This document shows positions 1 through 64,000 of a stretch of DNA of 64,000 bases, one piece after another. A model generated the notes under the pieces. That model searched no databases. It saw only the letters and a program-made list of their open reading frames with translations, and was not told the origin of the DNA. A program made the translations under genes and the position numbers. Numbering within the stretch: position 1 is the first letter of the stretch; each line of letters begins with the position of its first letter. Location: the NCBI GenBank assembly GCA_041690135.1, contig JAWLHY010000002.1:848342-912341 (forward strand), read 5' to 3'. The DNA is from Armatimonadota bacterium (GTDB lineage Bacteria > Armatimonadota > SYMT01).

Positions 1-2
1 CG

Positions 3-482
3 GTTGCCGTAGCCGAAAAGGAGCAGGTCAGCGGGACCAGCCGGTCGACCGGAAAGAAAGCAAAGGCCGCGAAGGCCGCGGCTGAGGCGGTCCCACTGCC
101 TCAGCCCGCCGAGGCGGAGCCGGCTGAGCCGCTCGTCAAGCAGCAGAACTCCGAGCAGCAGAGCGCCAAACAGCAGCGGAAGTCCGCCGCTGCCCACACG
201 CAAACACCACCTGCACCGCCACCCCAAACCGGCCGGCAAACGGCCGCTTCCCGCCCGACGGTGGCCCGTGCCGCGCCGCTCCCGGCGGGTTCCTCCGGAA
301 CCGCGGCGAAACCGCCCGCGGTGTCCGGTCGTGCTGCCGCCGGACGGCCGGTTGCGGCTCCTACGGCCCGCCCCGCACCGGTACCCAGGAAACCGGCCGG
401 TGCCTCCACCGTCGTGGTCGCGCCGCCGGAGAGACCGCCCGCAGCTGCGCGCGGGAAGGCGCGGGAAAAGGTGAAAGCCTGA
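3..482 (+). CDS. 3' part of a CDS with an Ala/Pro/Lys-rich low-complexity C-terminus (starts before the window)
   Basis: The frame of ORF 261..482 is open back to position 3 (VAVAEKEQVSGTSRSTGKKAKAAK...) and ends at TGA 480-482. Confidence 0.6.
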   Translation, partial: VAVAEKEQVSGTSRSTGKKAKAAKAAAEAVPLPQPAEAEPAEPLVKQQNSEQQSAKQQRKSAAAHTQTPPAPPPQTGRQTAASRPTVARAAPLPAGSSGTAAKPPAVSGRAAAGRPVAAPTARPAPVPRKPAGASTVVVAPPERPPAAARGKAREKVKA

Positions 483-599
483 CCTGTAGAGCGGCTGGCA
501 GGAATGGAGTGAACATGCATAGAATCAGGGAACAACGTTGAACTCGAATGGTTTGCGAAACGTTCGCATATCGTTTGCATAGAAGAGCTCTGAATTCGC

Positions 600-2465
600 A
601 TGACTGCCATCGCTTCGCAGCCGGCTCGCACGCGCATCGTGGGGGATCGTTCCCAGCGACCGCCGGAATCGACGATCCCGGAGATGTTCCGGCGTACCGT
701 CGAGCGCAACCAGGACAAGACCGCCCTCATGTACAAAGCCGAGGGCGAATACCGGCCGATCACCTATCCTGAGTATGCGGAGCAGGTGCGGAATCTGGCT
801 TTGGGCCTGTCCGGACTCGGGCTGAAGCACGGGGCACGTGTGGCCCTGCTTTCTGAGAACCGTCCGGAATGGGCCTACGTGGACCTGGCCGTCACCGGAA
901 TCGGAGCGGTCAACGTGCCGCTTTACGCCACGCTGCCGCCGCCGCAGGTGGAGTACATCATCCGGGATTCCGAGTCGCAGTTCGTGATCGTGTCCCATGC
1001 CAAGCAGTTGGCCAAGGTCCTCGAGGTGCGGGCCAACCTGCCCCTGGTGACCCACATCATCGTCATGGACCCGCCGGAGGAACTGCCCGAGGGCGTGCTC
1101 ACGCTGGCACAGGTCATGGAAGCCGGAGCGGCCCAGGCTAACGGCGAGGCGGAGTGGAAGCGGCTGAACGCGGCAGTGAACCCGCACGATCTGGCCAGCA
1201 TCATCTACACCTCGGGGACCACGGGAGCTCCCAAGGGGGCGATGCTGACGCACGACAATTTCATGTCGAACGCGCTCGCCGCGGCGCCCCTGGTGGAGAT
1301 CCGGAAGGACGATCTCTTCCTTTCCTTCCTCCCGCTTTCCCACGTTTTCGAGCGCCTGGCAGGGCATTACTTCCCGCTGGTGGTCGGCGCCACCATCGCC
1401 TACGCGGAGAGCATCTTCACCGTCCAATCCAACATGGTCGAGGTGAAGCCGACGGTTTTGGCCAGCGTGCCCCGGCTCTACGAGGCGATCGAATCCCGCA
1501 TTCGTGACGGGATCCAGAAGCAGCCGGAGAACCGGCGAAAGATGGCGGAACAGGCGATCGAAGTCGGCTGGGAATACCATAGCCGGCGCATTCTCGGCGA
1601 GTCGCCGGGGATGGTGCTTTCCACCAAGTACGCGATGGCCGAGCGGCTGGTGCTCGGTCCGCTGCGCGAGAAGGTGACCGGTGGGAGGCTGCGCTTCTTC
1701 ATCTCCGGCGGTGCACCCCTTCCGGTGCGGACGGCCCAGTTCCTCACCTCTCTCGGGCTCCATATCCTGGAAGGCTACGGGCTCACGGAGACTTCTCCGG
1801 TGATCTGCGTCAACCGGCCCTCCCGGACGAAGCTCGGAACCGTGGGCCCGCCGATCAGCGGGGTGGAGGTGACCATTGCGCCCGATGGGGAGATCCTGTC
1901 GCGCGGTCCGCACATCATGCAGGGCTACTACAAGATGCCCGAGGAGACGGAAAAGGCGATCGACGCGGAAGGCTGGTTCCACACCGGCGATATCGGGGTA
2001 CTCGACGAAGAGGGCTATCTCAAGATCACCGACCGCAAGAAGGACATCATCGTCCTGGCTAACGGGAAGAACGTGGCGCCCCAGCCGATCGAGGCCAAGA
2101 TCAAGGGCAGTGCCTACGTGGCCAACGTGGTTCTTTTTGGAGATCGCCAGACGCAGGTGGTCGCCCTCATCGTCCCCGAGATGGAGCAACTCAAGACGTG
2201 GGCGCGCGGCCAGGGCCTCGATACCGAGGACGTGGAGAAGCTGCTTTCCGCGCCGCAGGTGAAGAAGCTGTTCCGCGAGGAGATCGATCGGAACACCCAG
2301 GAGTTCGCGGACTTCGAGAAGGTCCGCCGCTTCACCCTTCTACCGCGGGATTTCAGCCAGGATCGGGACGAAGTGACGCCGACTTTGAAGATCAAGCGTC
2401 GGGTGGTGGCCCAGAACTACGCCGCCGAGATTCAGTCCATGTATGGTGGCCGAGGGGAAGGGTAG
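600..2465 (+). CDS. Long-chain fatty acid--CoA ligase (AMP-dependent synthetase, FadD15-like)
   Basis: AMP-binding motifs IIYTSGTTGAPKG, EGYGLTE, GWFHTGDIG, ITDRKKD. Confidence 0.95.
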   Translation: MTAIASQPARTRIVGDRSQRPPESTIPEMFRRTVERNQDKTALMYKAEGEYRPITYPEYAEQVRNLALGLSGLGLKHGARVALLSENRPEWAYVDLAVTGIGAVNVPLYATLPPPQVEYIIRDSESQFVIVSHAKQLAKVLEVRANLPLVTHIIVMDPPEELPEGVLTLAQVMEAGAAQANGEAEWKRLNAAVNPHDLASIIYTSGTTGAPKGAMLTHDNFMSNALAAAPLVEIRKDDLFLSFLPLSHVFERLAGHYFPLVVGATIAYAESIFTVQSNMVEVKPTVLASVPRLYEAIESRIRDGIQKQPENRRKMAEQAIEVGWEYHSRRILGESPGMVLSTKYAMAERLVLGPLREKVTGGRLRFFISGGAPLPVRTAQFLTSLGLHILEGYGLTETSPVICVNRPSRTKLGTVGPPISGVEVTIAPDGEILSRGPHIMQGYYKMPEETEKAIDAEGWFHTGDIGVLDEEGYLKITDRKKDIIVLANGKNVAPQPIEAKIKGSAYVANVVLFGDRQTQVVALIVPEMEQLKTWARGQGLDTEDVEKLLSAPQVKKLFREEIDRNTQEFADFEKVRRFTLLPRDFSQDRDEVTPTLKIKRRVVAQNYAAEIQSMYGGRGEG

Positions 2466-2472
2466 CCCCGAC

Positions 2473-3747
2473 GTGCGGAGCGTGCTGGTTCCGCTGATCC
2501 TGGTGGTCTGGCTGCCGGTGGGGATGATGCCTCCACCGGCAGCGGGAATGGCTGCGGGCGAGCCGGGGAACCAGGCGGCTCCCCGGTTGCCGGCCTCCCC
2601 GCGGATCAGCGCGGAGTTGCGGGATCTCGCGATCGAGGACGCGGCCGCCCGGTTAGAATCGATCCTTCGGGTCAAAGTGCACGTTCCCCCCCGTTTGCCC
2701 GCCGGCGGCGACGCTGCCCCTTCGCGCCTGGCCGTTGCTCCTCCCGTTCCAGGGAACGCGCCCGATCTCCTCGATTACGAGCGGAGGGGCAGCTTTTCCT
2801 GGAAGGATGTTCCCGTGGCGGACGCGCTGCGCGAGTTCTGCCGTCACTATCGTTGCTCACTCGGAATGGACTATCGCGGTAACCTGACGGTATCTCCGAT
2901 CCCTCTCGCTACCGGCCCGACCGCGTCGGCGGGGGATTATCAGGTCCGGGTCGAAGCTCTCAACTATACCGACTCACGTTCCGTCGACGCGTTGGGTGAG
3001 TTCACCGCACGCCGCAATCTGAGCTTGCAGTTCGCGATCCGGGCGGTGTCCGCGCATGTGGCGCGGATCCACTCGCTGGAGAACATCCGGGTAGAGGACC
3101 AGGCCGGTCGCGATGTGCTCGAAAAGCCCGCCCCAGGCCAACTCCCAGGTCCGGCCGCACCGCGCGCCTTTCCGGATGAACGGGGGCAAACCGTTCGGCT
3201 GGAGTGGCCCTATCCGCGTCCGGAGCGGTTGCGGCTGATCGAAGGCGACCTGCTTCTGTATCGACGGGTGTCTCTCCAGCAGGTGGAGATAGCGGTACCG
3301 GCACCCGGACAGATCTCCGACATCGTGGAAAGCGGCGACGTCCATTGCCAGTTGGTCCAGGTCGACTCCTCCGCGGAGGGACTTCGAGTCACGCTCCGGT
3401 TGATGTGTCCCGCGGAAATGGGGGTGCTTCTCAACGCTTTCCCCGCCACCGCCGAGATCGTCCTTCCGAAAGGGCAGCGGGTGCCTATGGTCGTCACCGG
3501 AATGGGTTGGGGAATGTCCGAGGGCTGGAAGAGCATGGACTTTTCCCTCGCGGTGGCGGGTCAGAAGGACGTCCAGGGCAAGTTGCGGCTACGGTTCCTC
3601 CGGCAAGAGCGTCCGGACCGGCGAGTCCACTTCCGCCTCACCGACTTCCCTTATCCGTTGAGCCCGGGATTGCCGGCTTCCGGAGGGCAGAGCGGTGGCT
3701 CCCAGGAGAACGCGCGTGGCTCCGCGACCGGCGGAGGTGGCAAATGA
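2473..3747 (+). CDS. Exported hypothetical protein, paralog type A (STN-like N-terminal region)
   Basis: Signal-like N-terminus; shares WKDxP..ALRxFCRxY, FPDER..WPYP..IEGDLLLY and FRxTD motifs with 5284..6534; start uncertain (2443 or 2473). Confidence 0.75.
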   Translation: MRSVLVPLILVVWLPVGMMPPPAAGMAAGEPGNQAAPRLPASPRISAELRDLAIEDAAARLESILRVKVHVPPRLPAGGDAAPSRLAVAPPVPGNAPDLLDYERRGSFSWKDVPVADALREFCRHYRCSLGMDYRGNLTVSPIPLATGPTASAGDYQVRVEALNYTDSRSVDALGEFTARRNLSLQFAIRAVSAHVARIHSLENIRVEDQAGRDVLEKPAPGQLPGPAAPRAFPDERGQTVRLEWPYPRPERLRLIEGDLLLYRRVSLQQVEIAVPAPGQISDIVESGDVHCQLVQVDSSAEGLRVTLRLMCPAEMGVLLNAFPATAEIVLPKGQRVPMVVTGMGWGMSEGWKSMDFSLAVAGQKDVQGKLRLRFLRQERPDRRVHFRLTDFPYPLSPGLPASGGQSGGSQENARGSATGGGGK

Positions 3748-5255
3748 CACGCGCGCGGAGTGGGGGCCGTGTCCACCTCCTGGGGTGGATGATCACTTGT
3801 CTGTTCTTCGGGGCGCCGGCGTCGGCGGCCCCCCGCGTAACTTTGACCATGGAGAGCGCCTCATTCCATGAGATCATCCGCAAGCTCCACGAGTTGACCT
3901 CATTCACCTTCACTTCCGCGGATGGCGCGGGTCACCGGGCGTTCCAGGACCAGCCGAATGCGCGCCGGGTCCGCGTGGATTGGAAGGAGGTCCCCCTGGG
4001 TCTCGTGCTGCGGGATCTCTGCAGCCGGTTCGGCCAGAACGTGGTCAGCAATGGCGACAACGGGTTCTGGTTTCAGGCGGGGCTGCTTCCCACGCGAGCG
4101 GAGGTCGTGTCCGGGGGAATCGCATTCTCCCTCGGCGCCATCCAGCAACTCGATCAGACGGCGATCGTCCCCGGCGGACCGGCGCCCCGGTTCCAACGGA
4201 CCCTGCAGTTGTCTCTCCTCTGTCGCGCCCTGGATGGGGAAGGCGACGTGATCGGCGGGTTGAGGCGGATCGCCCTGGTGGATGAAGGGGGGAAGAGCCG
4301 CCAACCCACCGCGGTGTTGCCGGCCCAGGATTGGTCGGCGTTGCCGGACGAACGCTCGCGACCGATCACCGTGCATTGGGAGGGCGAGCATGCCCGGCGC
4401 CTCCAGCGCATCGAGGGTGAGCTTCTTGCATATAGCCGTCTGGAAGAGCACCGGTGGACCGTGCCGTTGGCCGGCTCTTCACCTCCCGCGGTTCCGCTTC
4501 AGAAGGAACTGGGGCCCGTCTCGGCGAGTATTGGGGTCCTGCGGATCGCGGGCCGGTCGCTCCAGACGGAGATTCAACTGAATTGGCCCGCGGATGCAGA
4601 CGTGACGGTCCGCGGGTTGGCGGCCGTCCGCGTATTCGTGAGATTGGAAAATGGGCAGTATCAGCGGCTGCACGGCACGGTCAACGCGGGCGAGGCGCCA
4701 TCCGGCGCAAGCGGTAGCCGGACCTTACGGATGGACCTGTTGGGGCAGTGCGAGGGCCCACCGGTCGCGCTGGAAGTGCGCGTGCCGGTGCGCACCGGGC
4801 CGATACGGGCGATACCCTTTCGGATCGAAAACGTGGTCCTTCCCTTCGGGCGACCGCTCACGCTGCGGACAGAACCGCTGCACGAAGCAGTACCGGCCGT
4901 GCCGGGTGGGTCGGACGGCCGGATCGAGGTTCCCGCTGACCTGGCGGCTCCGCAAGGGGGGATTCTCGAGATCACCCTTCCCGGGTTCGCGCGCATGCCC
5001 GAGGCGACGGTGACCCTAGGCCTCAGCCGCAAGCTGGAGGACGGGAAGTGGTCCGCCGTCCGGTGGGTCTCCGTTACGGGCGAAAGCCCATCGGCGCGAG
5101 TGGAAGGGTTGCGACCGGGGGTGTACCGGGTTCGCCTGCGTCGTTTCCCGGCGGAAACGACCGAGGGTCCCCGGCCGGAGATTCTGGATAAGACCGAGGA
5201 AGTGCGGATCGTGCCCGGAGCACTCTCACGAGTCTTCCGGTCGGGCGCCGGCTAA
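3744..5255 (+). CDS. Exported hypothetical protein, paralog type B (extra C-terminal beta domain)
   Basis: ATGA overlap with the upstream stop; signal peptide ending PASA-APRVTL; LPDER..WEGEHARRL..IEG and VVLPFGRP shared with 6531..8066. Confidence 0.8.
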   Translation: MTRARSGGRVHLLGWMITCLFFGAPASAAPRVTLTMESASFHEIIRKLHELTSFTFTSADGAGHRAFQDQPNARRVRVDWKEVPLGLVLRDLCSRFGQNVVSNGDNGFWFQAGLLPTRAEVVSGGIAFSLGAIQQLDQTAIVPGGPAPRFQRTLQLSLLCRALDGEGDVIGGLRRIALVDEGGKSRQPTAVLPAQDWSALPDERSRPITVHWEGEHARRLQRIEGELLAYSRLEEHRWTVPLAGSSPPAVPLQKELGPVSASIGVLRIAGRSLQTEIQLNWPADADVTVRGLAAVRVFVRLENGQYQRLHGTVNAGEAPSGASGSRTLRMDLLGQCEGPPVALEVRVPVRTGPIRAIPFRIENVVLPFGRPLTLRTEPLHEAVPAVPGGSDGRIEVPADLAAPQGGILEITLPGFARMPEATVTLGLSRKLEDGKWSAVRWVSVTGESPSARVEGLRPGVYRVRLRRFPAETTEGPRPEILDKTEEVRIVPGALSRVFRSGAG

Positions 5256-5283
5256 CACACTGCGCAATCCGTGAGGTAACCCT

Positions 5284-6534
5284 TTGTACCGACACTTGGC
5301 TTTGACCGTGGGACTGGCATCGTGCGCCCTGGCGGGAGCCGACCGGGCTACGGCCCCCGCCCGTCCGGCGATCCCTGCCGCCACGCCAGAGGTCGCCCGC
5401 GGCCTCCGTTTCACTCCGGACGGGATCGCGCGGCTCACCGGTACGCTCCCAAACCTGAACCTTCCGGACGCCGCCGCGCGCCTCTCCGCGTTGATGGACC
5501 TGGAAGTGGTGCTCCCCGAGCCGGAAGAACCAGACTTGGAAGAAGGGGAGGAAGACCCGCAAGCGCCAGGCGCCAGCCTGGCACCTGCGCGGTTTGACCT
5601 GACCCAGCGGGCTACCCTGGCCTGGAAAGACGCGCCGTTGGGAGAGGCACTCCGCCAGTTCTGCCGGGCATATGGGTGTCGCCTCGATTGGGGTGGCCAA
5701 CCCGGAGGCAGTTTGTTCCTCACCCCGGGCGTGCTCCCGAAAGGACCCGTGGCCCGCGTTCCGGGCTTTTCGGTGGAAGTGGCCGCGATCCACTACCACG
5801 ACGAGCGGACGGCCGAGGAGACGGGTATCGATCCGGAAGTCGAGCGAGGTCTGGAATTGCAACTGAGCGTGCGCGCGGATAGCGGAGACCCGGCGCCCAT
5901 CTATGGCTTTCACAACGTCCGCGTGGTGGACGACCAGAACCGGGATGCGTTGGAAGCGGAGGGGGAGCCGGACGGCTTTGGCCTGTCGAGCGCCGCCTCT
6001 CCCTCCCCTTTTCCCGATGAGCGGGTCCGCTCGGTGCCGTTTGCCTGGCCCTACCCTGCACCGCACCGTCTCCACCGGATCGAGGGCGATCTTCTGCTCT
6101 ACTCGCGCATCCGGCGCATGCCGCTCGACTTGCGTCTCCCGAAACCGGGTGAGATGGGCGAGATGCGCAAGGCCGGTCCCTTCCGGATCGAGTTTCAACA
6201 GTCGACCTTTGAGGCCGGAACCGCTGCCCTGGGGCTACACGTCAATATACCCCCCGGAGTGACGCTCCAGCCGGCCGGGCAGCTACCTCGGGCTACGCTC
6301 ATCCTTGAAGACGGTTCGCGGGTTCCGGCTTTGCTGTTCCGCACCGACTCGGGGGACCTGGGCGATGGGAGCCGTTGGCACTACCAAACGCTGGAACTCG
6401 AGAAAGGCGGATTGAAGACCCGGCCGGTACGGCTGCAAGTTGACATGCTGGTGAAGTCCGATCCCGACCGGAAACTGCCTTTCCGGTTCACGGATTATCC
6501 GGCCGTCATTACCCCCCGAGGTACCGGGCAATGA
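5284..6534 (+). CDS. Exported hypothetical protein, paralog type A
   Basis: GAGG RBS and TTG start; signal peptide; clear paralog of 2473..3747. Confidence 0.8.
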   Translation: MYRHLALTVGLASCALAGADRATAPARPAIPAATPEVARGLRFTPDGIARLTGTLPNLNLPDAAARLSALMDLEVVLPEPEEPDLEEGEEDPQAPGASLAPARFDLTQRATLAWKDAPLGEALRQFCRAYGCRLDWGGQPGGSLFLTPGVLPKGPVARVPGFSVEVAAIHYHDERTAEETGIDPEVERGLELQLSVRADSGDPAPIYGFHNVRVVDDQNRDALEAEGEPDGFGLSSAASPSPFPDERVRSVPFAWPYPAPHRLHRIEGDLLLYSRIRRMPLDLRLPKPGEMGEMRKAGPFRIEFQQSTFEAGTAALGLHVNIPPGVTLQPAGQLPRATLILEDGSRVPALLFRTDSGDLGDGSRWHYQTLELEKGGLKTRPVRLQVDMLVKSDPDRKLPFRFTDYPAVITPRGTGQ

Positions 6535-8066
6535 TACGGCTTTCCCTGCCCTGCTCCCGTAGACGCTCCGGGACCCGCAAGAGGTGGGTCCTCGTTGCGC
6601 TGCTCGCCGGTCTCATTCCGGTAGCCGCCCGCCCGGCCGTTGCCGGGCCGCGCGTCACGCTGCGTATCGGCCGGGCTAGTCTTCACGAGGTGCTCATGCG
6701 CCTGGCGGAAGAAACCGGTTACCGCTTCGCGGCTCCCGGGGGCGTGGGGCAGCCGGGTTACAAGGACCCCCCCGGGGCAAAACGCCTTCCGGTCACCTAC
6801 GAAAATGCTCCGCTCGGCCGGGTGATCCGTGAGGTCGCCGCAGCCCACGAGTTCCAGCCCCGGTTCGCGGGCGGATATGTGCTGCTGGTTCCCCGCGGCG
6901 GCCTGGTGCTCGCCGGCGAGACGGCGGCCGGTCCGCGCGGGGAGATCCTGGTTTCCGTGCAGCGGTTGAGCCAGTCCGAGTACCGCGAGATCATTCCCGG
7001 TGCGGACGTCCCCAGGGATGAGAAGAGCCTGGATCTCCGACTGATGCTGCGAGCCGTGGATGGGGAGGGGGACCGCCTGGGGGCGGTCAAGGACTTAACG
7101 CTGGTCGATCCGCAAGGTCGCGTGCGGAAGGCTCCCGTGTCGGCTTACAATCGCTCGCTGGAGCGCGGGCTTCCGGATGAGCGGTTTCTGGACCTCTCAC
7201 TTCCCTGGGACGGAGAGCACGCCCCGCGCCTGAAGCGGCTCGAGGGTCGTGTGGAACTCTACACGGAGGTTGCCGAGCGCAAGGTGGAGATTCCCTTGGG
7301 CCCAGCGTCCGGCCGGGGTCGCGGGCAGCCACTGGCCGAGGCGGCTTCTTCGCCGTTCATGGTGAAAGTCCTCCGGCTGGGAAGCGGTACCGCAGTTTCG
7401 GCGCGCATCCGTGTGGACGGGACCCCCAGTCCGTCGCATCAATTCAACGAGCAGGGACAGGTGCGGGTGACGGCGATTCTGGCCGACGGACGCCGGGCGC
7501 CGCTTTCGGGAGAAGTCCGGCGTGGGCGTGGAGAGCCGTCCCACGTTCTGGGAGATTTCTTCGGACCCGGCAACGGACCCGTGAGTGCCCTGGAGGTGAT
7601 CGTTCCGATGCGGGGAAGTGCGGTGCTGGAAGTGCCTTTCGCGCTGTCCGATGTCGTCCTGCCGTTCGGCCGTCCTTATCCTCTGCGCGTCCAGCCTCTC
7701 AATGAGCCCCTTCGCCCGCTGAAGTTCGTACGCTATCAGCACGGTCCCCGGACACCGGCAGCTTTCCTGGATCCCGCGGGAGGCACACTCCGCATCGAAC
7801 GCCGCGAGGCGCCTGCGGAGAACGATGCCGAGACGCAGGTGGGCCTACGCCGGAAACTGCCGACCGGCACTTGGGGCGCGGTGCACTGGGTTTCCATTGT
7901 AAGCGGGGACCCGTGGTTGGAACTTGAAGACCTCGCGCCGGGAATCTACCGGGTCCAGATGCGCGGAGGGGCCGCCACGGGGGCTCCGCCTGCCGGAGGC
8001 CGGAAGCCGCTGGAGACGACCGAGATCACGATCCAGCGCGGGAAGACAAGAACCCTCATCTTTTAA
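6531..8066 (+). CDS. Exported hypothetical protein, paralog type B
   Basis: ATGA overlap; signal peptide ending AVA-GPRVTL; paralog of 3744..5255. Confidence 0.8.
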   Translation: MIRLSLPCSRRRSGTRKRWVLVALLAGLIPVAARPAVAGPRVTLRIGRASLHEVLMRLAEETGYRFAAPGGVGQPGYKDPPGAKRLPVTYENAPLGRVIREVAAAHEFQPRFAGGYVLLVPRGGLVLAGETAAGPRGEILVSVQRLSQSEYREIIPGADVPRDEKSLDLRLMLRAVDGEGDRLGAVKDLTLVDPQGRVRKAPVSAYNRSLERGLPDERFLDLSLPWDGEHAPRLKRLEGRVELYTEVAERKVEIPLGPASGRGRGQPLAEAASSPFMVKVLRLGSGTAVSARIRVDGTPSPSHQFNEQGQVRVTAILADGRRAPLSGEVRRGRGEPSHVLGDFFGPGNGPVSALEVIVPMRGSAVLEVPFALSDVVLPFGRPYPLRVQPLNEPLRPLKFVRYQHGPRTPAAFLDPAGGTLRIERREAPAENDAETQVGLRRKLPTGTWGAVHWVSIVSGDPWLELEDLAPGIYRVQMRGGAATGAPPAGGRKPLETTEITIQRGKTRTLIF

Positions 8067-8087
8067 GGAATTGTCCAAGTATAACCG

Positions 8088-8267
8088 CTAAATGGTTCCC
8101 AGCCGACGGAGGTCGGCTTCGCCGTGTGTAGCCGCGAGTTCACTCGCCCAACTGTAGCGGCTAAGGCGGAAGAACCCGGTTCCCGCATCCCAATGCCACA
8201 AATTGGCCTTTATCTCTCGAAGCGGTTGCCAGTATGTAGTTACGGGTACGTCGAGTACTTCCACCAT
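8088..8267 (-). CDS. Possible small hypothetical protein (59 aa)
   Basis: MVEVLDVPVTTYWQPLREIKANLWHWD... has globular-like composition and fills an intergenic gap; no recognisable motif. Confidence 0.3.
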   Translation of the reverse strand: MVEVLDVPVTTYWQPLREIKANLWHWDAGTGFFRLSRYSWASELAATHGEADLRRLGTI

Positions 8268-8362
8268 GGTCAAGTTTTCCCCGGCAGCCCGTCCCTTTGG
8301 CACGGAACTTGCTGGGTAAGAGAGCAGGGGTGGTGTCGGTCTCACGCGGAGCGAAAGTCAGG

Positions 8363-10315
8363 ATGTCGGACACTTGCCTGGAACAGGAGATGGGTGGTAT
8401 TTCCGACAGAGGGTATGAAGCTTCACTGATGCCGGTTGACATGTACCGTACCCTGGTCGAGGTTCTTCCCGGTGCGGTCCTGGTGACGGATCCGGACCGC
8501 GAGCGACTCTACTTCGTGAGCGCGGAGTGCGTGCGCCTGTGGCATCCCGTCGATTCCCAGTCACTCGCCGCCTACCGCCAGGCGATGCTGCACCAGGCCG
8601 TGGATCCGGGCCTGGTCGTCAACTCCTGGGTGCGCCACGCAGAGTCGCCACTCCCCACCGCAGGGGTGAGTTCCGATCTTCTCCTGCGGGATGGGCGCGT
8701 CTTGCGTTGGACCACGCGCCCGCTGATGGATTCGCAGGGGCGGCCCGCGGGGGTGTTGCATGTCTTCGACGACACCACTCCGCACGGACGGAGCGCCACG
8801 ACCGATCAGGTGGCGGATGACCTTTTCCGGCTGACCTTTGAAAAGGCGGCCGTCGGGATGACGTTGATCTCCTCGGATTTCCGCTTCCTGCGCGCCAACG
8901 CTTCCTTTTGCCGGATGACCGGCTTCTCCGAGCGGGAACTCCTGGCTCACCGCGTCTTCGATCTCAACCATCCCGAGGAACCCCTCCAGCACGAAGCCTG
9001 GGCCAAGCATCTTTCGTTGGGTCAGGACACCTTTCATGAGGAGTGTCGCTTCCTGGCAAAGAACGCTTCCGCGGTTTGGGTCCACCTCTCGGTGTCTGTG
9101 GTGCGGGATGCCGATGGACGTCCCACGTACTTCATCGCGATGGCGGAGGACATCACCCAGCGGAAGAAACTGGAGCAGGAGCAGCAGCAACGGACCCAGG
9201 AGTTAATGACCCTGGCCACCACCGATCCGCTGACCGGGCTCTACAATCACCGCTTCATGCACGAGTTCCTGCAGCAGCGGATGGTCGAAGCGAAGCGGAA
9301 CGGGCAGCCGGTGACCGTTCTTATGCTGGATCTGGATCACTTCCGGGATCTGAATGAGGCGTATGGACACGACGCGGGCAATGTGGCGCTTCGGGCGGTG
9401 GCGGACTGTATGCGCCATAGCCTGCGTGAGGAGGACGTGGCCTGCCGGTATGGTGGCGAGGAGTTTGTGATGATCCTCGCCGGTGCGCCGCTCACGGCGG
9501 CGCTTGCCGCAGCGGAGCGGGTCCGGCGGCGGGTCGAGGAGATACGTCCCACGGCGTTCCGCGCGCATCCGATCACCTGTTCGATCGGGGTGGCCTCCTA
9601 CCCGGCACATGCCTCCACCGCCGCTTCACTGCTCAAAGCCGCCGATATGGCGCTCTACGAGGCGAAACGCGGCGGGCGGAACCGCGTATGCCGCTTTGAA
9701 CCGAGCCAGCACGCCTCGGCCCTCGACAATCTGGAGCAGCTCGCATCGGGTCTTCAGGGGGCCAGCCTGGATGCAGTCAACGCGCTGGTGACGGCCATCG
9801 ATCTGCGAGACCGTTACACGGGGGCCCACTGCCAGCGAGTGGGGCGGCTTTCGGTGGAACTGGCGGTGCGCCTGGGCTGTGCCGAGGAGCAGCTGGACAT
9901 CCTGCGGATGGGGTCCACCCTGCTGGACGTGGGTAAGATCGGTCTGCCGGACAGCGTCCTGACGAAGACGGGCCGGCTCTCCCGCCAGGAGTGGTCCCTC
10001 ATGCGGCAGCACCCCGTGTGGGGAGAGCAACTGGTGCAAAGCTCTGCGTTGCCGCCGCAGGTGCTGGAGCTGGTCCGCTGGCATCACGAGCGGCTGGACG
10101 GGTCCGGCTACCCCGATATGGTGGGGGGAAGCGATCTGCCCCTGTTAGTGCGCATCGTCAACGTAGCCGACGTGGCGGCCGCGCTCCGGGACGACCGGCC
10201 CCACCGGCGCGCTTGGCCGCGCGCCCGCGTCCTCGATTACCTCCAGCAACAGGCCGGCGCCAAGCTGGATCCGGATGTGGTTCGGGCCTACTTCGAACTC
10301 TACGGCACTCCCTGA
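8363..10315 (+). CDS. PAS-PAS-GGDEF diguanylate cyclase with a degenerate HD-GYP domain
   Basis: PAS/PAC (EDITQRK), DPLTGLYN, REED I-site then RYGGEEF; HHERLDGSGYP retained; start uncertain. Confidence 0.93.
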   Translation: MSDTCLEQEMGGISDRGYEASLMPVDMYRTLVEVLPGAVLVTDPDRERLYFVSAECVRLWHPVDSQSLAAYRQAMLHQAVDPGLVVNSWVRHAESPLPTAGVSSDLLLRDGRVLRWTTRPLMDSQGRPAGVLHVFDDTTPHGRSATTDQVADDLFRLTFEKAAVGMTLISSDFRFLRANASFCRMTGFSERELLAHRVFDLNHPEEPLQHEAWAKHLSLGQDTFHEECRFLAKNASAVWVHLSVSVVRDADGRPTYFIAMAEDITQRKKLEQEQQQRTQELMTLATTDPLTGLYNHRFMHEFLQQRMVEAKRNGQPVTVLMLDLDHFRDLNEAYGHDAGNVALRAVADCMRHSLREEDVACRYGGEEFVMILAGAPLTAALAAAERVRRRVEEIRPTAFRAHPITCSIGVASYPAHASTAASLLKAADMALYEAKRGGRNRVCRFEPSQHASALDNLEQLASGLQGASLDAVNALVTAIDLRDRYTGAHCQRVGRLSVELAVRLGCAEEQLDILRMGSTLLDVGKIGLPDSVLTKTGRLSRQEWSLMRQHPVWGEQLVQSSALPPQVLELVRWHHERLDGSGYPDMVGGSDLPLLVRIVNVADVAAALRDDRPHRRAWPRARVLDYLQQQAGAKLDPDVVRAYFELYGTP

Positions 10316-10885
10316 TCGGGCCGGCAGGTCCCCTCGGCGCGAGGATCGGGCTGCGCCCACCGCGGAGCCTGGGGAATTGGCTCCGCGGTGGGCGCAGCTA
10401 AGGGGTGCATCCTGCAAGTGGCAGTCAGATTCCCACTTCGCCGGACACATCCGGCGAAGTGGGTCGGGGTCCGTCCGGCGAGCCTGCGAGAGTGGTACCT
10501 GTAGGGAACGTCTCGCCGTAGCGTTCCGCCGTCTTGGGGCTGATCCCGTCCTGGCCACTCGTACCCGTCCTGAACCAGGATTGGTCCGGTTTGGCGCAAC
10601 GGGATCAGCTTCACCATCTGCGGAATGGAGCGGCGTCACATTCCCTACCCTCCAGGGCGCACGTGACGCTGCGCGAGCCCGAACCCCTGCACCTGGGGTG
10701 GACAGAACACCGTAACGGCCTCCCTGGATGCACCCCCAAGGGGTAGGGGGGAAGTTTTTGACCGCTTGGCATGATCCTGTTTCTTCACCCAGGTTAGTGA
10801 GGCTTGCCGGAGTGATCCGTACGGACCTCCATATGGTGTACCGTACCTGCCCAGTTACTTGCAGGGACCTCTTACGCCCCCTGGA

Positions 10886-12844
10886 CTACTTACCGGACTT
10901 CCGTCTCGCCTTCAGCGGTTTCGCAGCCCGTGTTTTGACCGGCGACTGGGTTGCTCCGGCACCGGCCGCGGCTTCTTTCGCCTCCACGACCTCCTCCGCC
11001 TTGCGGGGCGGGAGGCTGGGGGGGAGTGCCTCCGGCGGCGGGATCGCGAACCCGCGCTCGGGGAGGAAGCCCCAATCCGTCGGCCACACCCGCCGATCCG
11101 GAAGAGTGCCCATCACCGGCGCGCCGGCGATATCGAGTGCCCGGCTCTCCATGAACCTCGCATTCTGCTGGAGTGGCAGGGGGGCGGCTCCCTTCTTCTC
11201 CTTTTTCATTAATGATTCCGCCCGGGGGCCGGGGGCCGGCCTGCCGAAGCCGTAAGGCCGTAGGGCCTTCCGGGCCGGTTCGGCCGGAGCCGCTGGGCCG
11301 GTGGGAGCGGGGGCGACCGCCGGTGGGGGGACGTTCGTCGCCGGTGCCGGCTTTTTCGCGAGCATGGGGTCGGCAGGCGTACTTCCGCGCGGGCTGGCGG
11401 GCGAGGCCCCGGCGAAACCGCCTCGGAGACCTCCGGTTACTTCCGCCCTCGCCTTTGCGGCGGGTTGGGATCGCTCCACGGGCTTGAGGATCAGTTGGTT
11501 GTCCTGCGGCAGGATCTGGAGCTGGTTCTGCAGAGCCACTTCTTGCAGCACGATCCAGAGCGGCGCCTGGGCCGCCGGACCCGTGAAATTCACGTTCGCC
11601 TGCGCGACGCGCGGGTCAACCTTCAGGACCACATCCGCGGCCTCCGTGAGCTGGCGTGCCGCCTCCTGGATGGTCCCGTTCCGGAAGGTGATTTCCACGG
11701 GCCGCTGCAGTGCCGTAAGCACCGCGGGAGATACCTCAAGTTCCTTCTCCTGGACTGCCTGCGCTTCGAGCTCCAGCTCCACCCCAAGGCTGATGTGGTT
11801 GGGGCGGGGTCCCTGGGCGTAAAGGCCGTCGGGTCGGATGGGGGCGGTGTCTTCGGCCGGTCCGCTGGGTTGGCTGTAGAAGTATTGGAGTGACGGCTTT
11901 TCGCTCTCGGCCACCGTTGCATCCAGCCGGGACATAGAGTCGGTCGCCGGCTTGCGCGGGGAGACGCCTCGGTTCCGCTCGTTCAAACGCCCACCGATGG
12001 CTGTCTTGCCGCGAGGGGAGTCGGTGGTCGGGGGAACGAGGGCCATCTCCGAACGGGAGAGCCGCGCCATCCGCTCGTCGACCGGCACGCCCAAGTCCTC
12101 CGCCTCCCGCCGGGCGGGCGAGACGGGCTGCTTCGGGGCAGTTTGTTTTTGCCGGAAATAGAGTGGCTCGGGCTTCCGGGCGAGCCGCCGGGTGTCCGTC
12201 ATCCTGGGCCGATCCGGCCCACCGGGTGTCGGCTCGGACGACGCAGGCCCGCGTTTCGTCCGCGAAGGGTTGTTGAACTCCCAGTTCCGCGTGGGCTTGT
12301 TGCCTGGTCCGGCTTGGAGCGCGGGGTCCGGCTCGGTTCGAGCCGGATCGGAGATCTGTGGGGAGCGACCCGCGGCAAACCAGCGACGGTCCGTTCCGCG
12401 GCTTGCGGAGACCGGTGCGTCCGCCTGGCCGCGGGGGATCGCGGTCTGGAGGGACGAGGCCGGGCGTGGGGGTTCCTGGAACACCGACTGGAGGTTGAAG
12501 TTCACCGCCAGGGCGGCGGCCATTCCGGCCGCGGCGATTGACCCGGTGGGCCAGATCCAGCGCAGCCAATCTCGGCGGGGGCGAGTAGGGGCGGGCGTGG
12601 AAGCCGGCCCGGCCGGGAGGTTTTCCTCTTCCGCCAGCCGTCTCCGGAAGTCCGCAAGCAGTCCCTCGGGAGCCGGGGAGGCCTGGGGCATGCGGAGAGC
12701 GACTTCGGCGGCCCGCAGCGCCTGCCACTGGCTCCGGCACCGGGAGCAGGCCTGCAGGTGCAGCTCCAGTTCGGCCATCCGGGCTCCGACCGGGTCGTCA
12801 TCCAGGACCCGGTCCATCCAGCGTTCCGCAGTCCGGCAATTCAT
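10886..12844 (-). CDS. Zinc-binding (zf-HC2/ZAS) anti-sigma factor with a TM helix and a C-terminal STN-like domain
   Basis: MNC...HLQACSRC (HxxxCxxC); ATGA overlap with the sigma gene; TM segment IAAAGMAAALAV; VEITFRNGTIQEAARQL...APLWIVLQEV. Confidence 0.85.
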   Translation of the reverse strand: MNCRTAERWMDRVLDDDPVGARMAELELHLQACSRCRSQWQALRAAEVALRMPQASPAPEGLLADFRRRLAEEENLPAGPASTPAPTRPRRDWLRWIWPTGSIAAAGMAAALAVNFNLQSVFQEPPRPASSLQTAIPRGQADAPVSASRGTDRRWFAAGRSPQISDPARTEPDPALQAGPGNKPTRNWEFNNPSRTKRGPASSEPTPGGPDRPRMTDTRRLARKPEPLYFRQKQTAPKQPVSPARREAEDLGVPVDERMARLSRSEMALVPPTTDSPRGKTAIGGRLNERNRGVSPRKPATDSMSRLDATVAESEKPSLQYFYSQPSGPAEDTAPIRPDGLYAQGPRPNHISLGVELELEAQAVQEKELEVSPAVLTALQRPVEITFRNGTIQEAARQLTEAADVVLKVDPRVAQANVNFTGPAAQAPLWIVLQEVALQNQLQILPQDNQLILKPVERSQPAAKARAEVTGGLRGGFAGASPASPRGSTPADPMLAKKPAPATNVPPPAVAPAPTGPAAPAEPARKALRPYGFGRPAPGPRAESLMKKEKKGAAPLPLQQNARFMESRALDIAGAPVMGTLPDRRVWPTDWGFLPERGFAIPPPEALPPSLPPRKAEEVVEAKEAAAGAGATQSPVKTRAAKPLKARRKSGK

Positions 12845-13473
12845 CCGTGTACCACTCCATCCGGATACCGGGCGACCCAACGCTTGGCGAAGGCCCGGCG
12901 CGCCCGGTGTAGCTTTACCTTCACCTGGGCCATCGTGTAACCCAGAACCCCCACCATCTCCTCGTAGGAAAGGTTCTGGAAGTAGCGGAGTACGATCACC
13001 ACCCGGTAATCCGGCGGCAACTCCGCCACCACTTCGCGGACCAGCGCCTCGTCGACCTCGCGTGTCAGGCTCGCCCACACCTCGGGGCCGTTATCGGGAA
13101 TCTCGCGCACGTTCTCGTCCTCCAGCGATGCCGGTGTCGACTTCGGACGCTTGCGGAGGTGTCCCACGCAGGTGTTGACGGTTACCCGGTAAAGCCAGGT
13201 CGAGAACGCCGCCTCCGCCCGGAACTCGCCCACCTTGCGATAGACGCGCAGAAAGGTCTCCTGGGTGCAGTCGCGGGCATCGTCCGGATTGCCCAGGATC
13301 CCAAGACATACGTTGTACACGTATTCTTGATGGCGCATGAACAATCGGTCGAAAGCCGCTTCATTGCCGGAGCGGAACGAAGCGATTAAATTCAGGTCGG
13401 AGTCGGCGGGGTCGGTCCGGCCGGTGGCCGACCGCTCCTCCAGACTCTGGCCCAGGGGCATGCTTAAGGACAC
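12841..13473 (-). CDS. ECF sigma-70 factor (RpoE/SigW-like)
   Basis: DARDCTQETFLRVY, FSTWLYRVTVN, region 4 LSYEEM...VKVKLHRAR. Confidence 0.95.
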   Translation of the reverse strand: MSLSMPLGQSLEERSATGRTDPADSDLNLIASFRSGNEAAFDRLFMRHQEYVYNVCLGILGNPDDARDCTQETFLRVYRKVGEFRAEAAFSTWLYRVTVNTCVGHLRKRPKSTPASLEDENVREIPDNGPEVWASLTREVDEALVREVVAELPPDYRVVIVLRYFQNLSYEEMVGVLGYTMAQVKVKLHRARRAFAKRWVARYPDGVVHG

Positions 13474-13610
13474 CTTTCACCTGGTCCTGCAGTAGATACC
13501 GGTAAGATGCAGGGCGGTTCCGGAAGGTTACACCTACCCGGTGGATCTTTACGAGGATCGGAGGGGGTGAGGGATAACTCCGTGTCTACAATTCCGTCTA
13601 TAATCCAAGA

Positions 13611-14582
13611 ATGATCCGCGCTTCCGTCCGTACTCTGGGTTGGGTCGCGTGCCTCGCGCTGCTGACGGGTTGCGGTGCGGGGCGTCCGAGCGTACCGGCC
13701 GCCGAGCTCACCTTCGGGCGAGAAGGGGTGGACGACGGCCAGTTCCGCATGCCGCGGGAAGTCGGCTTCTCCCCGGACGGCAAGGAGCTCTACGTCCTCG
13801 ACCGTTCCCACCGCGTGCAGGTGTTTTCCCCGGATGGGGTCTTCCTCCGGATGTGGCCCACGCCCTTCGGACCGCTGGGGAATCCCCGCGGCCTGGACGT
13901 CACCCCGGACGGCCGGATCTTCGTCGCGGATACCCACAATAGCCAGGTTCTCGTCTACTCTCCGGACGGCAAGCTGATCCGCAAGTGGGGTAAGTCGGGG
14001 AAGGCGCCCGGCGAGTTCATCTCCGTAACGGATGTCGTCGTGGACCGGCAGGGATACCTCTGGACCTGCGAGTATGGCTCTTACAACGACCGGATCCAGA
14101 AGTTCACCCCGGAGGGCCGGGTCCTGTTGACCCTGGGGAAGTTCGGAAACGAGCCCGGCGAGTTCAGCCGTCCGCAGGGGATTGCCGTGGATCGGGATAA
14201 CCGTATCTTCGTGGCGGACTCCGTAAACCACCGCATCCAGATCTTGTCGCCGGAAGGAAAAGTCTTGAAGGTTTGGGGCGAAGTGGGTCAGGAGCCGGGG
14301 CAACTGCGCTATCCCTACGACGTGAGCTTCGATGCGGCGGGACGGCTTTACGTGGTGGAGTTCGGCAACTGCCGGGTTTCCGTGTTCACGCCGGAGGGAG
14401 AGTTCCTGACCAGTTTCGGGCGCCCCGGTCGGGAAGAGGGGGAGTTCGATCACCCGTGGGGAGTCAACGTGGCGCGGAACGGCGACATCTATGTCTCCGA
14501 TACCATGAATTATCGCATCCAGAAGTTCCCGCCGCTTCCCAAGACTATCGTGCGGCAGGCCTCCGCCCGGACTGCCCGTTGA
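13611..14582 (+). CDS. NHL-repeat beta-propeller lipoprotein
   Basis: Lipobox LLTGC; repeated GEFxxPxGIAVD...VADxxNHRIQ units. Confidence 0.92.
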   Translation: MIRASVRTLGWVACLALLTGCGAGRPSVPAAELTFGREGVDDGQFRMPREVGFSPDGKELYVLDRSHRVQVFSPDGVFLRMWPTPFGPLGNPRGLDVTPDGRIFVADTHNSQVLVYSPDGKLIRKWGKSGKAPGEFISVTDVVVDRQGYLWTCEYGSYNDRIQKFTPEGRVLLTLGKFGNEPGEFSRPQGIAVDRDNRIFVADSVNHRIQILSPEGKVLKVWGEVGQEPGQLRYPYDVSFDAAGRLYVVEFGNCRVSVFTPEGEFLTSFGRPGREEGEFDHPWGVNVARNGDIYVSDTMNYRIQKFPPLPKTIVRQASARTAR

Positions 14583-14592
14583 GGAGCACTCG

Positions 14593-17500
14593 GTGCCGCT
14601 GATCTCGTTTTCGCATCCCTGGTACCTGCTGCTCCTCCCCCTTCTCATCGCGGGGGTGGTCTACGTGGCGCGGCAGAGCCTCGCGGACCTGCGCGGCTCG
14701 CGGGCGAAGTGGTCGCTCGGACTGCGGGTCGGCCTGGTTACCTGCGCGGTGCTCGCCCTCGCGGGGCTGCAGATCCGCAAGCCCACCAAGAAGCTCGCGG
14801 TGATCTTTGTGCTGGACCAGTCGGACAGTATTCCCCCCGACCAGAAGGCCCGCGCCATCGATTACGTGAACGAAGCAGCCCGGAAGATGGGCAGCGACGA
14901 CTACGGCGGCCTGCTGGTCTTCGGCTCCGATGCCTACCTGGAAAAGGAGCCCGATAAGGCCCTGAAGATCAAGCAGGTCCACAGCCAGGTTCCCCGTGAC
15001 TACTCGAACCTGGCCGGCGCGCTCCGGCTGGCGCTGGCGGCCCTGCCGGAAGACAGCCAGCGGCGCGTGGTGCTGCTTTCGGACGGCAATGAGAACCTGG
15101 GCAGCGCGGTGGAAGAAGCCGCCACCGCCGTCTCCTCCAACGTCCAGATCGACGTCGTGCCGGTCTCCTACGAGTACCCGCACGAGGTGATGCTGGAGAA
15201 GATGGTCACCCCCAGCGAGGCGAAGGTCGGGGAGCCGTTCGAGATTCGGATCATCGCCCGCAGCACGGAGAAGGCGCCCGCCGTTATCCGGCTGCTGCGG
15301 AACGGGGAGTTGATCGCCCGGCAGGCGGTCGACCTGCTGGAAGGGCCCAACGTCATCAACTTCCCGCAGTCGCTGGAAGAGGCGCGGTTCCATTCCTACG
15401 AGGCCTTCATCGAGACCCCGAAGGACCAGTTGGCGGAGAACAACCGCGCCCTGGGCTTCGTGCTGGTGAAGGGCAAGCCCCGCGTCCTGATCGTCGAGAA
15501 CGATCCGAATGATGCCCGCTACCTGGCGTCCGCGCTGCAGGGGCAGAAGCTGGAAGTGGACGTCCGTTCGCCGGGGCGGCTGCCGGCTACGCTGGCGGAG
15601 TTCCAGACCTACGACAGCGTGGTGCTCAGCAATGTCGGCGCGTACCAGTTGACGCCGGACCAGATGAAGGCGATCCGGAGCAGCGTGCGGGATCTGGGTA
15701 CCGGCCTGGTGATGATCGGCGGCGAAAACAGCTTCGGGCCGGGCGCCTACCGCGGCACGCCGATCGAAGAGGCGCTGCCCGTCGATATGGAAGTCCGCAA
15801 GCATAAGGTGATGCCGGTCGGCGCCGTGGCGATGGTGCTGCACACCTGCGAGTTTCCGGACGGCAACCGCTGGGCGCGCGAGACGGCGGCGGCGGTGGTG
15901 GACGTGCTCGGCGAGCGGGACAAGGTGGGCGTGCTGCTGTACGGTGCGGGCGAGCAGTGGGGGATCCGCATGCAGCCCGCCGCCAACAAGGAGAAGATCA
16001 AGTCCGAGCTGTACCAGCTCGACCCCGGCGACATGCCGGACTTCCACCAGATCGTGAAGATGGCCCACGACGGCCTGGTCACCGACGCGAAAGAGGCCGC
16101 CGTCAAGCACATCATCGTGATCTCCGACGGAGACCCTTCGCCGCCGACCCCCGAGCTGATGGCGATGGTCCGGAAGGCGAAGATCACGATGAGCACGGTC
16201 TCCGTCTTCCCGCACGGCGGGGGGAGCGGAACGCTCGAGGGAATGGCTCAGGTAGGCAAGGGCCAATACTACGACGTGAAGAGCCCGAACGAGATTCCCC
16301 GCATTTTTCTCAAGGAGGCCCAGCGGGTCCTGAAACCGGCGATCATCGAGGAGCCGTTCACCCCGCGCATGCTGCCGGGCAGCCAGGTACTGGAAGGGAT
16401 CGGGGGCACGCCGCCCCTGATGGGCTACGTGGCGACCACGCCCAAGGAGGCGGCCAGTGTCGAGGTCGCCATGACCTCCAAGCGCGACGATCCCATCCTC
16501 GCTTCCTGGCGCTTCGGCCTGGGAAAAGCCGTCGCCTTCATGTCGGACGCCAAGAACCGCTGGGCGGCCCCCTGGGTCGCCGACGGGGGGACTTACTCAA
16601 AGTTCTGGGCGCAGACGATCCGCTGGACCGTCCGCAGCACGGCCCGCGCCGACCTGGATACCCAGGTGGAGATCAACCAGCGCAAGGGCAAGGTGACCAT
16701 CGACGTCGTGGATAACCAGGGGAACTTCATTAACATGCTCGACATCAAGGGGAGCGTGGCGGGAGAAAAGGTCTCGCCGCAGCTCCGCATCGAGCAGACC
16801 GCCCCGGGCCGATACGAGGGCGAGTTCGACGCGCCCGACAAAGGCCAGTATATGATCGGCCTGAGTTACCGCGACAGCCAGGGGAACCCCCGGATCCACA
16901 CCGTCGGCGCCGCCGTGCCCTATTCCCCCGAGTACCGGGATCTCCAGGCGAACACCGCCGTGCTCAGCAACCTGGCGGACCGCACTCGTGGTAAGGTGCA
17001 CCCCTCGCTGACGGCGAAGCCGGACGATACCGACCTGAAAACGGTATGGCGGCGGGATCGCCGCTCCCACAGCGCACCGCAGGACCTGTGGCCGCTGCTG
17101 ATGCTGCTGGCCGCCCTGCTGCTGCCGGTCGATATTGGAGTGCGCCGGTTAATGGTCACCCGCGCCGAGTGGGTTACCATGGCCGGCACCGTTTACGAGC
17201 GCACTCTCGGCCGCCTTTCCGGAGGCGCGCGGCGACGCGCCACGCGCGAGGAGGGGACCGGCCGTCTTCTGGGAGCGAAGTCCCGCGCCGCGCGCCGGAT
17301 GGGAGCGGAGTTGGACGCCGAGTCCCTGGCCGCCGCCGAGTCAGCCGCCGCGGAGACTGCGCCGGCACAAGGCGCCACTCCCACGCCAGCCGGCGAGCCG
17401 ACGCGCAAGACGTACGAAGGACCGACCCGGCGGATGCCCACGGTTCCGGGAGCCGGGTCCGTAACGCCCTCCCCGGCCGCGGGTGCGGGCGGGAAAGCGG

Positions 17501-17832
17501 CGCCCGTCCAGGGCATGGAAGCCCCCGCAACTCCCGCGTTGTCCGCCGCTCCACCGGCTCCTGCTTCCGCCCCGTCCGGGAATGGCGGCAAAGAGGCCTC
17601 CCCCGCGAAGAAGCCGGAGACGACAACCGCGCCCGCACCGGGTAAGACTCCTTCGAGTGGGTCCGTGGTGTGGCATAAGCCGGTTCCGGGCGTCACCCCG
17701 GAGGGCAGTGGTGCGGGTACGGGCAAGGACGCAACCGACACCGGCAAGCCGGCCGAAAAACCGGCGGAAGAGGGCGGCTCGACCAGCCGGCTCCTCGATG
17801 CAAAACGAAGAGCCCGTGACCGTAAGAACTGA
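14593..17832 (+). CDS. Membrane protein with VWA domains and a GATase1-like (DUF1355-type) region
   Basis: BatA-like N-terminus FSHPWYLLLL; VLDQSDS MIDAS; LLSDGNEN; MIGGENSFGPGAY; HIIVISDG; WRFGLGKAVAF; low-complexity tail. Confidence 0.88.
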   Translation: MPLISFSHPWYLLLLPLLIAGVVYVARQSLADLRGSRAKWSLGLRVGLVTCAVLALAGLQIRKPTKKLAVIFVLDQSDSIPPDQKARAIDYVNEAARKMGSDDYGGLLVFGSDAYLEKEPDKALKIKQVHSQVPRDYSNLAGALRLALAALPEDSQRRVVLLSDGNENLGSAVEEAATAVSSNVQIDVVPVSYEYPHEVMLEKMVTPSEAKVGEPFEIRIIARSTEKAPAVIRLLRNGELIARQAVDLLEGPNVINFPQSLEEARFHSYEAFIETPKDQLAENNRALGFVLVKGKPRVLIVENDPNDARYLASALQGQKLEVDVRSPGRLPATLAEFQTYDSVVLSNVGAYQLTPDQMKAIRSSVRDLGTGLVMIGGENSFGPGAYRGTPIEEALPVDMEVRKHKVMPVGAVAMVLHTCEFPDGNRWARETAAAVVDVLGERDKVGVLLYGAGEQWGIRMQPAANKEKIKSELYQLDPGDMPDFHQIVKMAHDGLVTDAKEAAVKHIIVISDGDPSPPTPELMAMVRKAKITMSTVSVFPHGGGSGTLEGMAQVGKGQYYDVKSPNEIPRIFLKEAQRVLKPAIIEEPFTPRMLPGSQVLEGIGGTPPLMGYVATTPKEAASVEVAMTSKRDDPILASWRFGLGKAVAFMSDAKNRWAAPWVADGGTYSKFWAQTIRWTVRSTARADLDTQVEINQRKGKVTIDVVDNQGNFINMLDIKGSVAGEKVSPQLRIEQTAPGRYEGEFDAPDKGQYMIGLSYRDSQGNPRIHTVGAAVPYSPEYRDLQANTAVLSNLADRTRGKVHPSLTAKPDDTDLKTVWRRDRRSHSAPQDLWPLLMLLAALLLPVDIGVRRLMVTRAEWVTMAGTVYERTLGRLSGGARRRATREEGTGRLLGAKSRAARRMGAELDAESLAAAESAAAETAPAQGATPTPAGEPTRKTYEGPTRRMPTVPGAGSVTPSPAAGAGGKAAPVQGMEAPATPALSAAPPAPASAPSGNGGKEASPAKKPETTTAPAPGKTPSSGSVVWHKPVPGVTPEGSGAGTGKDATDTGKPAEKPAEEGGSTSRLLDAKRRARDRKN

Positions 17833-17861
17833 GTCATTGATGATCAGAGGGGAGCGTCGCG

Positions 17862-18251
17862 ATGTCCATCGCCGAGGTAAGGGAGACGGCCCGCACGGAA
17901 GACTTCATCCGGAGCATCGTTGAAGACCACCATCGAGATCCGGAGTTGGATATCCAGTTTGCTTGTTGGTTTCCCGATCCGGCAACCGGCGAAATAGTCC
18001 TGCTCGAAGTCAGCCCTGGCGTGGTGGATCCTGGGGATGCGAGTTTCTATGGGGTTACCATGGCGGTGCCGGAAGCCCGTGCGGGCGTACCCAGAATCCG
18101 CTTTATCCTGACGAGCCCCGAGGAGTTCCGGCAGGCTGCAACCGCTCCCGCCTCACCTGGCGGCGAAATCTTGTCTGGTCTCCGGCGGAGACAGGATTTC
18201 CGGGTGGTGCGTGGCGCCTCCACGGAGTTCGCCCGGCTACTGGAACCTTGA
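17862..18251 (+). CDS. Small protein, possibly a degenerate minimal nucleotidyltransferase (MNT)-like fold
   Basis: GGGGAG RBS; 129 aa; ILTSPEEF resembles the MNT C-terminal strand-helix; coupled to a HEPN-like gene; no GS..DxD motif. Confidence 0.5.
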   Translation: MSIAEVRETARTEDFIRSIVEDHHRDPELDIQFACWFPDPATGEIVLLEVSPGVVDPGDASFYGVTMAVPEARAGVPRIRFILTSPEEFRQAATAPASPGGEILSGLRRRQDFRVVRGASTEFARLLEP

Positions 18252-18859
18252 GCTTGTTCACCCACCGCGCCGAATGGATTGCCGCCACTTTGGAGCAGGC
18301 GATGGCGGCAGAGGCCGTTGCCCTGCAGTTGTTGGCAACCCCCATTCAGGGCAGTCCCTATCATGAAGCCGTCGCCTACGACGCCGTCGTGGCCAAGTTT
18401 CAGCAGGCTGCGGAGTTGGCACTGAAGGCGGCGGTCCTGGCATTGTCGCCGGAGCGCTCGGACCTTTTGTTCTTCCCGCATCGCCTGTTGTCCGAGGCTG
18501 ACCTGCCCGAGACGCGCCAGTGGCGTGCTCTTGACGACAAGTTCCGTAAGCTGATGTTGACGGGACGTGTTCGTCTACGGCATGTCCTTGCGGAGCTTGA
18601 GGGCAATGCCCCCGCCGGTCGCAAAGCCGTTGAACGCGACGAGCGAGGAGTCATTACCGCGGTCGCACTCAACACGGAGTATCCCCACCAGAAACCGGGT
18701 GGAATCCCAGAGGTGCCGTGCAGGGCCTGGGCGCACCGCATTTCCAGCATTCTCCAGTATGCCAAAGCGGTTCACCTGCTGTTCCGGCTGCTGCGCACCC
18801 AGTCGGAGTTGGCGCCCTACCTGGCGACCTACCGTGGAGAACCTTTGAGGGGACTGTGA
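18248..18859 (+). CDS. HEPN-like protein
   Basis: TTGA overlap with the upstream stop; KFQQAAELALKA resembles the HEPN QQAxEKxLKA helix; NTEYP at the RYP position. Confidence 0.6.
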   Translation: MSLFTHRAEWIAATLEQAMAAEAVALQLLATPIQGSPYHEAVAYDAVVAKFQQAAELALKAAVLALSPERSDLLFFPHRLLSEADLPETRQWRALDDKFRKLMLTGRVRLRHVLAELEGNAPAGRKAVERDERGVITAVALNTEYPHQKPGGIPEVPCRAWAHRISSILQYAKAVHLLFRLLRTQSELAPYLATYRGEPLRGL

Positions 18860-20460
18860 CACCAGGAACTGCGAAGTGGGTTTCGGTCGCGGCCGCCGCC
18901 TTTTCGGCGGAGTTGCTCACGCTCGCCTCGCCGCCCATGGACCAGGGGTGGCTGGCCTGGTTCGCCCTCATCCCCTTCTTCACGGCGCTGCTGGCGGCGG
19001 TTTATCCCTCGGGTGCCGCCGGCCCGGAAGCTGCTCCACCCCGGACCCGGCGGGTCTGGTGGACGGGGTTCGTCTTCGGATTCACTTTTCTGATGCTCCT
19101 GGTGCCGTGGTTCGGCGCCTTTTCCCCCGTGGGGTACCCCATTGCCGGGATCGCCTGGGGGCTGGTGGCCGGCCTGATCGCGCTGCTGATAACGCGCCCT
19201 CTCGGTAGGCTGCCCATAAGCGCCGCCCCTGTGGTCCTGGCGGCCGGCTGGACCGTTTTCGAATGGGTGCGAGCGCAGGGCGCGCTGGCCTTTCCCTGGG
19301 GGACGCTGGCGGCCACCCAGCATAACTACCTGCCGGTGCTGCAGATTCTCGACCTCACCGGGGCGTACGGGCTCAGCTTCCTGATGGCGCTCACCTCCGC
19401 GGCTGCTTCCGCCCTTCTCCTGGCGGGGTGGCGCCGGGGAGAGGCGGCCCGCGCGGCGGCACTGCGACAGGGTGGGCTGCGTTGGGGGGGCCTGGCCCTG
19501 GGATTGCTGGCCCTGGCGACGGTACGAGGGCAGGTCCTTCTCTCCCAGCCGCCGCCGTCCGGCCCGCGGGTGCGGGTCGGGCTCGTGCAGGCAAGCCAGT
19601 CGATCCGCACTTCGGGGGCCGCCATTCAGTGCATCTCCCCGATGGAGGATTACGACGCCTGGACCCAGGAAGCGATCCGCCGGGGGGCGGAACTGGTCGT
19701 GTGGCCGGAGTCGGCGCGCCCCGCGGACGTGGTCTACAACTCCCTGGCTCGCGAAGGCGTCGAGCGGCTGGTGCGCGGCACGGGCGCGCACCTCCTCGCG
19801 GGCAGTTTCGTGATGGATCCGAAGACCGAGCTCGACACGAACGCCGCCGTGATGTTCTCGCCGGAAGGGGAGATCCGCGGCCAGTATGCCAAGGTCCTGA
19901 TCGTGCCGTTCGGCGAGTACCTGCCCGCGCGTCCCCTCTTCTTCTTTGCGGAGAAGGTGGGCTGGCCCGTGCCCCCCGAGGATTTGCACCCGGGCGGCGG
20001 CTGGCAGCCGGTGACCTGGACCGGGGGTAAGGTGGGGGTCTCCATCTGCTTCGAGTCCGCCTTTGGGTATGTGTCGCGGGCCTACGTGAACCGGGGCGCG
20101 AACCTGCTGGCGGTGATGACCAGCGACGGCTGGGCGGGGCGGACTGCCGCCGGACTCCAGCATGCGGCGTTCGCGCCGCTCCGCGCGGTGGAAACCCGGC
20201 GCGCCGTCGCCCGGGCCGCGGCGACGGGCGTCTCCCAGTTGATCGATCCCTACGGCCGCGTGCTCCAGTCCGTCCCGATGTTCGAGCGTGGTGTGGCCGT
20301 AGGCGAGCTCCCCCTGCGCACGGACCTCACCCTGTACGCCCGTTTGGGTGACTGGCCCGTCCTGCTGGCATGGGGCATCCTGCTCCTGCCGGGGCTGGCC
20401 GGCCTCCTATCTTCTCGGTTTGCTCGACCGAACGCTCTGAAAACCCCGAAAAGTGGGTAG
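18856..20460 (+). CDS. lnt: Apolipoprotein N-acyltransferase
   Basis: Multiple TM helices; EW..FPWG, VWPES, YAK..IVPFGEY, ICFES catalytic motifs; GTGA overlap start. Confidence 0.95.
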   Translation: MTPGTAKWVSVAAAAFSAELLTLASPPMDQGWLAWFALIPFFTALLAAVYPSGAAGPEAAPPRTRRVWWTGFVFGFTFLMLLVPWFGAFSPVGYPIAGIAWGLVAGLIALLITRPLGRLPISAAPVVLAAGWTVFEWVRAQGALAFPWGTLAATQHNYLPVLQILDLTGAYGLSFLMALTSAAASALLLAGWRRGEAARAAALRQGGLRWGGLALGLLALATVRGQVLLSQPPPSGPRVRVGLVQASQSIRTSGAAIQCISPMEDYDAWTQEAIRRGAELVVWPESARPADVVYNSLAREGVERLVRGTGAHLLAGSFVMDPKTELDTNAAVMFSPEGEIRGQYAKVLIVPFGEYLPARPLFFFAEKVGWPVPPEDLHPGGGWQPVTWTGGKVGVSICFESAFGYVSRAYVNRGANLLAVMTSDGWAGRTAAGLQHAAFAPLRAVETRRAVARAAATGVSQLIDPYGRVLQSVPMFERGVAVGELPLRTDLTLYARLGDWPVLLAWGILLLPGLAGLLSSRFARPNALKTPKSG

Positions 20461-20555
20461 GTCATGCAGAGACGATGCCCCGCGCGGAGCACGACCGCAG
20501 GCGCGTCTGATGACTCAACCATAAGGCCGCACGGGCCGGGGGCAAGAGAAGGGGA

Positions 20556-21209
20556 GTGGAGGCAGCCATGGATCTGAAGTTCGGCACGCAGGTGATGGCC
20601 GAGGATGGACGCGTGGGAACCGTCGAGCGGGTGATCCTTCACCCTGAAACGCGGGAAGTGGATGCCATCGTGGTCGTGAACCAGGAAATCCTGCCGGATG
20701 ACGTGGTGGTGCCTGTCGAACGGATCCGGTCCGCGGACGACCGGGGGGTGTGGGTCAGCGGCACGGTGGAAGACGTGCGGAGCCTCGATGGCTTCGCCTT
20801 CAGCCAGTACGTGGAGGCGCCGGAAGACTGGATCCCTCCGACTGATTCTCCGAGCTCCTTCTACCTGTTCCCGGCCTCGCCTTACCTGGTCGGCGCGTTG
20901 ACCCCGCCGCCCACCCACCCGTCGCCTCCGGCCCGCGAGGTGGAGGACATGCCGGAGGAAGGCGACCAGGAAGTGAGCGCCAGCACCGAGGTGCGCTGCG
21001 GTGATGCTGTGGCGGGGCGTCTCTCGCACGTCGTGACCCAGGGGGAAACCGACCACGTCACCCACCTGGTGGTGCGCACCAGCGGCCTCTCCGCTCGGGA
21101 AGTCGTGGTGCCGGTGGAGCACATCGTCTCCCTGGGAGACGAGGGCGTCGTCCTCGACCTTGAGGAAGAGGAGCTGGACCAGATGCCCCTCTTCTCACCG
21201 CGCTCCTGA
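20556..21209 (+). CDS. Tandem PRC-barrel domain protein
   Basis: Two repeats of V.xxDG.VG.V..V...T..V..LVV....VVVPVE. Confidence 0.8.
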   Translation: MEAAMDLKFGTQVMAEDGRVGTVERVILHPETREVDAIVVVNQEILPDDVVVPVERIRSADDRGVWVSGTVEDVRSLDGFAFSQYVEAPEDWIPPTDSPSSFYLFPASPYLVGALTPPPTHPSPPAREVEDMPEEGDQEVSASTEVRCGDAVAGRLSHVVTQGETDHVTHLVVRTSGLSAREVVVPVEHIVSLGDEGVVLDLEEEELDQMPLFSPRS

Positions 21210-21211
21210 GC

Positions 21212-22840
21212 TTATCTCCTCCGCCGTTTTCTGCTGAAACTGCGGGTGGAGGGCGAACGGCGGACCGTGCGTTTCGTCCGGGTGGATGTGCGCGCCCGGG
21301 TACTGCGAGTGGAGCGCCGGACGGGAGTGGCTTTGCGGACCTTCTTGCGAGGCGTGGAGCGGGATCGGGTCGATCGTTTGGGGGCGGGATTCCGGGAGGT
21401 CGTCTTCCGGGCTGTGGGGGCGGCGGGCGCGGGGGTGAGTTGCAGGAATACGGTCTGGAGGCTGGGCGGGAGCTGGATCTCCGTGCCCGCCCCATCGGAC
21501 CAGACGTGCTGCTCGGGCAGCGGAGTGTCGGTGCCGGGGTTCAGAAGCTGGACGCGGTACCGCCCGCGCGGGATGGAAGGCAGCTTGAAGGGTCCGGACT
21601 GTTCCGGCGCCGTCCAGCCGACGAGTACGGAACCGTAGCGACAGAAGGAGCCGGGAACATCCACCGGTACCACGTCCGCCAACGGTACCGGCTGCGCGTG
21701 GTAAGGTGTGTTCCGGGCGAACGCCGCCATGCGTGAGAGGCGGCTCAGGACCGCCTGGCCTTCCGGCGTGCCGGGAGCGTAGGGCTGGAGCGGAATCCCC
21801 AGCCCGCCCAGGACCAGCATCTGCCAAGACGCCTCTCCCGGCAGCCGCGGGAGATCCGGGTTCGGCGTCTGCGCGTCCATGAGCGCTTTCCGGAGGGACG
21901 GCCGCTGCCAGTTGGCTGGGATCAGGGGGAACTGCGCTCCCGCGGGTAGTTCGCCGCCGCTACCCCGGGCCGCGACCAGGTGGCCGTAAGCGTCCGACCG
22001 GCGGACCGCGTCCACGATGCGCGTCTGCAGTTCCGGCGACACCCCCTCTTCCGGTCCGGGCACTTCCCAGGCCGCCAGGACCGGAGAATAGCTCCAGCGC
22101 CGCACCCACTCCTGGGTCTGGGTCTCAAAGGCGGAGGCGGCCTCGGCGGAGTTTTCCGAGGGCGGATCGAGGCGGATCTGCACCAACGGTCGTCCGTTCA
22201 ACTCGGCATTGCGCAGTAGCGCGTCGAGCGACCGGGCAATGGCGAGCTTTTCCTGGGCTCCGGCGTCCGGCAAACAAGGGACGGAGACCGCCAGGTAGTT
22301 GATGCCCCGGGAGCGGAGGAGCGCCAGTTGCTCCTTCCAGTCCACATCGGTAACCGAATTCCCGGTCAGTCGCACTCCCAGGGGAAAGATCGCCGCCCCC
22401 GAAGTGTAGGCGAGCACGCGCTGGCTGCGGGGATGGAGACGGACGAAACCGGGGCGCGAGGAGGGCTGCACGCGGATCAGTGGGACCAGCCCGATATCCT
22501 TCTGGTTCTCCCGGTCGAGGATGACCGTTCCCGTGTACCGGCCTTCTCGGGTAGGCGTGAAGCGGCCGTACCATTCGCCCGGCCTTCCGGTAGGCTCGAG
22601 GGAGTAAGACTGCCGCTGGTCCCGGCCGTCCGCCATCGTCAGTTGCAGTGGGCCGGGCTTCACGTCCAGGCCGCTGAGGGGGTCCGTGACGGTGATGCCC
22701 ACCGATTCGAAACGGCCGGTGACCGAGCGGGAAACCTGCACCCGCAATTCCGCGGCGGCGGGCTCGGCGCCGGCCAACAGGAGGGCGCTCGCACCGAGGC
22801 GCGCGACGGCACAGAGGACGGGAATGGGAAGCTGTTTCAT
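21212..22840 (-). CDS. Exported protein, DUF5060/glycoside-hydrolase-like, with a very basic C-terminal tail
   Basis: Signal peptide; WYGRFTPTREGRY, PGFVRLHP, VRRWSYSPVLAAWE; R/K/S/T-rich tail. Confidence 0.6.
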   Translation of the reverse strand: MKQLPIPVLCAVARLGASALLLAGAEPAAAELRVQVSRSVTGRFESVGITVTDPLSGLDVKPGPLQLTMADGRDQRQSYSLEPTGRPGEWYGRFTPTREGRYTGTVILDRENQKDIGLVPLIRVQPSSRPGFVRLHPRSQRVLAYTSGAAIFPLGVRLTGNSVTDVDWKEQLALLRSRGINYLAVSVPCLPDAGAQEKLAIARSLDALLRNAELNGRPLVQIRLDPPSENSAEAASAFETQTQEWVRRWSYSPVLAAWEVPGPEEGVSPELQTRIVDAVRRSDAYGHLVAARGSGGELPAGAQFPLIPANWQRPSLRKALMDAQTPNPDLPRLPGEASWQMLVLGGLGIPLQPYAPGTPEGQAVLSRLSRMAAFARNTPYHAQPVPLADVVPVDVPGSFCRYGSVLVGWTAPEQSGPFKLPSIPRGRYRVQLLNPGTDTPLPEQHVWSDGAGTEIQLPPSLQTVFLQLTPAPAAPTARKTTSRNPAPKRSTRSRSTPRKKVRKATPVRRSTRSTRARTSTRTKRTVRRSPSTRSFSRKRRRR

Positions 22841-22852
22841 AGGCGCACTCGC

Positions 22853-24520
22853 TCAGGCGCGCGGCGCGAGCACCGTGTCGACCAGCCACTCCGCATCATT
22901 GCGCTCGGGATAGTCGACGTTGTAGTGCAGGCCGCGGCTCTCCTTCCGGTGGACCGCGCAGTCGATGATCAGGCGGCCCACCTGGGTGATGTTGCGCAGC
23001 TCGAGGAGTTCCACGGTAACGGCGCTGCTGTGGTAAAGCGTCTCAACCGCATGGAGGAGCAGGTCGAGCTCCCGGGCGGCCTGCTTCAGCCGGCGGTCGG
23101 AGCGCACAATCCCCACGTGCGACCACATGAGCGTGCGGACCAGCAGGCCGAGCTGGGCGGCGAACTCGGGGGAGACTTCCGTGGCCTTGCGGGTCGGGTC
23201 GTTGGCTTCCACCCAGGCCGCCGGATCGGCGGGCGGTCCGGCCGGGCCCTCCCGCTCCAGCAGATCGCGGGTATCCGCTGCGGCGTGATCGGCGAAGACC
23301 AGCGCCTCCAGCAGGGAGTTGCTGGCAAGGCGGTTCGCCCCGTGAACGCCCGTGCAGGCGACTTCTCCCACCGCGTAGAGACGGTGCAGGGAGGTGCGGG
23401 CTTCCAGGTCCGTCAGCACGCCCCCGCAGCTATAGTGGGCGGCGGGGACGATCGGGATCGGCTGCTGGGTGATGTCCAGCCCCAGTTCAAGACAGCTCTG
23501 GTGAATGTGCGGGAACCGGTTCCGGATGAAATCGGCCTCGAGGTGGGTGACGTCCAGCAGGACGTAGTCGTCACCGGTGCGCTTGAGCTCGCTGTCGATC
23601 GCCCGGGCTACGATGTCGCGGGGCGCCAGGGAGGCGAGGGGATGGTACTGGTCCATGAAGGGGGTTCCATCCCGCAGCTTCAGCACGCCGCCCTCGCCGC
23701 GCACGGCTTCGGAGATCAGGAAGGAGCGGCCTTCGGGGTGGTAGAGCGTGGTGGGGTGGAACTGGAAGAACTCCATATTCGCCACCCGCGCGCCCGCCCG
23801 GTAGGCGATGGCGACCCCGTCCCCCGTGGCGATAGCCGGGTTGGTGGTGTGCAGGTAGACGCGCCCCGCCCCTCCGGTCGCGAGCACGGTGGCGTCGGCG
23901 AGCACCGTCTTGACGTCGCCGTCCAGCGTATCGAGAACCGTGGCGCCCAGGACCGTCATCCGGCTCCCGGTCCCCTCCGGCCCCGGCCGCTCTTCCGTGA
24001 TCAGCTCGACCGCGGCATGGTGCTCGTAGACCCGGATGTTGCGGTGCCGCTGGACGGCCGCCACCAGGGTGCGTTCCACTTCCCGGCCGGTGAGGTCCTT
24101 GGCGTGGATGATGCGGTTGCGGGAGTGGCCTCCCTCTCGCCCCAGGCTGAGGCCCGGCGGCTGCGCGTCGGAGCCTGGGCGTTCGGCCTCCAGGGAAAAG
24201 TTCGCTCCCCACTCGATCAGCTCGCGGACACGGTCCGGGCCTTCGAGCACCATCTGCTCGACCGCGTCCCGGTGGCAGAGCCCGGCGCCCGCGATCTCCG
24301 TGTCCAGGATGTGGAGATCCGGCGAATCGTCCGCCGCCATCACGGCGGCGATGCCGCCCTGGGCGTAGTTGGTGTTCGACTCGGTGTGCTCTTTCTTGGT
24401 GACGAGCGTTACCGCGGCGAACTCGGCTGCCTTTAGCGCGTAGGTGAGTCCTGCGACCCCGCTGCCGATCACGAGGACCGTGCTCTGCATGATATCCCTG
24501 GTCGGTGAGGCTTCCGGCAT
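22853..24520 (-). CDS. nadB: L-aspartate oxidase
   Basis: VIGSGVAGL, YAQGGIAA, EGGHS, QFHPT, SEAVRGEG, GVHGANRLASNSL, ESRGLHY; start 24520 or 24490. Confidence 0.97.
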   Translation of the reverse strand: MPEASPTRDIMQSTVLVIGSGVAGLTYALKAAEFAAVTLVTKKEHTESNTNYAQGGIAAVMAADDSPDLHILDTEIAGAGLCHRDAVEQMVLEGPDRVRELIEWGANFSLEAERPGSDAQPPGLSLGREGGHSRNRIIHAKDLTGREVERTLVAAVQRHRNIRVYEHHAAVELITEERPGPEGTGSRMTVLGATVLDTLDGDVKTVLADATVLATGGAGRVYLHTTNPAIATGDGVAIAYRAGARVANMEFFQFHPTTLYHPEGRSFLISEAVRGEGGVLKLRDGTPFMDQYHPLASLAPRDIVARAIDSELKRTGDDYVLLDVTHLEADFIRNRFPHIHQSCLELGLDITQQPIPIVPAAHYSCGGVLTDLEARTSLHRLYAVGEVACTGVHGANRLASNSLLEALVFADHAAADTRDLLEREGPAGPPADPAAWVEANDPTRKATEVSPEFAAQLGLLVRTLMWSHVGIVRSDRRLKQAARELDLLLHAVETLYHSSAVTVELLELRNITQVGRLIIDCAVHRKESRGLHYNVDYPERNDAEWLVDTVLAPRA

Positions 24521-24610
24521 CTGGTTCCCGGCGGGGGAATCTGTGCCCAGATGCACGAAAAGCCCGGCGGGAGCCGGGCCGCGTTATTATCTCACCGGGC
24601 AGGGGGAGCG

Positions 24611-25291
24611 TCAACTTGCGCCCCGTCCCTCTGGGAGATGGAAGAGCAGGAAGAACTGGCTGGAGAGGAATTCAAAACGTCGGGTGAGTTCCCAACCGGC
24701 CGCTTCGGCTTCGGCCAACACGGTGGTCTCGGCAATCTCGTGACCGGCCGGTGCGGGAGGGTAACCGCCGCGCCGGGCGTCGAAGTCGATGAGGGCGAGC
24801 CTGGCTCCCGGTCGGGCGCTCGCCTGGAGACGCCGTAGCAGCGGTACTGGTTGCTCCACCTCGTGGTAGACGGTGAGCAGAATGAAGCAGTCGATTGCGT
24901 GAGTGGGGAGCCCCGGGTTTTCGGCCGAACCCAACACCACCCGTACATTGCCCAGTTCGCGCGCGTGCCGTTGGAGGTCCGGCAGGAACTCGGCCTGGAT
25001 CTCTTCCGCGTAGACTCTACCTGTGGGTCCCACCGCCTGGCTTAATTGCGGCAGCAGGTATCCCGAACCGGCGCCGATATCGGCCACGGTATCTCCCGGC
25101 TGTATCCCGAGCGAGCGAACGATCCGCTCCGGTTGCTGCCACCGGTCGCGTTCGGGGCCCTCCAGCAGCGCGTCGGCGAGGCTGGGGTCGAACAGGTGAG
25201 AGGGGGCCACGCGTGCCGCCGGCACCTTCGTTTCCGGGCTTCCGGACCACAGCAGCGCGGGCACGGCCAGCAGGAGCCAGTGAGGTCTCAT
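24611..25291 (-). CDS. Class I SAM-dependent methyltransferase (likely exported)
   Basis: RDRWQQP, VADIGAGSGY, VYHE motifs; signal-like N-terminus. Confidence 0.9.
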   Translation of the reverse strand: MRPHWLLLAVPALLWSGSPETKVPAARVAPSHLFDPSLADALLEGPERDRWQQPERIVRSLGIQPGDTVADIGAGSGYLLPQLSQAVGPTGRVYAEEIQAEFLPDLQRHARELGNVRVVLGSAENPGLPTHAIDCFILLTVYHEVEQPVPLLRRLQASARPGARLALIDFDARRGGYPPAPAGHEIAETTVLAEAEAAGWELTRRFEFLSSQFFLLFHLPEGRGAS

Positions 25292-25449
25292 AGCGCCTTT
25301 CCTACTTGCCGGTATTCCGGTGTTAAGATGTCGGTTTGAAGTCGGTGTATCACCACGGCCCCTCTGCGGCAGGAAATCGCAAGACGCGCGACCAATTCAC
25401 CTGTTGTCTTCCTCTTTCGACCCTCCCTATGATCATGGCAGTACAACTC

Positions 25450-26403
25450 ATGGGAAAGTTCCGGGTTCCACTTGTCCGCAACGCGGTTTTGGCGGGGTTG
25501 TTTTCCGCGCTGGTACTCCCCTTATTGGGGATGCCGGAGGCGTCGGCCTCCGCCGAGCCGAGCGCGCTACCTCCCGCCGCCACCGCCCCGGAACCTCCCC
25601 CGAGTTCTCCGCCGGATCCGGTCCCCACGCCTTCCGTCACGACCCCGGCCGCACCCGTGGACGGGCCCGAGCCCTCCGTCTTGCCGCCGGCTCCCGTGAA
25701 GCCACCCGCAAAGCCTCCGGTGAAGGCTCCCACCGACCGTCCAGGGGCATTGGCGATGCCGGAGTTGCCCGAGAAGCCCGGCGGTTACAGCGATTGGCGG
25801 TACATCGTGATCCACCACTCCGCCACGCCCAGCGGCAGCGCGGCCGGTTTTGACCGGATGCACCGCAGCAAGGGCTGGGACGGTGTGGCCTACCACTTCG
25901 TGATCACCAACGGCAAGGGCGGGCCGGACGGCGGCCTCCAGGTGAGCGACCGCTGGTGGCAGCAGAAGCACGGCGCCCATGCGGGCGGCCTGCCGGGGCA
26001 GGTGGACCCCGAGGCCCGGAACGACTACAACGAGTTCGGTATCGGGATCTGCCTGGTAGGGAACTTCGAAAAGAGCCCGCCGACCCGCAAGCAGATGCTG
26101 ACGCTGGCCCGCCTGGTCGGGCGGCTGCGCAACATGTTCGACCTGCCGCAGAGCGCGGTCTTCGGTCACCGGCACGTCAAGAGCACGGCCTGTCCGGGGC
26201 GCTACTTCTCCTGGAAGACACTCTGTGCGCTCATGAAGACGCCGCTCCCGCGCGACCTCCACCGGCGGACCGCGGCAGTTACCTACGAGCGCTGTCCCTG
26301 GTGTATCCAGTCCGGGGAGTCGGCTGCTCTCGGACGGTGGCAGCCAGGAAACGGCAACTCCGCCGATATTCCCCCCGCGATACGCCTCCGCACCCTCCAG
26401 TAG
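25450..26403 (+). CDS. N-acetylmuramoyl-L-alanine amidase (Amidase_2)
   Basis: WRYIVIHHSAT, AYHFVI, GAHAG, GIGICLVGNF, GHRHVKSTACPG; Pro-rich linker; start uncertain. Confidence 0.93.
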   Translation: MGKFRVPLVRNAVLAGLFSALVLPLLGMPEASASAEPSALPPAATAPEPPPSSPPDPVPTPSVTTPAAPVDGPEPSVLPPAPVKPPAKPPVKAPTDRPGALAMPELPEKPGGYSDWRYIVIHHSATPSGSAAGFDRMHRSKGWDGVAYHFVITNGKGGPDGGLQVSDRWWQQKHGAHAGGLPGQVDPEARNDYNEFGIGICLVGNFEKSPPTRKQMLTLARLVGRLRNMFDLPQSAVFGHRHVKSTACPGRYFSWKTLCALMKTPLPRDLHRRTAAVTYERCPWCIQSGESAALGRWQPGNGNSADIPPAIRLRTLQ

Positions 26404-26661
26404 CCAGGCTCGCTCGTCAATTCCTTCGCCCGCTGAGAGGGGGACCAGCCGGTCGCGGTGAGCCTTCCTTGAGGATCGGACGGTGTTTGCTTGTACTTGC
26501 CGCTTGTCTGCTATTCGGCAGAGCAGGTATCCCTAGGCCCGTACTCCAACCGACTGAGTGGAATAGGGGTTCACGCCGCGCGCTTGCCTGTTCGTGCACC
26601 GGGTTAGGCGGGTTCGCGGCGCAAACCAAAGAACGGCATTGAGCAAGAAAGGAACCAAATC

Positions 26662-27177
26662 ATGCGAAAGCAAGCCTGGCTGGCACTCGGACTGGCGCTG
26701 ATGACCGGCGCGATGGTTAACACCGCCGGCGCCCAGACGCGGCGCCCCACCGTTTTCACGGCTCGCCTCACCGGTGCGGCGGAGCGCCCGAATGCGGTGA
26801 ATACCCGCTCCTTTGGTACAGCGACCATCCGGGTGGATCGCCGTGGTCACAAGATGGACGTGGAAGTCACCGTCAACCGCATTGAGAACGTGACCCAGGC
26901 CCACATCCACCTGGGTGGGCCGGAAGAATCGGGCCCGCCCATCGTCCAGCTTTACGGTCCGGCGGAACTGGTCGGCCGGGAGAGTGGACGCCTGTTCTCG
27001 AAGACGGTGACGGCCGGCGACCTCCTCGATTTGCAGCAGGCCGGCAAGGGCGGCAGTCCCACGCTGGGGGACCTGATCGACGAGATGATTGCGGGCAACA
27101 CCTACATCAACGTCCACACGGCGGCTAACCCCGGCGGCGAAATTCGCGGCCAGATCCGGTCCCGCACCTTCCGCTAA
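26662..27177 (+). CDS. CHRD domain exported protein
   Basis: Signal peptide; AHIHLG...GP, YINVHT..NPGGEIRGQI. Confidence 0.92.
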   Translation: MRKQAWLALGLALMTGAMVNTAGAQTRRPTVFTARLTGAAERPNAVNTRSFGTATIRVDRRGHKMDVEVTVNRIENVTQAHIHLGGPEESGPPIVQLYGPAELVGRESGRLFSKTVTAGDLLDLQQAGKGGSPTLGDLIDEMIAGNTYINVHTAANPGGEIRGQIRSRTFR

Positions 27178-27220
27178 AGCGCAGCGGCAGATTCCCACGG
27201 ATCACCGCTATAGCGTTCCT

Positions 27221-27265
27221 AAACGCACGAGTGAGGCTCTACCAGGAGCCTCACTCGTGCGTTTT
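27221..27265 (+). terminator. Intrinsic terminator (19-bp perfect stem, possibly bidirectional)
   Basis: aaacgcacgagtgaggctc-taccag-gagcctcactcgtgcgttt followed by T, downstream of the CHRD gene. Confidence 0.85.
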
Positions 27266-27574
27266 GGTGCTGGCCAACCCGAATGGCAATAGCCAGCCCG
27301 AAGGGTCCGGGGAAATACCGGATCAGTGTTTGATCACTCGGCACAAGCCTGTTTCTCAATACAGGTCAGCGAATCTTGCCGAAGTGCCGGCGCCGGGTAC
27401 CCGCGTGCGGGTGTCGGCCTGCATCTGGGAAATGGTACCTGCCCACGTGCTTGCGCACACCCCTTTGCTCCGCCGGGTGTACGACCGCGACCTTACAGGT
27501 CCAGACGGCTACGAGTGTGCATTGCGGGTGCGGAGCCGACAGTGTGTGCCGGAGGCGCCGCCGCAGTGCAATCC

Positions 27575-27736
27575 GGGTGCGAAGGCAAGATACTGGTCGG
27601 GGACAGCGACCGCGACCCTACCGTCACCATCCCGACTACCAGGATGCATTACAGGTGCCAAGGCACAGTCCTGGTCGGGGACGGCGGCACCGACCCTACC
27701 GTCACCATCGCGGCTGCGGAGGTGGATTACGGGTGC
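27575..27736 (-). repeat. Two 78-bp tandem units, each carrying a GTAG-type REP-like palindrome
   Basis: Minus strand GTAG-GGTCG...CGACC at 27595-27621 and 27673-27699, 78-bp period. Confidence 0.65.
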
Positions 27737-27857
27737 GGGTGCAGGACTGTGGCCGTGAGGCCGCCACATTGGCGGGTGTCTCGCCCGCCCATCGCTGCTG
27801 TGTGCAGACCACGCACTGGCGGGCGAAACGCCCGCCCCACTCCTATTCCTCTCCGTG

Positions 27858-28919
27858 TTATTCTCCGTGTCTCCGTGCCTCTGTGGTGAAAAGCTCCGAA
27901 TCCCCCGCGACGGCCGCGATCGTCGCCTCCACGTCTTCCCGCCGGATGTGCCGGTGCGTGACCATGCGGATCGTATCCGGGGTGAGCTGCCCCACCAGGA
28001 TGCCCTGCTCCCGCAGGCAGGTGACCAGGGCGGCGCAGGCAGCCGGTCCCTCCGCCAGCCGGAAGATGACGATGTTCGTCTCCACCGTGGCCACGTTCAG
28101 CTCCACTCCCGGAAGTCGGGAAAGCTTTTCGGCGAGCATGCGTGCGTGGTGGTGATCGTCCGCCAGGCGGTCGACCATGCCCTCCAGTGCCACGATCCCC
28201 GCCGCGGCGAGGACCCCGGCCTGGCGCATCCCGCCGCCGACGCCCTTCCGCACGCGCCGGGCCTTCTCGATAAACTCCCGGCCTCCGCAGAGGATCGAGC
28301 CCACCGGCGCGGAGAGCCCCTTGGAGAGGCAGAACATCACGCTGTCCGCGTGGCAGGCGATCCGGGCGACCGGCACCCCCTGCGCCACCGCGGCATGGAA
28401 CACGCGCGCCCCATCCATGTGCACGGGGATCCCCGCCTCTCTCGCCGCGTCATGGATGGACTCCAGCGTCGCCGGCGGGTATACGCTGCCCCCGCCGCAG
28501 TTATGGGTGTTCTCCACGCACACCAGGCCGGTGCGGGCCTTGTAATAGGGGACCTCCGTGTGGATCGCCGCCCGGACCTGTTCCGGGTCCAGCAGTCCGC
28601 GCTGCCCTTCCAGCGTGGCCGGCAGTACGCCGCTGAGCCAGGCCATGCCACCCAACTCGAACTGCACGAGGTGGGAGCTTCTCTCCAGCACCACTTCGTC
28701 ACCCGGCTGCGTGTGGCACTTCACGGCGATGAGGTTGCCCATCGTGCCGGAAGGGACGAACAGTGCCGCCTCCTTCCCCAACATGCTCGCGGCCAGCTCC
28801 TGCAGCCGGTTGACGGTGGGGTCTTCTCCATAGACATCATCGCCCACCTCGGCGCGCGCCATCGCCTCGCGCATGGCTTCCGTCGGCTGCGTCACGGTAT
28901 CGCTGCGAAGATCGATCAT
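27858..28919 (-). CDS. ltaE: Low-specificity L-threonine aldolase
   Basis: [45 protein letters not shown] lysine, GGGMRQ. Confidence 0.96.
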
Positions 28920-29207
28920 GGGCTTGTGGAATCCGTCCTTCAGAGGTCGTGCGCCCTCTCCTCCGGCGCCGTCTTCGCCTCTATTATCCGACCTCCGAGC
29001 GGCAACCCGCTCACCCTTAGTAGGACACCGGTCGCCCAAAGGTTGAGTTTGGGGTCGGATGGCTGGCGGTAGGCTGGTATGGGAGGCTGAGAACCTGCCC
29101 AACGGAGGCAAGCGGAGAGGGGTCGCCGCTCGCTGCCTCTCTCAACCCGGTGGAACCGCGGCGCCTGCGCGGTATGCTCCCACTCGACCGGCGACGAGGA
29201 GGAACCC

Positions 29208-30248
29208 ATGCGCACCGCCACCGCTCGCTTTGCCCTGCTGCTTGCTCTACTGACTGTTTCGCTGACCGGCTGCGCGGCGGTCGAGGAAGATGGGGACGGC
29301 CGCACCTATGCGGCGGTCCGCTCCCGAGCGAGTGTCGGCGTGGCGGCGGCGCGGGCCCGGCGCACCCGGGTGCCGAAGGACCAGTACCTGGCCATCCTCA
29401 CGAAGCGGCGGGCCGAAAACAGCTTCCAGTTCGGCCGCCTCTCCTGCGACCTGTGGGCGCCCTTCCGCTGCGAGACTTCGGGCGGCCTCTACGATCCCCG
29501 GAAGGCGGCCGCCACGGACGGCGCCATCTTCTGCCTGGAGCTGGACGGCCGGGCCACCAATCCACTCCAGTTCTACGGTATCTGCTCCCAGGTGATCAAC
29601 GGGGGGTTGAACGTCTACGCCTACTCCCACACCAGCGGGAGCCCGCTCGGCAGTCAGTTCTTTGCCGGCGCCACCGAAGTGGATCTCGCCATCGAAGCGG
29701 ACGGCGCCAACCTGCGGTTCCTGGCGCGCCCCACCGGGATCACGAACTGGACCTCGCTGGCGCAGTTCCCGTTCGCGAAGCAGACGATCCCGCTGCTGCC
29801 GGCCCTCGGGGTCTCGCGCATGAACGAGGGCGCGCTGGTGGGCTTCGATAACGCCCAGATCACCAGCAACGGCACTGCCCCAGCGTTGCTCCGGCCGGAG
29901 CAGGTACTCTCCCGCGATATCTGGGAGGCGGTCCACCCGCAGGTCCGGGCGCTGCACCTCCTGGACGGCGCCGGCCCGGACTTCCCCGCCGCCACCGCCC
30001 AGCTCACCCAGGCCCAGGTCCTCCTGGAGACGGCCATCGCGACCGCGGAAAGCACCGACCTGGGCGACCCGAAACTGGACAAGCGGGTGCGCCAGGGCCT
30101 CTCCCGGGGACGGACCTCGTTGAACGTGGCCGTGCGCCTCGCCGGAAAGGGTAAAGGCGCGCCCTCGATCGTCAACCGGTTGAAGCAGGGGCTGCTCCAG
30201 CAGATCAACGCCGCCGGGTTGGCTTACCCGCCGGATGCCAATCCATAG
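29208..30248 (+). CDS. Hypothetical lipoprotein
   Basis: GAGGAGG RBS; lipobox LTGC; beta-rich N-terminal half, helical C-terminus. Confidence 0.75.
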   Translation: MRTATARFALLLALLTVSLTGCAAVEEDGDGRTYAAVRSRASVGVAAARARRTRVPKDQYLAILTKRRAENSFQFGRLSCDLWAPFRCETSGGLYDPRKAAATDGAIFCLELDGRATNPLQFYGICSQVINGGLNVYAYSHTSGSPLGSQFFAGATEVDLAIEADGANLRFLARPTGITNWTSLAQFPFAKQTIPLLPALGVSRMNEGALVGFDNAQITSNGTAPALLRPEQVLSRDIWEAVHPQVRALHLLDGAGPDFPAATAQLTQAQVLLETAIATAESTDLGDPKLDKRVRQGLSRGRTSLNVAVRLAGKGKGAPSIVNRLKQGLLQQINAAGLAYPPDANP

Positions 30249-30525
30249 TATTGTCTGTCGTAGAGGTTGGGTAGGCAGTGACGGGATCAGGGTTGGATGG
30301 AAGGTTGCGGTGAGGTACGTGCTTCCGCCCATTCAGCCCCCCGGCCCCCCGGCCCCCAATCCTGGGGGAGAACCGTAATCGTGACGGCCACCGAGTGCCC
30401 GTGACAGGTGCGAGCTTCCGGCTTTTCGGACTCCCCCAGCCTCCAATCCTGCGGGTGCCTAGCTGGGGAAATCTGGATCCTCTGACGGCTTCCCGATGTC
30501 CACTGCCTGCTGTTCTCCCTTCGAC

Positions 30526-33114
30526 CTACCTCAGGGTTCGGCTGTGGGTCCAGCTCACCGTGTCCCAGAGTTGAATCTGGGCGTCCCCATCCCCAATGGC
30601 GAGAAGGGTCCCCCGGGGGTGCCAGGCCAGGCTCTTCGGGTCGGCCGGGCATTTCAGCCGGTGGGCGAGGGTCCCGGCCTGCGGGTCCCAGATCTGGACC
30701 ACGGGGCTGGCGTTGACGGTCACGGCGAGGAGCTTGCTGTCGGGGCTCCAGGCCAGGCGCTGGTATCCGGGGTGGGCTCTAAACGCTTCATTCAGGCTCT
30801 TCAGGGTGTGCCTGATCTTCAAACCGTCCCCCTCCAGGATGAGGACGCCGGTGGGGCCGGCAGCCGCCAGCAGCTTCCCATCGGGGCTCCAGGCGAGATC
30901 GAGCAAAAGGAAATCCGGTAGGGAGACCTGGTGGATCGGATCGCCGGTCTCCCGGTCGTAAATCACCACGCGGGGGTCCTTCTGGAACGGGCTGCCGGCG
31001 GCGCAGGCGATCCGGGAAGAGGAAGGGTTCCACGCGATGCAGCTTGCGTCGATCGGCAAAACCTTCCCCTGTACCAGTGTGTTTCCGCTGCCGGAGCGCT
31101 GCCAGAGCTGGACGGCCCCCGGCTTGTTGCTCAGTTCATTCCGGGTGTGAGCGGTAGCGAGCCAGCGGCCGTCGGGCGACCACCTGGCCGCGCGCAGCAT
31201 GCCGGCGCTGTCTTCCCAGGGAACGGTTCCGGCGGGCCCGCCGGTCTTCGCGTCCCAGAGCGCCGGGCGGATGCCGGCGGTCACCAGCCAGGATGAGCCG
31301 GGCTGCCAGTGGACCATCGATGCGTTTGCCGCCGTGTCAATGGTCTTGCCGGCGCTGCCGGTTGCCGGCTCCCACACGCGCACGAGGCGGTCCGTCCCCC
31401 CGGCGGAGGCCAGGGCGGCGCCGTCGGCGCTCCAGCTCAAAGCGGCAATCACGTCGCGGTGGCCCACCGGCCGGGATTGCGGATTGGTTGTCCGACGGCT
31501 GGGACGGGCCACGTCCCACAGCCTAACGGTGCTATCCACCCGTCCGCCGGTGGCCAGGTGAGCGCCCGCCGGTGGCCAGGCAACCACGCGCGCATGGTTC
31601 GTGTGACCGTAAAGCACGGCCTGTTCTTTCATGGCCGGTAGGTTCCACAACCGGATGGCGGCGTCGTCGGAAGCAGTGGCAAGCCATTCTCCCGTGGGGT
31701 CCCAGGCGATATCGTTGATGATGCCTTCCTTGCCCTTAAGGCGCGCCACTTCGCGCCCGGAAGGAAACTCACGGACCGCGATGTTGCCGAACCAGCTGCA
31801 AGCGATGCGGGTGTTGTCCGGGCTCCAGGCGAACCCGCCCGTGCATTCGCGGTCGCCTGCGGTGCCCGTGGGCACGTCCAGGCCGGTCGCGGCCTCTACC
31901 AGCTTCACCTCCAGCGCATCCAGGGCGAGGAGAGCCAGAAACCGCCCGTCGGCACTCCACTTGACGTGGCGGAGGATGCCCTTGGCGTTCTCAAGGGTGC
32001 GGATCTCCCTTCGGGTCACCACGTCCCAGAGGCGCACCTTACCCGAGTCGTTATAGGCTATGATGGTTCCGCTGGGATTGATGGCTACGCCTCCGTAGGC
32101 GGAGAACACCTCTCCCGGCATCTCGCGGAGCAACTCTCCGGATTCCGCATCGAGCAATTGGATCACGCCGCTGTCCGCCAGCGCGACCCAGTCGCCGTCC
32201 GGAGCGAGGTCTACCGGCGAAGGGCTGAAGGGGCGGGGCAGATGCGCCAGCTTGATGGCACAGAGCGTCCGGCCGCTCTTGCAGTCCCAGATCCGTGCCG
32301 TGCCGTCTTCGCTGACGGAAAGAAGGCGCTCGCCGTCTTGGCTCCAGTCGAGGCTGATGATTCCCCGCGAATGCCCGAGGAAGACGCGGTCCTGCGAGGG
32401 CGCCGGGGCTTCGACGTTGCGGGCGCGCAGCCGGGTGCTCAGCTCGGATAGGGTGAGGTCCTTCTGATGGGCGGGTCGCTTCCTGAGTAGTCCCGTGGCC
32501 TCGTTGATGGGGACGGCGAAGTTGAGGTTCTGGCCGTCCGTGCGCATGGAACGCACCACGCCGATAACCTGGCCGTCGGCGGTGAACACCGGGCTTCCGG
32601 AACTGCCGGGAGATACCGCAGCGCTGATCTGCATCAGCCGGACCCCCTCGTCGGTGTCGCGGAAGCCGCCGAACAGGCCCTCGGTGATCGTGTTCTCCAG
32701 CCCCCGCGGATTACCGATGACGTAAACGCGCGCGCCCACTGCAACCGTCGCCGAATTCCCCACCGGGACCGAGGGGAGTGCGGCCCCTTCAACTCGCAGG
32801 ATGGCGATGTCCAGGGGCTCGTCGAAGGCCACCACGCGCGGTGATTGCAGCACCCGGCCATCGGGCAGGCGGAGGTCCGCGTCGGTTGCGCCTTCGAGCA
32901 CGTGCAGGCTGGTAAAGACGAGGCCGGAGGAGCCCACCAGGAAGCCGGTTCCCAGCGCGCCCTCCCCCTCGGCCTGCTTCGTGGTAATGAGCAAGACCGC
33001 CTTGCCATTGCGAGCGACGATCTGCTCGGGCTTGAGGTCCGCCGCGCGGACGGCCAGCGGCATCAAGATCAGGAGTCCGAGGTAGCTCAGCAGACGCAAA
33101 GGGTGGGAGAACAT
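30526..33114 (-). CDS. Exported trypsin-like (S1C) serine protease fused to WD40 repeats
   Basis: GTGF, TSLHV, DIAIL, SPGSSGSP catalytic triad; many GH...WSPDG...WD repeats. Confidence 0.92.
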   Translation of the reverse strand: MFSHPLRLLSYLGLLILMPLAVRAADLKPEQIVARNGKAVLLITTKQAEGEGALGTGFLVGSSGLVFTSLHVLEGATDADLRLPDGRVLQSPRVVAFDEPLDIAILRVEGAALPSVPVGNSATVAVGARVYVIGNPRGLENTITEGLFGGFRDTDEGVRLMQISAAVSPGSSGSPVFTADGQVIGVVRSMRTDGQNLNFAVPINEATGLLRKRPAHQKDLTLSELSTRLRARNVEAPAPSQDRVFLGHSRGIISLDWSQDGERLLSVSEDGTARIWDCKSGRTLCAIKLAHLPRPFSPSPVDLAPDGDWVALADSGVIQLLDAESGELLREMPGEVFSAYGGVAINPSGTIIAYNDSGKVRLWDVVTRREIRTLENAKGILRHVKWSADGRFLALLALDALEVKLVEAATGLDVPTGTAGDRECTGGFAWSPDNTRIACSWFGNIAVREFPSGREVARLKGKEGIINDIAWDPTGEWLATASDDAAIRLWNLPAMKEQAVLYGHTNHARVVAWPPAGAHLATGGRVDSTVRLWDVARPSRRTTNPQSRPVGHRDVIAALSWSADGAALASAGGTDRLVRVWEPATGSAGKTIDTAANASMVHWQPGSSWLVTAGIRPALWDAKTGGPAGTVPWEDSAGMLRAARWSPDGRWLATAHTRNELSNKPGAVQLWQRSGSGNTLVQGKVLPIDASCIAWNPSSSRIACAAGSPFQKDPRVVIYDRETGDPIHQVSLPDFLLLDLAWSPDGKLLAAAGPTGVLILEGDGLKIRHTLKSLNEAFRAHPGYQRLAWSPDSKLLAVTVNASPVVQIWDPQAGTLAHRLKCPADPKSLAWHPRGTLLAIGDGDAQIQLWDTVSWTHSRTLR

Positions 33115-33312
33115 GGCGAGTGGTCCGGTGAAAGGGTCGCGGTGGGTGTCGGAAGAACCCTTCACCAGAAGCCGTGCCCGCACCTGCCCGTTAGACAACA
33201 AAGCAGCAGCACAGGGAGAGGAAACCGATGGCAGGGCCTGCGCCGGATTGTCAGCGTTCTGGCCCTAACATTCACTATGTCAGGCCCCTGCCCGAGGCGG
33301 AAGTCCAAACTC

Positions 33313-33375
33313 CCTCACGCCTCACGCCTCACGCCTCACGCCTCACGCCTCACGCCTCACGCCTCACGCCTCACG
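33313..33375. repeat. Heptamer tandem repeat (CCTCACG)9
   Basis: Nine perfect units counted directly; related TTACGCA/TCACGCA units at ~33431-33457. Confidence 0.95.
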
Positions 33376-33621
33376 TTTCATACCCGCCCGAGGCAACCCC
33401 ATCGCCCCCGCACCCGCCTCGCACGAAACCTTACGCATCACGCATTACGCATTACGCCGCCACGTGTCCGAGGTAGCCCCTTGGCCATAGCACCTATCTC
33501 GCACGAACGTCTCACGCCTCTACCCCCAGTACCGCCCCCCATGGCATAATCAGTGCGGTTCCGGACGCCACGGCAGGGAGGCCGGCGCCCGGATCTGGCG
33601 CGAGGTGGGACGAAGGTACGC

Positions 33622-33666
33622 AAAAACGCCCGCCTCGCCGGTGAGGACCGGTGCGAAACGGGCGTT
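33622..33666 (-). terminator. Intrinsic terminator of the original tRNA-Ser locus, displaced by the integration
   Basis: Minus strand aacgcccg...cgggcgtt-ttt immediately 3' of the tRNA fragment. Confidence 0.7.
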
Positions 33667-33671
33667 GCGGG

Positions 33672-33726
33672 ACGGAGAGGGTGGGATTCGAACCCACGGA
33701 GGGTTGCCCCTCACCTGTTTTCAAGA
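33672..33726 (-). repeat. att site: 55-bp duplicate of the 3' part of tRNA-Ser
   Basis: acggagagggtgggattcgaacccacggagggttgcccctcacctgttttcaaga, identical to 56771-56825. Confidence 0.97.
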
Positions 33727-33843
33727 TTTGCCCGTCCCACTTCCCCTATGATCCCCAGGCATCCCATCCCCCCCCTTCCCAGGTACAAAACAAGTGGTCC
33801 AAGTGACCTGCGCCAGCCCCTAGGAACCTAACATTTCCTCTGG

Positions 33844-33867
33844 TCGGTTATACGCCGTGTTATACGG
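33844..33867 (+). promoter_or_regulatory. Putative integrase arm-binding site (tandem GTTATACG)
   Basis: tcggttatacgccgtgttatacgg, identical to 56700-56723. Confidence 0.8.
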
Positions 33868-33992
33868 TGAGCCCCGTAAACGGCGCTGGATTTGAGGTGA
33901 ACCCAGCTTCGGCCACGGGTAGTACCCCGAAACATCTGTTCGCAGTACCTCTCCTAACTTGATAGAAGTGCGGATGACGGAGAGGGCGGAAG

Positions 33993-35852
33993 ATGAAATT
34001 TAATGTGGGTGGGTTTCTGGAAGGGCTGGCGGCGGCGGAAGCCGGGACGGCAGCCGGTAAGGCGGCGGCGGTGCAGTTCATCCAGCGGCGGCAGGCGCAG
34101 GAGTTTCAGCAGCGGCTGGCGGGTCTCCGTGCGGCGGGAGACGCATGGAATGACCAGCAGGGGCGGCAGGTCAACACCCGAAACCTGGCGGGGCGCGAAC
34201 TGGTGAGCCTCGCCCGCATGCAGGGGCTGGACCCGAAAGCGCGGGAAGAGCTCATCCGGCAGGGCATGACCTACTTTGACCAGGCGGCGGTGCTCGGTGA
34301 GGTGCCAAACCCCTACGGGCCGGAAGCCTTCCAGAGGTTCTTGCAGGGCACGCCTTACGGGAAGGGGCTCGACGTGGCCCCCACGCCGCCCGTGGGGCCG
34401 CAGAGAGCGCCCCTTACCCTGCCGAAGGGCGAGGGGCCGTTATTCCGGAAGCCGGCGGCCAAGGCGATTGTGGAGCCGATCCGGGACGCTGCGGACCGGG
34501 CGCGCATCCAGGGGATGGCGGACCGCTACGGGAGCCTGCAGCAGCTCCTGGTGGACCTGGAAGCGGGGAAAGTCACGGACGCGCAGGCCTGGGAGAGTTT
34601 CCGGAAACTCGGACCGACGCCCGAACTGGAACCGCTCCGGAAGTGGAGCGCGGGCGCCGGCGCGCGGATCGGGGGACTGCTGAAGGGGGGCGCATTCACT
34701 CCGCAGGCGCGGGAGCAGGCGCTAGAACTGCAGGCAGCCCTGGAAGAGGCGGCCTCGGCCTTTCCGGTCGATCCGGCGGCCCTGGAACCGGTGCGGGGGC
34801 GCTACCTGGCTTTCCTGCGGGATCCGCGCAACTATCGACCCGACACGCAGCAGTTCCGGGAAGTGCAGGAACAGACCCGCAAAGACGAACAGGAAACGCG
34901 CCTGGCGCAGGGTGCCCACCAGCGGAACCACGCGTATCTGCAGGGGATCGCGAATGCGCTCCGCGCCGGCAATACGGGGCAGTTCCGGGAACTGGTCGGC
35001 CAGCAGCGGGCCTTCGTGGCCGCGCAGCCGGCGGGATACGGGCTGCGGGTGTATGGCGGCGAGGCCCTGGACCCTACCCAGCGGCGAAAGGTCGCGCGCC
35101 GGGTGCCGGGTGAGGGTAGAACGGTCACCAGCCCGGAAACGGACGAGGAAGCCGCCGGCAGGGTGCTGCTGGAAGCCCGGCGGTTTGTGGACGGACCGGA
35201 AGGCGTGAAAGCCCTCATCCAGGGGGCGCGAGGCGAGTTGATGCGCGTGTTCCGGCCCGGTCGCTGGGAGGCGCTTCCGGCTGCAGAACGGCGTACGCTG
35301 CTGGAACAACTCGCCGACCTGACCCAGGAGTTGGGGCTGCCGAAGGTCCTCTCGGAAGGGCTGTACGGCCGTCTCACGCCGTTTGAGCGGGCGCTCGTGG
35401 AGAACCGGACCACCGCGCGCGCCGAGGCGAACCGGCACGTGAAGGAACGACAGGCGCTTACCGGGACCGTCGCGCGGAAGGTCGAGGCGGGGCATCTGAC
35501 GCCCGTCCAGGGGAATATCGTAGGGCTGCTGGTTGAGGATCTCGACCGGCTGCAGGGGGAAGCGGCAGAGCTCCGGCGCGTGCATCCCGAGGAGCGGACC
35601 GACGATCAGCGGAAGCGGCTGGAAGTGCTGACGCGCGGGTCGGGAGTAGTCGAACGGGTCCGGCGGGCGATCCGCGACCTGCTGAACCCCGGGCGCCGTA
35701 ACTGGCCGGCCATCCCCAACAAATGGAGCCCGGCCTTCCAGGGTGCGCGGCGGCAGGCAGTCGCCCGTTACCGGGAACGGTTCGGGGATCCCGACCGCGA
35801 CACGCGGCGAGAGCTGTACTATCTGGTCGAGGAAGGCCTCCTGCGACCGTGA
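33993..35852 (+). CDS. Hypothetical helical protein (619 aa), reminiscent of phage DNA-ejection proteins
   Basis: GGAGAGG RBS, long ORF, own terminator; Gly/Ala-rich N-terminus then Q/R/E-rich helical segments; function is inference only. Confidence 0.75.
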   Translation: MKFNVGGFLEGLAAAEAGTAAGKAAAVQFIQRRQAQEFQQRLAGLRAAGDAWNDQQGRQVNTRNLAGRELVSLARMQGLDPKAREELIRQGMTYFDQAAVLGEVPNPYGPEAFQRFLQGTPYGKGLDVAPTPPVGPQRAPLTLPKGEGPLFRKPAAKAIVEPIRDAADRARIQGMADRYGSLQQLLVDLEAGKVTDAQAWESFRKLGPTPELEPLRKWSAGAGARIGGLLKGGAFTPQAREQALELQAALEEAASAFPVDPAALEPVRGRYLAFLRDPRNYRPDTQQFREVQEQTRKDEQETRLAQGAHQRNHAYLQGIANALRAGNTGQFRELVGQQRAFVAAQPAGYGLRVYGGEALDPTQRRKVARRVPGEGRTVTSPETDEEAAGRVLLEARRFVDGPEGVKALIQGARGELMRVFRPGRWEALPAAERRTLLEQLADLTQELGLPKVLSEGLYGRLTPFERALVENRTTARAEANRHVKERQALTGTVARKVEAGHLTPVQGNIVGLLVEDLDRLQGEAAELRRVHPEERTDDQRKRLEVLTRGSGVVERVRRAIRDLLNPGRRNWPAIPNKWSPAFQGARRQAVARYRERFGDPDRDTRRELYYLVEEGLLRP

Positions 35853-35856
35853 GAAG

Positions 35857-35891
35857 GCAGGCAGCCGGCTCTACTGACGCCGGCTGCCTGC
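35857..35891. terminator. Stem-loop between convergent genes
   Basis: gcaggcagccggc...gccggctgcctgc, 13-bp stem. Confidence 0.65.
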
Positions 35892-35902
35892 AAGGGCAAA
35901 GG

Positions 35903-36394
35903 TCAGAGATCAGCGTCACGCTTGAAGACAGCGATAACTCCTAGGAGAACCCCCACCAGGCGGGGCAGGTCGTGAGTCAGGATTGTCCCGAACGACCAAG
36001 TGAAGTTATCCGGTGAGATACCTGCTAGAACCGGATTAAGCAGCATCCAGGCCACTCCCAGGACGATGGCAACCGAGCGGCGGGAAAAGGGCGCAACCCA
36101 GGCCGCCCCAAAGATCGAAGCTGTAGGGATGACCAGACGCGAAAGGGTTTGCTCCCAGACTGCCAGTGTTTCAGCACTCAGCCTTATGGACGCTTCAGGG
36201 TTCACACCACCAAAGGACACCATGAGTGCCCAGTGCAGAGGGAATGTCGCAAGAAAGCCGATCAACACACCTGCGGGCAACACCAAGATCCAGCGGACCA
36301 TGCATATGAGGAGCGACGGACGGGGTTCGGGGTCATTGTGTGCGTCGCTGGGTTCCGAGTCCCAGCTGCGGTAGGCGAGGCGGGCTTGTTGCAC
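35903..36394 (-). CDS. Small integral membrane protein (~4 TM)
   Basis: GGAG RBS; four hydrophobic segments. Confidence 0.65.
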   Translation of the reverse strand: MQQARLAYRSWDSEPSDAHNDPEPRPSLLICMVRWILVLPAGVLIGFLATFPLHWALMVSFGGVNPEASIRLSAETLAVWEQTLSRLVIPTASIFGAAWVAPFSRRSVAIVLGVAWMLLNPVLAGISPDNFTWSFGTILTHDLPRLVGVLLGVIAVFKRDADL

Positions 36395-36549
36395 AACTGC
36401 ACTCCTTCCAGGTTGGTAGGCACTCTACTAATGGCTTGCCTGTGAGTTCTGTAGAGAACCTGTAAGTTCCTTGATCGATTTCACGGTGGCTTACTAATGC
36501 AGGTGAAGGGGCAGGCGACCCCCAGGGATCGCCTGCCGAGAGGAACGCG

Positions 36550-36810
36550 CTACCGGACGGGCTCCGGCGTGAGGTACTCCGCATCCGGAGCGTGGAACTC
36601 CAGACCGGTGCGGGGTTCGGGCTCGAGGAAGTGCGGCTGGCAGCCATACCACGTTTGCGAACAGCCGCAGGGGGCGTAGTCGTGCTCCGGATGCTCGCCC
36701 AGGTGCTTACCGCGTCCACGATAGACGGAGGCCTTGTGGTAGACGGCGCCGCAGCCGCCACAGGCGCGAAAGTCCGTCTCGTGCATCCGGTCCATAGCGT
36801 AGCTGGCCAT
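36550..36810 (-). CDS. Small Cys/His-rich putative zinc-binding protein (86 aa)
   Basis: GGAG RBS; MASYAMD...CGGC...H...CGC...; directly downstream of the SWIM gene. Confidence 0.6.
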   Translation of the reverse strand: MASYAMDRMHETDFRACGGCGAVYHKASVYRGRGKHLGEHPEHDYAPCGCSQTWYGCQPHFLEPEPRTGLEFHAPDAEYLTPEPVR

Positions 36811-36866
36811 GAGGGTGCTCCGCCCGCGCGGAAGGGTGGGAAGTCCCCCACCCTTCCGGCAGGAGA

Positions 36867-37394
36867 TCAGGCCGCGACGGGGACCGCGACAGGCCGGCGC
36901 TCGGCGACCGGCTGGCCAATCTTGCCTGCGAGCTGCTGCAGGCGCTCGAACTGGGCGGGCGTGACGAACACCCCCAGACCCTGGTGCAGGGCGGCCACGT
37001 GCTTGCAGGAGAGGCCGGTATCCTGGCACACCCCGGCATCCCGGCAGGTGCAGGAAGAGGGCTCCGCCGCGACCGTATAAACCTCGCCGGAGAGGGAGAG
37101 GACGTGCCATACGGGCTGGTCGGGATCCGCGAGCCAGACATAACCGGGGCCTTCTTCCAGGGCGCGCAGGACGCGTTCTTGCTGGAGTTGCTGAAGCAGG
37201 GCTTCCCGCTTCTGATCGCAGGCAGGCAGGCACACCACGAAGTAGCGATTGGCGCTCCGGGCGCGGGTGCTTTCCAGAACCGTGACGCCCGTGTACTGGG
37301 GATCCTCGCGCAGGCGGTCCGCAAACGCGCGGGCCGGCTCTTCGGGCATGAGCTTCGACCGGTAACCGGGGCCTTCGTGAGTTAAAACAACCAT
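36867..37394 (-). CDS. SWIM zinc-finger protein
   Basis: GGAGG RBS; YTV...CTC-x12-CKH SWIM motif. Confidence 0.8.
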   Translation of the reverse strand: MVVLTHEGPGYRSKLMPEEPARAFADRLREDPQYTGVTVLESTRARSANRYFVVCLPACDQKREALLQQLQQERVLRALEEGPGYVWLADPDQPVWHVLSLSGEVYTVAAEPSSCTCRDAGVCQDTGLSCKHVAALHQGLGVFVTPAQFERLQQLAGKIGQPVAERRPVAVPVAA

Positions 37395-37524
37395 GCTGAT
37401 CCTCCGGGATCTGACAGGGAACGGGGCGCTGATCTTAGCGGGTCTGGGCGCCCCGTTCGTGTGTTTCTGGGCAGGCAGGGTGAAGCGGTAGAGGCCGAGG
37501 GGACCCGTCGGCTGCGCTGCCGCA

Positions 37525-37659
37525 CCGTGCTTGCGTGAAAGCGACATTTTGCGGGGGCGGGCAAAGCGCAAGCCCCCTAGCCCGAAGGGTGCCGAAGGCA
37601 GGCTTGCGCTTTGATCCGAGCGCAGCGACCCCGCGTTAAAATGACGCACGCAAGCACGG
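37525..37659 (+). promoter_or_regulatory. Frpo/ssi-like single-stranded DNA promoter hairpin
   Basis: Nested inverted repeats (two perfect 13-bp stems), GNA mini-hairpins, TTGCGC 37604-37609 and TAAAAT 37637-37642 on the 3' arm. Confidence 0.65.
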
Positions 37660-38561
37660 GAAGGAGATTCCGCCCGCAGGGCACCGCATTGGGTGGCGGG
37701 CGGGCACAGGAGAGCAAGATCGCGGTGGGCGAGCCGGGGATGCCGGTCGCTGTTTGCCGGGAGCCCCGGAGCGCCGACCGTATCCGCATCCCTCACACCC
37801 AGCGCCTGGGGAGCACAGACGCGGCGGGCGCAGAGGAGCGGAGAGAACTGAACGGAAGCGAGAACGGAGCCCGGAGCGGGAACGGGAACGGAGCGACGGT
37901 GGGCCTGGGGCGGTCCGTCGCCCGTGGTTAGCCCGTGCCGTAGTTTGGCGGGGGCGGGGTGGCGGTCCGCCCAGTAGTCAGGCCGGCCGGAGCGAAGTGG
38001 GAGTGAGAGCGGGGCGGAGTGGCAGCGGACGGGAAGGAACGGAGCGGGGACAGCCGGCCGTGGCCCCTGGTGACACGGGATCCGCACCGAACCCCCGTAA
38101 GAGTGACGAGACGGGCAGGCGTGTGGCGCATCCCACACCGGCCCCGCACGCCCGGCAATGGAGACGGAGCCCACTGCTGCGACCGTGTGCCGGGCCTACG
38201 GCAGCCGAACGAGCCTTCTCACTTTGCCGAGACCGGTTCGGGAGTGGCCTGGGTGTCCGAAATAGGAGTAGGAGTAGGAGTAGGACCGCGCACGCCCTGA
38301 CAAGCGTTCTGGCGCTCGCCGTCGATAAGCCCGCTTCTCATCGGGGCCGCCGCTCGGGGGTGGCGGGTGGGCGCTGGAAGGTCTGGGTTGCCGCGCCGTC
38401 CCCGTCGTACGGGTCAGGCGCACCGCATCCGATGTCGGAAAGCGCCTGGAGTGCGCAGACGCGGCGGGCACGGAGGAGCGCAGAGAACGGTGCCTACCCA
38501 ATAGAGTAAAGTGCGGCCGGAAACGCGATTTCGGGGCCTGTCGAACATCAGATCGGCAATG

Positions 38562-40457
38562 CTAGTGTAAGGAGCTAGGGTTGCTGAGCCCAGAAGGCGA
38601 TAGGAGCTTCTCACGAACCTGAAGATCATCTGGCCCGAGTTCGAGATGAGCTTTAATATTGTGTTGTTCTTGTTTAAACCAATCGATCATATGGGACGGT
38701 AGTTTCTTGCAGATCCAGTTCGATGCAAGATCCGCTTCCCCAGCAATGAGAGCGTTGGCATAGAACCCGGCGATGCTCCCCGTCTGGACATCACTTTCGG
38801 ACGACCAAGTGTAGTCCAAACTCTCCCGATACGCATCCATTCGCTTCCTCGCCAGGAATGGGAACTGAGCTGTGACTGTGCTGAATTTACTACCATCCCA
38901 GCCTACAACATGCGATATATCTGAATCGTCTGCATTGCTCCTTTCATAACCCAGGCTAACACTCACGGCTACCTCGGATATTCCGTTGCTGTCCATATCG
39001 GCAACTTCATAACCATTACTATTATTGATCGATCCTATGGTTAGACGCGTCACTTTCCCATCGTGAAGGCGGAGTATCTCAAACGACTGAAAGCCTCCGG
39101 AGCCTTCGCTCACACCCTTGAGACAAAGTTCATCTTCAGCCATATTATCGAGATTAGCGAATACCACTTCAACGAACGAGTCGTCAAAGGTATGTAGAAC
39201 TAGCCCTTTCTCATCTATCAACTCCACTCGTTGTTGTGGATATTCCAAGGCTAGATCTCCTAATGCAACCTTATACTTTGACCATCGCCATGTCCGTTTT
39301 AAAGTCCCCCTAAGTTCCGGGATGGGAACTGGGGTTGATTTATGATCTGATGTTTGCCTAATACCCGCCATTTGAACACTACCGTGCGTATACCAGAATA
39401 CACAACCGACCAGTGCTGGGGTTAGCAGGCATCCGGCGATCCAGTGCCAACCAAATGATTTTCCTAGAGTTGGATGGGTTTGTTCAATCGTTGACTCCCA
39501 ATCGACAGTTGGGTTGGACCCGGCAGTGCGGCACTGGAAGGTAATGTCGTTTATTTGATTGAGAGCTTCAACATCAGATCGTAGATTTGCTGTTCTTACG
39601 ATAATATTAGCTGTAGCAGCACCGAGATTCCAACCAGCTGATCCAAGACCTAGCCCGGCCTGTGCAGCAAAAACCGAAATCCAGCTTCCTCCGAATTTCA
39701 GTGCAATGAAACCGACCGCTGATCCACCTATGGCGCCGAATAATAAGTATGCCGGAATCCACTCCAGATGGGGATTTATAGCAAGCCGCTCTAACCGTAG
39801 GTTGAGCCGCCTCAGCTCAACCAAACGCATAGCACGTTCCTGAAAGACCACCTCTCTCCATTGAGCTATCTTCTTTTCGGACGCTGCCAGTAACAGACTC
39901 TTCTGGGATGCTTGATAGGCATATCGGTAGGCTGATTGCCATGTGCCATGCCGCAATGCCGTAACACTCATTTCCAAGAGCGTGTCGCCCTTCGTAAGCA
40001 GTGATAGGGTTAACCCTATGCCTGCCATAAGCGAAAGTGGGACAAATACGTGCGGTGCCGTCAATAAGCCGAGCACCTTCATTGCGGTACTGATAGTCCC
40101 GAAACTGGCCCCCATCATTCCGAGAGCGGATGCGGACGCCATGAAGATCCCGAATCCTGTAGCATCTGCCGCAGCGGCCATCCCCATGCTCGTGGCTGCC
40201 GTGATTAGACCTGCAGCAAAGGCAGTAGGAGTTGAAGTATCGATCCCAGGGTGACGCAGACGAAACGCCTGCATTTCAGGAGTGGAGACGACTGCTCGCC
40301 ATGGTGAAAACATCCACATCAGACCAAGCGCGACAATTGCGGCACCGATGCTTATCAAATCTGTCGGGGTGGCGGCAAGCCTTCCCGTGAAGCACCCAAT
40401 GATCAGACTCAGGACTAGCGAAAATGATAGAGAGCTCTTATAGGGCAATTTGTGCAT
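38562..40457 (-). CDS. Multi-TM membrane protein with a C-terminal extracytoplasmic domain (low GC)
   Basis: 631 aa; Gly/Ala-rich TM segments; DMDSNGISE FG-GAP-like motif. Confidence 0.7.
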   Translation of the reverse strand: MHKLPYKSSLSFSLVLSLIIGCFTGRLAATPTDLISIGAAIVALGLMWMFSPWRAVVSTPEMQAFRLRHPGIDTSTPTAFAAGLITAATSMGMAAAADATGFGIFMASASALGMMGASFGTISTAMKVLGLLTAPHVFVPLSLMAGIGLTLSLLTKGDTLLEMSVTALRHGTWQSAYRYAYQASQKSLLLAASEKKIAQWREVVFQERAMRLVELRRLNLRLERLAINPHLEWIPAYLLFGAIGGSAVGFIALKFGGSWISVFAAQAGLGLGSAGWNLGAATANIIVRTANLRSDVEALNQINDITFQCRTAGSNPTVDWESTIEQTHPTLGKSFGWHWIAGCLLTPALVGCVFWYTHGSVQMAGIRQTSDHKSTPVPIPELRGTLKRTWRWSKYKVALGDLALEYPQQRVELIDEKGLVLHTFDDSFVEVVFANLDNMAEDELCLKGVSEGSGGFQSFEILRLHDGKVTRLTIGSINNSNGYEVADMDSNGISEVAVSVSLGYERSNADDSDISHVVGWDGSKFSTVTAQFPFLARKRMDAYRESLDYTWSSESDVQTGSIAGFYANALIAGEADLASNWICKKLPSHMIDWFKQEQHNIKAHLELGPDDLQVREKLLSPSGLSNPSSLH

Positions 40458-40694
40458 GTGGGTTTCACTATGGTTAGGGCAGTGCGTTTTTGCGCGATAA
40501 CTACTCGGCCACGCAACCGTCCACGAGCATCCACACACCCATTGCTACTTCAAGAGGCATTGAACCAACGTTGGACGGCGAAGCGAGAGAATTGATAGCA
40601 ACCACTGCTGCCAGATTACGCCGGGCACGCAGAGCGAACTGGAGTGTAACGACCTGATTGAAGCTGCGGTGCCCGCTCGAATGGGTATCCGAGT

Positions 40695-41396
40695 TTACCC
40701 GCCGCACCGGCCGCAGGCCGTGTAGCCTTGGCCCTTCGCGACTTTGAGATTGATCGCGATAGAACTACGACGAAGTGAACTGCAGCCGGCGCGGTGATAC
40801 TTCTCGCCGGTGCGGGTGATGTAGACGGTGCGCGCTTCCACTGCGGGACGTGCGGGAGCACGAGCGACCACGGCGGGGCGTGGGTTGGCCGGTCGCAGCG
40901 CGGCGGGTTGGGGTGCCGGGCGGCTGGGGTTCCGGAACGCCCACGGCGGCTGCGGGTTGGCATCGGCCCACAGGCCACGGCGGGCGGCGCGGGCCTCGAT
41001 TTCCGCTTTGGCGATCTCGGTCTCGCTGCGGCCGTACTGGTGATACCACCAAGCGTAGCCGTTGCGGACCAGGGATAGATTGAGGCTGGAACCGTCGCCG
41101 AGTTTGACGACCCCTACCTTCCGACCGTAACGGTCCGTCTCCTTCACCTCAACCGTAACAGTCTTCTGGAAGCACTTCCCGGCGGTGAACTGCTTGGCAA
41201 CGCTGCCGAAAGGCTGGGCCGATTCCGGGGCGTCCACGGCGTGCAGGCGCACCTTTACCTGGGTCGTGCCGCGAAGGACGGTGAGAGTGTCGCCGTCGGA
41301 GAGTGCAACCACTTTCCCCGTAAAGGTGTCCTGCCCCACGCAGGGCACGGCGATCAACGAGCAGGCGAAGAGAAGAGGTAGGAATCTGCGCAACAT
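40695..41396 (-). CDS. Secreted thermonuclease (SNase family) with a C-terminal Ada-like metal-binding domain
   Basis: AGGAGG RBS, signal peptide; SDGDTL, VRLHAVDAPE, DRYGR, ARAARRGLW; VYITRTGEKYH..C...YTACGRC. Confidence 0.93.
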   Translation of the reverse strand: MLRRFLPLLFACSLIAVPCVGQDTFTGKVVALSDGDTLTVLRGTTQVKVRLHAVDAPESAQPFGSVAKQFTAGKCFQKTVTVEVKETDRYGRKVGVVKLGDGSSLNLSLVRNGYAWWYHQYGRSETEIAKAEIEARAARRGLWADANPQPPWAFRNPSRPAPQPAALRPANPRPAVVARAPARPAVEARTVYITRTGEKYHRAGCSSLRRSSIAINLKVAKGQGYTACGRCGG

Positions 41397-41817
41397 AGAG
41401 CCTCCTGCGGTCGAGGTGAGACGGAAGCAGGGTGACACCCGGATGGTTCGTCAAGTGCTGGGGGAATCCCTCCTACCCTACTGTTCGTGGGAGCCGACCT
41501 GGGAACGGCGAGTGGGCGGCGAGTGAAGATAACACCGAGGCACTGGATGGGCACACAGTGGATGCCGCCGAAAGCAGGGGCGTAGGGAGCGGCCGGACCG
41601 AGGAGCGGAACGGACGGGTAGCTTATCGAAAGCTATCGCACGTTCCGGAGTGAGGACAACGTCGGGCACGAAACACCCCCGAATCCGGCATAACGCGGCG
41701 GCCACGCGAGAGACGTGACCGCGATCACCTATGTCTGACGCCTGTTTCCGGGGTATGAGAGTATCAAACGGACGGATAGGCCATCCGAAGAGCAGGCGGT
41801 TAGCAGGTGAAAGGACC

Positions 41818-42300
41818 ATGGCGTGGAGAAAACCACCCCGGAAGCCATACAAACCTAGGAGTGCAGAGGGCACCTCTGCCATAATGGCAACCGTGCGTAG
41901 CACGAACAACAAGGCTGAGGTGGCGCTTCGGAAAGAACTTTGGCGACGGGGGTATCGTTACCGGCTTTACGATCACCATCTTCCTGGCCGGCCCGACATC
42001 CTCTTTCCTGGCGCACGCGTTATCATCTTTGTAGACGGTGATTTCTGGCACGGCCGCGCGCTGATCGAGCAGAACCCCGAAGCATTAGTGGAAGCCCTTA
42101 GAACTGAGCGTCGCGATTGGTGGCTGGCAAAGATCTCGCGAACTGTTGAGCGTGACCAGAAGAACACAGCACTTCTAACTGAGATGGGGTGGAGTGTTCT
42201 TCGGTTGTGGGAAAGTGAAGTAAAGACTGATCCTCGCGCGGCAGCGGACAGGGCTGCTCGCTTTATCGATGATGCTCGCCGACGATTGCATGCCCCATAG
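41818..42300 (+). CDS. vsr: Very short patch repair endonuclease
   Basis: MATVRSTNNKAE, LPGRPDI, IFVDGDFWHG, RD..N...L...GWSVLRLWE. Confidence 0.93.
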   Translation: MAWRKPPRKPYKPRSAEGTSAIMATVRSTNNKAEVALRKELWRRGYRYRLYDHHLPGRPDILFPGARVIIFVDGDFWHGRALIEQNPEALVEALRTERRDWWLAKISRTVERDQKNTALLTEMGWSVLRLWESEVKTDPRAAADRAARFIDDARRRLHAP

Positions 42301-42395
42301 ACGGAGCGGTAGGAGTTCTTCAGGCCCACCAAAGCAGTTCCACGACACCAGATTTCCGTGCTTCCAGCCACGACTTGGTGGCACCTAGTAAACCA

Positions 42396-43679
42396 ATGCG
42401 CAGTACAGAACAGCATCTACTTCCGTTCGTTGACCTTTTCTGCGGTGCAGGTGGGCTTTCCGTTGGGTTTGAGCAAGCTGGCTTCAAAGCAGTCTACGCT
42501 AACGACTTCGATCCACTCGCCGGCGCTACATATGCTTACAATCACCCGGAATGCCACGTGTGCGGCGATGACGTTGCGGAAGTCACCGCCGACTCAATAA
42601 AGAAGGCGGCTAATATAGACCGTGTCCCCCTGGTAATCGGTGGCCCGAATTGTCAGGGTGTCAGCCTTCGGGGCAAGAGAAACCCTGATGATCCAAAGAA
42701 TAGGGCCTTCTTCCACTTTAGAAGGTTGATTGGAGAGCTAAAGCCGGATTGGTTCGTGATGGAAAATGTGCCGGGGCTCCTTCACCGCCACAACCAATCG
42801 CTGTTGACCGCGATCTTTGAGGCATTCCATGACCTAGGCTATCGTTGTGGAGGTGAAGTTCTCCTGGCGGCTGACTATGGAGTCCCTCAACTACGTTACC
42901 GATTCATCCTCATCGGGAATCGCTGGGGTGAGCCCATTACCTTCCCCGACGCCACACACGCCTGTCCGATTCCGATTAGTACGGACCTCCACCTGTTTCC
43001 GGCTGACGAGCGGCCGCCGTGGCTAACTGTCCGTGACGCACTCTCTGATCTGCCCGCTATCGAGAATGGGGGGGGGCACGCCGAGATGGATTACCCGCCA
43101 ACCGATGGTCTACTTCCTTATCAAGAGTGGTGCCGCACTGGCGCGACAGTGCTAATGAACCATGTATGCCATCGTACCCCCCCCCGGAATATTGAACTGA
43201 TCAAACACATACCGCCTGGCAAGAACTGGAAGGCCATCCCCGAACAATTGCGGCCCGAGCGGTTTAAGCATGTGGCGCTAAAGGATCACACAACCACCTT
43301 TGGTAGACTGCGTTGGGACATGCCGTCTCGCACGGTGACCACTTACTTCAACAATATCAGTTCGGGCGCATTCACCCATCCGGAGCAGCATCGGGGCATT
43401 TCCGTGCGTGAAGGTGCGAGGTTACAGGCCTTTCCCGACACACATCGTTTCCTCGGAACTCTCGCGCGACAATACCGGCAGGTTGGAAATGCCGTACCTC
43501 CGCTACTGGCACGATACGTGGCCACGCACACACACCAACTTCTAACGCAACACCCTGTCTCAATGGAGCACACACACGAGGCGGCGGTGCAGTTCGACCC
43601 CCGAGTTGGCGCACTAATCTATCTCCGACCTGTCCAAGGAATGCGGTTCAATTTGGACAGGTATCTCGTAAGGAGCTAG
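42396..43679 (+). CDS. DNA (cytosine-5) methyltransferase
   Basis: DLFCGAGG (I), GGPNCQ (IV variant), MENVPG (VI), QLRYR (VIII), REGARLQAFPD (IX), QVGNAVPP (X). Confidence 0.95.
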   Translation: MRSTEQHLLPFVDLFCGAGGLSVGFEQAGFKAVYANDFDPLAGATYAYNHPECHVCGDDVAEVTADSIKKAANIDRVPLVIGGPNCQGVSLRGKRNPDDPKNRAFFHFRRLIGELKPDWFVMENVPGLLHRHNQSLLTAIFEAFHDLGYRCGGEVLLAADYGVPQLRYRFILIGNRWGEPITFPDATHACPIPISTDLHLFPADERPPWLTVRDALSDLPAIENGGGHAEMDYPPTDGLLPYQEWCRTGATVLMNHVCHRTPPRNIELIKHIPPGKNWKAIPEQLRPERFKHVALKDHTTTFGRLRWDMPSRTVTTYFNNISSGAFTHPEQHRGISVREGARLQAFPDTHRFLGTLARQYRQVGNAVPPLLARYVATHTHQLLTQHPVSMEHTHEAAVQFDPRVGALIYLRPVQGMRFNLDRYLVRS

Positions 43680-43682
43680 CAA

Positions 43683-44372
43683 GTGCCATTCCCTTCAATG
43701 GAACAGGTTATTGAGTCGGTCCGACGCTTGAACTACGATGACAAAGGCGACGAGATCCACACCTGCGGCCTGTGGCATATCTTGATCTTTCTTCGTCATC
43801 GCCGGCTCCACGGTATGCAGGAAGAGTACACGTTGTATGGAGATACGTTAGCCGTAGCGGCGTTTGACATCCTGGGGATCAACTTTGCCGACAATGCGCG
43901 AGATTTGGCCTACTATGAACCGGCAGCCACGGAAAAAAAGCCGCCGGAATATTTCCGAGTTGCTGGCGGTGTTCGCAACACCATTACGAACCGATTTCAG
44001 ACTGGTCTAAGTGGACTTGGGCCGAGGCAGCCTAATGTGGTCAGGATCAGTAAGGCGACGCTTCCATTAGACGTGAAACTCCATCCTGACTGGATTGACA
44101 ATCTTCGTGACCCTTCGCGGGGCAGAGGCAATCATGTAATTCTCGATCAACGAACCCGGGAGTTGATAACTTGGTTGTTCCGCTTCGGCGTGCCTTGCGT
44201 TGAAAATAGTACGAGTAGCCTAGCAGTGCAGCAGAGGAAGTATACTTTGCAACCGCAACCGAATTTGCGACTTCAACCACTCCCGACATCTAGTGAGGAG
44301 TTGAGAGCTTTAGTCGAGGATTTTTTGGGACTGCAGGCAGACCAGCGCAGCTCACTCCTTCCGAACTTGTAG
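43683..44372 (+). CDS. Hypothetical protein, probable DNA-recognition module of the McrB-like subunit
   Basis: AAGGAG RBS; 229 aa; same frame as the McrB-like ORF, separated by one TAG and three codons. Confidence 0.7.
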   Translation: MPFPSMEQVIESVRRLNYDDKGDEIHTCGLWHILIFLRHRRLHGMQEEYTLYGDTLAVAAFDILGINFADNARDLAYYEPAATEKKPPEYFRVAGGVRNTITNRFQTGLSGLGPRQPNVVRISKATLPLDVKLHPDWIDNLRDPSRGRGNHVILDQRTRELITWLFRFGVPCVENSTSSLAVQQRKYTLQPQPNLRLQPLPTSSEELRALVEDFLGLQADQRSSLLPNL

Positions 44373-44381
44373 GTTTTTAGA

Positions 44382-45680
44382 ATGCCGTATGAATGGGAAA
44401 GTGACGACCCGATTGTGCCTGTAGACTTGGCCGCCGCATTGCGGACGGAATATGGGGTCGCGGTCAATCAAGATAACGGTGTGGCTGACGATGGATGGGA
44501 TGAAGAGGGGCAGGAACCCGAGCAACTCCCACTAAGCCCGCGGATCCGCGTGGATCCGCGGGTCAAGCGAATGATCCGGGTGGCGATCGCCTCTTATCCG
44601 GCAGTGATCCTAGTTGGGCCGCCAGGAACTGGTAAGACCTCCCTGCTGCGAGAGGTGCTCGAGGAAGTAAATTCAAACCATGGCGCTTACGGGTTCAGCG
44701 CGCCACCGGGTGAGCCAATCAGAGTGACCCCTGATGAGAGTTGGACAGCGCGCGAACTGGTAGGTGGGGAAACGATTGACGCTGAGGGTAGATTGGCGTT
44801 CCGGCCGGGACATGTGTTGCGCGCTATTGCGGCTAATAAGTGGCTGGTGCTGGACGAGGCCAATCGGGGCGATATGGACAAGATCTTTGGTCCCATACTC
44901 ACCTGGCTGAGCGAGAACGCGGGCAGCCCCCCGGTGGATATCGGCAGGTTAAATACTGCTGACAATGCCCCTATCGTGCAACTTGCCTGGAGTGACGCTG
45001 AAGATTGTAGGGTGGACGAGATTTCTTCGGGTGAGGCTGATGGCGAAAGGTATTTGACTGCCGTGCAGTATGTCGCGGGGAAGCGGTGGAGACTGCTGGC
45101 ATCTTACAATCCTCTTGATGTCAATCGTGTGTTCCGCTTTGGTTTGGCTCTCGCTCGGCGCTTTGCCGAGATCCCAGTTCCAGCCCCATCACCCGAGGCA
45201 TTCCGTGTGGTGGTTAGGGATGCGGCGACTGGACTCCCTGAACAGGTGCCGATGACACTGGCCGCGCTATATGAAGCGCACCGGGCGGACACTTCCACGC
45301 GGCTAGGGCCCGCGATCTTTCTCCAAGCGATTCCCTATGTCCGCGCTGCGTTGGCTCTCCAAGGCCTTTTGGTGACGGATCAACCAAACGCTGGCGAGGA
45401 TGGCGCAGTGGAACAGATAGAGGCGCGCGGGCCGGAACATGAGGCTGAAGCTGATGCAGAGCGCAATCAGGTAACTGGTGAGGCGGCGGATGCGAGGCAG
45501 GCAACGCCTGAGCTCCTTATGCAACTCTTAGCCGAGGCTTACATGACCGTAGCCGGTAAGTATCTCGCGAAAAGAGAGGAAGGTGAGTTGGAGCAACTGT
45601 GGCGGCGAATCGAAAACAGTAATGCGCTGCCTTTGGGAGAGTGGGAATGGATAGTGGCGCTGTTACCGGACTTGGCGTAG
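44382..45680 (+). CDS. McrB-like AAA+ NTPase
   Basis: GPPGTGKT, LDEANR, YNPLD (NxxD signature), LARRF. Confidence 0.88.
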   Translation: MPYEWESDDPIVPVDLAAALRTEYGVAVNQDNGVADDGWDEEGQEPEQLPLSPRIRVDPRVKRMIRVAIASYPAVILVGPPGTGKTSLLREVLEEVNSNHGAYGFSAPPGEPIRVTPDESWTARELVGGETIDAEGRLAFRPGHVLRAIAANKWLVLDEANRGDMDKIFGPILTWLSENAGSPPVDIGRLNTADNAPIVQLAWSDAEDCRVDEISSGEADGERYLTAVQYVAGKRWRLLASYNPLDVNRVFRFGLALARRFAEIPVPAPSPEAFRVVVRDAATGLPEQVPMTLAALYEAHRADTSTRLGPAIFLQAIPYVRAALALQGLLVTDQPNAGEDGAVEQIEARGPEHEAEADAERNQVTGEAADARQATPELLMQLLAEAYMTVAGKYLAKREEGELEQLWRRIENSNALPLGEWEWIVALLPDLA

Positions 45681-46909
45681 CACCACCAATACCCGAGGCT
45701 GGCCTATTCGAGACTCTTCGGTCTTGGAGTGGAAAGGGGCAATTGTGGGAAGCCCTCGCGGCGGCTGCGCCGGAACCGCTAGCTAGCCGGCACTGGAGTT
45801 CTGGCGAAGTGGAGCGAAGAGCGCATCGGGTACTCTTTGAGCAGCTTACGCCATTCCTGGCCACGTGGCCTCGATCTCTTACCGAGTGGATGCACGTGCT
45901 CCCAGTGATTTCGCACCGTCGTCGGGAACTCGCTCCGGTCCCCAGTTCTGGTGTTTCATGGACAGAGACCCGAATGCGCGGTTGGCCGCCACGAGAGTTT
46001 GTGGTTCACTCCCGCCACCGGGACGCCGATACGGTTCTGCTGACAGCTCTCCGTTTCACCGTTGAAAGACTCTTGCGCGTCGCCACAGATGCGCGGTCAC
46101 TGGCAGGATCGTTAACTCACGCAGTAGACACACAGCTTCAAGTTGCTGCGCGGCTGATGGAAATAGAGCCACTGGCATCCGCTCAGCTGGCCATTCCGAC
46201 ACGCGCCGATGTGGCCGCCCTACGCTCCCAAGGACGGCCTTGGGGGGCTGTAGCGCAAGTAGCCGACTATTTGCGCCTACTTGACGGGACCGGTATTAGC
46301 GAACTAGCCACCAAGGCTGTAAGACCGGACCCGGAATTCGCTGGAGCTCTCTTCCATTTAGGGGTGCTGGGTGAACTTTTGCTGGCGCTATGCGAGCTTG
46401 GATTTACCATTGTTTCGCGGCGGCCGCTATCTGGCGGTTCCCCAGGACCGGCCTATCTAGTGAATACACCGGCCGGGGAGGTCTGGCAGTTATGGTTTGA
46501 GGCGGCTTCCATCCACAGCCATTCTAGGCGTCCATCTCCATATGCTGAAGCTCGCGCAGGTCTAGTCAATTCTGGCCCGCCAATTGGCGCTGACCTCATC
46601 CTAGTGCTACCGGGTTTTCGTGCACTCGTCATTGAGTGTAAGTATTCCGCAAGCGCAGCTTACGTAGCTAGCGGATACCACCAAGCGCTTTCGTACGCCA
46701 CCGAGATTCATCCATGGCTTGCCAAGCAGATCTTGACTACAGTAGTGGGACCGGAAGGTGTCGTTGGGACGGCGAGCTTCGGTAAGCTCCACTTTGGAGC
46801 AGTCGCCATAATGCCGCCGCAAGGCATCCGCCTTGCGCTCGCCCACTTGATGGGTTTACGGGACGGCATTTTGCCACCGTTCGAGACCGTCGACAATGGA
46901 GTTCGGTAA
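45641..46909 (+). CDS. McrC-like PD-(D/E)xK nuclease
   Basis: Overlaps the McrB-like stop; GADLIL...VIECKYS and Q..SY motifs near the C-terminus. Confidence 0.75.
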   Translation: MGMDSGAVTGLGVAPPIPEAGLFETLRSWSGKGQLWEALAAAAPEPLASRHWSSGEVERRAHRVLFEQLTPFLATWPRSLTEWMHVLPVISHRRRELAPVPSSGVSWTETRMRGWPPREFVVHSRHRDADTVLLTALRFTVERLLRVATDARSLAGSLTHAVDTQLQVAARLMEIEPLASAQLAIPTRADVAALRSQGRPWGAVAQVADYLRLLDGTGISELATKAVRPDPEFAGALFHLGVLGELLLALCELGFTIVSRRPLSGGSPGPAYLVNTPAGEVWQLWFEAASIHSHSRRPSPYAEARAGLVNSGPPIGADLILVLPGFRALVIECKYSASAAYVASGYHQALSYATEIHPWLAKQILTTVVGPEGVVGTASFGKLHFGAVAIMPPQGIRLALAHLMGLRDGILPPFETVDNGVR

Positions 46910-47496
46910 CGGTGCAACCGAAGTGGGCAATCATGGAACGGAAGTCTTGGGAGCCGACGCGCATCGATTAGATGGATTCCGGGGTGGGGTTTAGCGGGAA
47001 GTTGGGCGGGGCCGTGCTTGCACAGATCACGTGGCCGGTGCGGCTGTAAGAAGGCACATCTGCTGGGACGTATAGGCAGTGGGTGGACACAGGGTTGTGT
47101 ACATGCGCAACGGGCGTAGGGGGCCTCGAGGCGGAGCGGGTAGTTTGCGACAGGCGGTGCGGCGTGCCCTGTTGGGGCAGGTCGCAAGTAAGGAAGCGAA
47201 ACTGGCAGAAGAAGATAGACGCCGCCGCCGTTCTAGCGGATCCCGGCAGCGGTTGAACCGGAGAGGCCACGAGCGCAGGGCTGTAGATGTGAAGGGCGGG
47301 TGCCCTACGCAAGCCTGGAAGCCCGGTGCAGTTTGCCGGGTTGCCAGGCTTGTGTATCGGAGCGGGCACCCCGAGGAGTAAGCAGGGCCGACCTTATGAC
47401 CGGAGAGCGGTGCCGGTTCGGATTGGGGTCGGTGTGGCCTGGAGGTGGAAGTGTCGCCAGGCCTGATACCGGGGTGGTGAAGTTCCGAACCTCGCC

Positions 47497-48039
47497 CTAT
47501 CGAGAGAGGTAGTCGGAGAAAGAGCCGTAGGGGGATTTGGAATTGCTCTTGCTACAGCAGTCGCAATGCCGCTTGCTCCCGAACGTGCTACCAGCGCCGT
47601 AGTGCGAACCGCCGCCGTAAGTAGGGCTACTGCTGTATGGATTCCGGTAGGCGCCCCCGGTGGTGCTGCCCGAGCTATACGGGCTGGAGAAGGTGCTGCG
47701 GAATGCGGGGGTAGACCCGTAGGTAGAACCCCCGAACGTCGAGCGGCTGCCGTAGGTGCTTCCGAACCCACTGGGGGTGCTCATTGGGCGGAACGGCTGA
47801 TAGTACTCGCTGCTGGGCGACGAGTAGTAGCGGTCGGTGCCAGTGGTCCCTGTATAGGGATTCCGATTTCCGCTGTAGGAGTAGTTGTCGCGCACCGTGT
47901 TGTTCGGGCTGCTGCGGTAGTATCCCCGCACGTACTTGCCATCTCGCCGGGTGTAACCGCTCACGTATTGGTCGGCCTGCACCGCCGTCACAGTGGCGAC
48001 GAGGGCGACCAACGCCAAGCCTAATCTCTTGAACACCAT
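47497..48039 (-). CDS. Secreted hypothetical protein (VxGYxRxDGxYVxGxxR family) with a Ser/Gly/Tyr-rich tail
   Basis: AAGGAG RBS, signal peptide; ADQYVSGYTRRDGKYVRGYYRSSPN...DNYS..GN.NPYTG. Confidence 0.8.
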   Translation of the reverse strand: MVFKRLGLALVALVATVTAVQADQYVSGYTRRDGKYVRGYYRSSPNNTVRDNYSYSGNRNPYTGTTGTDRYYSSPSSEYYQPFRPMSTPSGFGSTYGSRSTFGGSTYGSTPAFRSTFSSPYSSGSTTGGAYRNPYSSSPTYGGGSHYGAGSTFGSKRHCDCCSKSNSKSPYGSFSDYLSR

Positions 48040-48191
48040 TGGCTCCTTTTGTGTCCAGGCTCGGAAAGTCGTACAACTGCCTACCGAGGCCGTAGCTGTG
48101 AGGTAGTCTACCATAAAGGTGGTTGGGTGTCCGGTAGACGAAGCGCGACAGGTTCGACGCAATGGGCAACGCGAGTAGGCAGCGGAGAAGG

Positions 48192-48425
48192 TTACTCGTC
48201 GCTCCGCATTTGCTGATGGACTCGGGAGATGAGTTCATCCGGCGGAATTCTCAACGTCGCCGCGATCTGGAAGAGCATTGAGAGAGTTGGGCTGTTCCGG
48301 CCGGTCTCCAGGCGGCTGACGTGCGGACGGCTGATCCCGCACGCCTCGGCAAAACTCTCTTGCGAAAGCCCGCGAGCGCGCCGCAGTTCGCGTAGGACCT
48401 CGCCAAACGCCCTTTCTGGGCTCAC
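48192..48425 (-). CDS. XRE-family HTH regulator (C-protein-like)
   Basis: AGGAGG RBS, GTG start; FGEVLRELR..RGLSQE.FA...GISRPHVSRLETG.NSPTL. Confidence 0.9.
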   Translation of the reverse strand: MSPERAFGEVLRELRRARGLSQESFAEACGISRPHVSRLETGRNSPTLSMLFQIAATLRIPPDELISRVHQQMRSDE

Positions 48426-48554
48426 CGCCCCATCCTCCTGCCGCCACCGGTAAAGGCGTAAGCAAGTGTGGAAGGAGGCGGTAGGCCGAGGCTGTAACAA
48501 GTATGCTACAGGGTTAAATGATCAGAACCGCGCAACAGAGGGAGGCAAGAGGCC

Positions 48555-48995
48555 ATGAACGCCGATGATGAGTACTTCGCCGAGAAGGTAGCCCGCCGAG
48601 ATAGGTTAGGTATGGCATTGCCGGGCCTGTTGCTTGCAGTGGTAGGTTGCGTGGTTGCCTACAAATTTCGCCTACTGGCCCCCTTCCACCCAGGTAATGG
48701 GGCATTGTTCTGGACGAGCACCGTATGGTTCGGATTGTCCGCCGCCGAGACGTTCAATAAGCGGATGGGACAATGCGTGATGCGAGGGGAACAACCGCCT
48801 TACATGGAGTACCCAGGGCTGCATGTGCCGATGCTCATCGGACGATACGCGCTACTGGCTTACTTGCTGTATCTGGACTGGAGGTGGGCGGGCACCCTGT
48901 ACGTGCTGACGTTGTGTCTTGCAATCTCCCCAATTCTCGAAACAATTGGTAAGGGAGTGATGTTCTTGTGGCTGAAGAAGGCGATTAGTGCATAA
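48555..48995 (+). CDS. Small integral membrane protein
   Basis: GGAGG upstream; about four hydrophobic segments. Confidence 0.65.
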   Translation: MNADDEYFAEKVARRDRLGMALPGLLLAVVGCVVAYKFRLLAPFHPGNGALFWTSTVWFGLSAAETFNKRMGQCVMRGEQPPYMEYPGLHVPMLIGRYALLAYLLYLDWRWAGTLYVLTLCLAISPILETIGKGVMFLWLKKAISA

Positions 48996-49043
48996 GGGGC
49001 ATCAGGCTTTGGTCGGCCGCAGTTTGCCATCGACACGCGATGG

Positions 49044-49622
49044 TCACAACACATTCGAAACTGCAGCGACCGTGAGTGCCATCGCCTTTAGTTCTGCGGC
49101 GTTCGCGTCGTTCTGCAACTGCGCGAAGGTGCGTCGGTGCATTCCGCCCGGCCTCATCCCGAACCGCTGGTAGAGTTCAGACCGCTCAAGAGGTGCGCGG
49201 ATCCGGATAGCCTTCCGGAAGAGGCGGCTGGCCAGATCCTCACGGCAGACCTGATAGGCGAGGCCCAGGCAGTGGCGGCAGAGAGGGCCGATTTCGGCGA
49301 CATAGAGGATCGCGACCCGCCGGCTGCAGTCGGCGCCGGGGCACCGAAACCAGGGGCGAGAACCGCCGTAAGTGCAGGGGGTGTGGTCGATCTCGACCCA
49401 CTCCGACCAACCGTCATCGCTGGTGATCCGGAGCGCGTCGCCTATCGTGTGAACCGTAACGCGGGTGAGCGGCACACCTGCCCGATTCCAGGCATAAGAA
49501 CGGCACTCGCCGGGCTGAAGCGTCCCGTTACGATTCAGAACGCGGATGTCCAGCGAGGCGAATTCGTCGGTCGTTGGCTTGCGGTCGCGGGGGCCTCTGC
49601 GGCCGGAGAAGCGGCTGCCCAT
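49044..49622 (-). CDS. Island-type hypothetical zinc-ribbon protein
   Basis: MGSRFSGR N-terminus; YGGSRPWFRCP..CSRRVAILY...CRHCLGLAY; RPGGMHRRTF. Confidence 0.8.
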   Translation of the reverse strand: MGSRFSGRRGPRDRKPTTDEFASLDIRVLNRNGTLQPGECRSYAWNRAGVPLTRVTVHTIGDALRITSDDGWSEWVEIDHTPCTYGGSRPWFRCPGADCSRRVAILYVAEIGPLCRHCLGLAYQVCREDLASRLFRKAIRIRAPLERSELYQRFGMRPGGMHRRTFAQLQNDANAAELKAMALTVAAVSNVL

Positions 49623-49660
49623 GGCGAAAGTTGACTGTTGATTTCGGTAAAATCCAAAGA

Positions 49661-50032
49661 TCAATGCGGAAGCTCGACCACTTCGCGGCCGTGGCTGTCC
49701 GCTATGGAAAGTTTACCAGACTTCCGTTCCGCATAGAGTTGAGCGCCGGCTTCCCCGGTGGGAGCCAGGGTGTAAACGCCACCGCCGTCTTCGTGGGCTT
49801 CGAGGATCACCAGGGACTTGCCGGCGGTCCCCAGGAGACGCAGGACCGGGCCGTTACTGCCTTCGGCCACTTCCAGCAGGGTGCGGCCGTCGCAGCCGAG
49901 AACCCGTAGCGGGGCTTGGATCACGTGCGGGTTCTCGGCGGTTATCTCGGCCTGGCGCAGACGTTCCCGCACGCGGGCGCGATAGGCTCGCTGGCGGTCG
50001 GCCTGGGTGGCGTGTTTGCGAGGTTGGGGCAT
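49661..50032 (-). CDS. Hypothetical protein with a basic N-terminal DNA-binding-like helix
   Basis: AGGA RBS; MPQPRKHATQADRQRAYRAR. Confidence 0.7.
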   Translation of the reverse strand: MPQPRKHATQADRQRAYRARVRERLRQAEITAENPHVIQAPLRVLGCDGRTLLEVAEGSNGPVLRLLGTAGKSLVILEAHEDGGGVYTLAPTGEAGAQLYAERKSGKLSIADSHGREVVELPH

Positions 50033-50044
50033 CGCGTGTAGTTC

Positions 50045-51313
50045 CTATGAAGCGATGCGCAACGGGGGTGGTGGGAGACACCCGCGAGTGAATGAAGGTA
50101 GACAGGGCCGCGCTGGAACTGCCGTATCGTGTGCCACCTTCCGTGCGATCTCGATCAGCCGAGAGGAAGCGGCCTGGACGCCGGGCAGGTCACCTAAGGC
50201 GGCGGCTTCGTCCAGTGAAGGCCAGGAGGCGGAGAGTGCGTCGTCTTCGTGGTGATCGACCCCCACAAGGATTTCCGCCAACTCGCCCCAGGTCTCGCGG
50301 AGTAGCGCTTGGATACGCTCATCGTTCTGTCGAAGGGTGTCCGAAGCTCCGGTTGCCGAGAGCGCGGTATCGGTGGCCAGGAAAGCTCGCAGCCCGACCG
50401 GATCGGCCATCAGCCACGCGTTCCAGTCTTTGTAGCCGACGGGCCGGAGACGATGCACGCCGCCAACGAGAGGGCGAAGGCGCGTCAGCCACTTCTCGGC
50501 GGCCTGATCGCCTGGATCGTCGGCGTCCGTGGCGACGATAACGGGTCGCACCTTACAGGCGACGGAAAACCACGCAGGGAGGCTGGTGCCGAGGGTGGCG
50601 AGGGTCGGGAGCCCGCAAACGTGAAGCGAGAGAGCATCAATCGGAGCTTCGGTTACCACCAACGCGGAAGTGGACCAAGCGCCGGGAGTTGCAAAAGCAC
50701 CCGATGAGAGGGTGCCACGGGTGAGCGCTTTGGGGCCGAACTCATCCGGAGAGATGGCGCGGCCCTGGACACCAACGAGAATGCCGGAGCGATCTCGCAC
50801 CGCAATAACCACGCGCCGAGACGTAGCTACAAGTTTCCATTGGTCATCTTCCTTGACCCAGTGAGGCCAGCGCGGGTGGTAACGGACCTTCGCCGCTAGC
50901 GCCAGGTCTAGGGGGATGCCGCGCTTGGTCAAGTACTCGGCGCCCGGTGTCCCTGGCAGAGGCACCAGCCCCTGGAGCACGCGTTTCCAGTCCGTCATGT
51001 CCGTGGTGACAGGCGCGGGGGAGGGTGGTAACTCCAGGCGAGCCTTGCGCTTGCGCCGGGTGGTCTCTCGGGGGCGGTCCTCCCACCATTCGCGTAACCT
51101 ACCGGCCGAACGCGGATGGCCTGGGCCGGTGGGGCAGCGTGGGCAATTCCAGAAACCCGATTCCATGTTCGCCGAAAGGCACCGGTGAGCGTCGTCCCGA
51201 GGCTTCGTGTGACCACAGAACGGGCAGAGGAAACGGCGCTCGCGTTTTCCTGGCGGAGCTAGAGGATCATAGGCCTCAAGCTCGGCGAGGGAAAGGAAGC
51301 TAGTGTCCCCCAT
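50045..51313 (-). CDS. Toprim DNA primase-like protein with an N-terminal zinc finger
   Basis: CPFC..H...C...CPRC; YLTKRGI; VTEAPIDALS; ATDADDPG; KDWN. Confidence 0.88.
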   Translation of the reverse strand: MGDTSFLSLAELEAYDPLAPPGKRERRFLCPFCGHTKPRDDAHRCLSANMESGFWNCPRCPTGPGHPRSAGRLREWWEDRPRETTRRKRKARLELPPSPAPVTTDMTDWKRVLQGLVPLPGTPGAEYLTKRGIPLDLALAAKVRYHPRWPHWVKEDDQWKLVATSRRVVIAVRDRSGILVGVQGRAISPDEFGPKALTRGTLSSGAFATPGAWSTSALVVTEAPIDALSLHVCGLPTLATLGTSLPAWFSVACKVRPVIVATDADDPGDQAAEKWLTRLRPLVGGVHRLRPVGYKDWNAWLMADPVGLRAFLATDTALSATGASDTLRQNDERIQALLRETWGELAEILVGVDHHEDDALSASWPSLDEAAALGDLPGVQAASSRLIEIARKVAHDTAVPARPCLPSFTRGCLPPPPLRIAS

Positions 51314-52187
51314 TGCTAGCGGCCTCCGTGAACTGCTGCAAAGCACCGTGAAAGGATAGGCGCACCTGTTGACCGGGGGAACCGTTGCGGTTCTTATCGA
51401 GCGTCAGGAGCACTTGCGTGGAACCCGGTGCGGCCACCACGGCATCTTTGGGGGGCGAGAGATCCCACACGGATTCCGCGCCATATTCGAACCGGCGGGT
51501 GCCCGCACTGGCATTCATGCCACCGGAGCCCATCTGAGCGCGGTTGCGCTCGGCGACGGCTACAACCGGGCACTTGAGCTCCTGGGCGAGCGCGCACACC
51601 AGGCTGATGTGCTGATTGAGGGCATCATACTCATTCTGTGCATCCCCCCAGCCTTGAGCCCAACTGTGAAGACTGTCAATCACGATTAGTAGGTGGGGGT
51701 GGTCGCCACGCGTAGCGAGTGCCACGTCTTGTAGCCAGGCCGGGGTAGCATACTCCAGCGTAGCATCCCCTAGCACAAGACCGGGATACTTGGCGACGGT
51801 CTGCTGCGCGAGGGCCAGGGATTCCGCCGGCAGGAGTTCGCCGGATTTGAGTCTCCCGAGGTAAGTTCCAGTCACCCGCGCGGTGAGACGGCGGAATAGC
51901 TCGAGCCGGCCCATTTCGCAGGACAGGAAAAGAGCCGGGCACCCGCATTCGGAAGCGATTTGCAACGCGAGTGCGGTCTTGCCCGTGCCCGGTTGGCCGT
52001 GCATCACGTGCAGCCCCGGCGAGAGGAACCCGCCGAGGATCTGGTCCAATCGCGACAGGCCGGTAACTGGACCCCGTGGGGTCTTGGCTTGCCGTGCCTT
52101 ATGGGCTAATGAAGCGTCCTCCTCCCACACGGAGAGAAGCTCCCCCAGGCGGGATACTGTCAACCTACTACCCTGTTCAGCACCCAT
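51300..52187 (-). CDS. DnaB-like (SF4) helicase, C-terminal domain only
   Basis: TGLSRLDQILGG, GQPGTGKT, FLSCEM, IVIDSL, KNRNG; AAGGAG RBS. Confidence 0.9.
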   Translation of the reverse strand: MGAEQGSRLTVSRLGELLSVWEEDASLAHKARQAKTPRGPVTGLSRLDQILGGFLSPGLHVMHGQPGTGKTALALQIASECGCPALFLSCEMGRLELFRRLTARVTGTYLGRLKSGELLPAESLALAQQTVAKYPGLVLGDATLEYATPAWLQDVALATRGDHPHLLIVIDSLHSWAQGWGDAQNEYDALNQHISLVCALAQELKCPVVAVAERNRAQMGSGGMNASAGTRRFEYGAESVWDLSPPKDAVVAAPGSTQVLLTLDKNRNGSPGQQVRLSFHGALQQFTEAASNGGH

Positions 52188-52281
52188 GACGGGGCTCCTT
52201 TCGAATAAATCCCGGCGCAAACGGCCGGAGCGTGTGAAACGATGACCAGGCGAAGGGGGTGGCGGGAACCAGCCGCCCCCC

Positions 52282-53547
52282 TTAAAGCCTTAGAGTCTTA
52301 GCGAATGGAAATACCCGCTTCCAGGCACGAAACAGCCAACCCAACTGCCGGGATAGGTGAGAGTTTCTGCCGGGATAGGTGGGAGTTTCTGCCGGGATAG
52401 GTGGTGAGGTGCAGGTGTACAACAGCACCGGTCTTGCCGAAGAACCACACGAGCTTTGCCCAGTCGAGATGCGCCGTTCGGCATAGTGTGCGAGGTCGTC
52501 CCGCACGCACGGGGGCGGCGGAAGGTGGACTCGACGGTTGAGGAAGGCTTCAAGTTGCCCTCTGCGGGTGAGCGCATAGCGATCTTCCGGATGTGTCAGC
52601 ACATCATCGACCCAGTCCTTGAGCGGCATCCCATCGGGGGGAGCCGCCAGGCACTCCACATCGATTAACTGCCCCAAAGCGGCATAGAGGCTGTTGATGA
52701 ACTCTCCCGGATGGTCAAACTGGCGATCGGTTATCTCGATACCGGCCTCGTATAGGTGGCTCCGCCAACTCCGATAGCGGGGCTTAAAGGGAGAAGGTGG
52801 AAGGGAGACGTATTGGGGGGCATTCAGCCGCCAGTCCCTACGGAGATAACGCCCGAGGCGCTTCGCGGTGCGCTGGCGGTAGGGGTCGAGGTGAAGGAGC
52901 CGGGGGGAGAAAGCCGCGACAAAGTATCTGTTGTCGGAGAGGGCTGCGGCTACAAATGCTCCTGGACTATACACATAGATAAGAGCGCCCTGATTCTTGC
53001 CGTTCTCCGGGTGAATAGAGTCGATTTCCAGGAGTTGTGAGTCAATCCCATTAGTCTGAATCCGGAATCCCCTGATGTCGCACATTGCTTTCTTGCACTC
53101 TCTGAGTGCCTTGTCCAGGGGCTTCACGTGCCGATACCTGCAAATGTCGCGTAACGAAAGACAGGCTTTGGCCGGACGCTGGTAATGAAGCCAATGGAGG
53201 ATGGCAATGTCAAAGATATCTGCCAGCGTATCCTCTTTCATCTGCAGGAACTGAGATTCAACCTCGGACATGACGGCGTCACTATGCCGTAGCCACCAGG
53301 CATCGCCATACCGCTCTTCGGGCCGCCGTTCAGGTGACCAGGTTACAACGACCTCCGGGTTCTGGGCCTCTTGATAGTACCGGTTAGCTTCGGCAGGATT
53401 GCTTTGCCAATCGTCACGACGTACGAACGAGCGGTGTAGAACTTGGTCTACTGGGCCATTCGGCACTCTAACAATTGGTCCACAGTAGACAGGATGAGAT
53501 CTCCGGGCGGCAAGACTATTCAACGGTCTTGGTGGCTGCTTCCCCAT
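52282..53547 (-). CDS. Putative replication initiator
   Basis: Lies between xis and helicase/primase and has iterons in its 3' end; no family motif recognised. Confidence 0.55.
   Translation of the reverse strand: MGKQPPRPLNSLAARRSHPVYCGPIVRVPNGPVDQVLHRSFVRRDDWQSNPAEANRYYQEAQNPEVVVTWSPERRPEERYGDAWWLRHSDAVMSEVESQFLQMKEDTLADIFDIAILHWLHYQRPAKACLSLRDICRYRHVKPLDKALRECKKAMCDIRGFRIQTNGIDSQLLEIDSIHPENGKNQGALIYVYSPGAFVAAALSDNRYFVAAFSPRLLHLDPYRQRTAKRLGRYLRRDWRLNAPQYVSLPPSPFKPRYRSWRSHLYEAGIEITDRQFDHPGEFINSLYAALGQLIDVECLAAPPDGMPLKDWVDDVLTHPEDRYALTRRGQLEAFLNRRVHLPPPPCVRDDLAHYAERRISTGQSSCGSSARPVLLYTCTSPPIPAETPTYPGRNSHLSRQLGWLFRAWKRVFPFAKTLRL
52345..52403. repeat. Three 22-bp iteron-like direct repeats (putative oriV)
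   Basis: ctgccgggataggtg(a/g)gagttt at 52345, 52367 and 52389 (third copy partial). Confidence 0.8.
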
Positions 53548-53609
53548 GGCGGAACTCCCTCATAAAGGATCGATTACATGCGCGGATGCTTGGTGCGTCC
53601 CGGGCCGGC

Positions 53610-53843
53610 TCAGAAGCGAGCCGATGTGACTTGGACTGCCAGGGTCTCCGCAACAGCGGGAAACCGGCGGATAAACACGAGGGTTTCCAGTGCGGCAATC
53701 CACTCCGCAGCCGGTAGTGAGTACTCGGAGGCGAGGGTCTCGCACTCCGATCGGATTACCGACTGCAGGGCAGACTCCGCTGTACGACATCCGGCGCATA
53801 CGGCGATCCGGAGCAGATAGTAGAGGCGCTCATTACTCGGCAT
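53610..53843 (-). CDS. Small hypothetical protein
   Basis: 77 aa; overlaps the xis stop, same strand as the replication operon. Confidence 0.4.
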   Translation of the reverse strand: MPSNERLYYLLRIAVCAGCRTAESALQSVIRSECETLASEYSLPAAEWIAALETLVFIRRFPAVAETLAVQVTSARF

Positions 53844-54060
53844 CGTCGCTGGGCAATTGAGCCTCGGAGCGCGCTGCGCCTTCGAGGAGGGCGCGGATTG
53901 CGGATTTCGGAACCAGAATGCGACGCCCTACCCGAAACGAGTAAATCTGTCTGTTCCTGATGAATTCGCGTGATTGTCGCTCGCCAATGTTCAGGATCCT
54001 AGCCAATCCGGCTGGGCTCACGGCCCACGGCGGGCTATAGAGGTCTAGATTCTCAGCCAT
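53833..54060 (-). CDS. Excisionase-like HTH_17 DNA-binding protein
   Basis: SPAGLARILNIG....FIRNRQIYSFRVGRRILVPKSAI. Confidence 0.88.
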   Translation of the reverse strand: MAENLDLYSPPWAVSPAGLARILNIGERQSREFIRNRQIYSFRVGRRILVPKSAIRALLEGAARSEAQLPSDDAE

Positions 54061-54348
54061 GTATGTTTGCCTTTAGGTGCTCCGAGGGTATCATGCTGTC
54101 CCCCTCTGGTAATTCCCACTTCCTCCAGCCGCTACGCGCGGATTCTCCGGGAATTTGTTCTTCGCAGAGTGGGCTACCACTGGTGTGCTTGCCTCTCAGT
54201 GCGCCCAACTCAATGCGGGAGAAATGAGGCCGCTGATGCTGCCGATCCAGAAAATGGCTTCGCATGATGAGGGTAGCCCGCAGGGCACGCGAGGCGGCAA
54301 AAAGACGCCGCTAGCGACCGGAAACCACCTGTAGAACATGGTAAAATT

Positions 54349-54387
54349 CAGGTGTCACACTGACAATACAAAATCGTGTGACACCTG
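54349..54387. promoter_or_regulatory. Operator-like 12-bp perfect inverted repeat in the divergent control region
   Basis: caggtgtcacac-N15-gtgtgacacctg. Confidence 0.7.
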
Positions 54388-54401
54388 GGAGCCATTCCGA
54401 A

Positions 54402-55457
54402 ATGCAGTTAAAGCTGAACTGGGCGAGGGGTGATTACGAGATCGTAGCGGGGCGAGTGCGACCGAGAGGACCTACGGAGGCATACGCGATTGCTTCCGAA
54501 TGGATGGGCCGTGGGCGGCGGACCAACGGTGGCCAATTGGCTGTCTCACTTGCGGGGGTAAGGTTACCCGACCGCAACCTTTCCGTGGATGAATATGCGT
54601 CAGAGGTTGTAGAGCCGCTCCTCGGTTTCTATCGGCAGTGGGGGCCTTTGGGACTTGCGCACCATGAGTTTGGTAGACAGAGCCATGTGCCGCAAGTTCA
54701 CGGGGAAGTTTGGGTGTGGGATGTCGCACCTGACGGCTACCGACGCGTGTTTGAGGCTTTGGACGGTGAGCGGGAGGTCTGGCCACAGCAGATTGGGCGG
54801 CCAGCTTACCCAGGCGGGCCGCTGCCAGTGGCGCAGGATCCAATGAAGAGCGAAGGGGGAAGACCACCGACGGCGACTGTGTTTATCCAGAGTAAACGTA
54901 TAGGGTCGCAATTGTGCTCGGCGACGGAGTTTTACGGGCGCTACTTCCCGAATGCGGTGGAGGGGCGGAGTCCGCAATATCCGATCAGGTTTCCCAATAT
55001 AGTCGTTGGAGGCAGTGCGTTCTGGGATGGGTATCAAGAACCGCTGAACCACGCATTACTTGAGATCGGGGACTTTCAGGATCTCTGGCGTGAAGTAGCG
55101 GAGGCTTCCGTTTATCGGGGAGATCCGAAAGGGCGAACGGAGTGGGTGGAGACAAACCTTATGCCGTACTTGAGAAAGGTTCATCCCCGCTTGGAAGTCC
55201 GCGAGGATGGGATGTTTGAGGGAGTGCTCTGGGCTCCTTCGCTGCTGGATGCAGCTTACTTCGAACTCGCCGCTGTGGCTATGCAAAGTTATGCGAGAAT
55301 CTGCATTCGCTGCGGCAAGCCTTTCGTCACGCCGACCGGCAAACGGCAGGCGTGCCCCAAGCCTAAGGCGTGTGATGATTACGTGCGGAAGTGGAAGGAG
55401 CGGCATCCTAGAGAGCCTTTATCCAAGCTGCCAAAGAAACTAGAAAGGGGATCCTGA
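54402..55457 (+). CDS. Hypothetical protein with a C-terminal CGNR-like zinc finger (putative regulator)
   Basis: RICIRCGKPF....KRQAC....C...VRKWKER; TGATG coupling to the integrase. Confidence 0.7.
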   Translation: MQLKLNWARGDYEIVAGRVRPRGPTEAYAIASEWMGRGRRTNGGQLAVSLAGVRLPDRNLSVDEYASEVVEPLLGFYRQWGPLGLAHHEFGRQSHVPQVHGEVWVWDVAPDGYRRVFEALDGEREVWPQQIGRPAYPGGPLPVAQDPMKSEGGRPPTATVFIQSKRIGSQLCSATEFYGRYFPNAVEGRSPQYPIRFPNIVVGGSAFWDGYQEPLNHALLEIGDFQDLWREVAEASVYRGDPKGRTEWVETNLMPYLRKVHPRLEVREDGMFEGVLWAPSLLDAAYFELAAVAMQSYARICIRCGKPFVTPTGKRQACPKPKACDDYVRKWKERHPREPLSKLPKKLERGS

Positions 55458-56620
55458 TGGCGGGGCATTTGAAGGACCTGGGCAACGGTAAGTGGCGCGC
55501 GTGGTTTGACCTACCGCGCGGGGAAGACGGCCGGCGACAGCAAAAGGTAGTCACCTTTCAGGCGAAGGGCCGGCGCGAGGCGGATAAGCACGTAGCCAAG
55601 TTGGTAGCTGATGCCAACGCAGGCAGGATTCTCGCACCCACGAAGCACACCGTCGAGACCTACTTAGCCGAATGGCTGGAGAAGCGCGGGCAGGATAATC
55701 TATCGCCGAAGACGCTGGAGACCTGGGGCGATCTGGCGCGGGCCTACATCCATCCCCGGATCGGCAAAGTGGTGCTGGAGAAGCTCACCCCGAAGCAGGT
55801 AGATGATCTGTATAACGGGCTCCTGCTGAACGGACGAGTGAGAGGGGACGGAGGCTTATCCCGCAGGAGCGTGCTACACGTGCACCGGCTGCTGTCCGAG
55901 GCGCTGAAGCACGCGGTGAAGGTCGAACTGATCCCGCGCAATCCCTGCGATGGGATGGCGCCAAAAGGAGTCCGGCACAAGGAACGGGAGGCGGTCGAAG
56001 AGTTCGATGCGGAAGCGCTCGGGAAGCTCCTGGAGGCGACGAAAGACACCTGGCTGTATGTCCCCATCGTCCTGGCGACCGGCATGGGAATGCGCCGGGG
56101 GGAATGCCTGGGGCTGATCTGGGAGAACGTGGATTTCAAGAGCGGAGCCATCCATACCCGCATCTCGGTCCAGCAGCTCCGGGGAAAGGGTACCTTCGAG
56201 AAGAGGCCGAAAGGGGAGCGGACGCGAACCGCCGCCATGCCGGGCTTCGTGGCCGGCGCGCTACGCAAGCACAAAAGCGCGCAGGCGGCCCACCGGCTGC
56301 AGGTCGGCGAAGCGTGGGAAGACCGGGGATTCGTGGTGACCGATGGATTCGGGAACCCGAGGTCGCCGGGCTCGCTCACCCATGCCTTTCGGGATGTGAT
56401 CGAACGGGAAGGGCTCCCGAAGATCACCTTTCACGATCTGCGGCACGTGAACGCTACCCTGCTGCTGTTGAAGGGCGTGGACGTGAAGATCGTTTCGGAG
56501 CGGCTGGGGCACTCCACCAGCGCGATCACGCGCGATCTCTACCAACACGTCTTGCGGCCGATGGATCAGGAAGCCGCACGCGCGACGGATGATTTCTTCC
56601 GGGGTGCAGTGGGTGGGTAG
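55457..56620 (+). CDS. int: Tyrosine recombinase/integrase (ICEBs1-like)
   Basis: GMRRGECLGL, FHDLRH, SERLGH, DLYQH catalytic residues; N-terminal arm-binding region; adjacent to att. Confidence 0.97.
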   Translation: MAGHLKDLGNGKWRAWFDLPRGEDGRRQQKVVTFQAKGRREADKHVAKLVADANAGRILAPTKHTVETYLAEWLEKRGQDNLSPKTLETWGDLARAYIHPRIGKVVLEKLTPKQVDDLYNGLLLNGRVRGDGGLSRRSVLHVHRLLSEALKHAVKVELIPRNPCDGMAPKGVRHKEREAVEEFDAEALGKLLEATKDTWLYVPIVLATGMGMRRGECLGLIWENVDFKSGAIHTRISVQQLRGKGTFEKRPKGERTRTAAMPGFVAGALRKHKSAQAAHRLQVGEAWEDRGFVVTDGFGNPRSPGSLTHAFRDVIEREGLPKITFHDLRHVNATLLLLKGVDVKIVSERLGHSTSAITRDLYQHVLRPMDQEAARATDDFFRGAVGG

Positions 56621-56624
56621 GATG

Positions 56625-56723
56625 GTATAACATCCCTCGTGTTATACGTGGGCGGAAAAAAGGCCGGGAAAGGCCCGATTCTGCACGGTGAAAACCACAT
56701 CGGTTATACGCCGTGTTATACGG
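56625..56723. promoter_or_regulatory. Putative integrase arm-binding sites
   Basis: GTTATACG at 56641, 56703 and 56715; inverted GTATAAC at 56625. Confidence 0.75.
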
Positions 56724-56771
56724 AAGCCTTCCCGGCCCGGTTGCAGGGTGTATCGATCTTACAGTTAAGCA

Positions 56772-56856
56772 CGGAGAGGGTGGGATTCGAACCCACGGAG
56801 GGTTGCCCCTCACCTGTTTTCAAGACAGGCTCCTTAAACCACTCGGACACCTCTCC
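56772..56856 (-). tRNA. tRNA-Ser(TGA)
   Basis: GGAGAGGTGTCCGAGTGGTTTAAGGAGCCTGTCTTGAAAACAGGTGAGGGGCAACCCTCCGTGGGTTCGAATCCCACCCTCTCCG: cloverleaf, long variable arm, anticodon TGA, no encoded CCA. Confidence 0.97.
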
Positions 56857-56867
56857 CGGGTGCGGGT

Positions 56868-56896
56868 ATTGTATTCTCCGCTCCCCGGCCTGTCAA
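56868..56896 (-). promoter_or_regulatory. Sigma-70 promoter of tRNA-Ser
   Basis: Minus strand TTGACA-N17-TACAAT, 11 nt upstream of the tRNA. Confidence 0.85.
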
Positions 56897-56987
56897 CCGG
56901 GTTCGCCTTCTCACCCACATTCCAGCTTTTCCACGCGCCCGGCCGGCTGCCGGCGGGGCGTGTGACACGGGGCAGATAGGATATGCA

Positions 56988-58256
56988 ATGGCGGAAGTGA
57001 AGGGATTTGCCGGGGTCCGATACCGGCTGGACCGGCCCGAGGCGGCCGAGGCGGTGATCGCGCCGCCGTACGACGTGGTTTCTCCGGAAGACCGGGAAGG
57101 CCTGCTGCAGCGGAGCGAGCACAATGTGATCCGGCTGGAGCTGCCGGTGGATCAGTCCGGGGACAACGAGCAGGAGAACCGCTACACCCGCGCCGCGGCG
57201 CTGTACCGGGAGTGGCTCGCTTCCGGCGTGTTGCAGCAGGACGGCGAGCCGTGTCTTTACGTCTATGGCCAGCGCTACGAGGTCTCCGGACGGGAGCAGG
57301 AACGGTTGGGTCTCCTGGCGGCGCTGAAGATCGAGCCGTACGAGGCGGGAGTGGTGCTGCCGCACGAGCAGACGTTCCCGAAGCATAAGGAAGACCGTTT
57401 CCGGCTGCTCTCCACGGCGGAAGCGCAGTTCAGCCCGATCTTCGGCCTCTACTCCGCGCCCGAAGCGGAAGTGCGCGAGGGCCTGGTGCGGGTCACGGAA
57501 GGGGAGCCCGCCGCCGCGGCTCGGGATCGCGATGGCGTGCTGCACCGCCTCTGGCCCGTCTCCGATCCGGAGTTCGCGGAGTGGCTCACTGGCGTGTTCG
57601 CGGGCAAGCAGGTCTTTATCGCCGACGGGCATCACCGCTACGAGACCTCCTTGCGCTACCGCGACCATCGTCGAGCGCAGACCCCGGACGCGCCGCTCTC
57701 CGCGTTCGACTATGTGATGACCTTCCTGGTGGAGATGGATGACCCCGGACTGGTTCTCCTGCCGACGCACCGGATGGTCCGCCAGGGGCTCCCGGCCGCG
57801 GCGGAGCTGCGGAGCCGGCTGGAAGAGGCGTTTACGGTGGAAGAGGTCTCGCTGGACGACGCCGATCAGCTTGCCCACCACCAGGTGGGGCTGGTCCTGC
57901 CGGAGACGGGGCAGGCCGGGCGGGCCTGGCGTCTCACCCTGAAGGACCCGGCCCTGCTGGCGCAGGTCGGCGAGGGGCAGAGCGCGGCCTGGCGGGACCT
58001 CGACGTGGTGCTGCTGCACCACTTGGTCTTCGACCGGCTGCTGGGGCTGGACGAAGAGGATAACATCGTCTACACGCGGGACCCGGCGGAGGCCCGCAGT
58101 GGGGCGGTTTCCGGCCAGTTCAGTGCCTCCTTCCTGCTTCCGTACCCCCGCGTGGAGGAGCTGAAGCTGGTGGCCGGGGCCGGCGACAAGATGCCCCACA
58201 AGAGCACCTACTTCTGGCCCAAGGCGGTAACGGGCCTGGTGATCTATCCCGAATAA
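56988..58256 (+). CDS. DUF1015 family protein
   Basis: APPYDVVS, PHEQT, FIADGHHRYET, LPTHR, MPHKSTYFWPK. Confidence 0.92.
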   Translation: MAEVKGFAGVRYRLDRPEAAEAVIAPPYDVVSPEDREGLLQRSEHNVIRLELPVDQSGDNEQENRYTRAAALYREWLASGVLQQDGEPCLYVYGQRYEVSGREQERLGLLAALKIEPYEAGVVLPHEQTFPKHKEDRFRLLSTAEAQFSPIFGLYSAPEAEVREGLVRVTEGEPAAAARDRDGVLHRLWPVSDPEFAEWLTGVFAGKQVFIADGHHRYETSLRYRDHRRAQTPDAPLSAFDYVMTFLVEMDDPGLVLLPTHRMVRQGLPAAAELRSRLEEAFTVEEVSLDDADQLAHHQVGLVLPETGQAGRAWRLTLKDPALLAQVGEGQSAAWRDLDVVLLHHLVFDRLLGLDEEDNIVYTRDPAEARSGAVSGQFSASFLLPYPRVEELKLVAGAGDKMPHKSTYFWPKAVTGLVIYPE

Positions 58257-58258
58257 CG

Positions 58259-58639
58259 ATGCCTCTCTTCGAATACCGCTGCGAAGACTGCAAGCGCAAG
58301 TTCACGCTGTTGGTGGGGATGACCGCGGAGGGGGCGAGCCAGGCTTGCCCCCGCTGCGGCAGCGCGCGGATCCGGAAGCTCATTTCCCGGTTCACCGTGG
58401 CGCGCTCCGAAGACGACGTCCTCGATAGCCTCTCCGACCCGATGAACATCGGCGACCCGGACGATCCGAAGGCCATGGCGGATTGGATGAAGCGGGTCAG
58501 CCGGGAAATGGGCGAGGACCTCGGCGACGATTTCGATCAACTGGTCGAAGAAGCCGCCGCCGAGGAAGCCGGCGGTGGTGGGGACGACGCGGGAGATTCC
58601 GGAAGCGGTGACGCCGGAGGTGGGCTGGGGGACCTCTAA
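58259..58639 (+). CDS. FmdB-family zinc-ribbon protein
   Basis: MPLFEYRCEDC...CPRCGS....KLIS. Confidence 0.9.
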   Translation: MPLFEYRCEDCKRKFTLLVGMTAEGASQACPRCGSARIRKLISRFTVARSEDDVLDSLSDPMNIGDPDDPKAMADWMKRVSREMGEDLGDDFDQLVEEAAAEEAGGGGDDAGDSGSGDAGGGLGDL

Positions 58640-58668
58640 CCCATCAGAATGTACTCGTCAGCAAAGCG

Positions 58669-60180
58669 TCAGGCGCTGAGGGCGGCGCGGGTGCGTTGGA
58701 CCAGTGGGTTGTCGCGCTCGCGGCTGCCCCGGAGGTTATACATACCGGCGGCGAGGAATTGATTCCGCCATTCGGGGGAGACGTGCTGGAAGTCTTCCAG
58801 CAGGGCGGAACTGAATTTGTAGTCGTGGGAGTTGGTCCCCTTGAGGAAAATGAGGCGCCGCGCCGCGGTCAGCAGCGCTTCCGGGGATCCGCCCTGCTGG
58901 AGGTATGCGAGGGTCTTCCGCGTGGCCTCCTGACGGCTGCCGGAAATCTCGGCGAAGATTGCCTCCAGGGCTTCCGGACCGGACGTTTTCAGCTCGGCCG
59001 GCTCCAGGCGATCCACCCGCGGGCCGCCGTCGCCCTTCAGGTTCATGGACTCGCGGAACATCGCCATGAAGGCCGCGGCCTGGAGCAGCAGCAGGAGACG
59101 CGTCTCGGTGTTCCCGCTCGTCTCCGCCGCGTATCGCAGGGCGTTGGCCGACGTGACGCAGTGGATGCCCAGGATGCCGGGGCGCCGCATCAGCAGCTCT
59201 CCGGCTCCAGTGAAGACACCGTCCCAGAGAGAACGTGCGGCGACCCCGCGGTTCAAGAGTGCGGTCACCTCTGCGCACACGGCGTCGGGTGAGCCGGCGC
59301 GGACTGCCGCCAGCAGGTCGGAGGTTGCGGTGGAGTCCGTCTTCCCGGCGATCCAGTCGGGTTGTACCTTCTTCACGCGCTCCAGGTTTCCACGCCAGGG
59401 GCGGTCCGCGGGTTCGTCGGCCTCGGCGGGGTTTACGGAGCCCCGCTGCAGGAGCGCCAGGGTGAGCGAGCGGAGGACCGGCTCGGCATGCTGCCAGCCA
59501 ATGACCTGCAGCGTGCGCCAGGCATTGGCCACGTAGATCGCCTTATGGCCGATGTCGCGGAAGTCGCGCGCCCCGTACCTCCAGAAGAGCTCGAAGATCT
59601 CGGAGGCGCCGGCCGTGCGGGCCAGTTGCGCCACGGCGAGATCGGCGCCCGGCTCATCCCAGCGCTCCATCGCCGCGACGAACCGGGCGCGGGCCTGGGT
59701 GGGTGCGGGAAGGAGGGCTTCCTTCACGGCCGGCAGCGTCCAGTCGCCTTCGCTGACGTCCTGCGCCTGCGATGACTTGAAATAGTCGAGCGCCCAGAAG
59801 ATCGGCAGCCAGCGATCCGAGTCAGGGGAGGCCATGCTGGCCTGGTGCGCCGAGTGGACCACCAGCACGGTGTGGAACTTGAAACCGACCGGTTGGGGCT
59901 TGACGTTCCGCACACCCGCGAGCAGGAGTGCGCCCAGAACCTCCTGGTAGCTGGTTCCGCCGTGGATCCGCGCGGCCACCTTCTCCAGCAGCTCGGCGCG
60001 CGGGGTCGTCTCGAGGAGCCGGACGAGCGGTTCGATCTCCGGACGGAACTGCACGTGCTCCGGACGGACGCGGACCTCGTTCGCGCGCACCGGCCGAAGG
60101 GTTTGCAGGAACCCCAGGTCACCTACCGCGGCGGCGGTACCGAGCCCGGCGGCATTCAGGAGCAACTCGCGTCGTTTCAT
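58669..60180 (-). CDS. Tat-exported helical hypothetical protein with repeated His motifs
   Basis: MKRRELL twin-arginine signal; FHTV, GHKAI, IHCVTS, HDYKF. Confidence 0.8.
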   Translation of the reverse strand: MKRRELLLNAAGLGTAAAVGDLGFLQTLRPVRANEVRVRPEHVQFRPEIEPLVRLLETTPRAELLEKVAARIHGGTSYQEVLGALLLAGVRNVKPQPVGFKFHTVLVVHSAHQASMASPDSDRWLPIFWALDYFKSSQAQDVSEGDWTLPAVKEALLPAPTQARARFVAAMERWDEPGADLAVAQLARTAGASEIFELFWRYGARDFRDIGHKAIYVANAWRTLQVIGWQHAEPVLRSLTLALLQRGSVNPAEADEPADRPWRGNLERVKKVQPDWIAGKTDSTATSDLLAAVRAGSPDAVCAEVTALLNRGVAARSLWDGVFTGAGELLMRRPGILGIHCVTSANALRYAAETSGNTETRLLLLLQAAAFMAMFRESMNLKGDGGPRVDRLEPAELKTSGPEALEAIFAEISGSRQEATRKTLAYLQQGGSPEALLTAARRLIFLKGTNSHDYKFSSALLEDFQHVSPEWRNQFLAAGMYNLRGSRERDNPLVQRTRAALSA

Positions 60181-60401
60181 GGTGTGGCCCTCCGTTTACT
60201 TCTTCTCCGCCTGGGGTCGGGGTTCCTATGCAGTGGGACCCGCAGGTGCTCTTGTGCGCGCGTTCCTCGCAGCGGGTTTGCGGCGCGTGTCAAGAACATG
60301 CCCCACGGCTACCGCGCACAGGAAGAGGTGGTACGCCGCTCCGTGCGGAAGGTACTCCCAATGCACCGCGCCACCGGCGCCTGTTTTCTCAGATACGGAC
60401 C

Positions 60402-61151
60402 ATGAAACTCAAGCTTTGCGCATTTCTTACGGCGGTTGCCGCCGCGGCCGCCGTTTCCGGCGTCCACTCCGCCCAGGCCCAGGCGCCCCAGGGCTTTGTC
60501 TCGCTGTTCAACGGTAAGGATCTTGCGGGCTGGAAGGTGCCCGCCGGCGATAACGGTCACTGGAAAGTGATCGACGGCGTCATCGACTGCGACGCGCGCA
60601 GCGAAGCCTCGGGCGACAAAAGCCTGTGGTCGGACAAAGAGTACGGCGACTTCGTGCTCAAGTTGGACTGGCGGCTCAAAGAGACGCCGTTCCTCAACCC
60701 GCGCGTCCCCATCATCCTGGCGGATGGCACCCACAAGAAGGACGCCACGGGCAAGGAGATGACGATCACCGTCCCGGACGCCGACTCGGGTGTCTATCTA
60801 CGCGGCCAACCCAAGGCCCAGGTGAACATCTGGAACTGGCCGTGCGGGTCGGGCGAGGTCTACGGCTACCGGATGGACAAGAGCATGTCCCCCGAAGTGC
60901 GCAAGGGCGTGACCCCCCGGGTGAATGCCGACCGGAACATCGGGGAGTGGAACAACTTCGAGATCACGCTCAAGGGGGAACGTCTTAGCGTCCTGCTCAA
61001 TGGGCAGAAGGTCCTCGATCAGGCCGCGCTTCCCGGGCTTCCCGCCCGCGGTCCGATCGCCCTGCAGCATCACGGCAGCCTGAAAGACGGCAAGTGGACC
61101 AGCGCTCCTTCGCTGGTGCAGTTCCGGAACATCTCCATCAAGGAACTCTAA
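60402..61151 (+). CDS. DUF1080 (3-keto-disaccharide hydrolase-like) exported protein
   Basis: Signal peptide; LFNGKDLAGW, DSGVYLRG, GEWN.FEI, IALQHHG, FRNISIKEL. Confidence 0.93.
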   Translation: MKLKLCAFLTAVAAAAAVSGVHSAQAQAPQGFVSLFNGKDLAGWKVPAGDNGHWKVIDGVIDCDARSEASGDKSLWSDKEYGDFVLKLDWRLKETPFLNPRVPIILADGTHKKDATGKEMTITVPDADSGVYLRGQPKAQVNIWNWPCGSGEVYGYRMDKSMSPEVRKGVTPRVNADRNIGEWNNFEITLKGERLSVLLNGQKVLDQAALPGLPARGPIALQHHGSLKDGKWTSAPSLVQFRNISIKEL

Positions 61152-61167
61152 CGATCTTCGCGGCGCC

Positions 61168-61896
61168 TCACTGGAGCGCCAGTGAGGCGCCGAGGATCAC
61201 CAGCAGGCAACCGACGGCCCGACGGAATAGGGCTTCTGGTAGATGACGCTGGAGCCGCTCTCCGCACCAGGAGCCCAGCAGCGATACCGGATAGAGCCCA
61301 AGGCCCGCCAGGCAAAGCGAGGGTGTGAGAGCTCCGCTCGTTGCCAGCCCGAGCGTCCGCAGTAGGTCCACGGAAGTGAGGAAGAGGAGGAGCGTGGCCC
61401 GGAAGGAGACGGCCTCCAGTTGGCGGGTGGCGAGGTAGAGGACGACGGGCGGACCGGAAGCGCCGAAGAGTCCGCCGAGGATCCCGCTGGTCAGTCCCGC
61501 TGTCAGTCCCGCGGCGTCCGACCCCTGGCGCTCGCCTTCCGACGGGCGCCGGCTCGCGAGCCAGAGCCCCACACCAATCACGGCAAGTCCCAGAATTCGC
61601 CGCAGCAATCCGTCGGAGCCGAAGTGGAAGAGGGCCAGGCCGGCGAGAGTGGCCGGCAGTCCGCCCACCAGGAGCAGCCGGTATTCGCGGAGAGCTACCC
61701 ACTTCCGGGCGCGCCAGGTCAGCCACACGCCGTTGACGATGGATAGTACCGCGATGAGCGGCACCGCGACTTTAACCGGCATCCAGGCGGCAAGAATCGG
61801 CAGCGTCACGAGCACGGCCCCGAAACCGGTGAGACCGCGGATGGCAAAGCCCGCGAAGACAGCCAGGTTGGCGATGATTAGGCCTTCCGGGGGCAT
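61168..61896 (-). CDS. Sulfite exporter TauE/SafE family membrane protein
   Basis: GLTGFGA and GGLFGASGPP repeats; ~8 TM. Confidence 0.88.
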   Translation of the reverse strand: MPPEGLIIANLAVFAGFAIRGLTGFGAVLVTLPILAAWMPVKVAVPLIAVLSIVNGVWLTWRARKWVALREYRLLLVGGLPATLAGLALFHFGSDGLLRRILGLAVIGVGLWLASRRPSEGERQGSDAAGLTAGLTSGILGGLFGASGPPVVLYLATRQLEAVSFRATLLLFLTSVDLLRTLGLATSGALTPSLCLAGLGLYPVSLLGSWCGERLQRHLPEALFRRAVGCLLVILGASLALQ

Positions 61897-61899
61897 GGA

Positions 61900-62889
61900 T
61901 CAAACCTGCAGCTTTGCCAGATGGTGCGCGCAGATCCGCGCCACCCGGTCCGATAACGGCCCATAGAAACCCCGGCGCGCCAGTTCGGCGTAACATGCGA
62001 GGAATGCTCCGCCCTCTGGGGCTGTCCGTGCGGACACCACCCCGTCGCGAGCGCGGACGGTTTCCACGCAGACTTCACAGTTGAAGGCCGTCATCGGGAG
62101 CACCTCCGGCTCCTCCAGCGCATCCAGGTCGTTCCGTCCATTTCCGGCGTGGGTCAGGCGGACCTCCGCCCGTGGGAACATCAGCCGCGCCAGCCGGGGC
62201 ACGCTCCACTTCCCCACGGCGCGGCCCTCGATCAACGGCAGCACATCCACCGCCCCGTCCGGATGCGGTTCCGAAATCTCCAGCGCCAGTTGATGCCGCT
62301 CCACCAGGGTGCGAAGGTATGCGGTGAGCTCCCAGCGGTCCGTCCCCCGGTCAAAGGACCACCGGTGGGCCACCGGCTCCGGTTCCGGAAAAAAGCTCAC
62401 CACGATGTCGCCCAACTCGTCGCGCTTGTCCTCCAGGGCCACCTGGACCCGGCGACCTTTCAATTCCAGGGTCACCACGTCTCGCGCGTTGGAACCGACA
62501 CCGACGAGCCGGCGGATCGCCGCCAGGTCGGGGCACGGCGGCACGAACCTTTCGGTGGGACTGCCGACCTCTCGCCAAGCCGCCCCATTACCCGAGATGA
62601 CGAAGCGCCCTCCGAACCGCCGCGCCTCGGCCTCCAGATACTCCGGTGCCTTTCCACTATTCAACACGATCTGGATCTGGTGGCGCGTCCCGTCCGCGTG
62701 CAGCGAGAGGCCCTGCAGTTCCCGGAGGGCCGTCAGTTGCGCTGGACCGATCGCCCGGTTCGGCGGCGACAACCACCCATCCAGGTCTTCGGAATGAAAA
62801 TAGACGACTTCAGTGTCAGTGGAAGTAGGGAGTTCGGGTGTCTTCAAGGGAATAGGTGCTCGGACGCGTGGCGTGACGAACTCGGACAC
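61900..62889 (-). CDS. HAD-superfamily (subfamily IIB-like) hydrolase
   Basis: DLDGWL, LNSGK, VGK, AGNGRNDL motifs; start uncertain. Confidence 0.65.
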   Translation of the reverse strand: MSEFVTPRVRAPIPLKTPELPTSTDTEVVYFHSEDLDGWLSPPNRAIGPAQLTALRELQGLSLHADGTRHQIQIVLNSGKAPEYLEAEARRFGGRFVISGNGAAWREVGSPTERFVPPCPDLAAIRRLVGVGSNARDVVTLELKGRRVQVALEDKRDELGDIVVSFFPEPEPVAHRWSFDRGTDRWELTAYLRTLVERHQLALEISEPHPDGAVDVLPLIEGRAVGKWSVPRLARLMFPRAEVRLTHAGNGRNDLDALEEPEVLPMTAFNCEVCVETVRARDGVVSARTAPEGGAFLACYAELARRGFYGPLSDRVARICAHHLAKLQV

Positions 62890-62947
62890 ACGGGGGGACC
62901 CCGTTAGCGTATACTCCAGAAGAGAAGTAAGGTTAGTATAATCCCCT

Positions 62948-63865
62948 ATGCTTAAGGTTTTGAGGACGGTAGCGGTACTCGGGCTCGCCACTTCTGCCGC
63001 CGGATGGGTGGCCGGTTGTTCCGGCGGTGGTGGGAAGGGAACTCCGGTAGCCACTTCCGGTGGGGCCGCGAAGTCGCTGTCGGTCGCTCCGCCCGCGGGT
63101 GAGGCCGGCACGAACGGCCCGGCTGCTGCCGGGATGGGAGACGGCAACCCGCTCGCGGTTTCGGAGCGGGACGCTGCGGTTCCGGAGAATGGGGCGCCAC
63201 CGTCCGTCAAGGACGGAGGCGCAGCGGCGAACGCAGCAGCTCCGGCGGAGAAAACCGGGCTTGCTCCCGAGGATGACGGGCGGAAATCGCCGCCGACCGC
63301 GCCGGCCGCGGCTATCCGGGTGGCAAAGGCGACCCCGGCCACCACGGACAAGAAGCCCGGGTCACCCCGGAAGAAGCCTGCTGCCACCTCTGCGACTGTC
63401 AAACCCGCGGTCTGGAAGTTGCCCCCGAACGCGCCCCCCAGCATTTATGTCTCGGCCCAGATGCCGGAGTATGTCAGCGCCGAGGGACGCCTTGCGCGGT
63501 TCATCACCGCCATGCAGACGGGGCACCGCAAGAAGGCCAGCGAGCTGTTTTCCAGCCGGGTGACGGAAGAAGAACGACAGGCGTTTATCGAAAAGAAGTG
63601 GCTCCGGTACGACCCGGTACACAAGGAAGATTTTCATCAGGTCCTCTACTTTAAGGACCTGCAGATTCGCACCCACGCGATCTACGAGGACCTGATCCGG
63701 GTCTATGTGGGTTCGCGACGCGTGCCCTTCCGTATTCTGGCGACGGAAAAGGGGATCATCCGGTTCGGCAAAAAGACCGACCCCCCCGTCGGGTGGATGT
63801 CGATCCCGATGCGCAAGGAAGATGGGAAGTGGTGGGTGGAACTCCACCCTCCGTCCGCGGAGTAG
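62948..63865 (+). CDS. Hypothetical lipoprotein
   Basis: Lipobox VAGC; low-complexity linker; C-terminal NTF2-like ending MRKEDGKWWV. Confidence 0.75.
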   Translation: MLKVLRTVAVLGLATSAAGWVAGCSGGGGKGTPVATSGGAAKSLSVAPPAGEAGTNGPAAAGMGDGNPLAVSERDAAVPENGAPPSVKDGGAAANAAAPAEKTGLAPEDDGRKSPPTAPAAAIRVAKATPATTDKKPGSPRKKPAATSATVKPAVWKLPPNAPPSIYVSAQMPEYVSAEGRLARFITAMQTGHRKKASELFSSRVTEEERQAFIEKKWLRYDPVHKEDFHQVLYFKDLQIRTHAIYEDLIRVYVGSRRVPFRILATEKGIIRFGKKTDPPVGWMSIPMRKEDGKWWVELHPPSAE

Positions 63866-63951
63866 TTCGGGCATCAACCTCCGGGCGGCCATCGAAACGG
63901 CCATGTGGACGGCTATGGAAATGAGCCCGGACGTCCAAAGGTGAGCGAGTC

Positions 63952-64000
63952 ATGCCGAAGGCCAAGATCGTCGTCGTCGGTTCCACCAACCTGGATATGG
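63952..64000 (+). CDS. rbsK: Ribokinase, N-terminus (runs off the window)
   Basis: MPKAKIVVVGSTNLDM matches the PfkB/ribokinase N-terminal motif. Confidence 0.7.
   Translation, partial: MPKAKIVVVGSTNLDM

Follow-up and report, generated by a model that had tools for sequence, protein, structure and literature searches.

An island at tRNA-Ser(TGA) of an Armatimonadota bacterium, probably the integrated state of a plasmid from an unnamed family

Elements that integrate at tRNA genes by means of a tyrosine recombinase and that carry a small replication module and cargo without transfer genes are, as a general kind, already described, tycheposons being an example. Tycheposons of Prochlorococcus and other marine bacteria are reported to insert at tRNA genes, including tRNA-Ser(TGA), to carry cargo and to lack conjugation genes, the cargo-carrying type also lacking capsid genes (bioRxiv 10.1101/2020.12.28.424599). 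Integrated plasmids, cryptic integrated elements and AICEs are likewise reported to integrate at tRNA genes, to encode int, xis and rep and to occur as circles too, and the 'cryptic' ones are described as having replication genes in the absence of virion and conjugation genes (PMC6563490, PMC2440964). Pipolins are reported to be integrative, flanked by direct repeats and equipped with defence systems and a self-replication gene (bioRxiv 10.1101/2024.05.22.595293). PICI- and P4-type phage satellites combine int, an xis- or AlpA-like HTH protein and a replication module with an adjacent iteron origin, and have a divergent control region, tRNA-type integration and cargo including anti-phage genes. 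Among free replicons, the IncQ plasmid RSF1010 encodes the RepC initiator, the RepA helicase and the RepB' primase and carries iterons. The locus presented here shares features with all of these.

The window, a stretch of 64,000 nucleotides (64 kb), contains an island inserted at the 3' end of tRNA-Ser(TGA). Its length of 23,099 bp is the spacing between two att copies that match at 55 of 55 positions, the right copy being the 3' part of the tRNA gene. The borders comprise the following features:

33672-33726, no strand: attL, 55-nt copy of the 3' part of tRNA-Ser(TGA), 100% identical to 56771-56825
33844-33867, plus: left arm-type sites, two copies of GTTATACG inside a 24-nt exact repeat
56641-56723, plus: right arm-type sites, three copies of GTTATACG
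56771-56825, no strand: attR, within tRNA-Ser(TGA) (56772-56856, minus)

The 25-nt att end has no third copy in the window, with up to three mismatches allowed. The arm-type site GTTATACG occurs five times in 64 kb, always within about 170 bp inside the two att copies, against a chance expectation of 0.43, and five occurrences were attained in none of 100 shuffles; the exact 24-nt repeat has its copies at 33844 and 56700. GC content is 0.605 in the island versus 0.667 in the flanks. The same tRNA-Ser site is occupied in genome G001 by a 2.4-kb remnant between 53-nt repeats and in genome G007 by a short insertion holding int only; decay therefore does occur at this hotspot.

The recombination and control genes are listed below:

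48192-48500, minus: Cro/CI-type HTH regulator (HTH_3 1.2e-18)
53833-54060, minus: excisionase-like HTH_17 protein, 75 aa (HTH_17 2.6e-6)
54350-54386, no strand: operator-like inverted repeat, AGGTGTCACA / TGTGACACCT, perfect over 10 nt with a 17-nt spacer
54378-55457, plus: 359-aa protein upstream of int, its stop overlapping the int start; C-terminal Cys cluster
55457-56620, plus: tyrosine integrase (Phage_integrase 4.5e-21, Phage_int_SAM_3)

Homologues of the integrase (43-56% identity) adjoin the same tRNA-Ser in G005 and G007. The excisionase-like protein scores 28 bits where the HTH_17 cut-off is 27, and a 35% homologue lies next to the related integrase of G005. The inverted repeat is situated in the divergent control region, where it overlaps a minus-strand promoter-like site (54366-54338) and may act as an operator. 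The 359-aa ORF, whose true start is probably the ATG at 54402 (351 aa), has no family match in Pfam, PHROGs, NCBIfam or PADLOC, and its own window copy was the only match among 5.8 billion clusters; an atlas lead points to DUF6076-like clusters (score 0.96) and a weak homologue (E=2e-4) occupies the same position beside the G005 integrase. The sequence-only reading had seen in this arm a regulator-int operon divergent from xis-rep-helicase-primase: the PICI-like layout stands, and no regulator can be recognised in the gene that precedes int.

Replication functions are grouped on the minus strand:

49044-50032, minus: two small genes 3' of the primase, 206-aa Cys-rich and 123-aa, no families matched
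50045-51346, minus: DnaG-like primase with CxxC zinc finger, DUF7146 (9.3e-9) and Toprim (Toprim_2 3.9e-10)
51300-52220, minus: DnaB-type helicase, 306 aa, C-terminal RecA-like domain only (DnaB_C 1.1e-19)
52345-52400, no strand: iterons, three copies of CTGCCGGGATAGGTG with a 22-bp period
52282-53547, minus: Rep, initiator; homologous core at residues ~17-364, the ORF tail crossing the iterons

The Rep family is without a match in Pfam, PHROG, NCBIfam or PDB sequences (Pfam: 0 of 43 members), and 63 relatives were found among 1.84 billion representatives. The AF2 model (pLDDT 82) returned iteron-type initiators as top Foldseek rows, namely RctB domains 2-3, RepE, pPS10 RepA and WH1 Rep; this structural likeness is weak, the best hit having E=1.9e-3 and TM 0.29/0.43, with no match at E<=0.001. 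The island Rep lacks the N-terminal extension of ~150-230 aa present in most relatives, short forms being also P0005, P0011 and P0025. The CTGCCGGGATAGGTG iterons, a candidate oriV, mark the only place in the window where a 9-mer recurs three times at equal spacing (20-23 bp). The helicase profile matches PDB DnaB C-terminal domains at 7e-16 and the primase matches phrog_47 primase at 4.8e-27. The 123-aa protein has a 29% paralogue on C14.

What is new is that this Rep-iteron-helicase-primase module recurs in 25 metagenome contigs, retrieved with the Rep profile. Rep, helicase and primase commonly follow one another in that order on one strand: the helicase is present in 24 of the 25 loci (43-58% identity) and the primase comes after it in 23, the missing cases lying at contig ends or in L027. 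Nine contigs of 5,450-12,538 bp show an exact 127-nt terminal overlap and are therefore circles. At least three equally spaced 21-22-bp repeats, whose sequence varies between loci, are found at the iteron position between rep and the helicase gene in all 22 relatives examined, and such arrays occur elsewhere in these loci once in 183,006 bp. A gene of the HTH_17 cluster abuts rep in 13 of 25 loci. Three circles encode a tyrosine integrase, located directly upstream of HTH_17-rep-helicase in L027 and L030 (the HTH_17 family call in this order being based on L027 alone) and elsewhere on the circle in L020. The minimal circle, L027, has 5,450 bp and no primase, with space for int, HTH_17, rep, the helicase gene and one 171-aa ORF only. 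Among the matches listed for five larger related loci (43 large ORFs; 25 of 39 Pfam families), ParA-type ATPases and restriction-modification genes are found, and relaxase, T4SS and virion families are absent. In the complete circular Abditibacteriota plasmid pIAD-21 (AP024153.1, 102.9 kb), a 46% identical helicase follows a distantly homologous Rep (hhalign 86%, E=5e-6) and a 21-bp repeat present in 4.3 copies. The occurrence of the module on nine circular 5.4-12.5-kb contigs and, distantly, on a complete 103-kb plasmid marks it as plasmid-type. The integrase and xis of the island were matched in none of the 25 loci; the element is a mosaic rather than a circle of this kind that has merely inserted. 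With 23.1 kb it exceeds each of the nine circles in size. No tRNA fragment that could represent an attP was detected in the integrase-bearing circles L020, L027 and L030, in the non-circular integrase carrier L025, or in L038, a circle with a serine recombinase.

We consider it fairly likely that the island represents an integrative plasmid in its inserted form; such an episome can exist as a free circle or within the chromosome. We read its unnamed family as undescribed and as found in Armatimonadota-like and neighbouring soil bacteria. The island is complete and probably excision-competent: in comparison with homologues, int, xis, rep, helicase and primase all have their full length, and none contains an internal stop. 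From its sequence, this copy is predicted to excise and replicate as follows. The integrase would bind the core of att together with the GTTATACG arm-type sites and insert the element at the 3' end of tRNA-Ser(TGA), rebuilding the tRNA, as the anatomy shows. Together with the excisionase-like protein it would release a 23,099-bp circle. Replication of the circle is expected to start at the three 22-bp iterons immediately 3' of rep, where the winged-helix-like Rep would bind and bring in the DnaB-C-type helicase and the DnaG-like primase that the element itself encodes, in a three-protein replication independent of the host initiator and functionally analogous to IncQ RepC/RepA/RepB'. The remainder would constitute cargo, that is, a Dcm/Vsr/McrB-like restriction-type cluster, an SNase-type nuclease, membrane proteins and orphans. 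Since the element encodes no transfer apparatus, its movement between cells would be passive or borrowed, with transformation, vesicles, transduction and mobilisation as candidate routes.

The recognisable cargo is as follows:

40695-41438, minus: Staphylococcal-nuclease-type nuclease (SNase 2.9e-26) with an N-terminal hydrophobic leader
41731-42300, plus: Vsr very-short-patch repair endonuclease (Vsr 4e-21; PADLOC Vsr 1.5e-17)
42375-43679, plus: C5-cytosine DNA methyltransferase, Dcm type (DNA_methylase 5.2e-58; PADLOC MTase_II 1.9e-108)
43683-46909, plus: putative three-gene restriction module (229-aa protein, 432-aa AAA_5 McrB-like ATPase, 422-aa protein)

The 432-aa ATPase matches AAA_5 at 1.1e-12 and PDB 6ut3, a McrB-family 'GTPase subunit of restriction endonuclease', at E=3.5e-5. 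Its two neighbours have no match in Pfam, PHROG, NCBIfam or PADLOC, and the position of the 422-aa protein suggests that it may be the nuclease partner of the ATPase.

The left arm is composed mainly of orphans:

33993-35852, plus: 619-aa all-alpha orphan protein (AF2 pLDDT 73, nearly all helix)
35903-36394, minus: 163-aa ORF with hydrophobic stretches, as judged from the translation; no Pfam or PHROG match
36867-37394, minus: 175-aa protein with a weak SWIM zinc-finger match (E=0.0015; 18.5 bits, missing the cut-off of 19.6)
~37525-37660, no strand: long imperfect hairpin inside a 1.1-kb stretch without a convincing ORF
38562-40538, minus: 658-aa predicted membrane protein; the kilobase in which it lies has the lowest GC content of the island (0.48)

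An ejection-protein-like ORF had been proposed for the 619-aa gene and is not borne out: the protein has no match in Pfam, PHROG, NCBIfam or PADLOC and nothing at E<0.01 by Foldseek against PDB and BFVD. Three homologues (60-73% identity) were found among 5.8 billion clusters, its own protein (P0001) aside. The 658-aa protein has no family at E<=0.01 in Pfam, PHROG, NCBIfam or PADLOC (PliI just E=0.031), and the 175-aa protein has a 40% paralogue on C1. No 240-nt segment of the left arm is more structured than the one at the hairpin (z -6.3); over 371 nt, z is -5.2 and -5.35 on the two strands, and equal stability was reached in none of 100 shuffles. It has one copy in the genome and may be an ssi, an oriT or a terminator. 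Of the Frpo-like single-stranded DNA promoter once suggested here, the stable hairpin is real; the promoter part fails, with no sigma-70-like hexamer pair between 37350 and 38600 on either strand.

Capsid, terminase, portal, relaxase, T4CP and T4SS families were matched by none of the island ORFs (28 in Pfam at E<=0.01, 20 in PHROGs), nor were terS, head-size-redirecting or other virion and packaging functions, and Pfam matched no polymerase family. The island also yielded no fragments of phage or conjugation genes. In the host genome (9.1 Mb, 97% complete), VirB4, VirD4-type T4CP, MOBP, MOBQ and MOBF relaxases, HK97 capsid, TerL_ATPase, Terminase_6N and portal are all unmatched, and the single FtsK lies outside the island. 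The sequence-only reading had recognised the att repeats, arm sites, int, xis (retained here as xis-like), a Rep-like ORF with iterons, DnaB-like helicase, Toprim primase and defence cargo, and no capsid, terminase, relaxase, coupling protein or T4SS gene, and in all this it agrees with the present results. Its view of the island as complete, apparently able to replicate through a module that it encodes and devoid of recognisable transfer genes likewise stands. The helper-dependent hybrid of satellite and mobilisable element is not supported: its leading-region clues failed, the module is plasmid-type, no resident helper, packaging gene or relaxase was found, and neither Rep nor the 619-aa ORF had a relative among 2.9 million IMG/VR contigs.

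A phage satellite (PICI/P4/PICMI-like), excised and replicated upon induction by a helper phage and packaged in helper capsids, appears unlikely to us. It would fit the PICI-like layout, in which the int operon is divergent from xis-rep-helicase-primase and an iteron origin adjoins rep, the Cro/CI-type repressor, and the phage leads of the 619-aa ORF, namely weak atlas leads to Uroviricota hypotheticals (score 0.90) and non-significant Foldseek rows of internal virion or ejectosome proteins (E 0.1-1.2). Very small satellites such as PICMI are also reported (bioRxiv 10.1101/2023.07.18.549517), and small circular relatives are therefore compatible with a satellite. The lack of packaging genes, IMG/VR relatives and host phage hallmarks nevertheless speaks against it, as do the module on a 103-kb plasmid and the ParA-type partition genes of larger relatives. 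That an integrase operon divergent from xis-rep is also the PICI-type satellite layout was counted against the integrative plasmid, together with the mosaic int/xis, the larger size, the weak Rep fold match, the lack of an attP-like tRNA fragment and a Rep without the N-terminal extension of most relatives.

We regard as quite improbable an integrative mobilisable element, excised and moved in trans by a conjugative element through an unrecognised oriT and possibly an unrecognised relaxase. The unusually stable, single-copy hairpin in a non-coding stretch is perhaps such an oriT, many mobilisable elements carry oriT alone, and a relaxase could be concealed among the several orphans. Yet relaxase families are absent from all island ORFs and conjugation hallmarks from the genome, the minimal 5.4-kb circle has little room, and the hairpin has no relatives for a comparison of conservation. 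Just as improbable is an island that no longer moves, either a remnant or a domesticated defence island, derived from a decayed prophage, ICE or plasmid insertion and retained for its restriction genes: the ~6 kb of defence-type cargo, the decay seen in G001 and G007 and the 1.1-kb stretch without a convincing ORF would suit it, whereas the identical att copies, the intact genes, a backbone shared with complete circular relatives and the lack of phage or conjugation fragments argue the opposite.

As an integrative plasmid, the island is read as closer in concept to tycheposons and cryptic integrated elements of other kinds than to phage satellites. It differs from tycheposons, as far as the source describes them, in phylum and habitat, in its iteron-type initiator of an unannotated family and in a module common to free small circular replicons. 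The cited AICEs carry an FtsK-like Tra protein, which the island lacks, and the cited cryptic integrated elements are archaeal (Thaumarchaeota). The hallmark of pipolins, a primer-independent PolB (bioRxiv 10.1101/2024.05.22.595293), is absent. Compared with PICI- and P4-type satellites, the island has no packaging, capsid-redirecting or capsid genes, and it encodes the initiator, the helicase and the primase as three distinct proteins; PICIs are given as 10-20 kbp (bioRxiv 10.1101/2020.12.28.424599), against 23.1 kb here. Like IncQ, the island encodes an iteron-binding initiator, a DnaB-like hexameric-helicase-type ATPase and a primase, and has about three direct repeats of ~20-22 bp. Unlike in IncQ, no mob genes are present and the element integrates; no sequence relationship was detected, RepC and other Rep Pfam families being unmatched, and no ssi hairpins were identified beside the iterons. 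The Zn-finger/Toprim (DnaG-like) primase is not of the RepB' type, described with ssiA/ssiB in the source cited (PMC8567376). The accessory genes common to island and circles are the SNase, with homologues on L018 (54%) and L021 (39%), and the 206-aa Cys-rich protein, with a 33% homologue on the circular L018.

The island runs between two copies of the end of a tRNA-Ser gene. The full tRNA-Ser(TGA), the single one in the window according to both ARAGORN and an Rfam scan, lies at 56772-56856 on the reverse strand, and its 3' 54-55 nt are repeated exactly at 33672-33726. The 55-nt copies are 100% identical and stand 23,099 bp apart; the 25-nt att end does not occur a third time in the window at up to 3 mismatches. 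The GC content is 0.605 between the att copies, against 0.667 in the flanks and 0.651 in the genome. The octamer GTTATACG occurs five times in the 64 kb (at 33847, 33859, 56641, 56703 and 56715), in all five cases just inside the att copies; 0.43 copies would be expected by chance, and five were reached in 0 of 100 shuffles. These octamers look like arm-type integrase sites. Because the att copies are identical and the octamers cluster beside them, the island is considered real and complete at both ends, with a predicted circle of 23,099 bp. The sequence-only reading, which had proposed a complete tRNA-Ser island of this size, was thus largely right: the island is real and intact. On its left side it is flanked by a reverse-strand gene (30526-33201) encoding an 891-aa protein in which a trypsin-like peptidase is joined to many WD40 repeats; among the relatives checked, this gene showed no synteny with the tRNA-Ser locus. 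A tandem 7-nt repeat, (CCTCACG)n, is located between this gene and the island at 33313-33387, just outside attL.

Gene content was assessed by family scans of 28 island ORFs against Pfam, ten of which were repeated at a relaxed cut-off, and of 20 ORFs against PHROGs; ten island ORFs each were also submitted to NCBIfam and PADLOC. The right arm carries the following genes.

55457-56620, forward strand: integrase
54378-55457, forward strand: orphan 359-aa gene whose stop overlaps the start of int
53833-54060, reverse strand: excisionase-like HTH_17 gene, divergent from the int operon
52282-53547, reverse strand: Rep, a 421-aa ORF without family
51300-52220, reverse strand: helicase of 306 aa, DnaB_C only
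50045-51346, reverse strand: primase, zinc-finger/DUF7146/Toprim

A 96-nt tRNA-Arg(CCG) called by ARAGORN opposite the primase gene (50965-51060, forward strand) is probably a false positive and was set aside because the Rfam scan gave no tRNA there at E<=1. The middle of the island carries genes for a Cro/CI-type HTH protein, Vsr, a Dcm methyltransferase and an SNase-type nuclease, as well as a block of three genes that includes an AAA_5 ATPase. In the PDB the AAA_5 ATPase matches McrB-family GTPase subunits (3.5e-5). A 422-aa ORF had no sequence match in the PDB, and a D...ExK motif spotted in it by eye was discounted as evidence. The left arm consists of orphans, namely a 658-aa membrane protein, a 175-aa protein with a sub-threshold SWIM match, a 163-aa hydrophobic ORF and a 619-aa all-alpha protein. 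The membrane protein gene (38562-40538, reverse strand) lies in the kilobase where the GC content of the island is lowest (0.48; genome 0.65) and matches no family at E<=0.01, its sole match being PliI at E=0.031; within the island, it gives the impression of having been acquired recently.

The replication module has relatives in free circular molecules. Among 1.84 billion representative proteins, 63 relatives of Rep were found at E<=1e-3; a Pfam domain was present in 0 of 43 members of the family, whose profile had no sequence match in the PDB. A scan of metagenome contigs with this profile yielded 25 loci, across which Rep, helicase and primase follow one another in this order on one strand (helicase in 24, primase in 23), with identities to the island proteins of 43-58% for the helicase and 29-45% for the primase. 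In nine of the 25 contigs the two ends overlap exactly over 127 nt, as is typical of circular assemblies, and these contigs correspond to circles of 5,450-12,538 bp. The smallest, L027, consists of genes for Rep and the helicase, for a tyrosine integrase and a 222-aa HTH_17 protein, and of one further ORF of 171 aa. Its tyrosine integrase family occurs on three of the nine circles and a serine recombinase on one; the integrase is directly upstream of the HTH_17 gene in L027 and in a second circle, L030, and a gene of the HTH_17 cluster abuts rep in 13 of the 25 loci. Other cargo of the circles includes a PIN toxin, an MmeI-type restriction-modification (R-M) enzyme and homologues of the island SNase and 206-aa protein. 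The backbone of the island is thus also that of small free replicons. A tRNA fragment that would denote a tRNA-derived attP was absent at E<=1 from the circles L020, L027, L030 and L038 and from the non-circular locus L025.

The Rep profile retrieved nothing from genome contigs, IMG/VR viral contigs or PLSDB (tblastn), and three weak matches only from 400 other genomes of the phylum. A helicase-profile scan of one genome per species recovered the helicase-primase pair in Chloroflexota, Abditibacterium (two copies), Chthonomonas, Armatimonadota and Thermoleophilia MAGs, as named in the record titles; the Thermoleophilia copy adjoins a tRNA-Thr and an integrase. In PLSDB, the best helicase match (46%) belongs to pIAD-21 (AP024153.1), a complete circular plasmid of 102.9 kb from an Abditibacteriota isolate. 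The gene preceding this helicase codes for a remote homologue of Rep (hhalign 86%, E=5e-6), and 4.3 copies of a 21-bp repeat separate the two. On this plasmid the Rep-like gene, repeat array and helicase (locus L067, 7119-9852) have an error-prone polymerase gene, annotated as dnaE2, within a few kb, and no primase follows the helicase. Around the module of five larger relatives, 43 large ORFs gave ParA-type ATPases (two members), Phage_rep_O (two), and R-M and transposase families among the 25 listed of the 39 matched Pfam families; no transfer or virion family figures among those 25.

The position of the candidate origin is constant. In the island, three copies of CTGCCGGGATAGGTG with a 22-bp period occupy 52345-52400, at the 3' end of the rep ORF and just upstream of the helicase gene. 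The rep-helicase gap of all 22 relatives examined holds at least three direct repeats with a period of 21 or 22 bp, the sequence of which is specific to each locus. As a control, the other 183,006 bp of the related loci were found to hold a single array of three 9-mers at equal spacing (20-23 bp), and the 64-kb window has one such array only, at 52345. A fixed position combined with a divergent sequence is the pattern that would be expected of iterons co-evolving with their initiator. The AF2 model of Rep (pLDDT 82.3, pTM 0.73) has as best structural neighbours, all weak, RctB domains 2-3, RepE, pPS10 RepA and a WH1 Rep domain (best E 1.9e-3, TM 0.29/0.43), and the structure search gave nothing at E<=0.001; from the model, Rep likely adopts a winged-helix initiator fold. 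A complex prediction of the helicase with Rep residues 25-365 scored 0.00 and was counted neither for nor against. The island resembles iteron plasmids with a winged-helix Rep (the RepA/RepE/pi/RctB class) in having direct repeats of about 20 bp beside rep. It resembles IncQ plasmids functionally, as initiator, helicase and primase are all encoded by the element next to about three iterons of 20-22 bp; it differs from them in that the RepC, RepA and RepB' Pfam families and any detectable homology are absent, and its primase is of the Toprim type.

The integration module has another distribution. The island int and xis were matched in none of the 25 metagenome loci; within the host's family, other genera have relatives of them beside the same tRNA-Ser(TGA)/DUF1015 locus. 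In the related genome G005 (contig C74, locus L063, 10560-13723), a 43% identical integrase and a 35% identical xis accompany a weak homologue of the 359-aa ORF at the same position (E=2e-4). No other homologue of this ORF was found and it matched no family even at E<=5, the remaining lead being an atlas link to DUF6076-like clusters. Other genes replace rep, helicase and primase in G005, among them those for a 395-aa protein, a UvrD-PDDEXK protein and an AAA protein. The 395-aa protein is a candidate replication protein (REP_ORF2-G2P at E=1.9e-4, below the cut-off), and the association of a related int/xis pair with a different candidate replication gene suggests module swapping. A second relative, G007, carries a partial integrase (56%) followed by two-component genes. 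In a third, G001 (contig C29, locus L065), a 53-nt repeat of the tRNA-Ser 3' end is present at 8133-8185 and 10556-10608, 2,423 bp from the tRNA; the 2.4-kb segment between the repeats is a small remnant at the same hotspot. With occupants this varied in G001, G005 and G007, the tRNA-Ser site qualifies as a hotspot. In G002 the site looks unoccupied: the tRNA-Ser adjoins DUF1015, and neither an integrase nor a repeat was found within 10 kb; it is only an apparent empty site because the far flank lacks synteny. In the island, a local integration module, a plasmid replication module and cargo are thus combined as a mosaic. The host genome encodes a second integrase, 41% identical to that of the island, near the end of a 40.5-kb contig (C23, 36913-38052) with a lower GC content of 0.620; none of the other island genes recur there, and this integrase may mark another element.

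Known classes of mobile elements were compared with this mosaic. The sequence-only reading had recognised no capsid, terminase, relaxase, coupling protein or T4SS gene, and the scans agree: no such family, nor any portal or tail family, was detected in 28 ORFs with Pfam or 20 with PHROGs. PICIs and cfPICIs are defined by an integrase, an AlpA/xis-type regulator and a pri-rep module, by packaging or capsid functions and by induction and packaging by a helper phage. The island shares with them the integrase, the xis-type regulator and a replication module; it differs in that replication is distributed over three separate genes, the HTH protein belongs to HTH_17 and not to the Phage_AlpA family, and packaging or capsid functions (terS, capsid-size redirection, own capsid, portal or head-tail genes) are absent from the same 28 and 20 ORFs. 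Of the P4-like satellites it has the primase and helicase as its only PHROG matches, in separate genes where P4 has the alpha primase-helicase, and psu, sid, delta and epsilon are missing. A stable hairpin at 37525-37660 could be the oriT of an IME; no island ORF contains a relaxase (MOB) Pfam family. VirB4, T4CP and the FtsK-like TraB of ICEs and AICEs are lacking, as are the capsid, terminase, portal and tail genes, or fragments of them, that an intact or deleted prophage would leave. The absence of packaging, relaxase, T4SS and virion genes thus separates the island from all these classes. Tycheposons are a closer match. As described in bioRxiv 10.1101/2020.12.28.424599, they possess an inward-facing tRNA-targeting tyrosine recombinase at one end, an optional small replication module beside it, and cargo; the island matches them in this architecture.

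The sequence-only reading had also proposed a helper-dependent element. A six-frame search of the host genome (9.1 Mb, 97% complete), for which control genomes gave matches in each case, returned no VirB4, VirD4-type T4CP, Relaxase, MobA_MobL or TrwC, and no HK97 capsid, Terminase_6N, TerL_ATPase or portal; a single FtsK was found at C2:1,054,552, far from the island. In IMG/VR neither Rep nor the 619-aa protein had a relative. No positive evidence thus points to a helper, whether phage or conjugative, and helper dependence is retained as a possible trait only.

We consider it fairly probable that the island belongs, in integrated form, to an undescribed family of integrative plasmids, which would have a new initiator family and an iteron origin whose location is clear. 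A wider proposal, which we regard as rather unlikely, would unite the island and the circles in an unrecognised replicon lineage spanning Armatimonadota, Abditibacteriota, Chloroflexota and Thermoleophilia. Such replicons would be self-sufficient with three proteins (an iteron-binding initiator of a new family, a DnaB-like helicase in truncated form and a primase resembling DnaG), would switch freely between plasmid and tRNA-integrated states by swapping integrase modules, and would spread without conjugation or virion genes, for instance by vesicles or transformation; the 619-aa protein, conserved in kin, and the hairpin could then provide a new establishment or transfer function. In the open-access literature searched, we found no description of the Rep-helicase-primase module or, for Armatimonadota and Abditibacteriota, of such elements, and almost nothing on mobile elements of Armatimonadota and their neighbours. 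At this locus, one conserved replication module connects a chromosomal island with a group of small circular replicons. The locus yields a putative new initiator family whose origin is clearly placed, a possible backbone for genetic tools in phyla without vectors and, beyond marine cyanobacteria, another case of integrative elements with cargo and defence genes that would replicate without encoded transfer machinery. It also bears on gene movement in bacteria in which neither conjugation systems nor prophages were detected.

Two features of the left arm had been read as signs of transfer. A scan for single-strand structure gave its strongest signal at 37440-37800 (z -6.3), and a 371-nt fold contains an imperfect hairpin of about 135 nt at about 37525-37660 (z -5.2 and -5.35 on the two strands, 0 of 100 shuffles as stable), present as a single copy in the genome. 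The hairpin is real; its interpretation as an Frpo-like single-stranded DNA promoter was rejected because no sigma-70-like hexamer pair, the defining feature, exists on either strand of 37350-38600. An ssi site, an oriT or a terminator would be equally possible readings of it. The 619-aa protein (33993-35852, forward strand) has three homologues with 60-73% identity, and its model (pLDDT 73) is almost entirely helical, with designed helical repeats as best structural matches. It had been called ejection-protein-like; matches to internal-virion and ejectosome proteins are limited to E 0.1-1.2, and the designation was rejected as a finding and kept as a weak lead because IMG/VR holds no relatives and Foldseek gave nothing at E<0.01 against PDB and BFVD. 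The hairpin lies within a 1.1-kb ORF-poor region of the island, in which a G-rich stretch of about 130-140 nt (37948-38089), without Rfam match, has an 81% identical copy in reverse orientation at C2:999616-999756 of the host genome, about 87 kb beyond the window end. The same ORF-poor stretch bears a 48-nt direct repeat, 88% identical, at 37801-37848 and 38441-38488, 640 bp apart.
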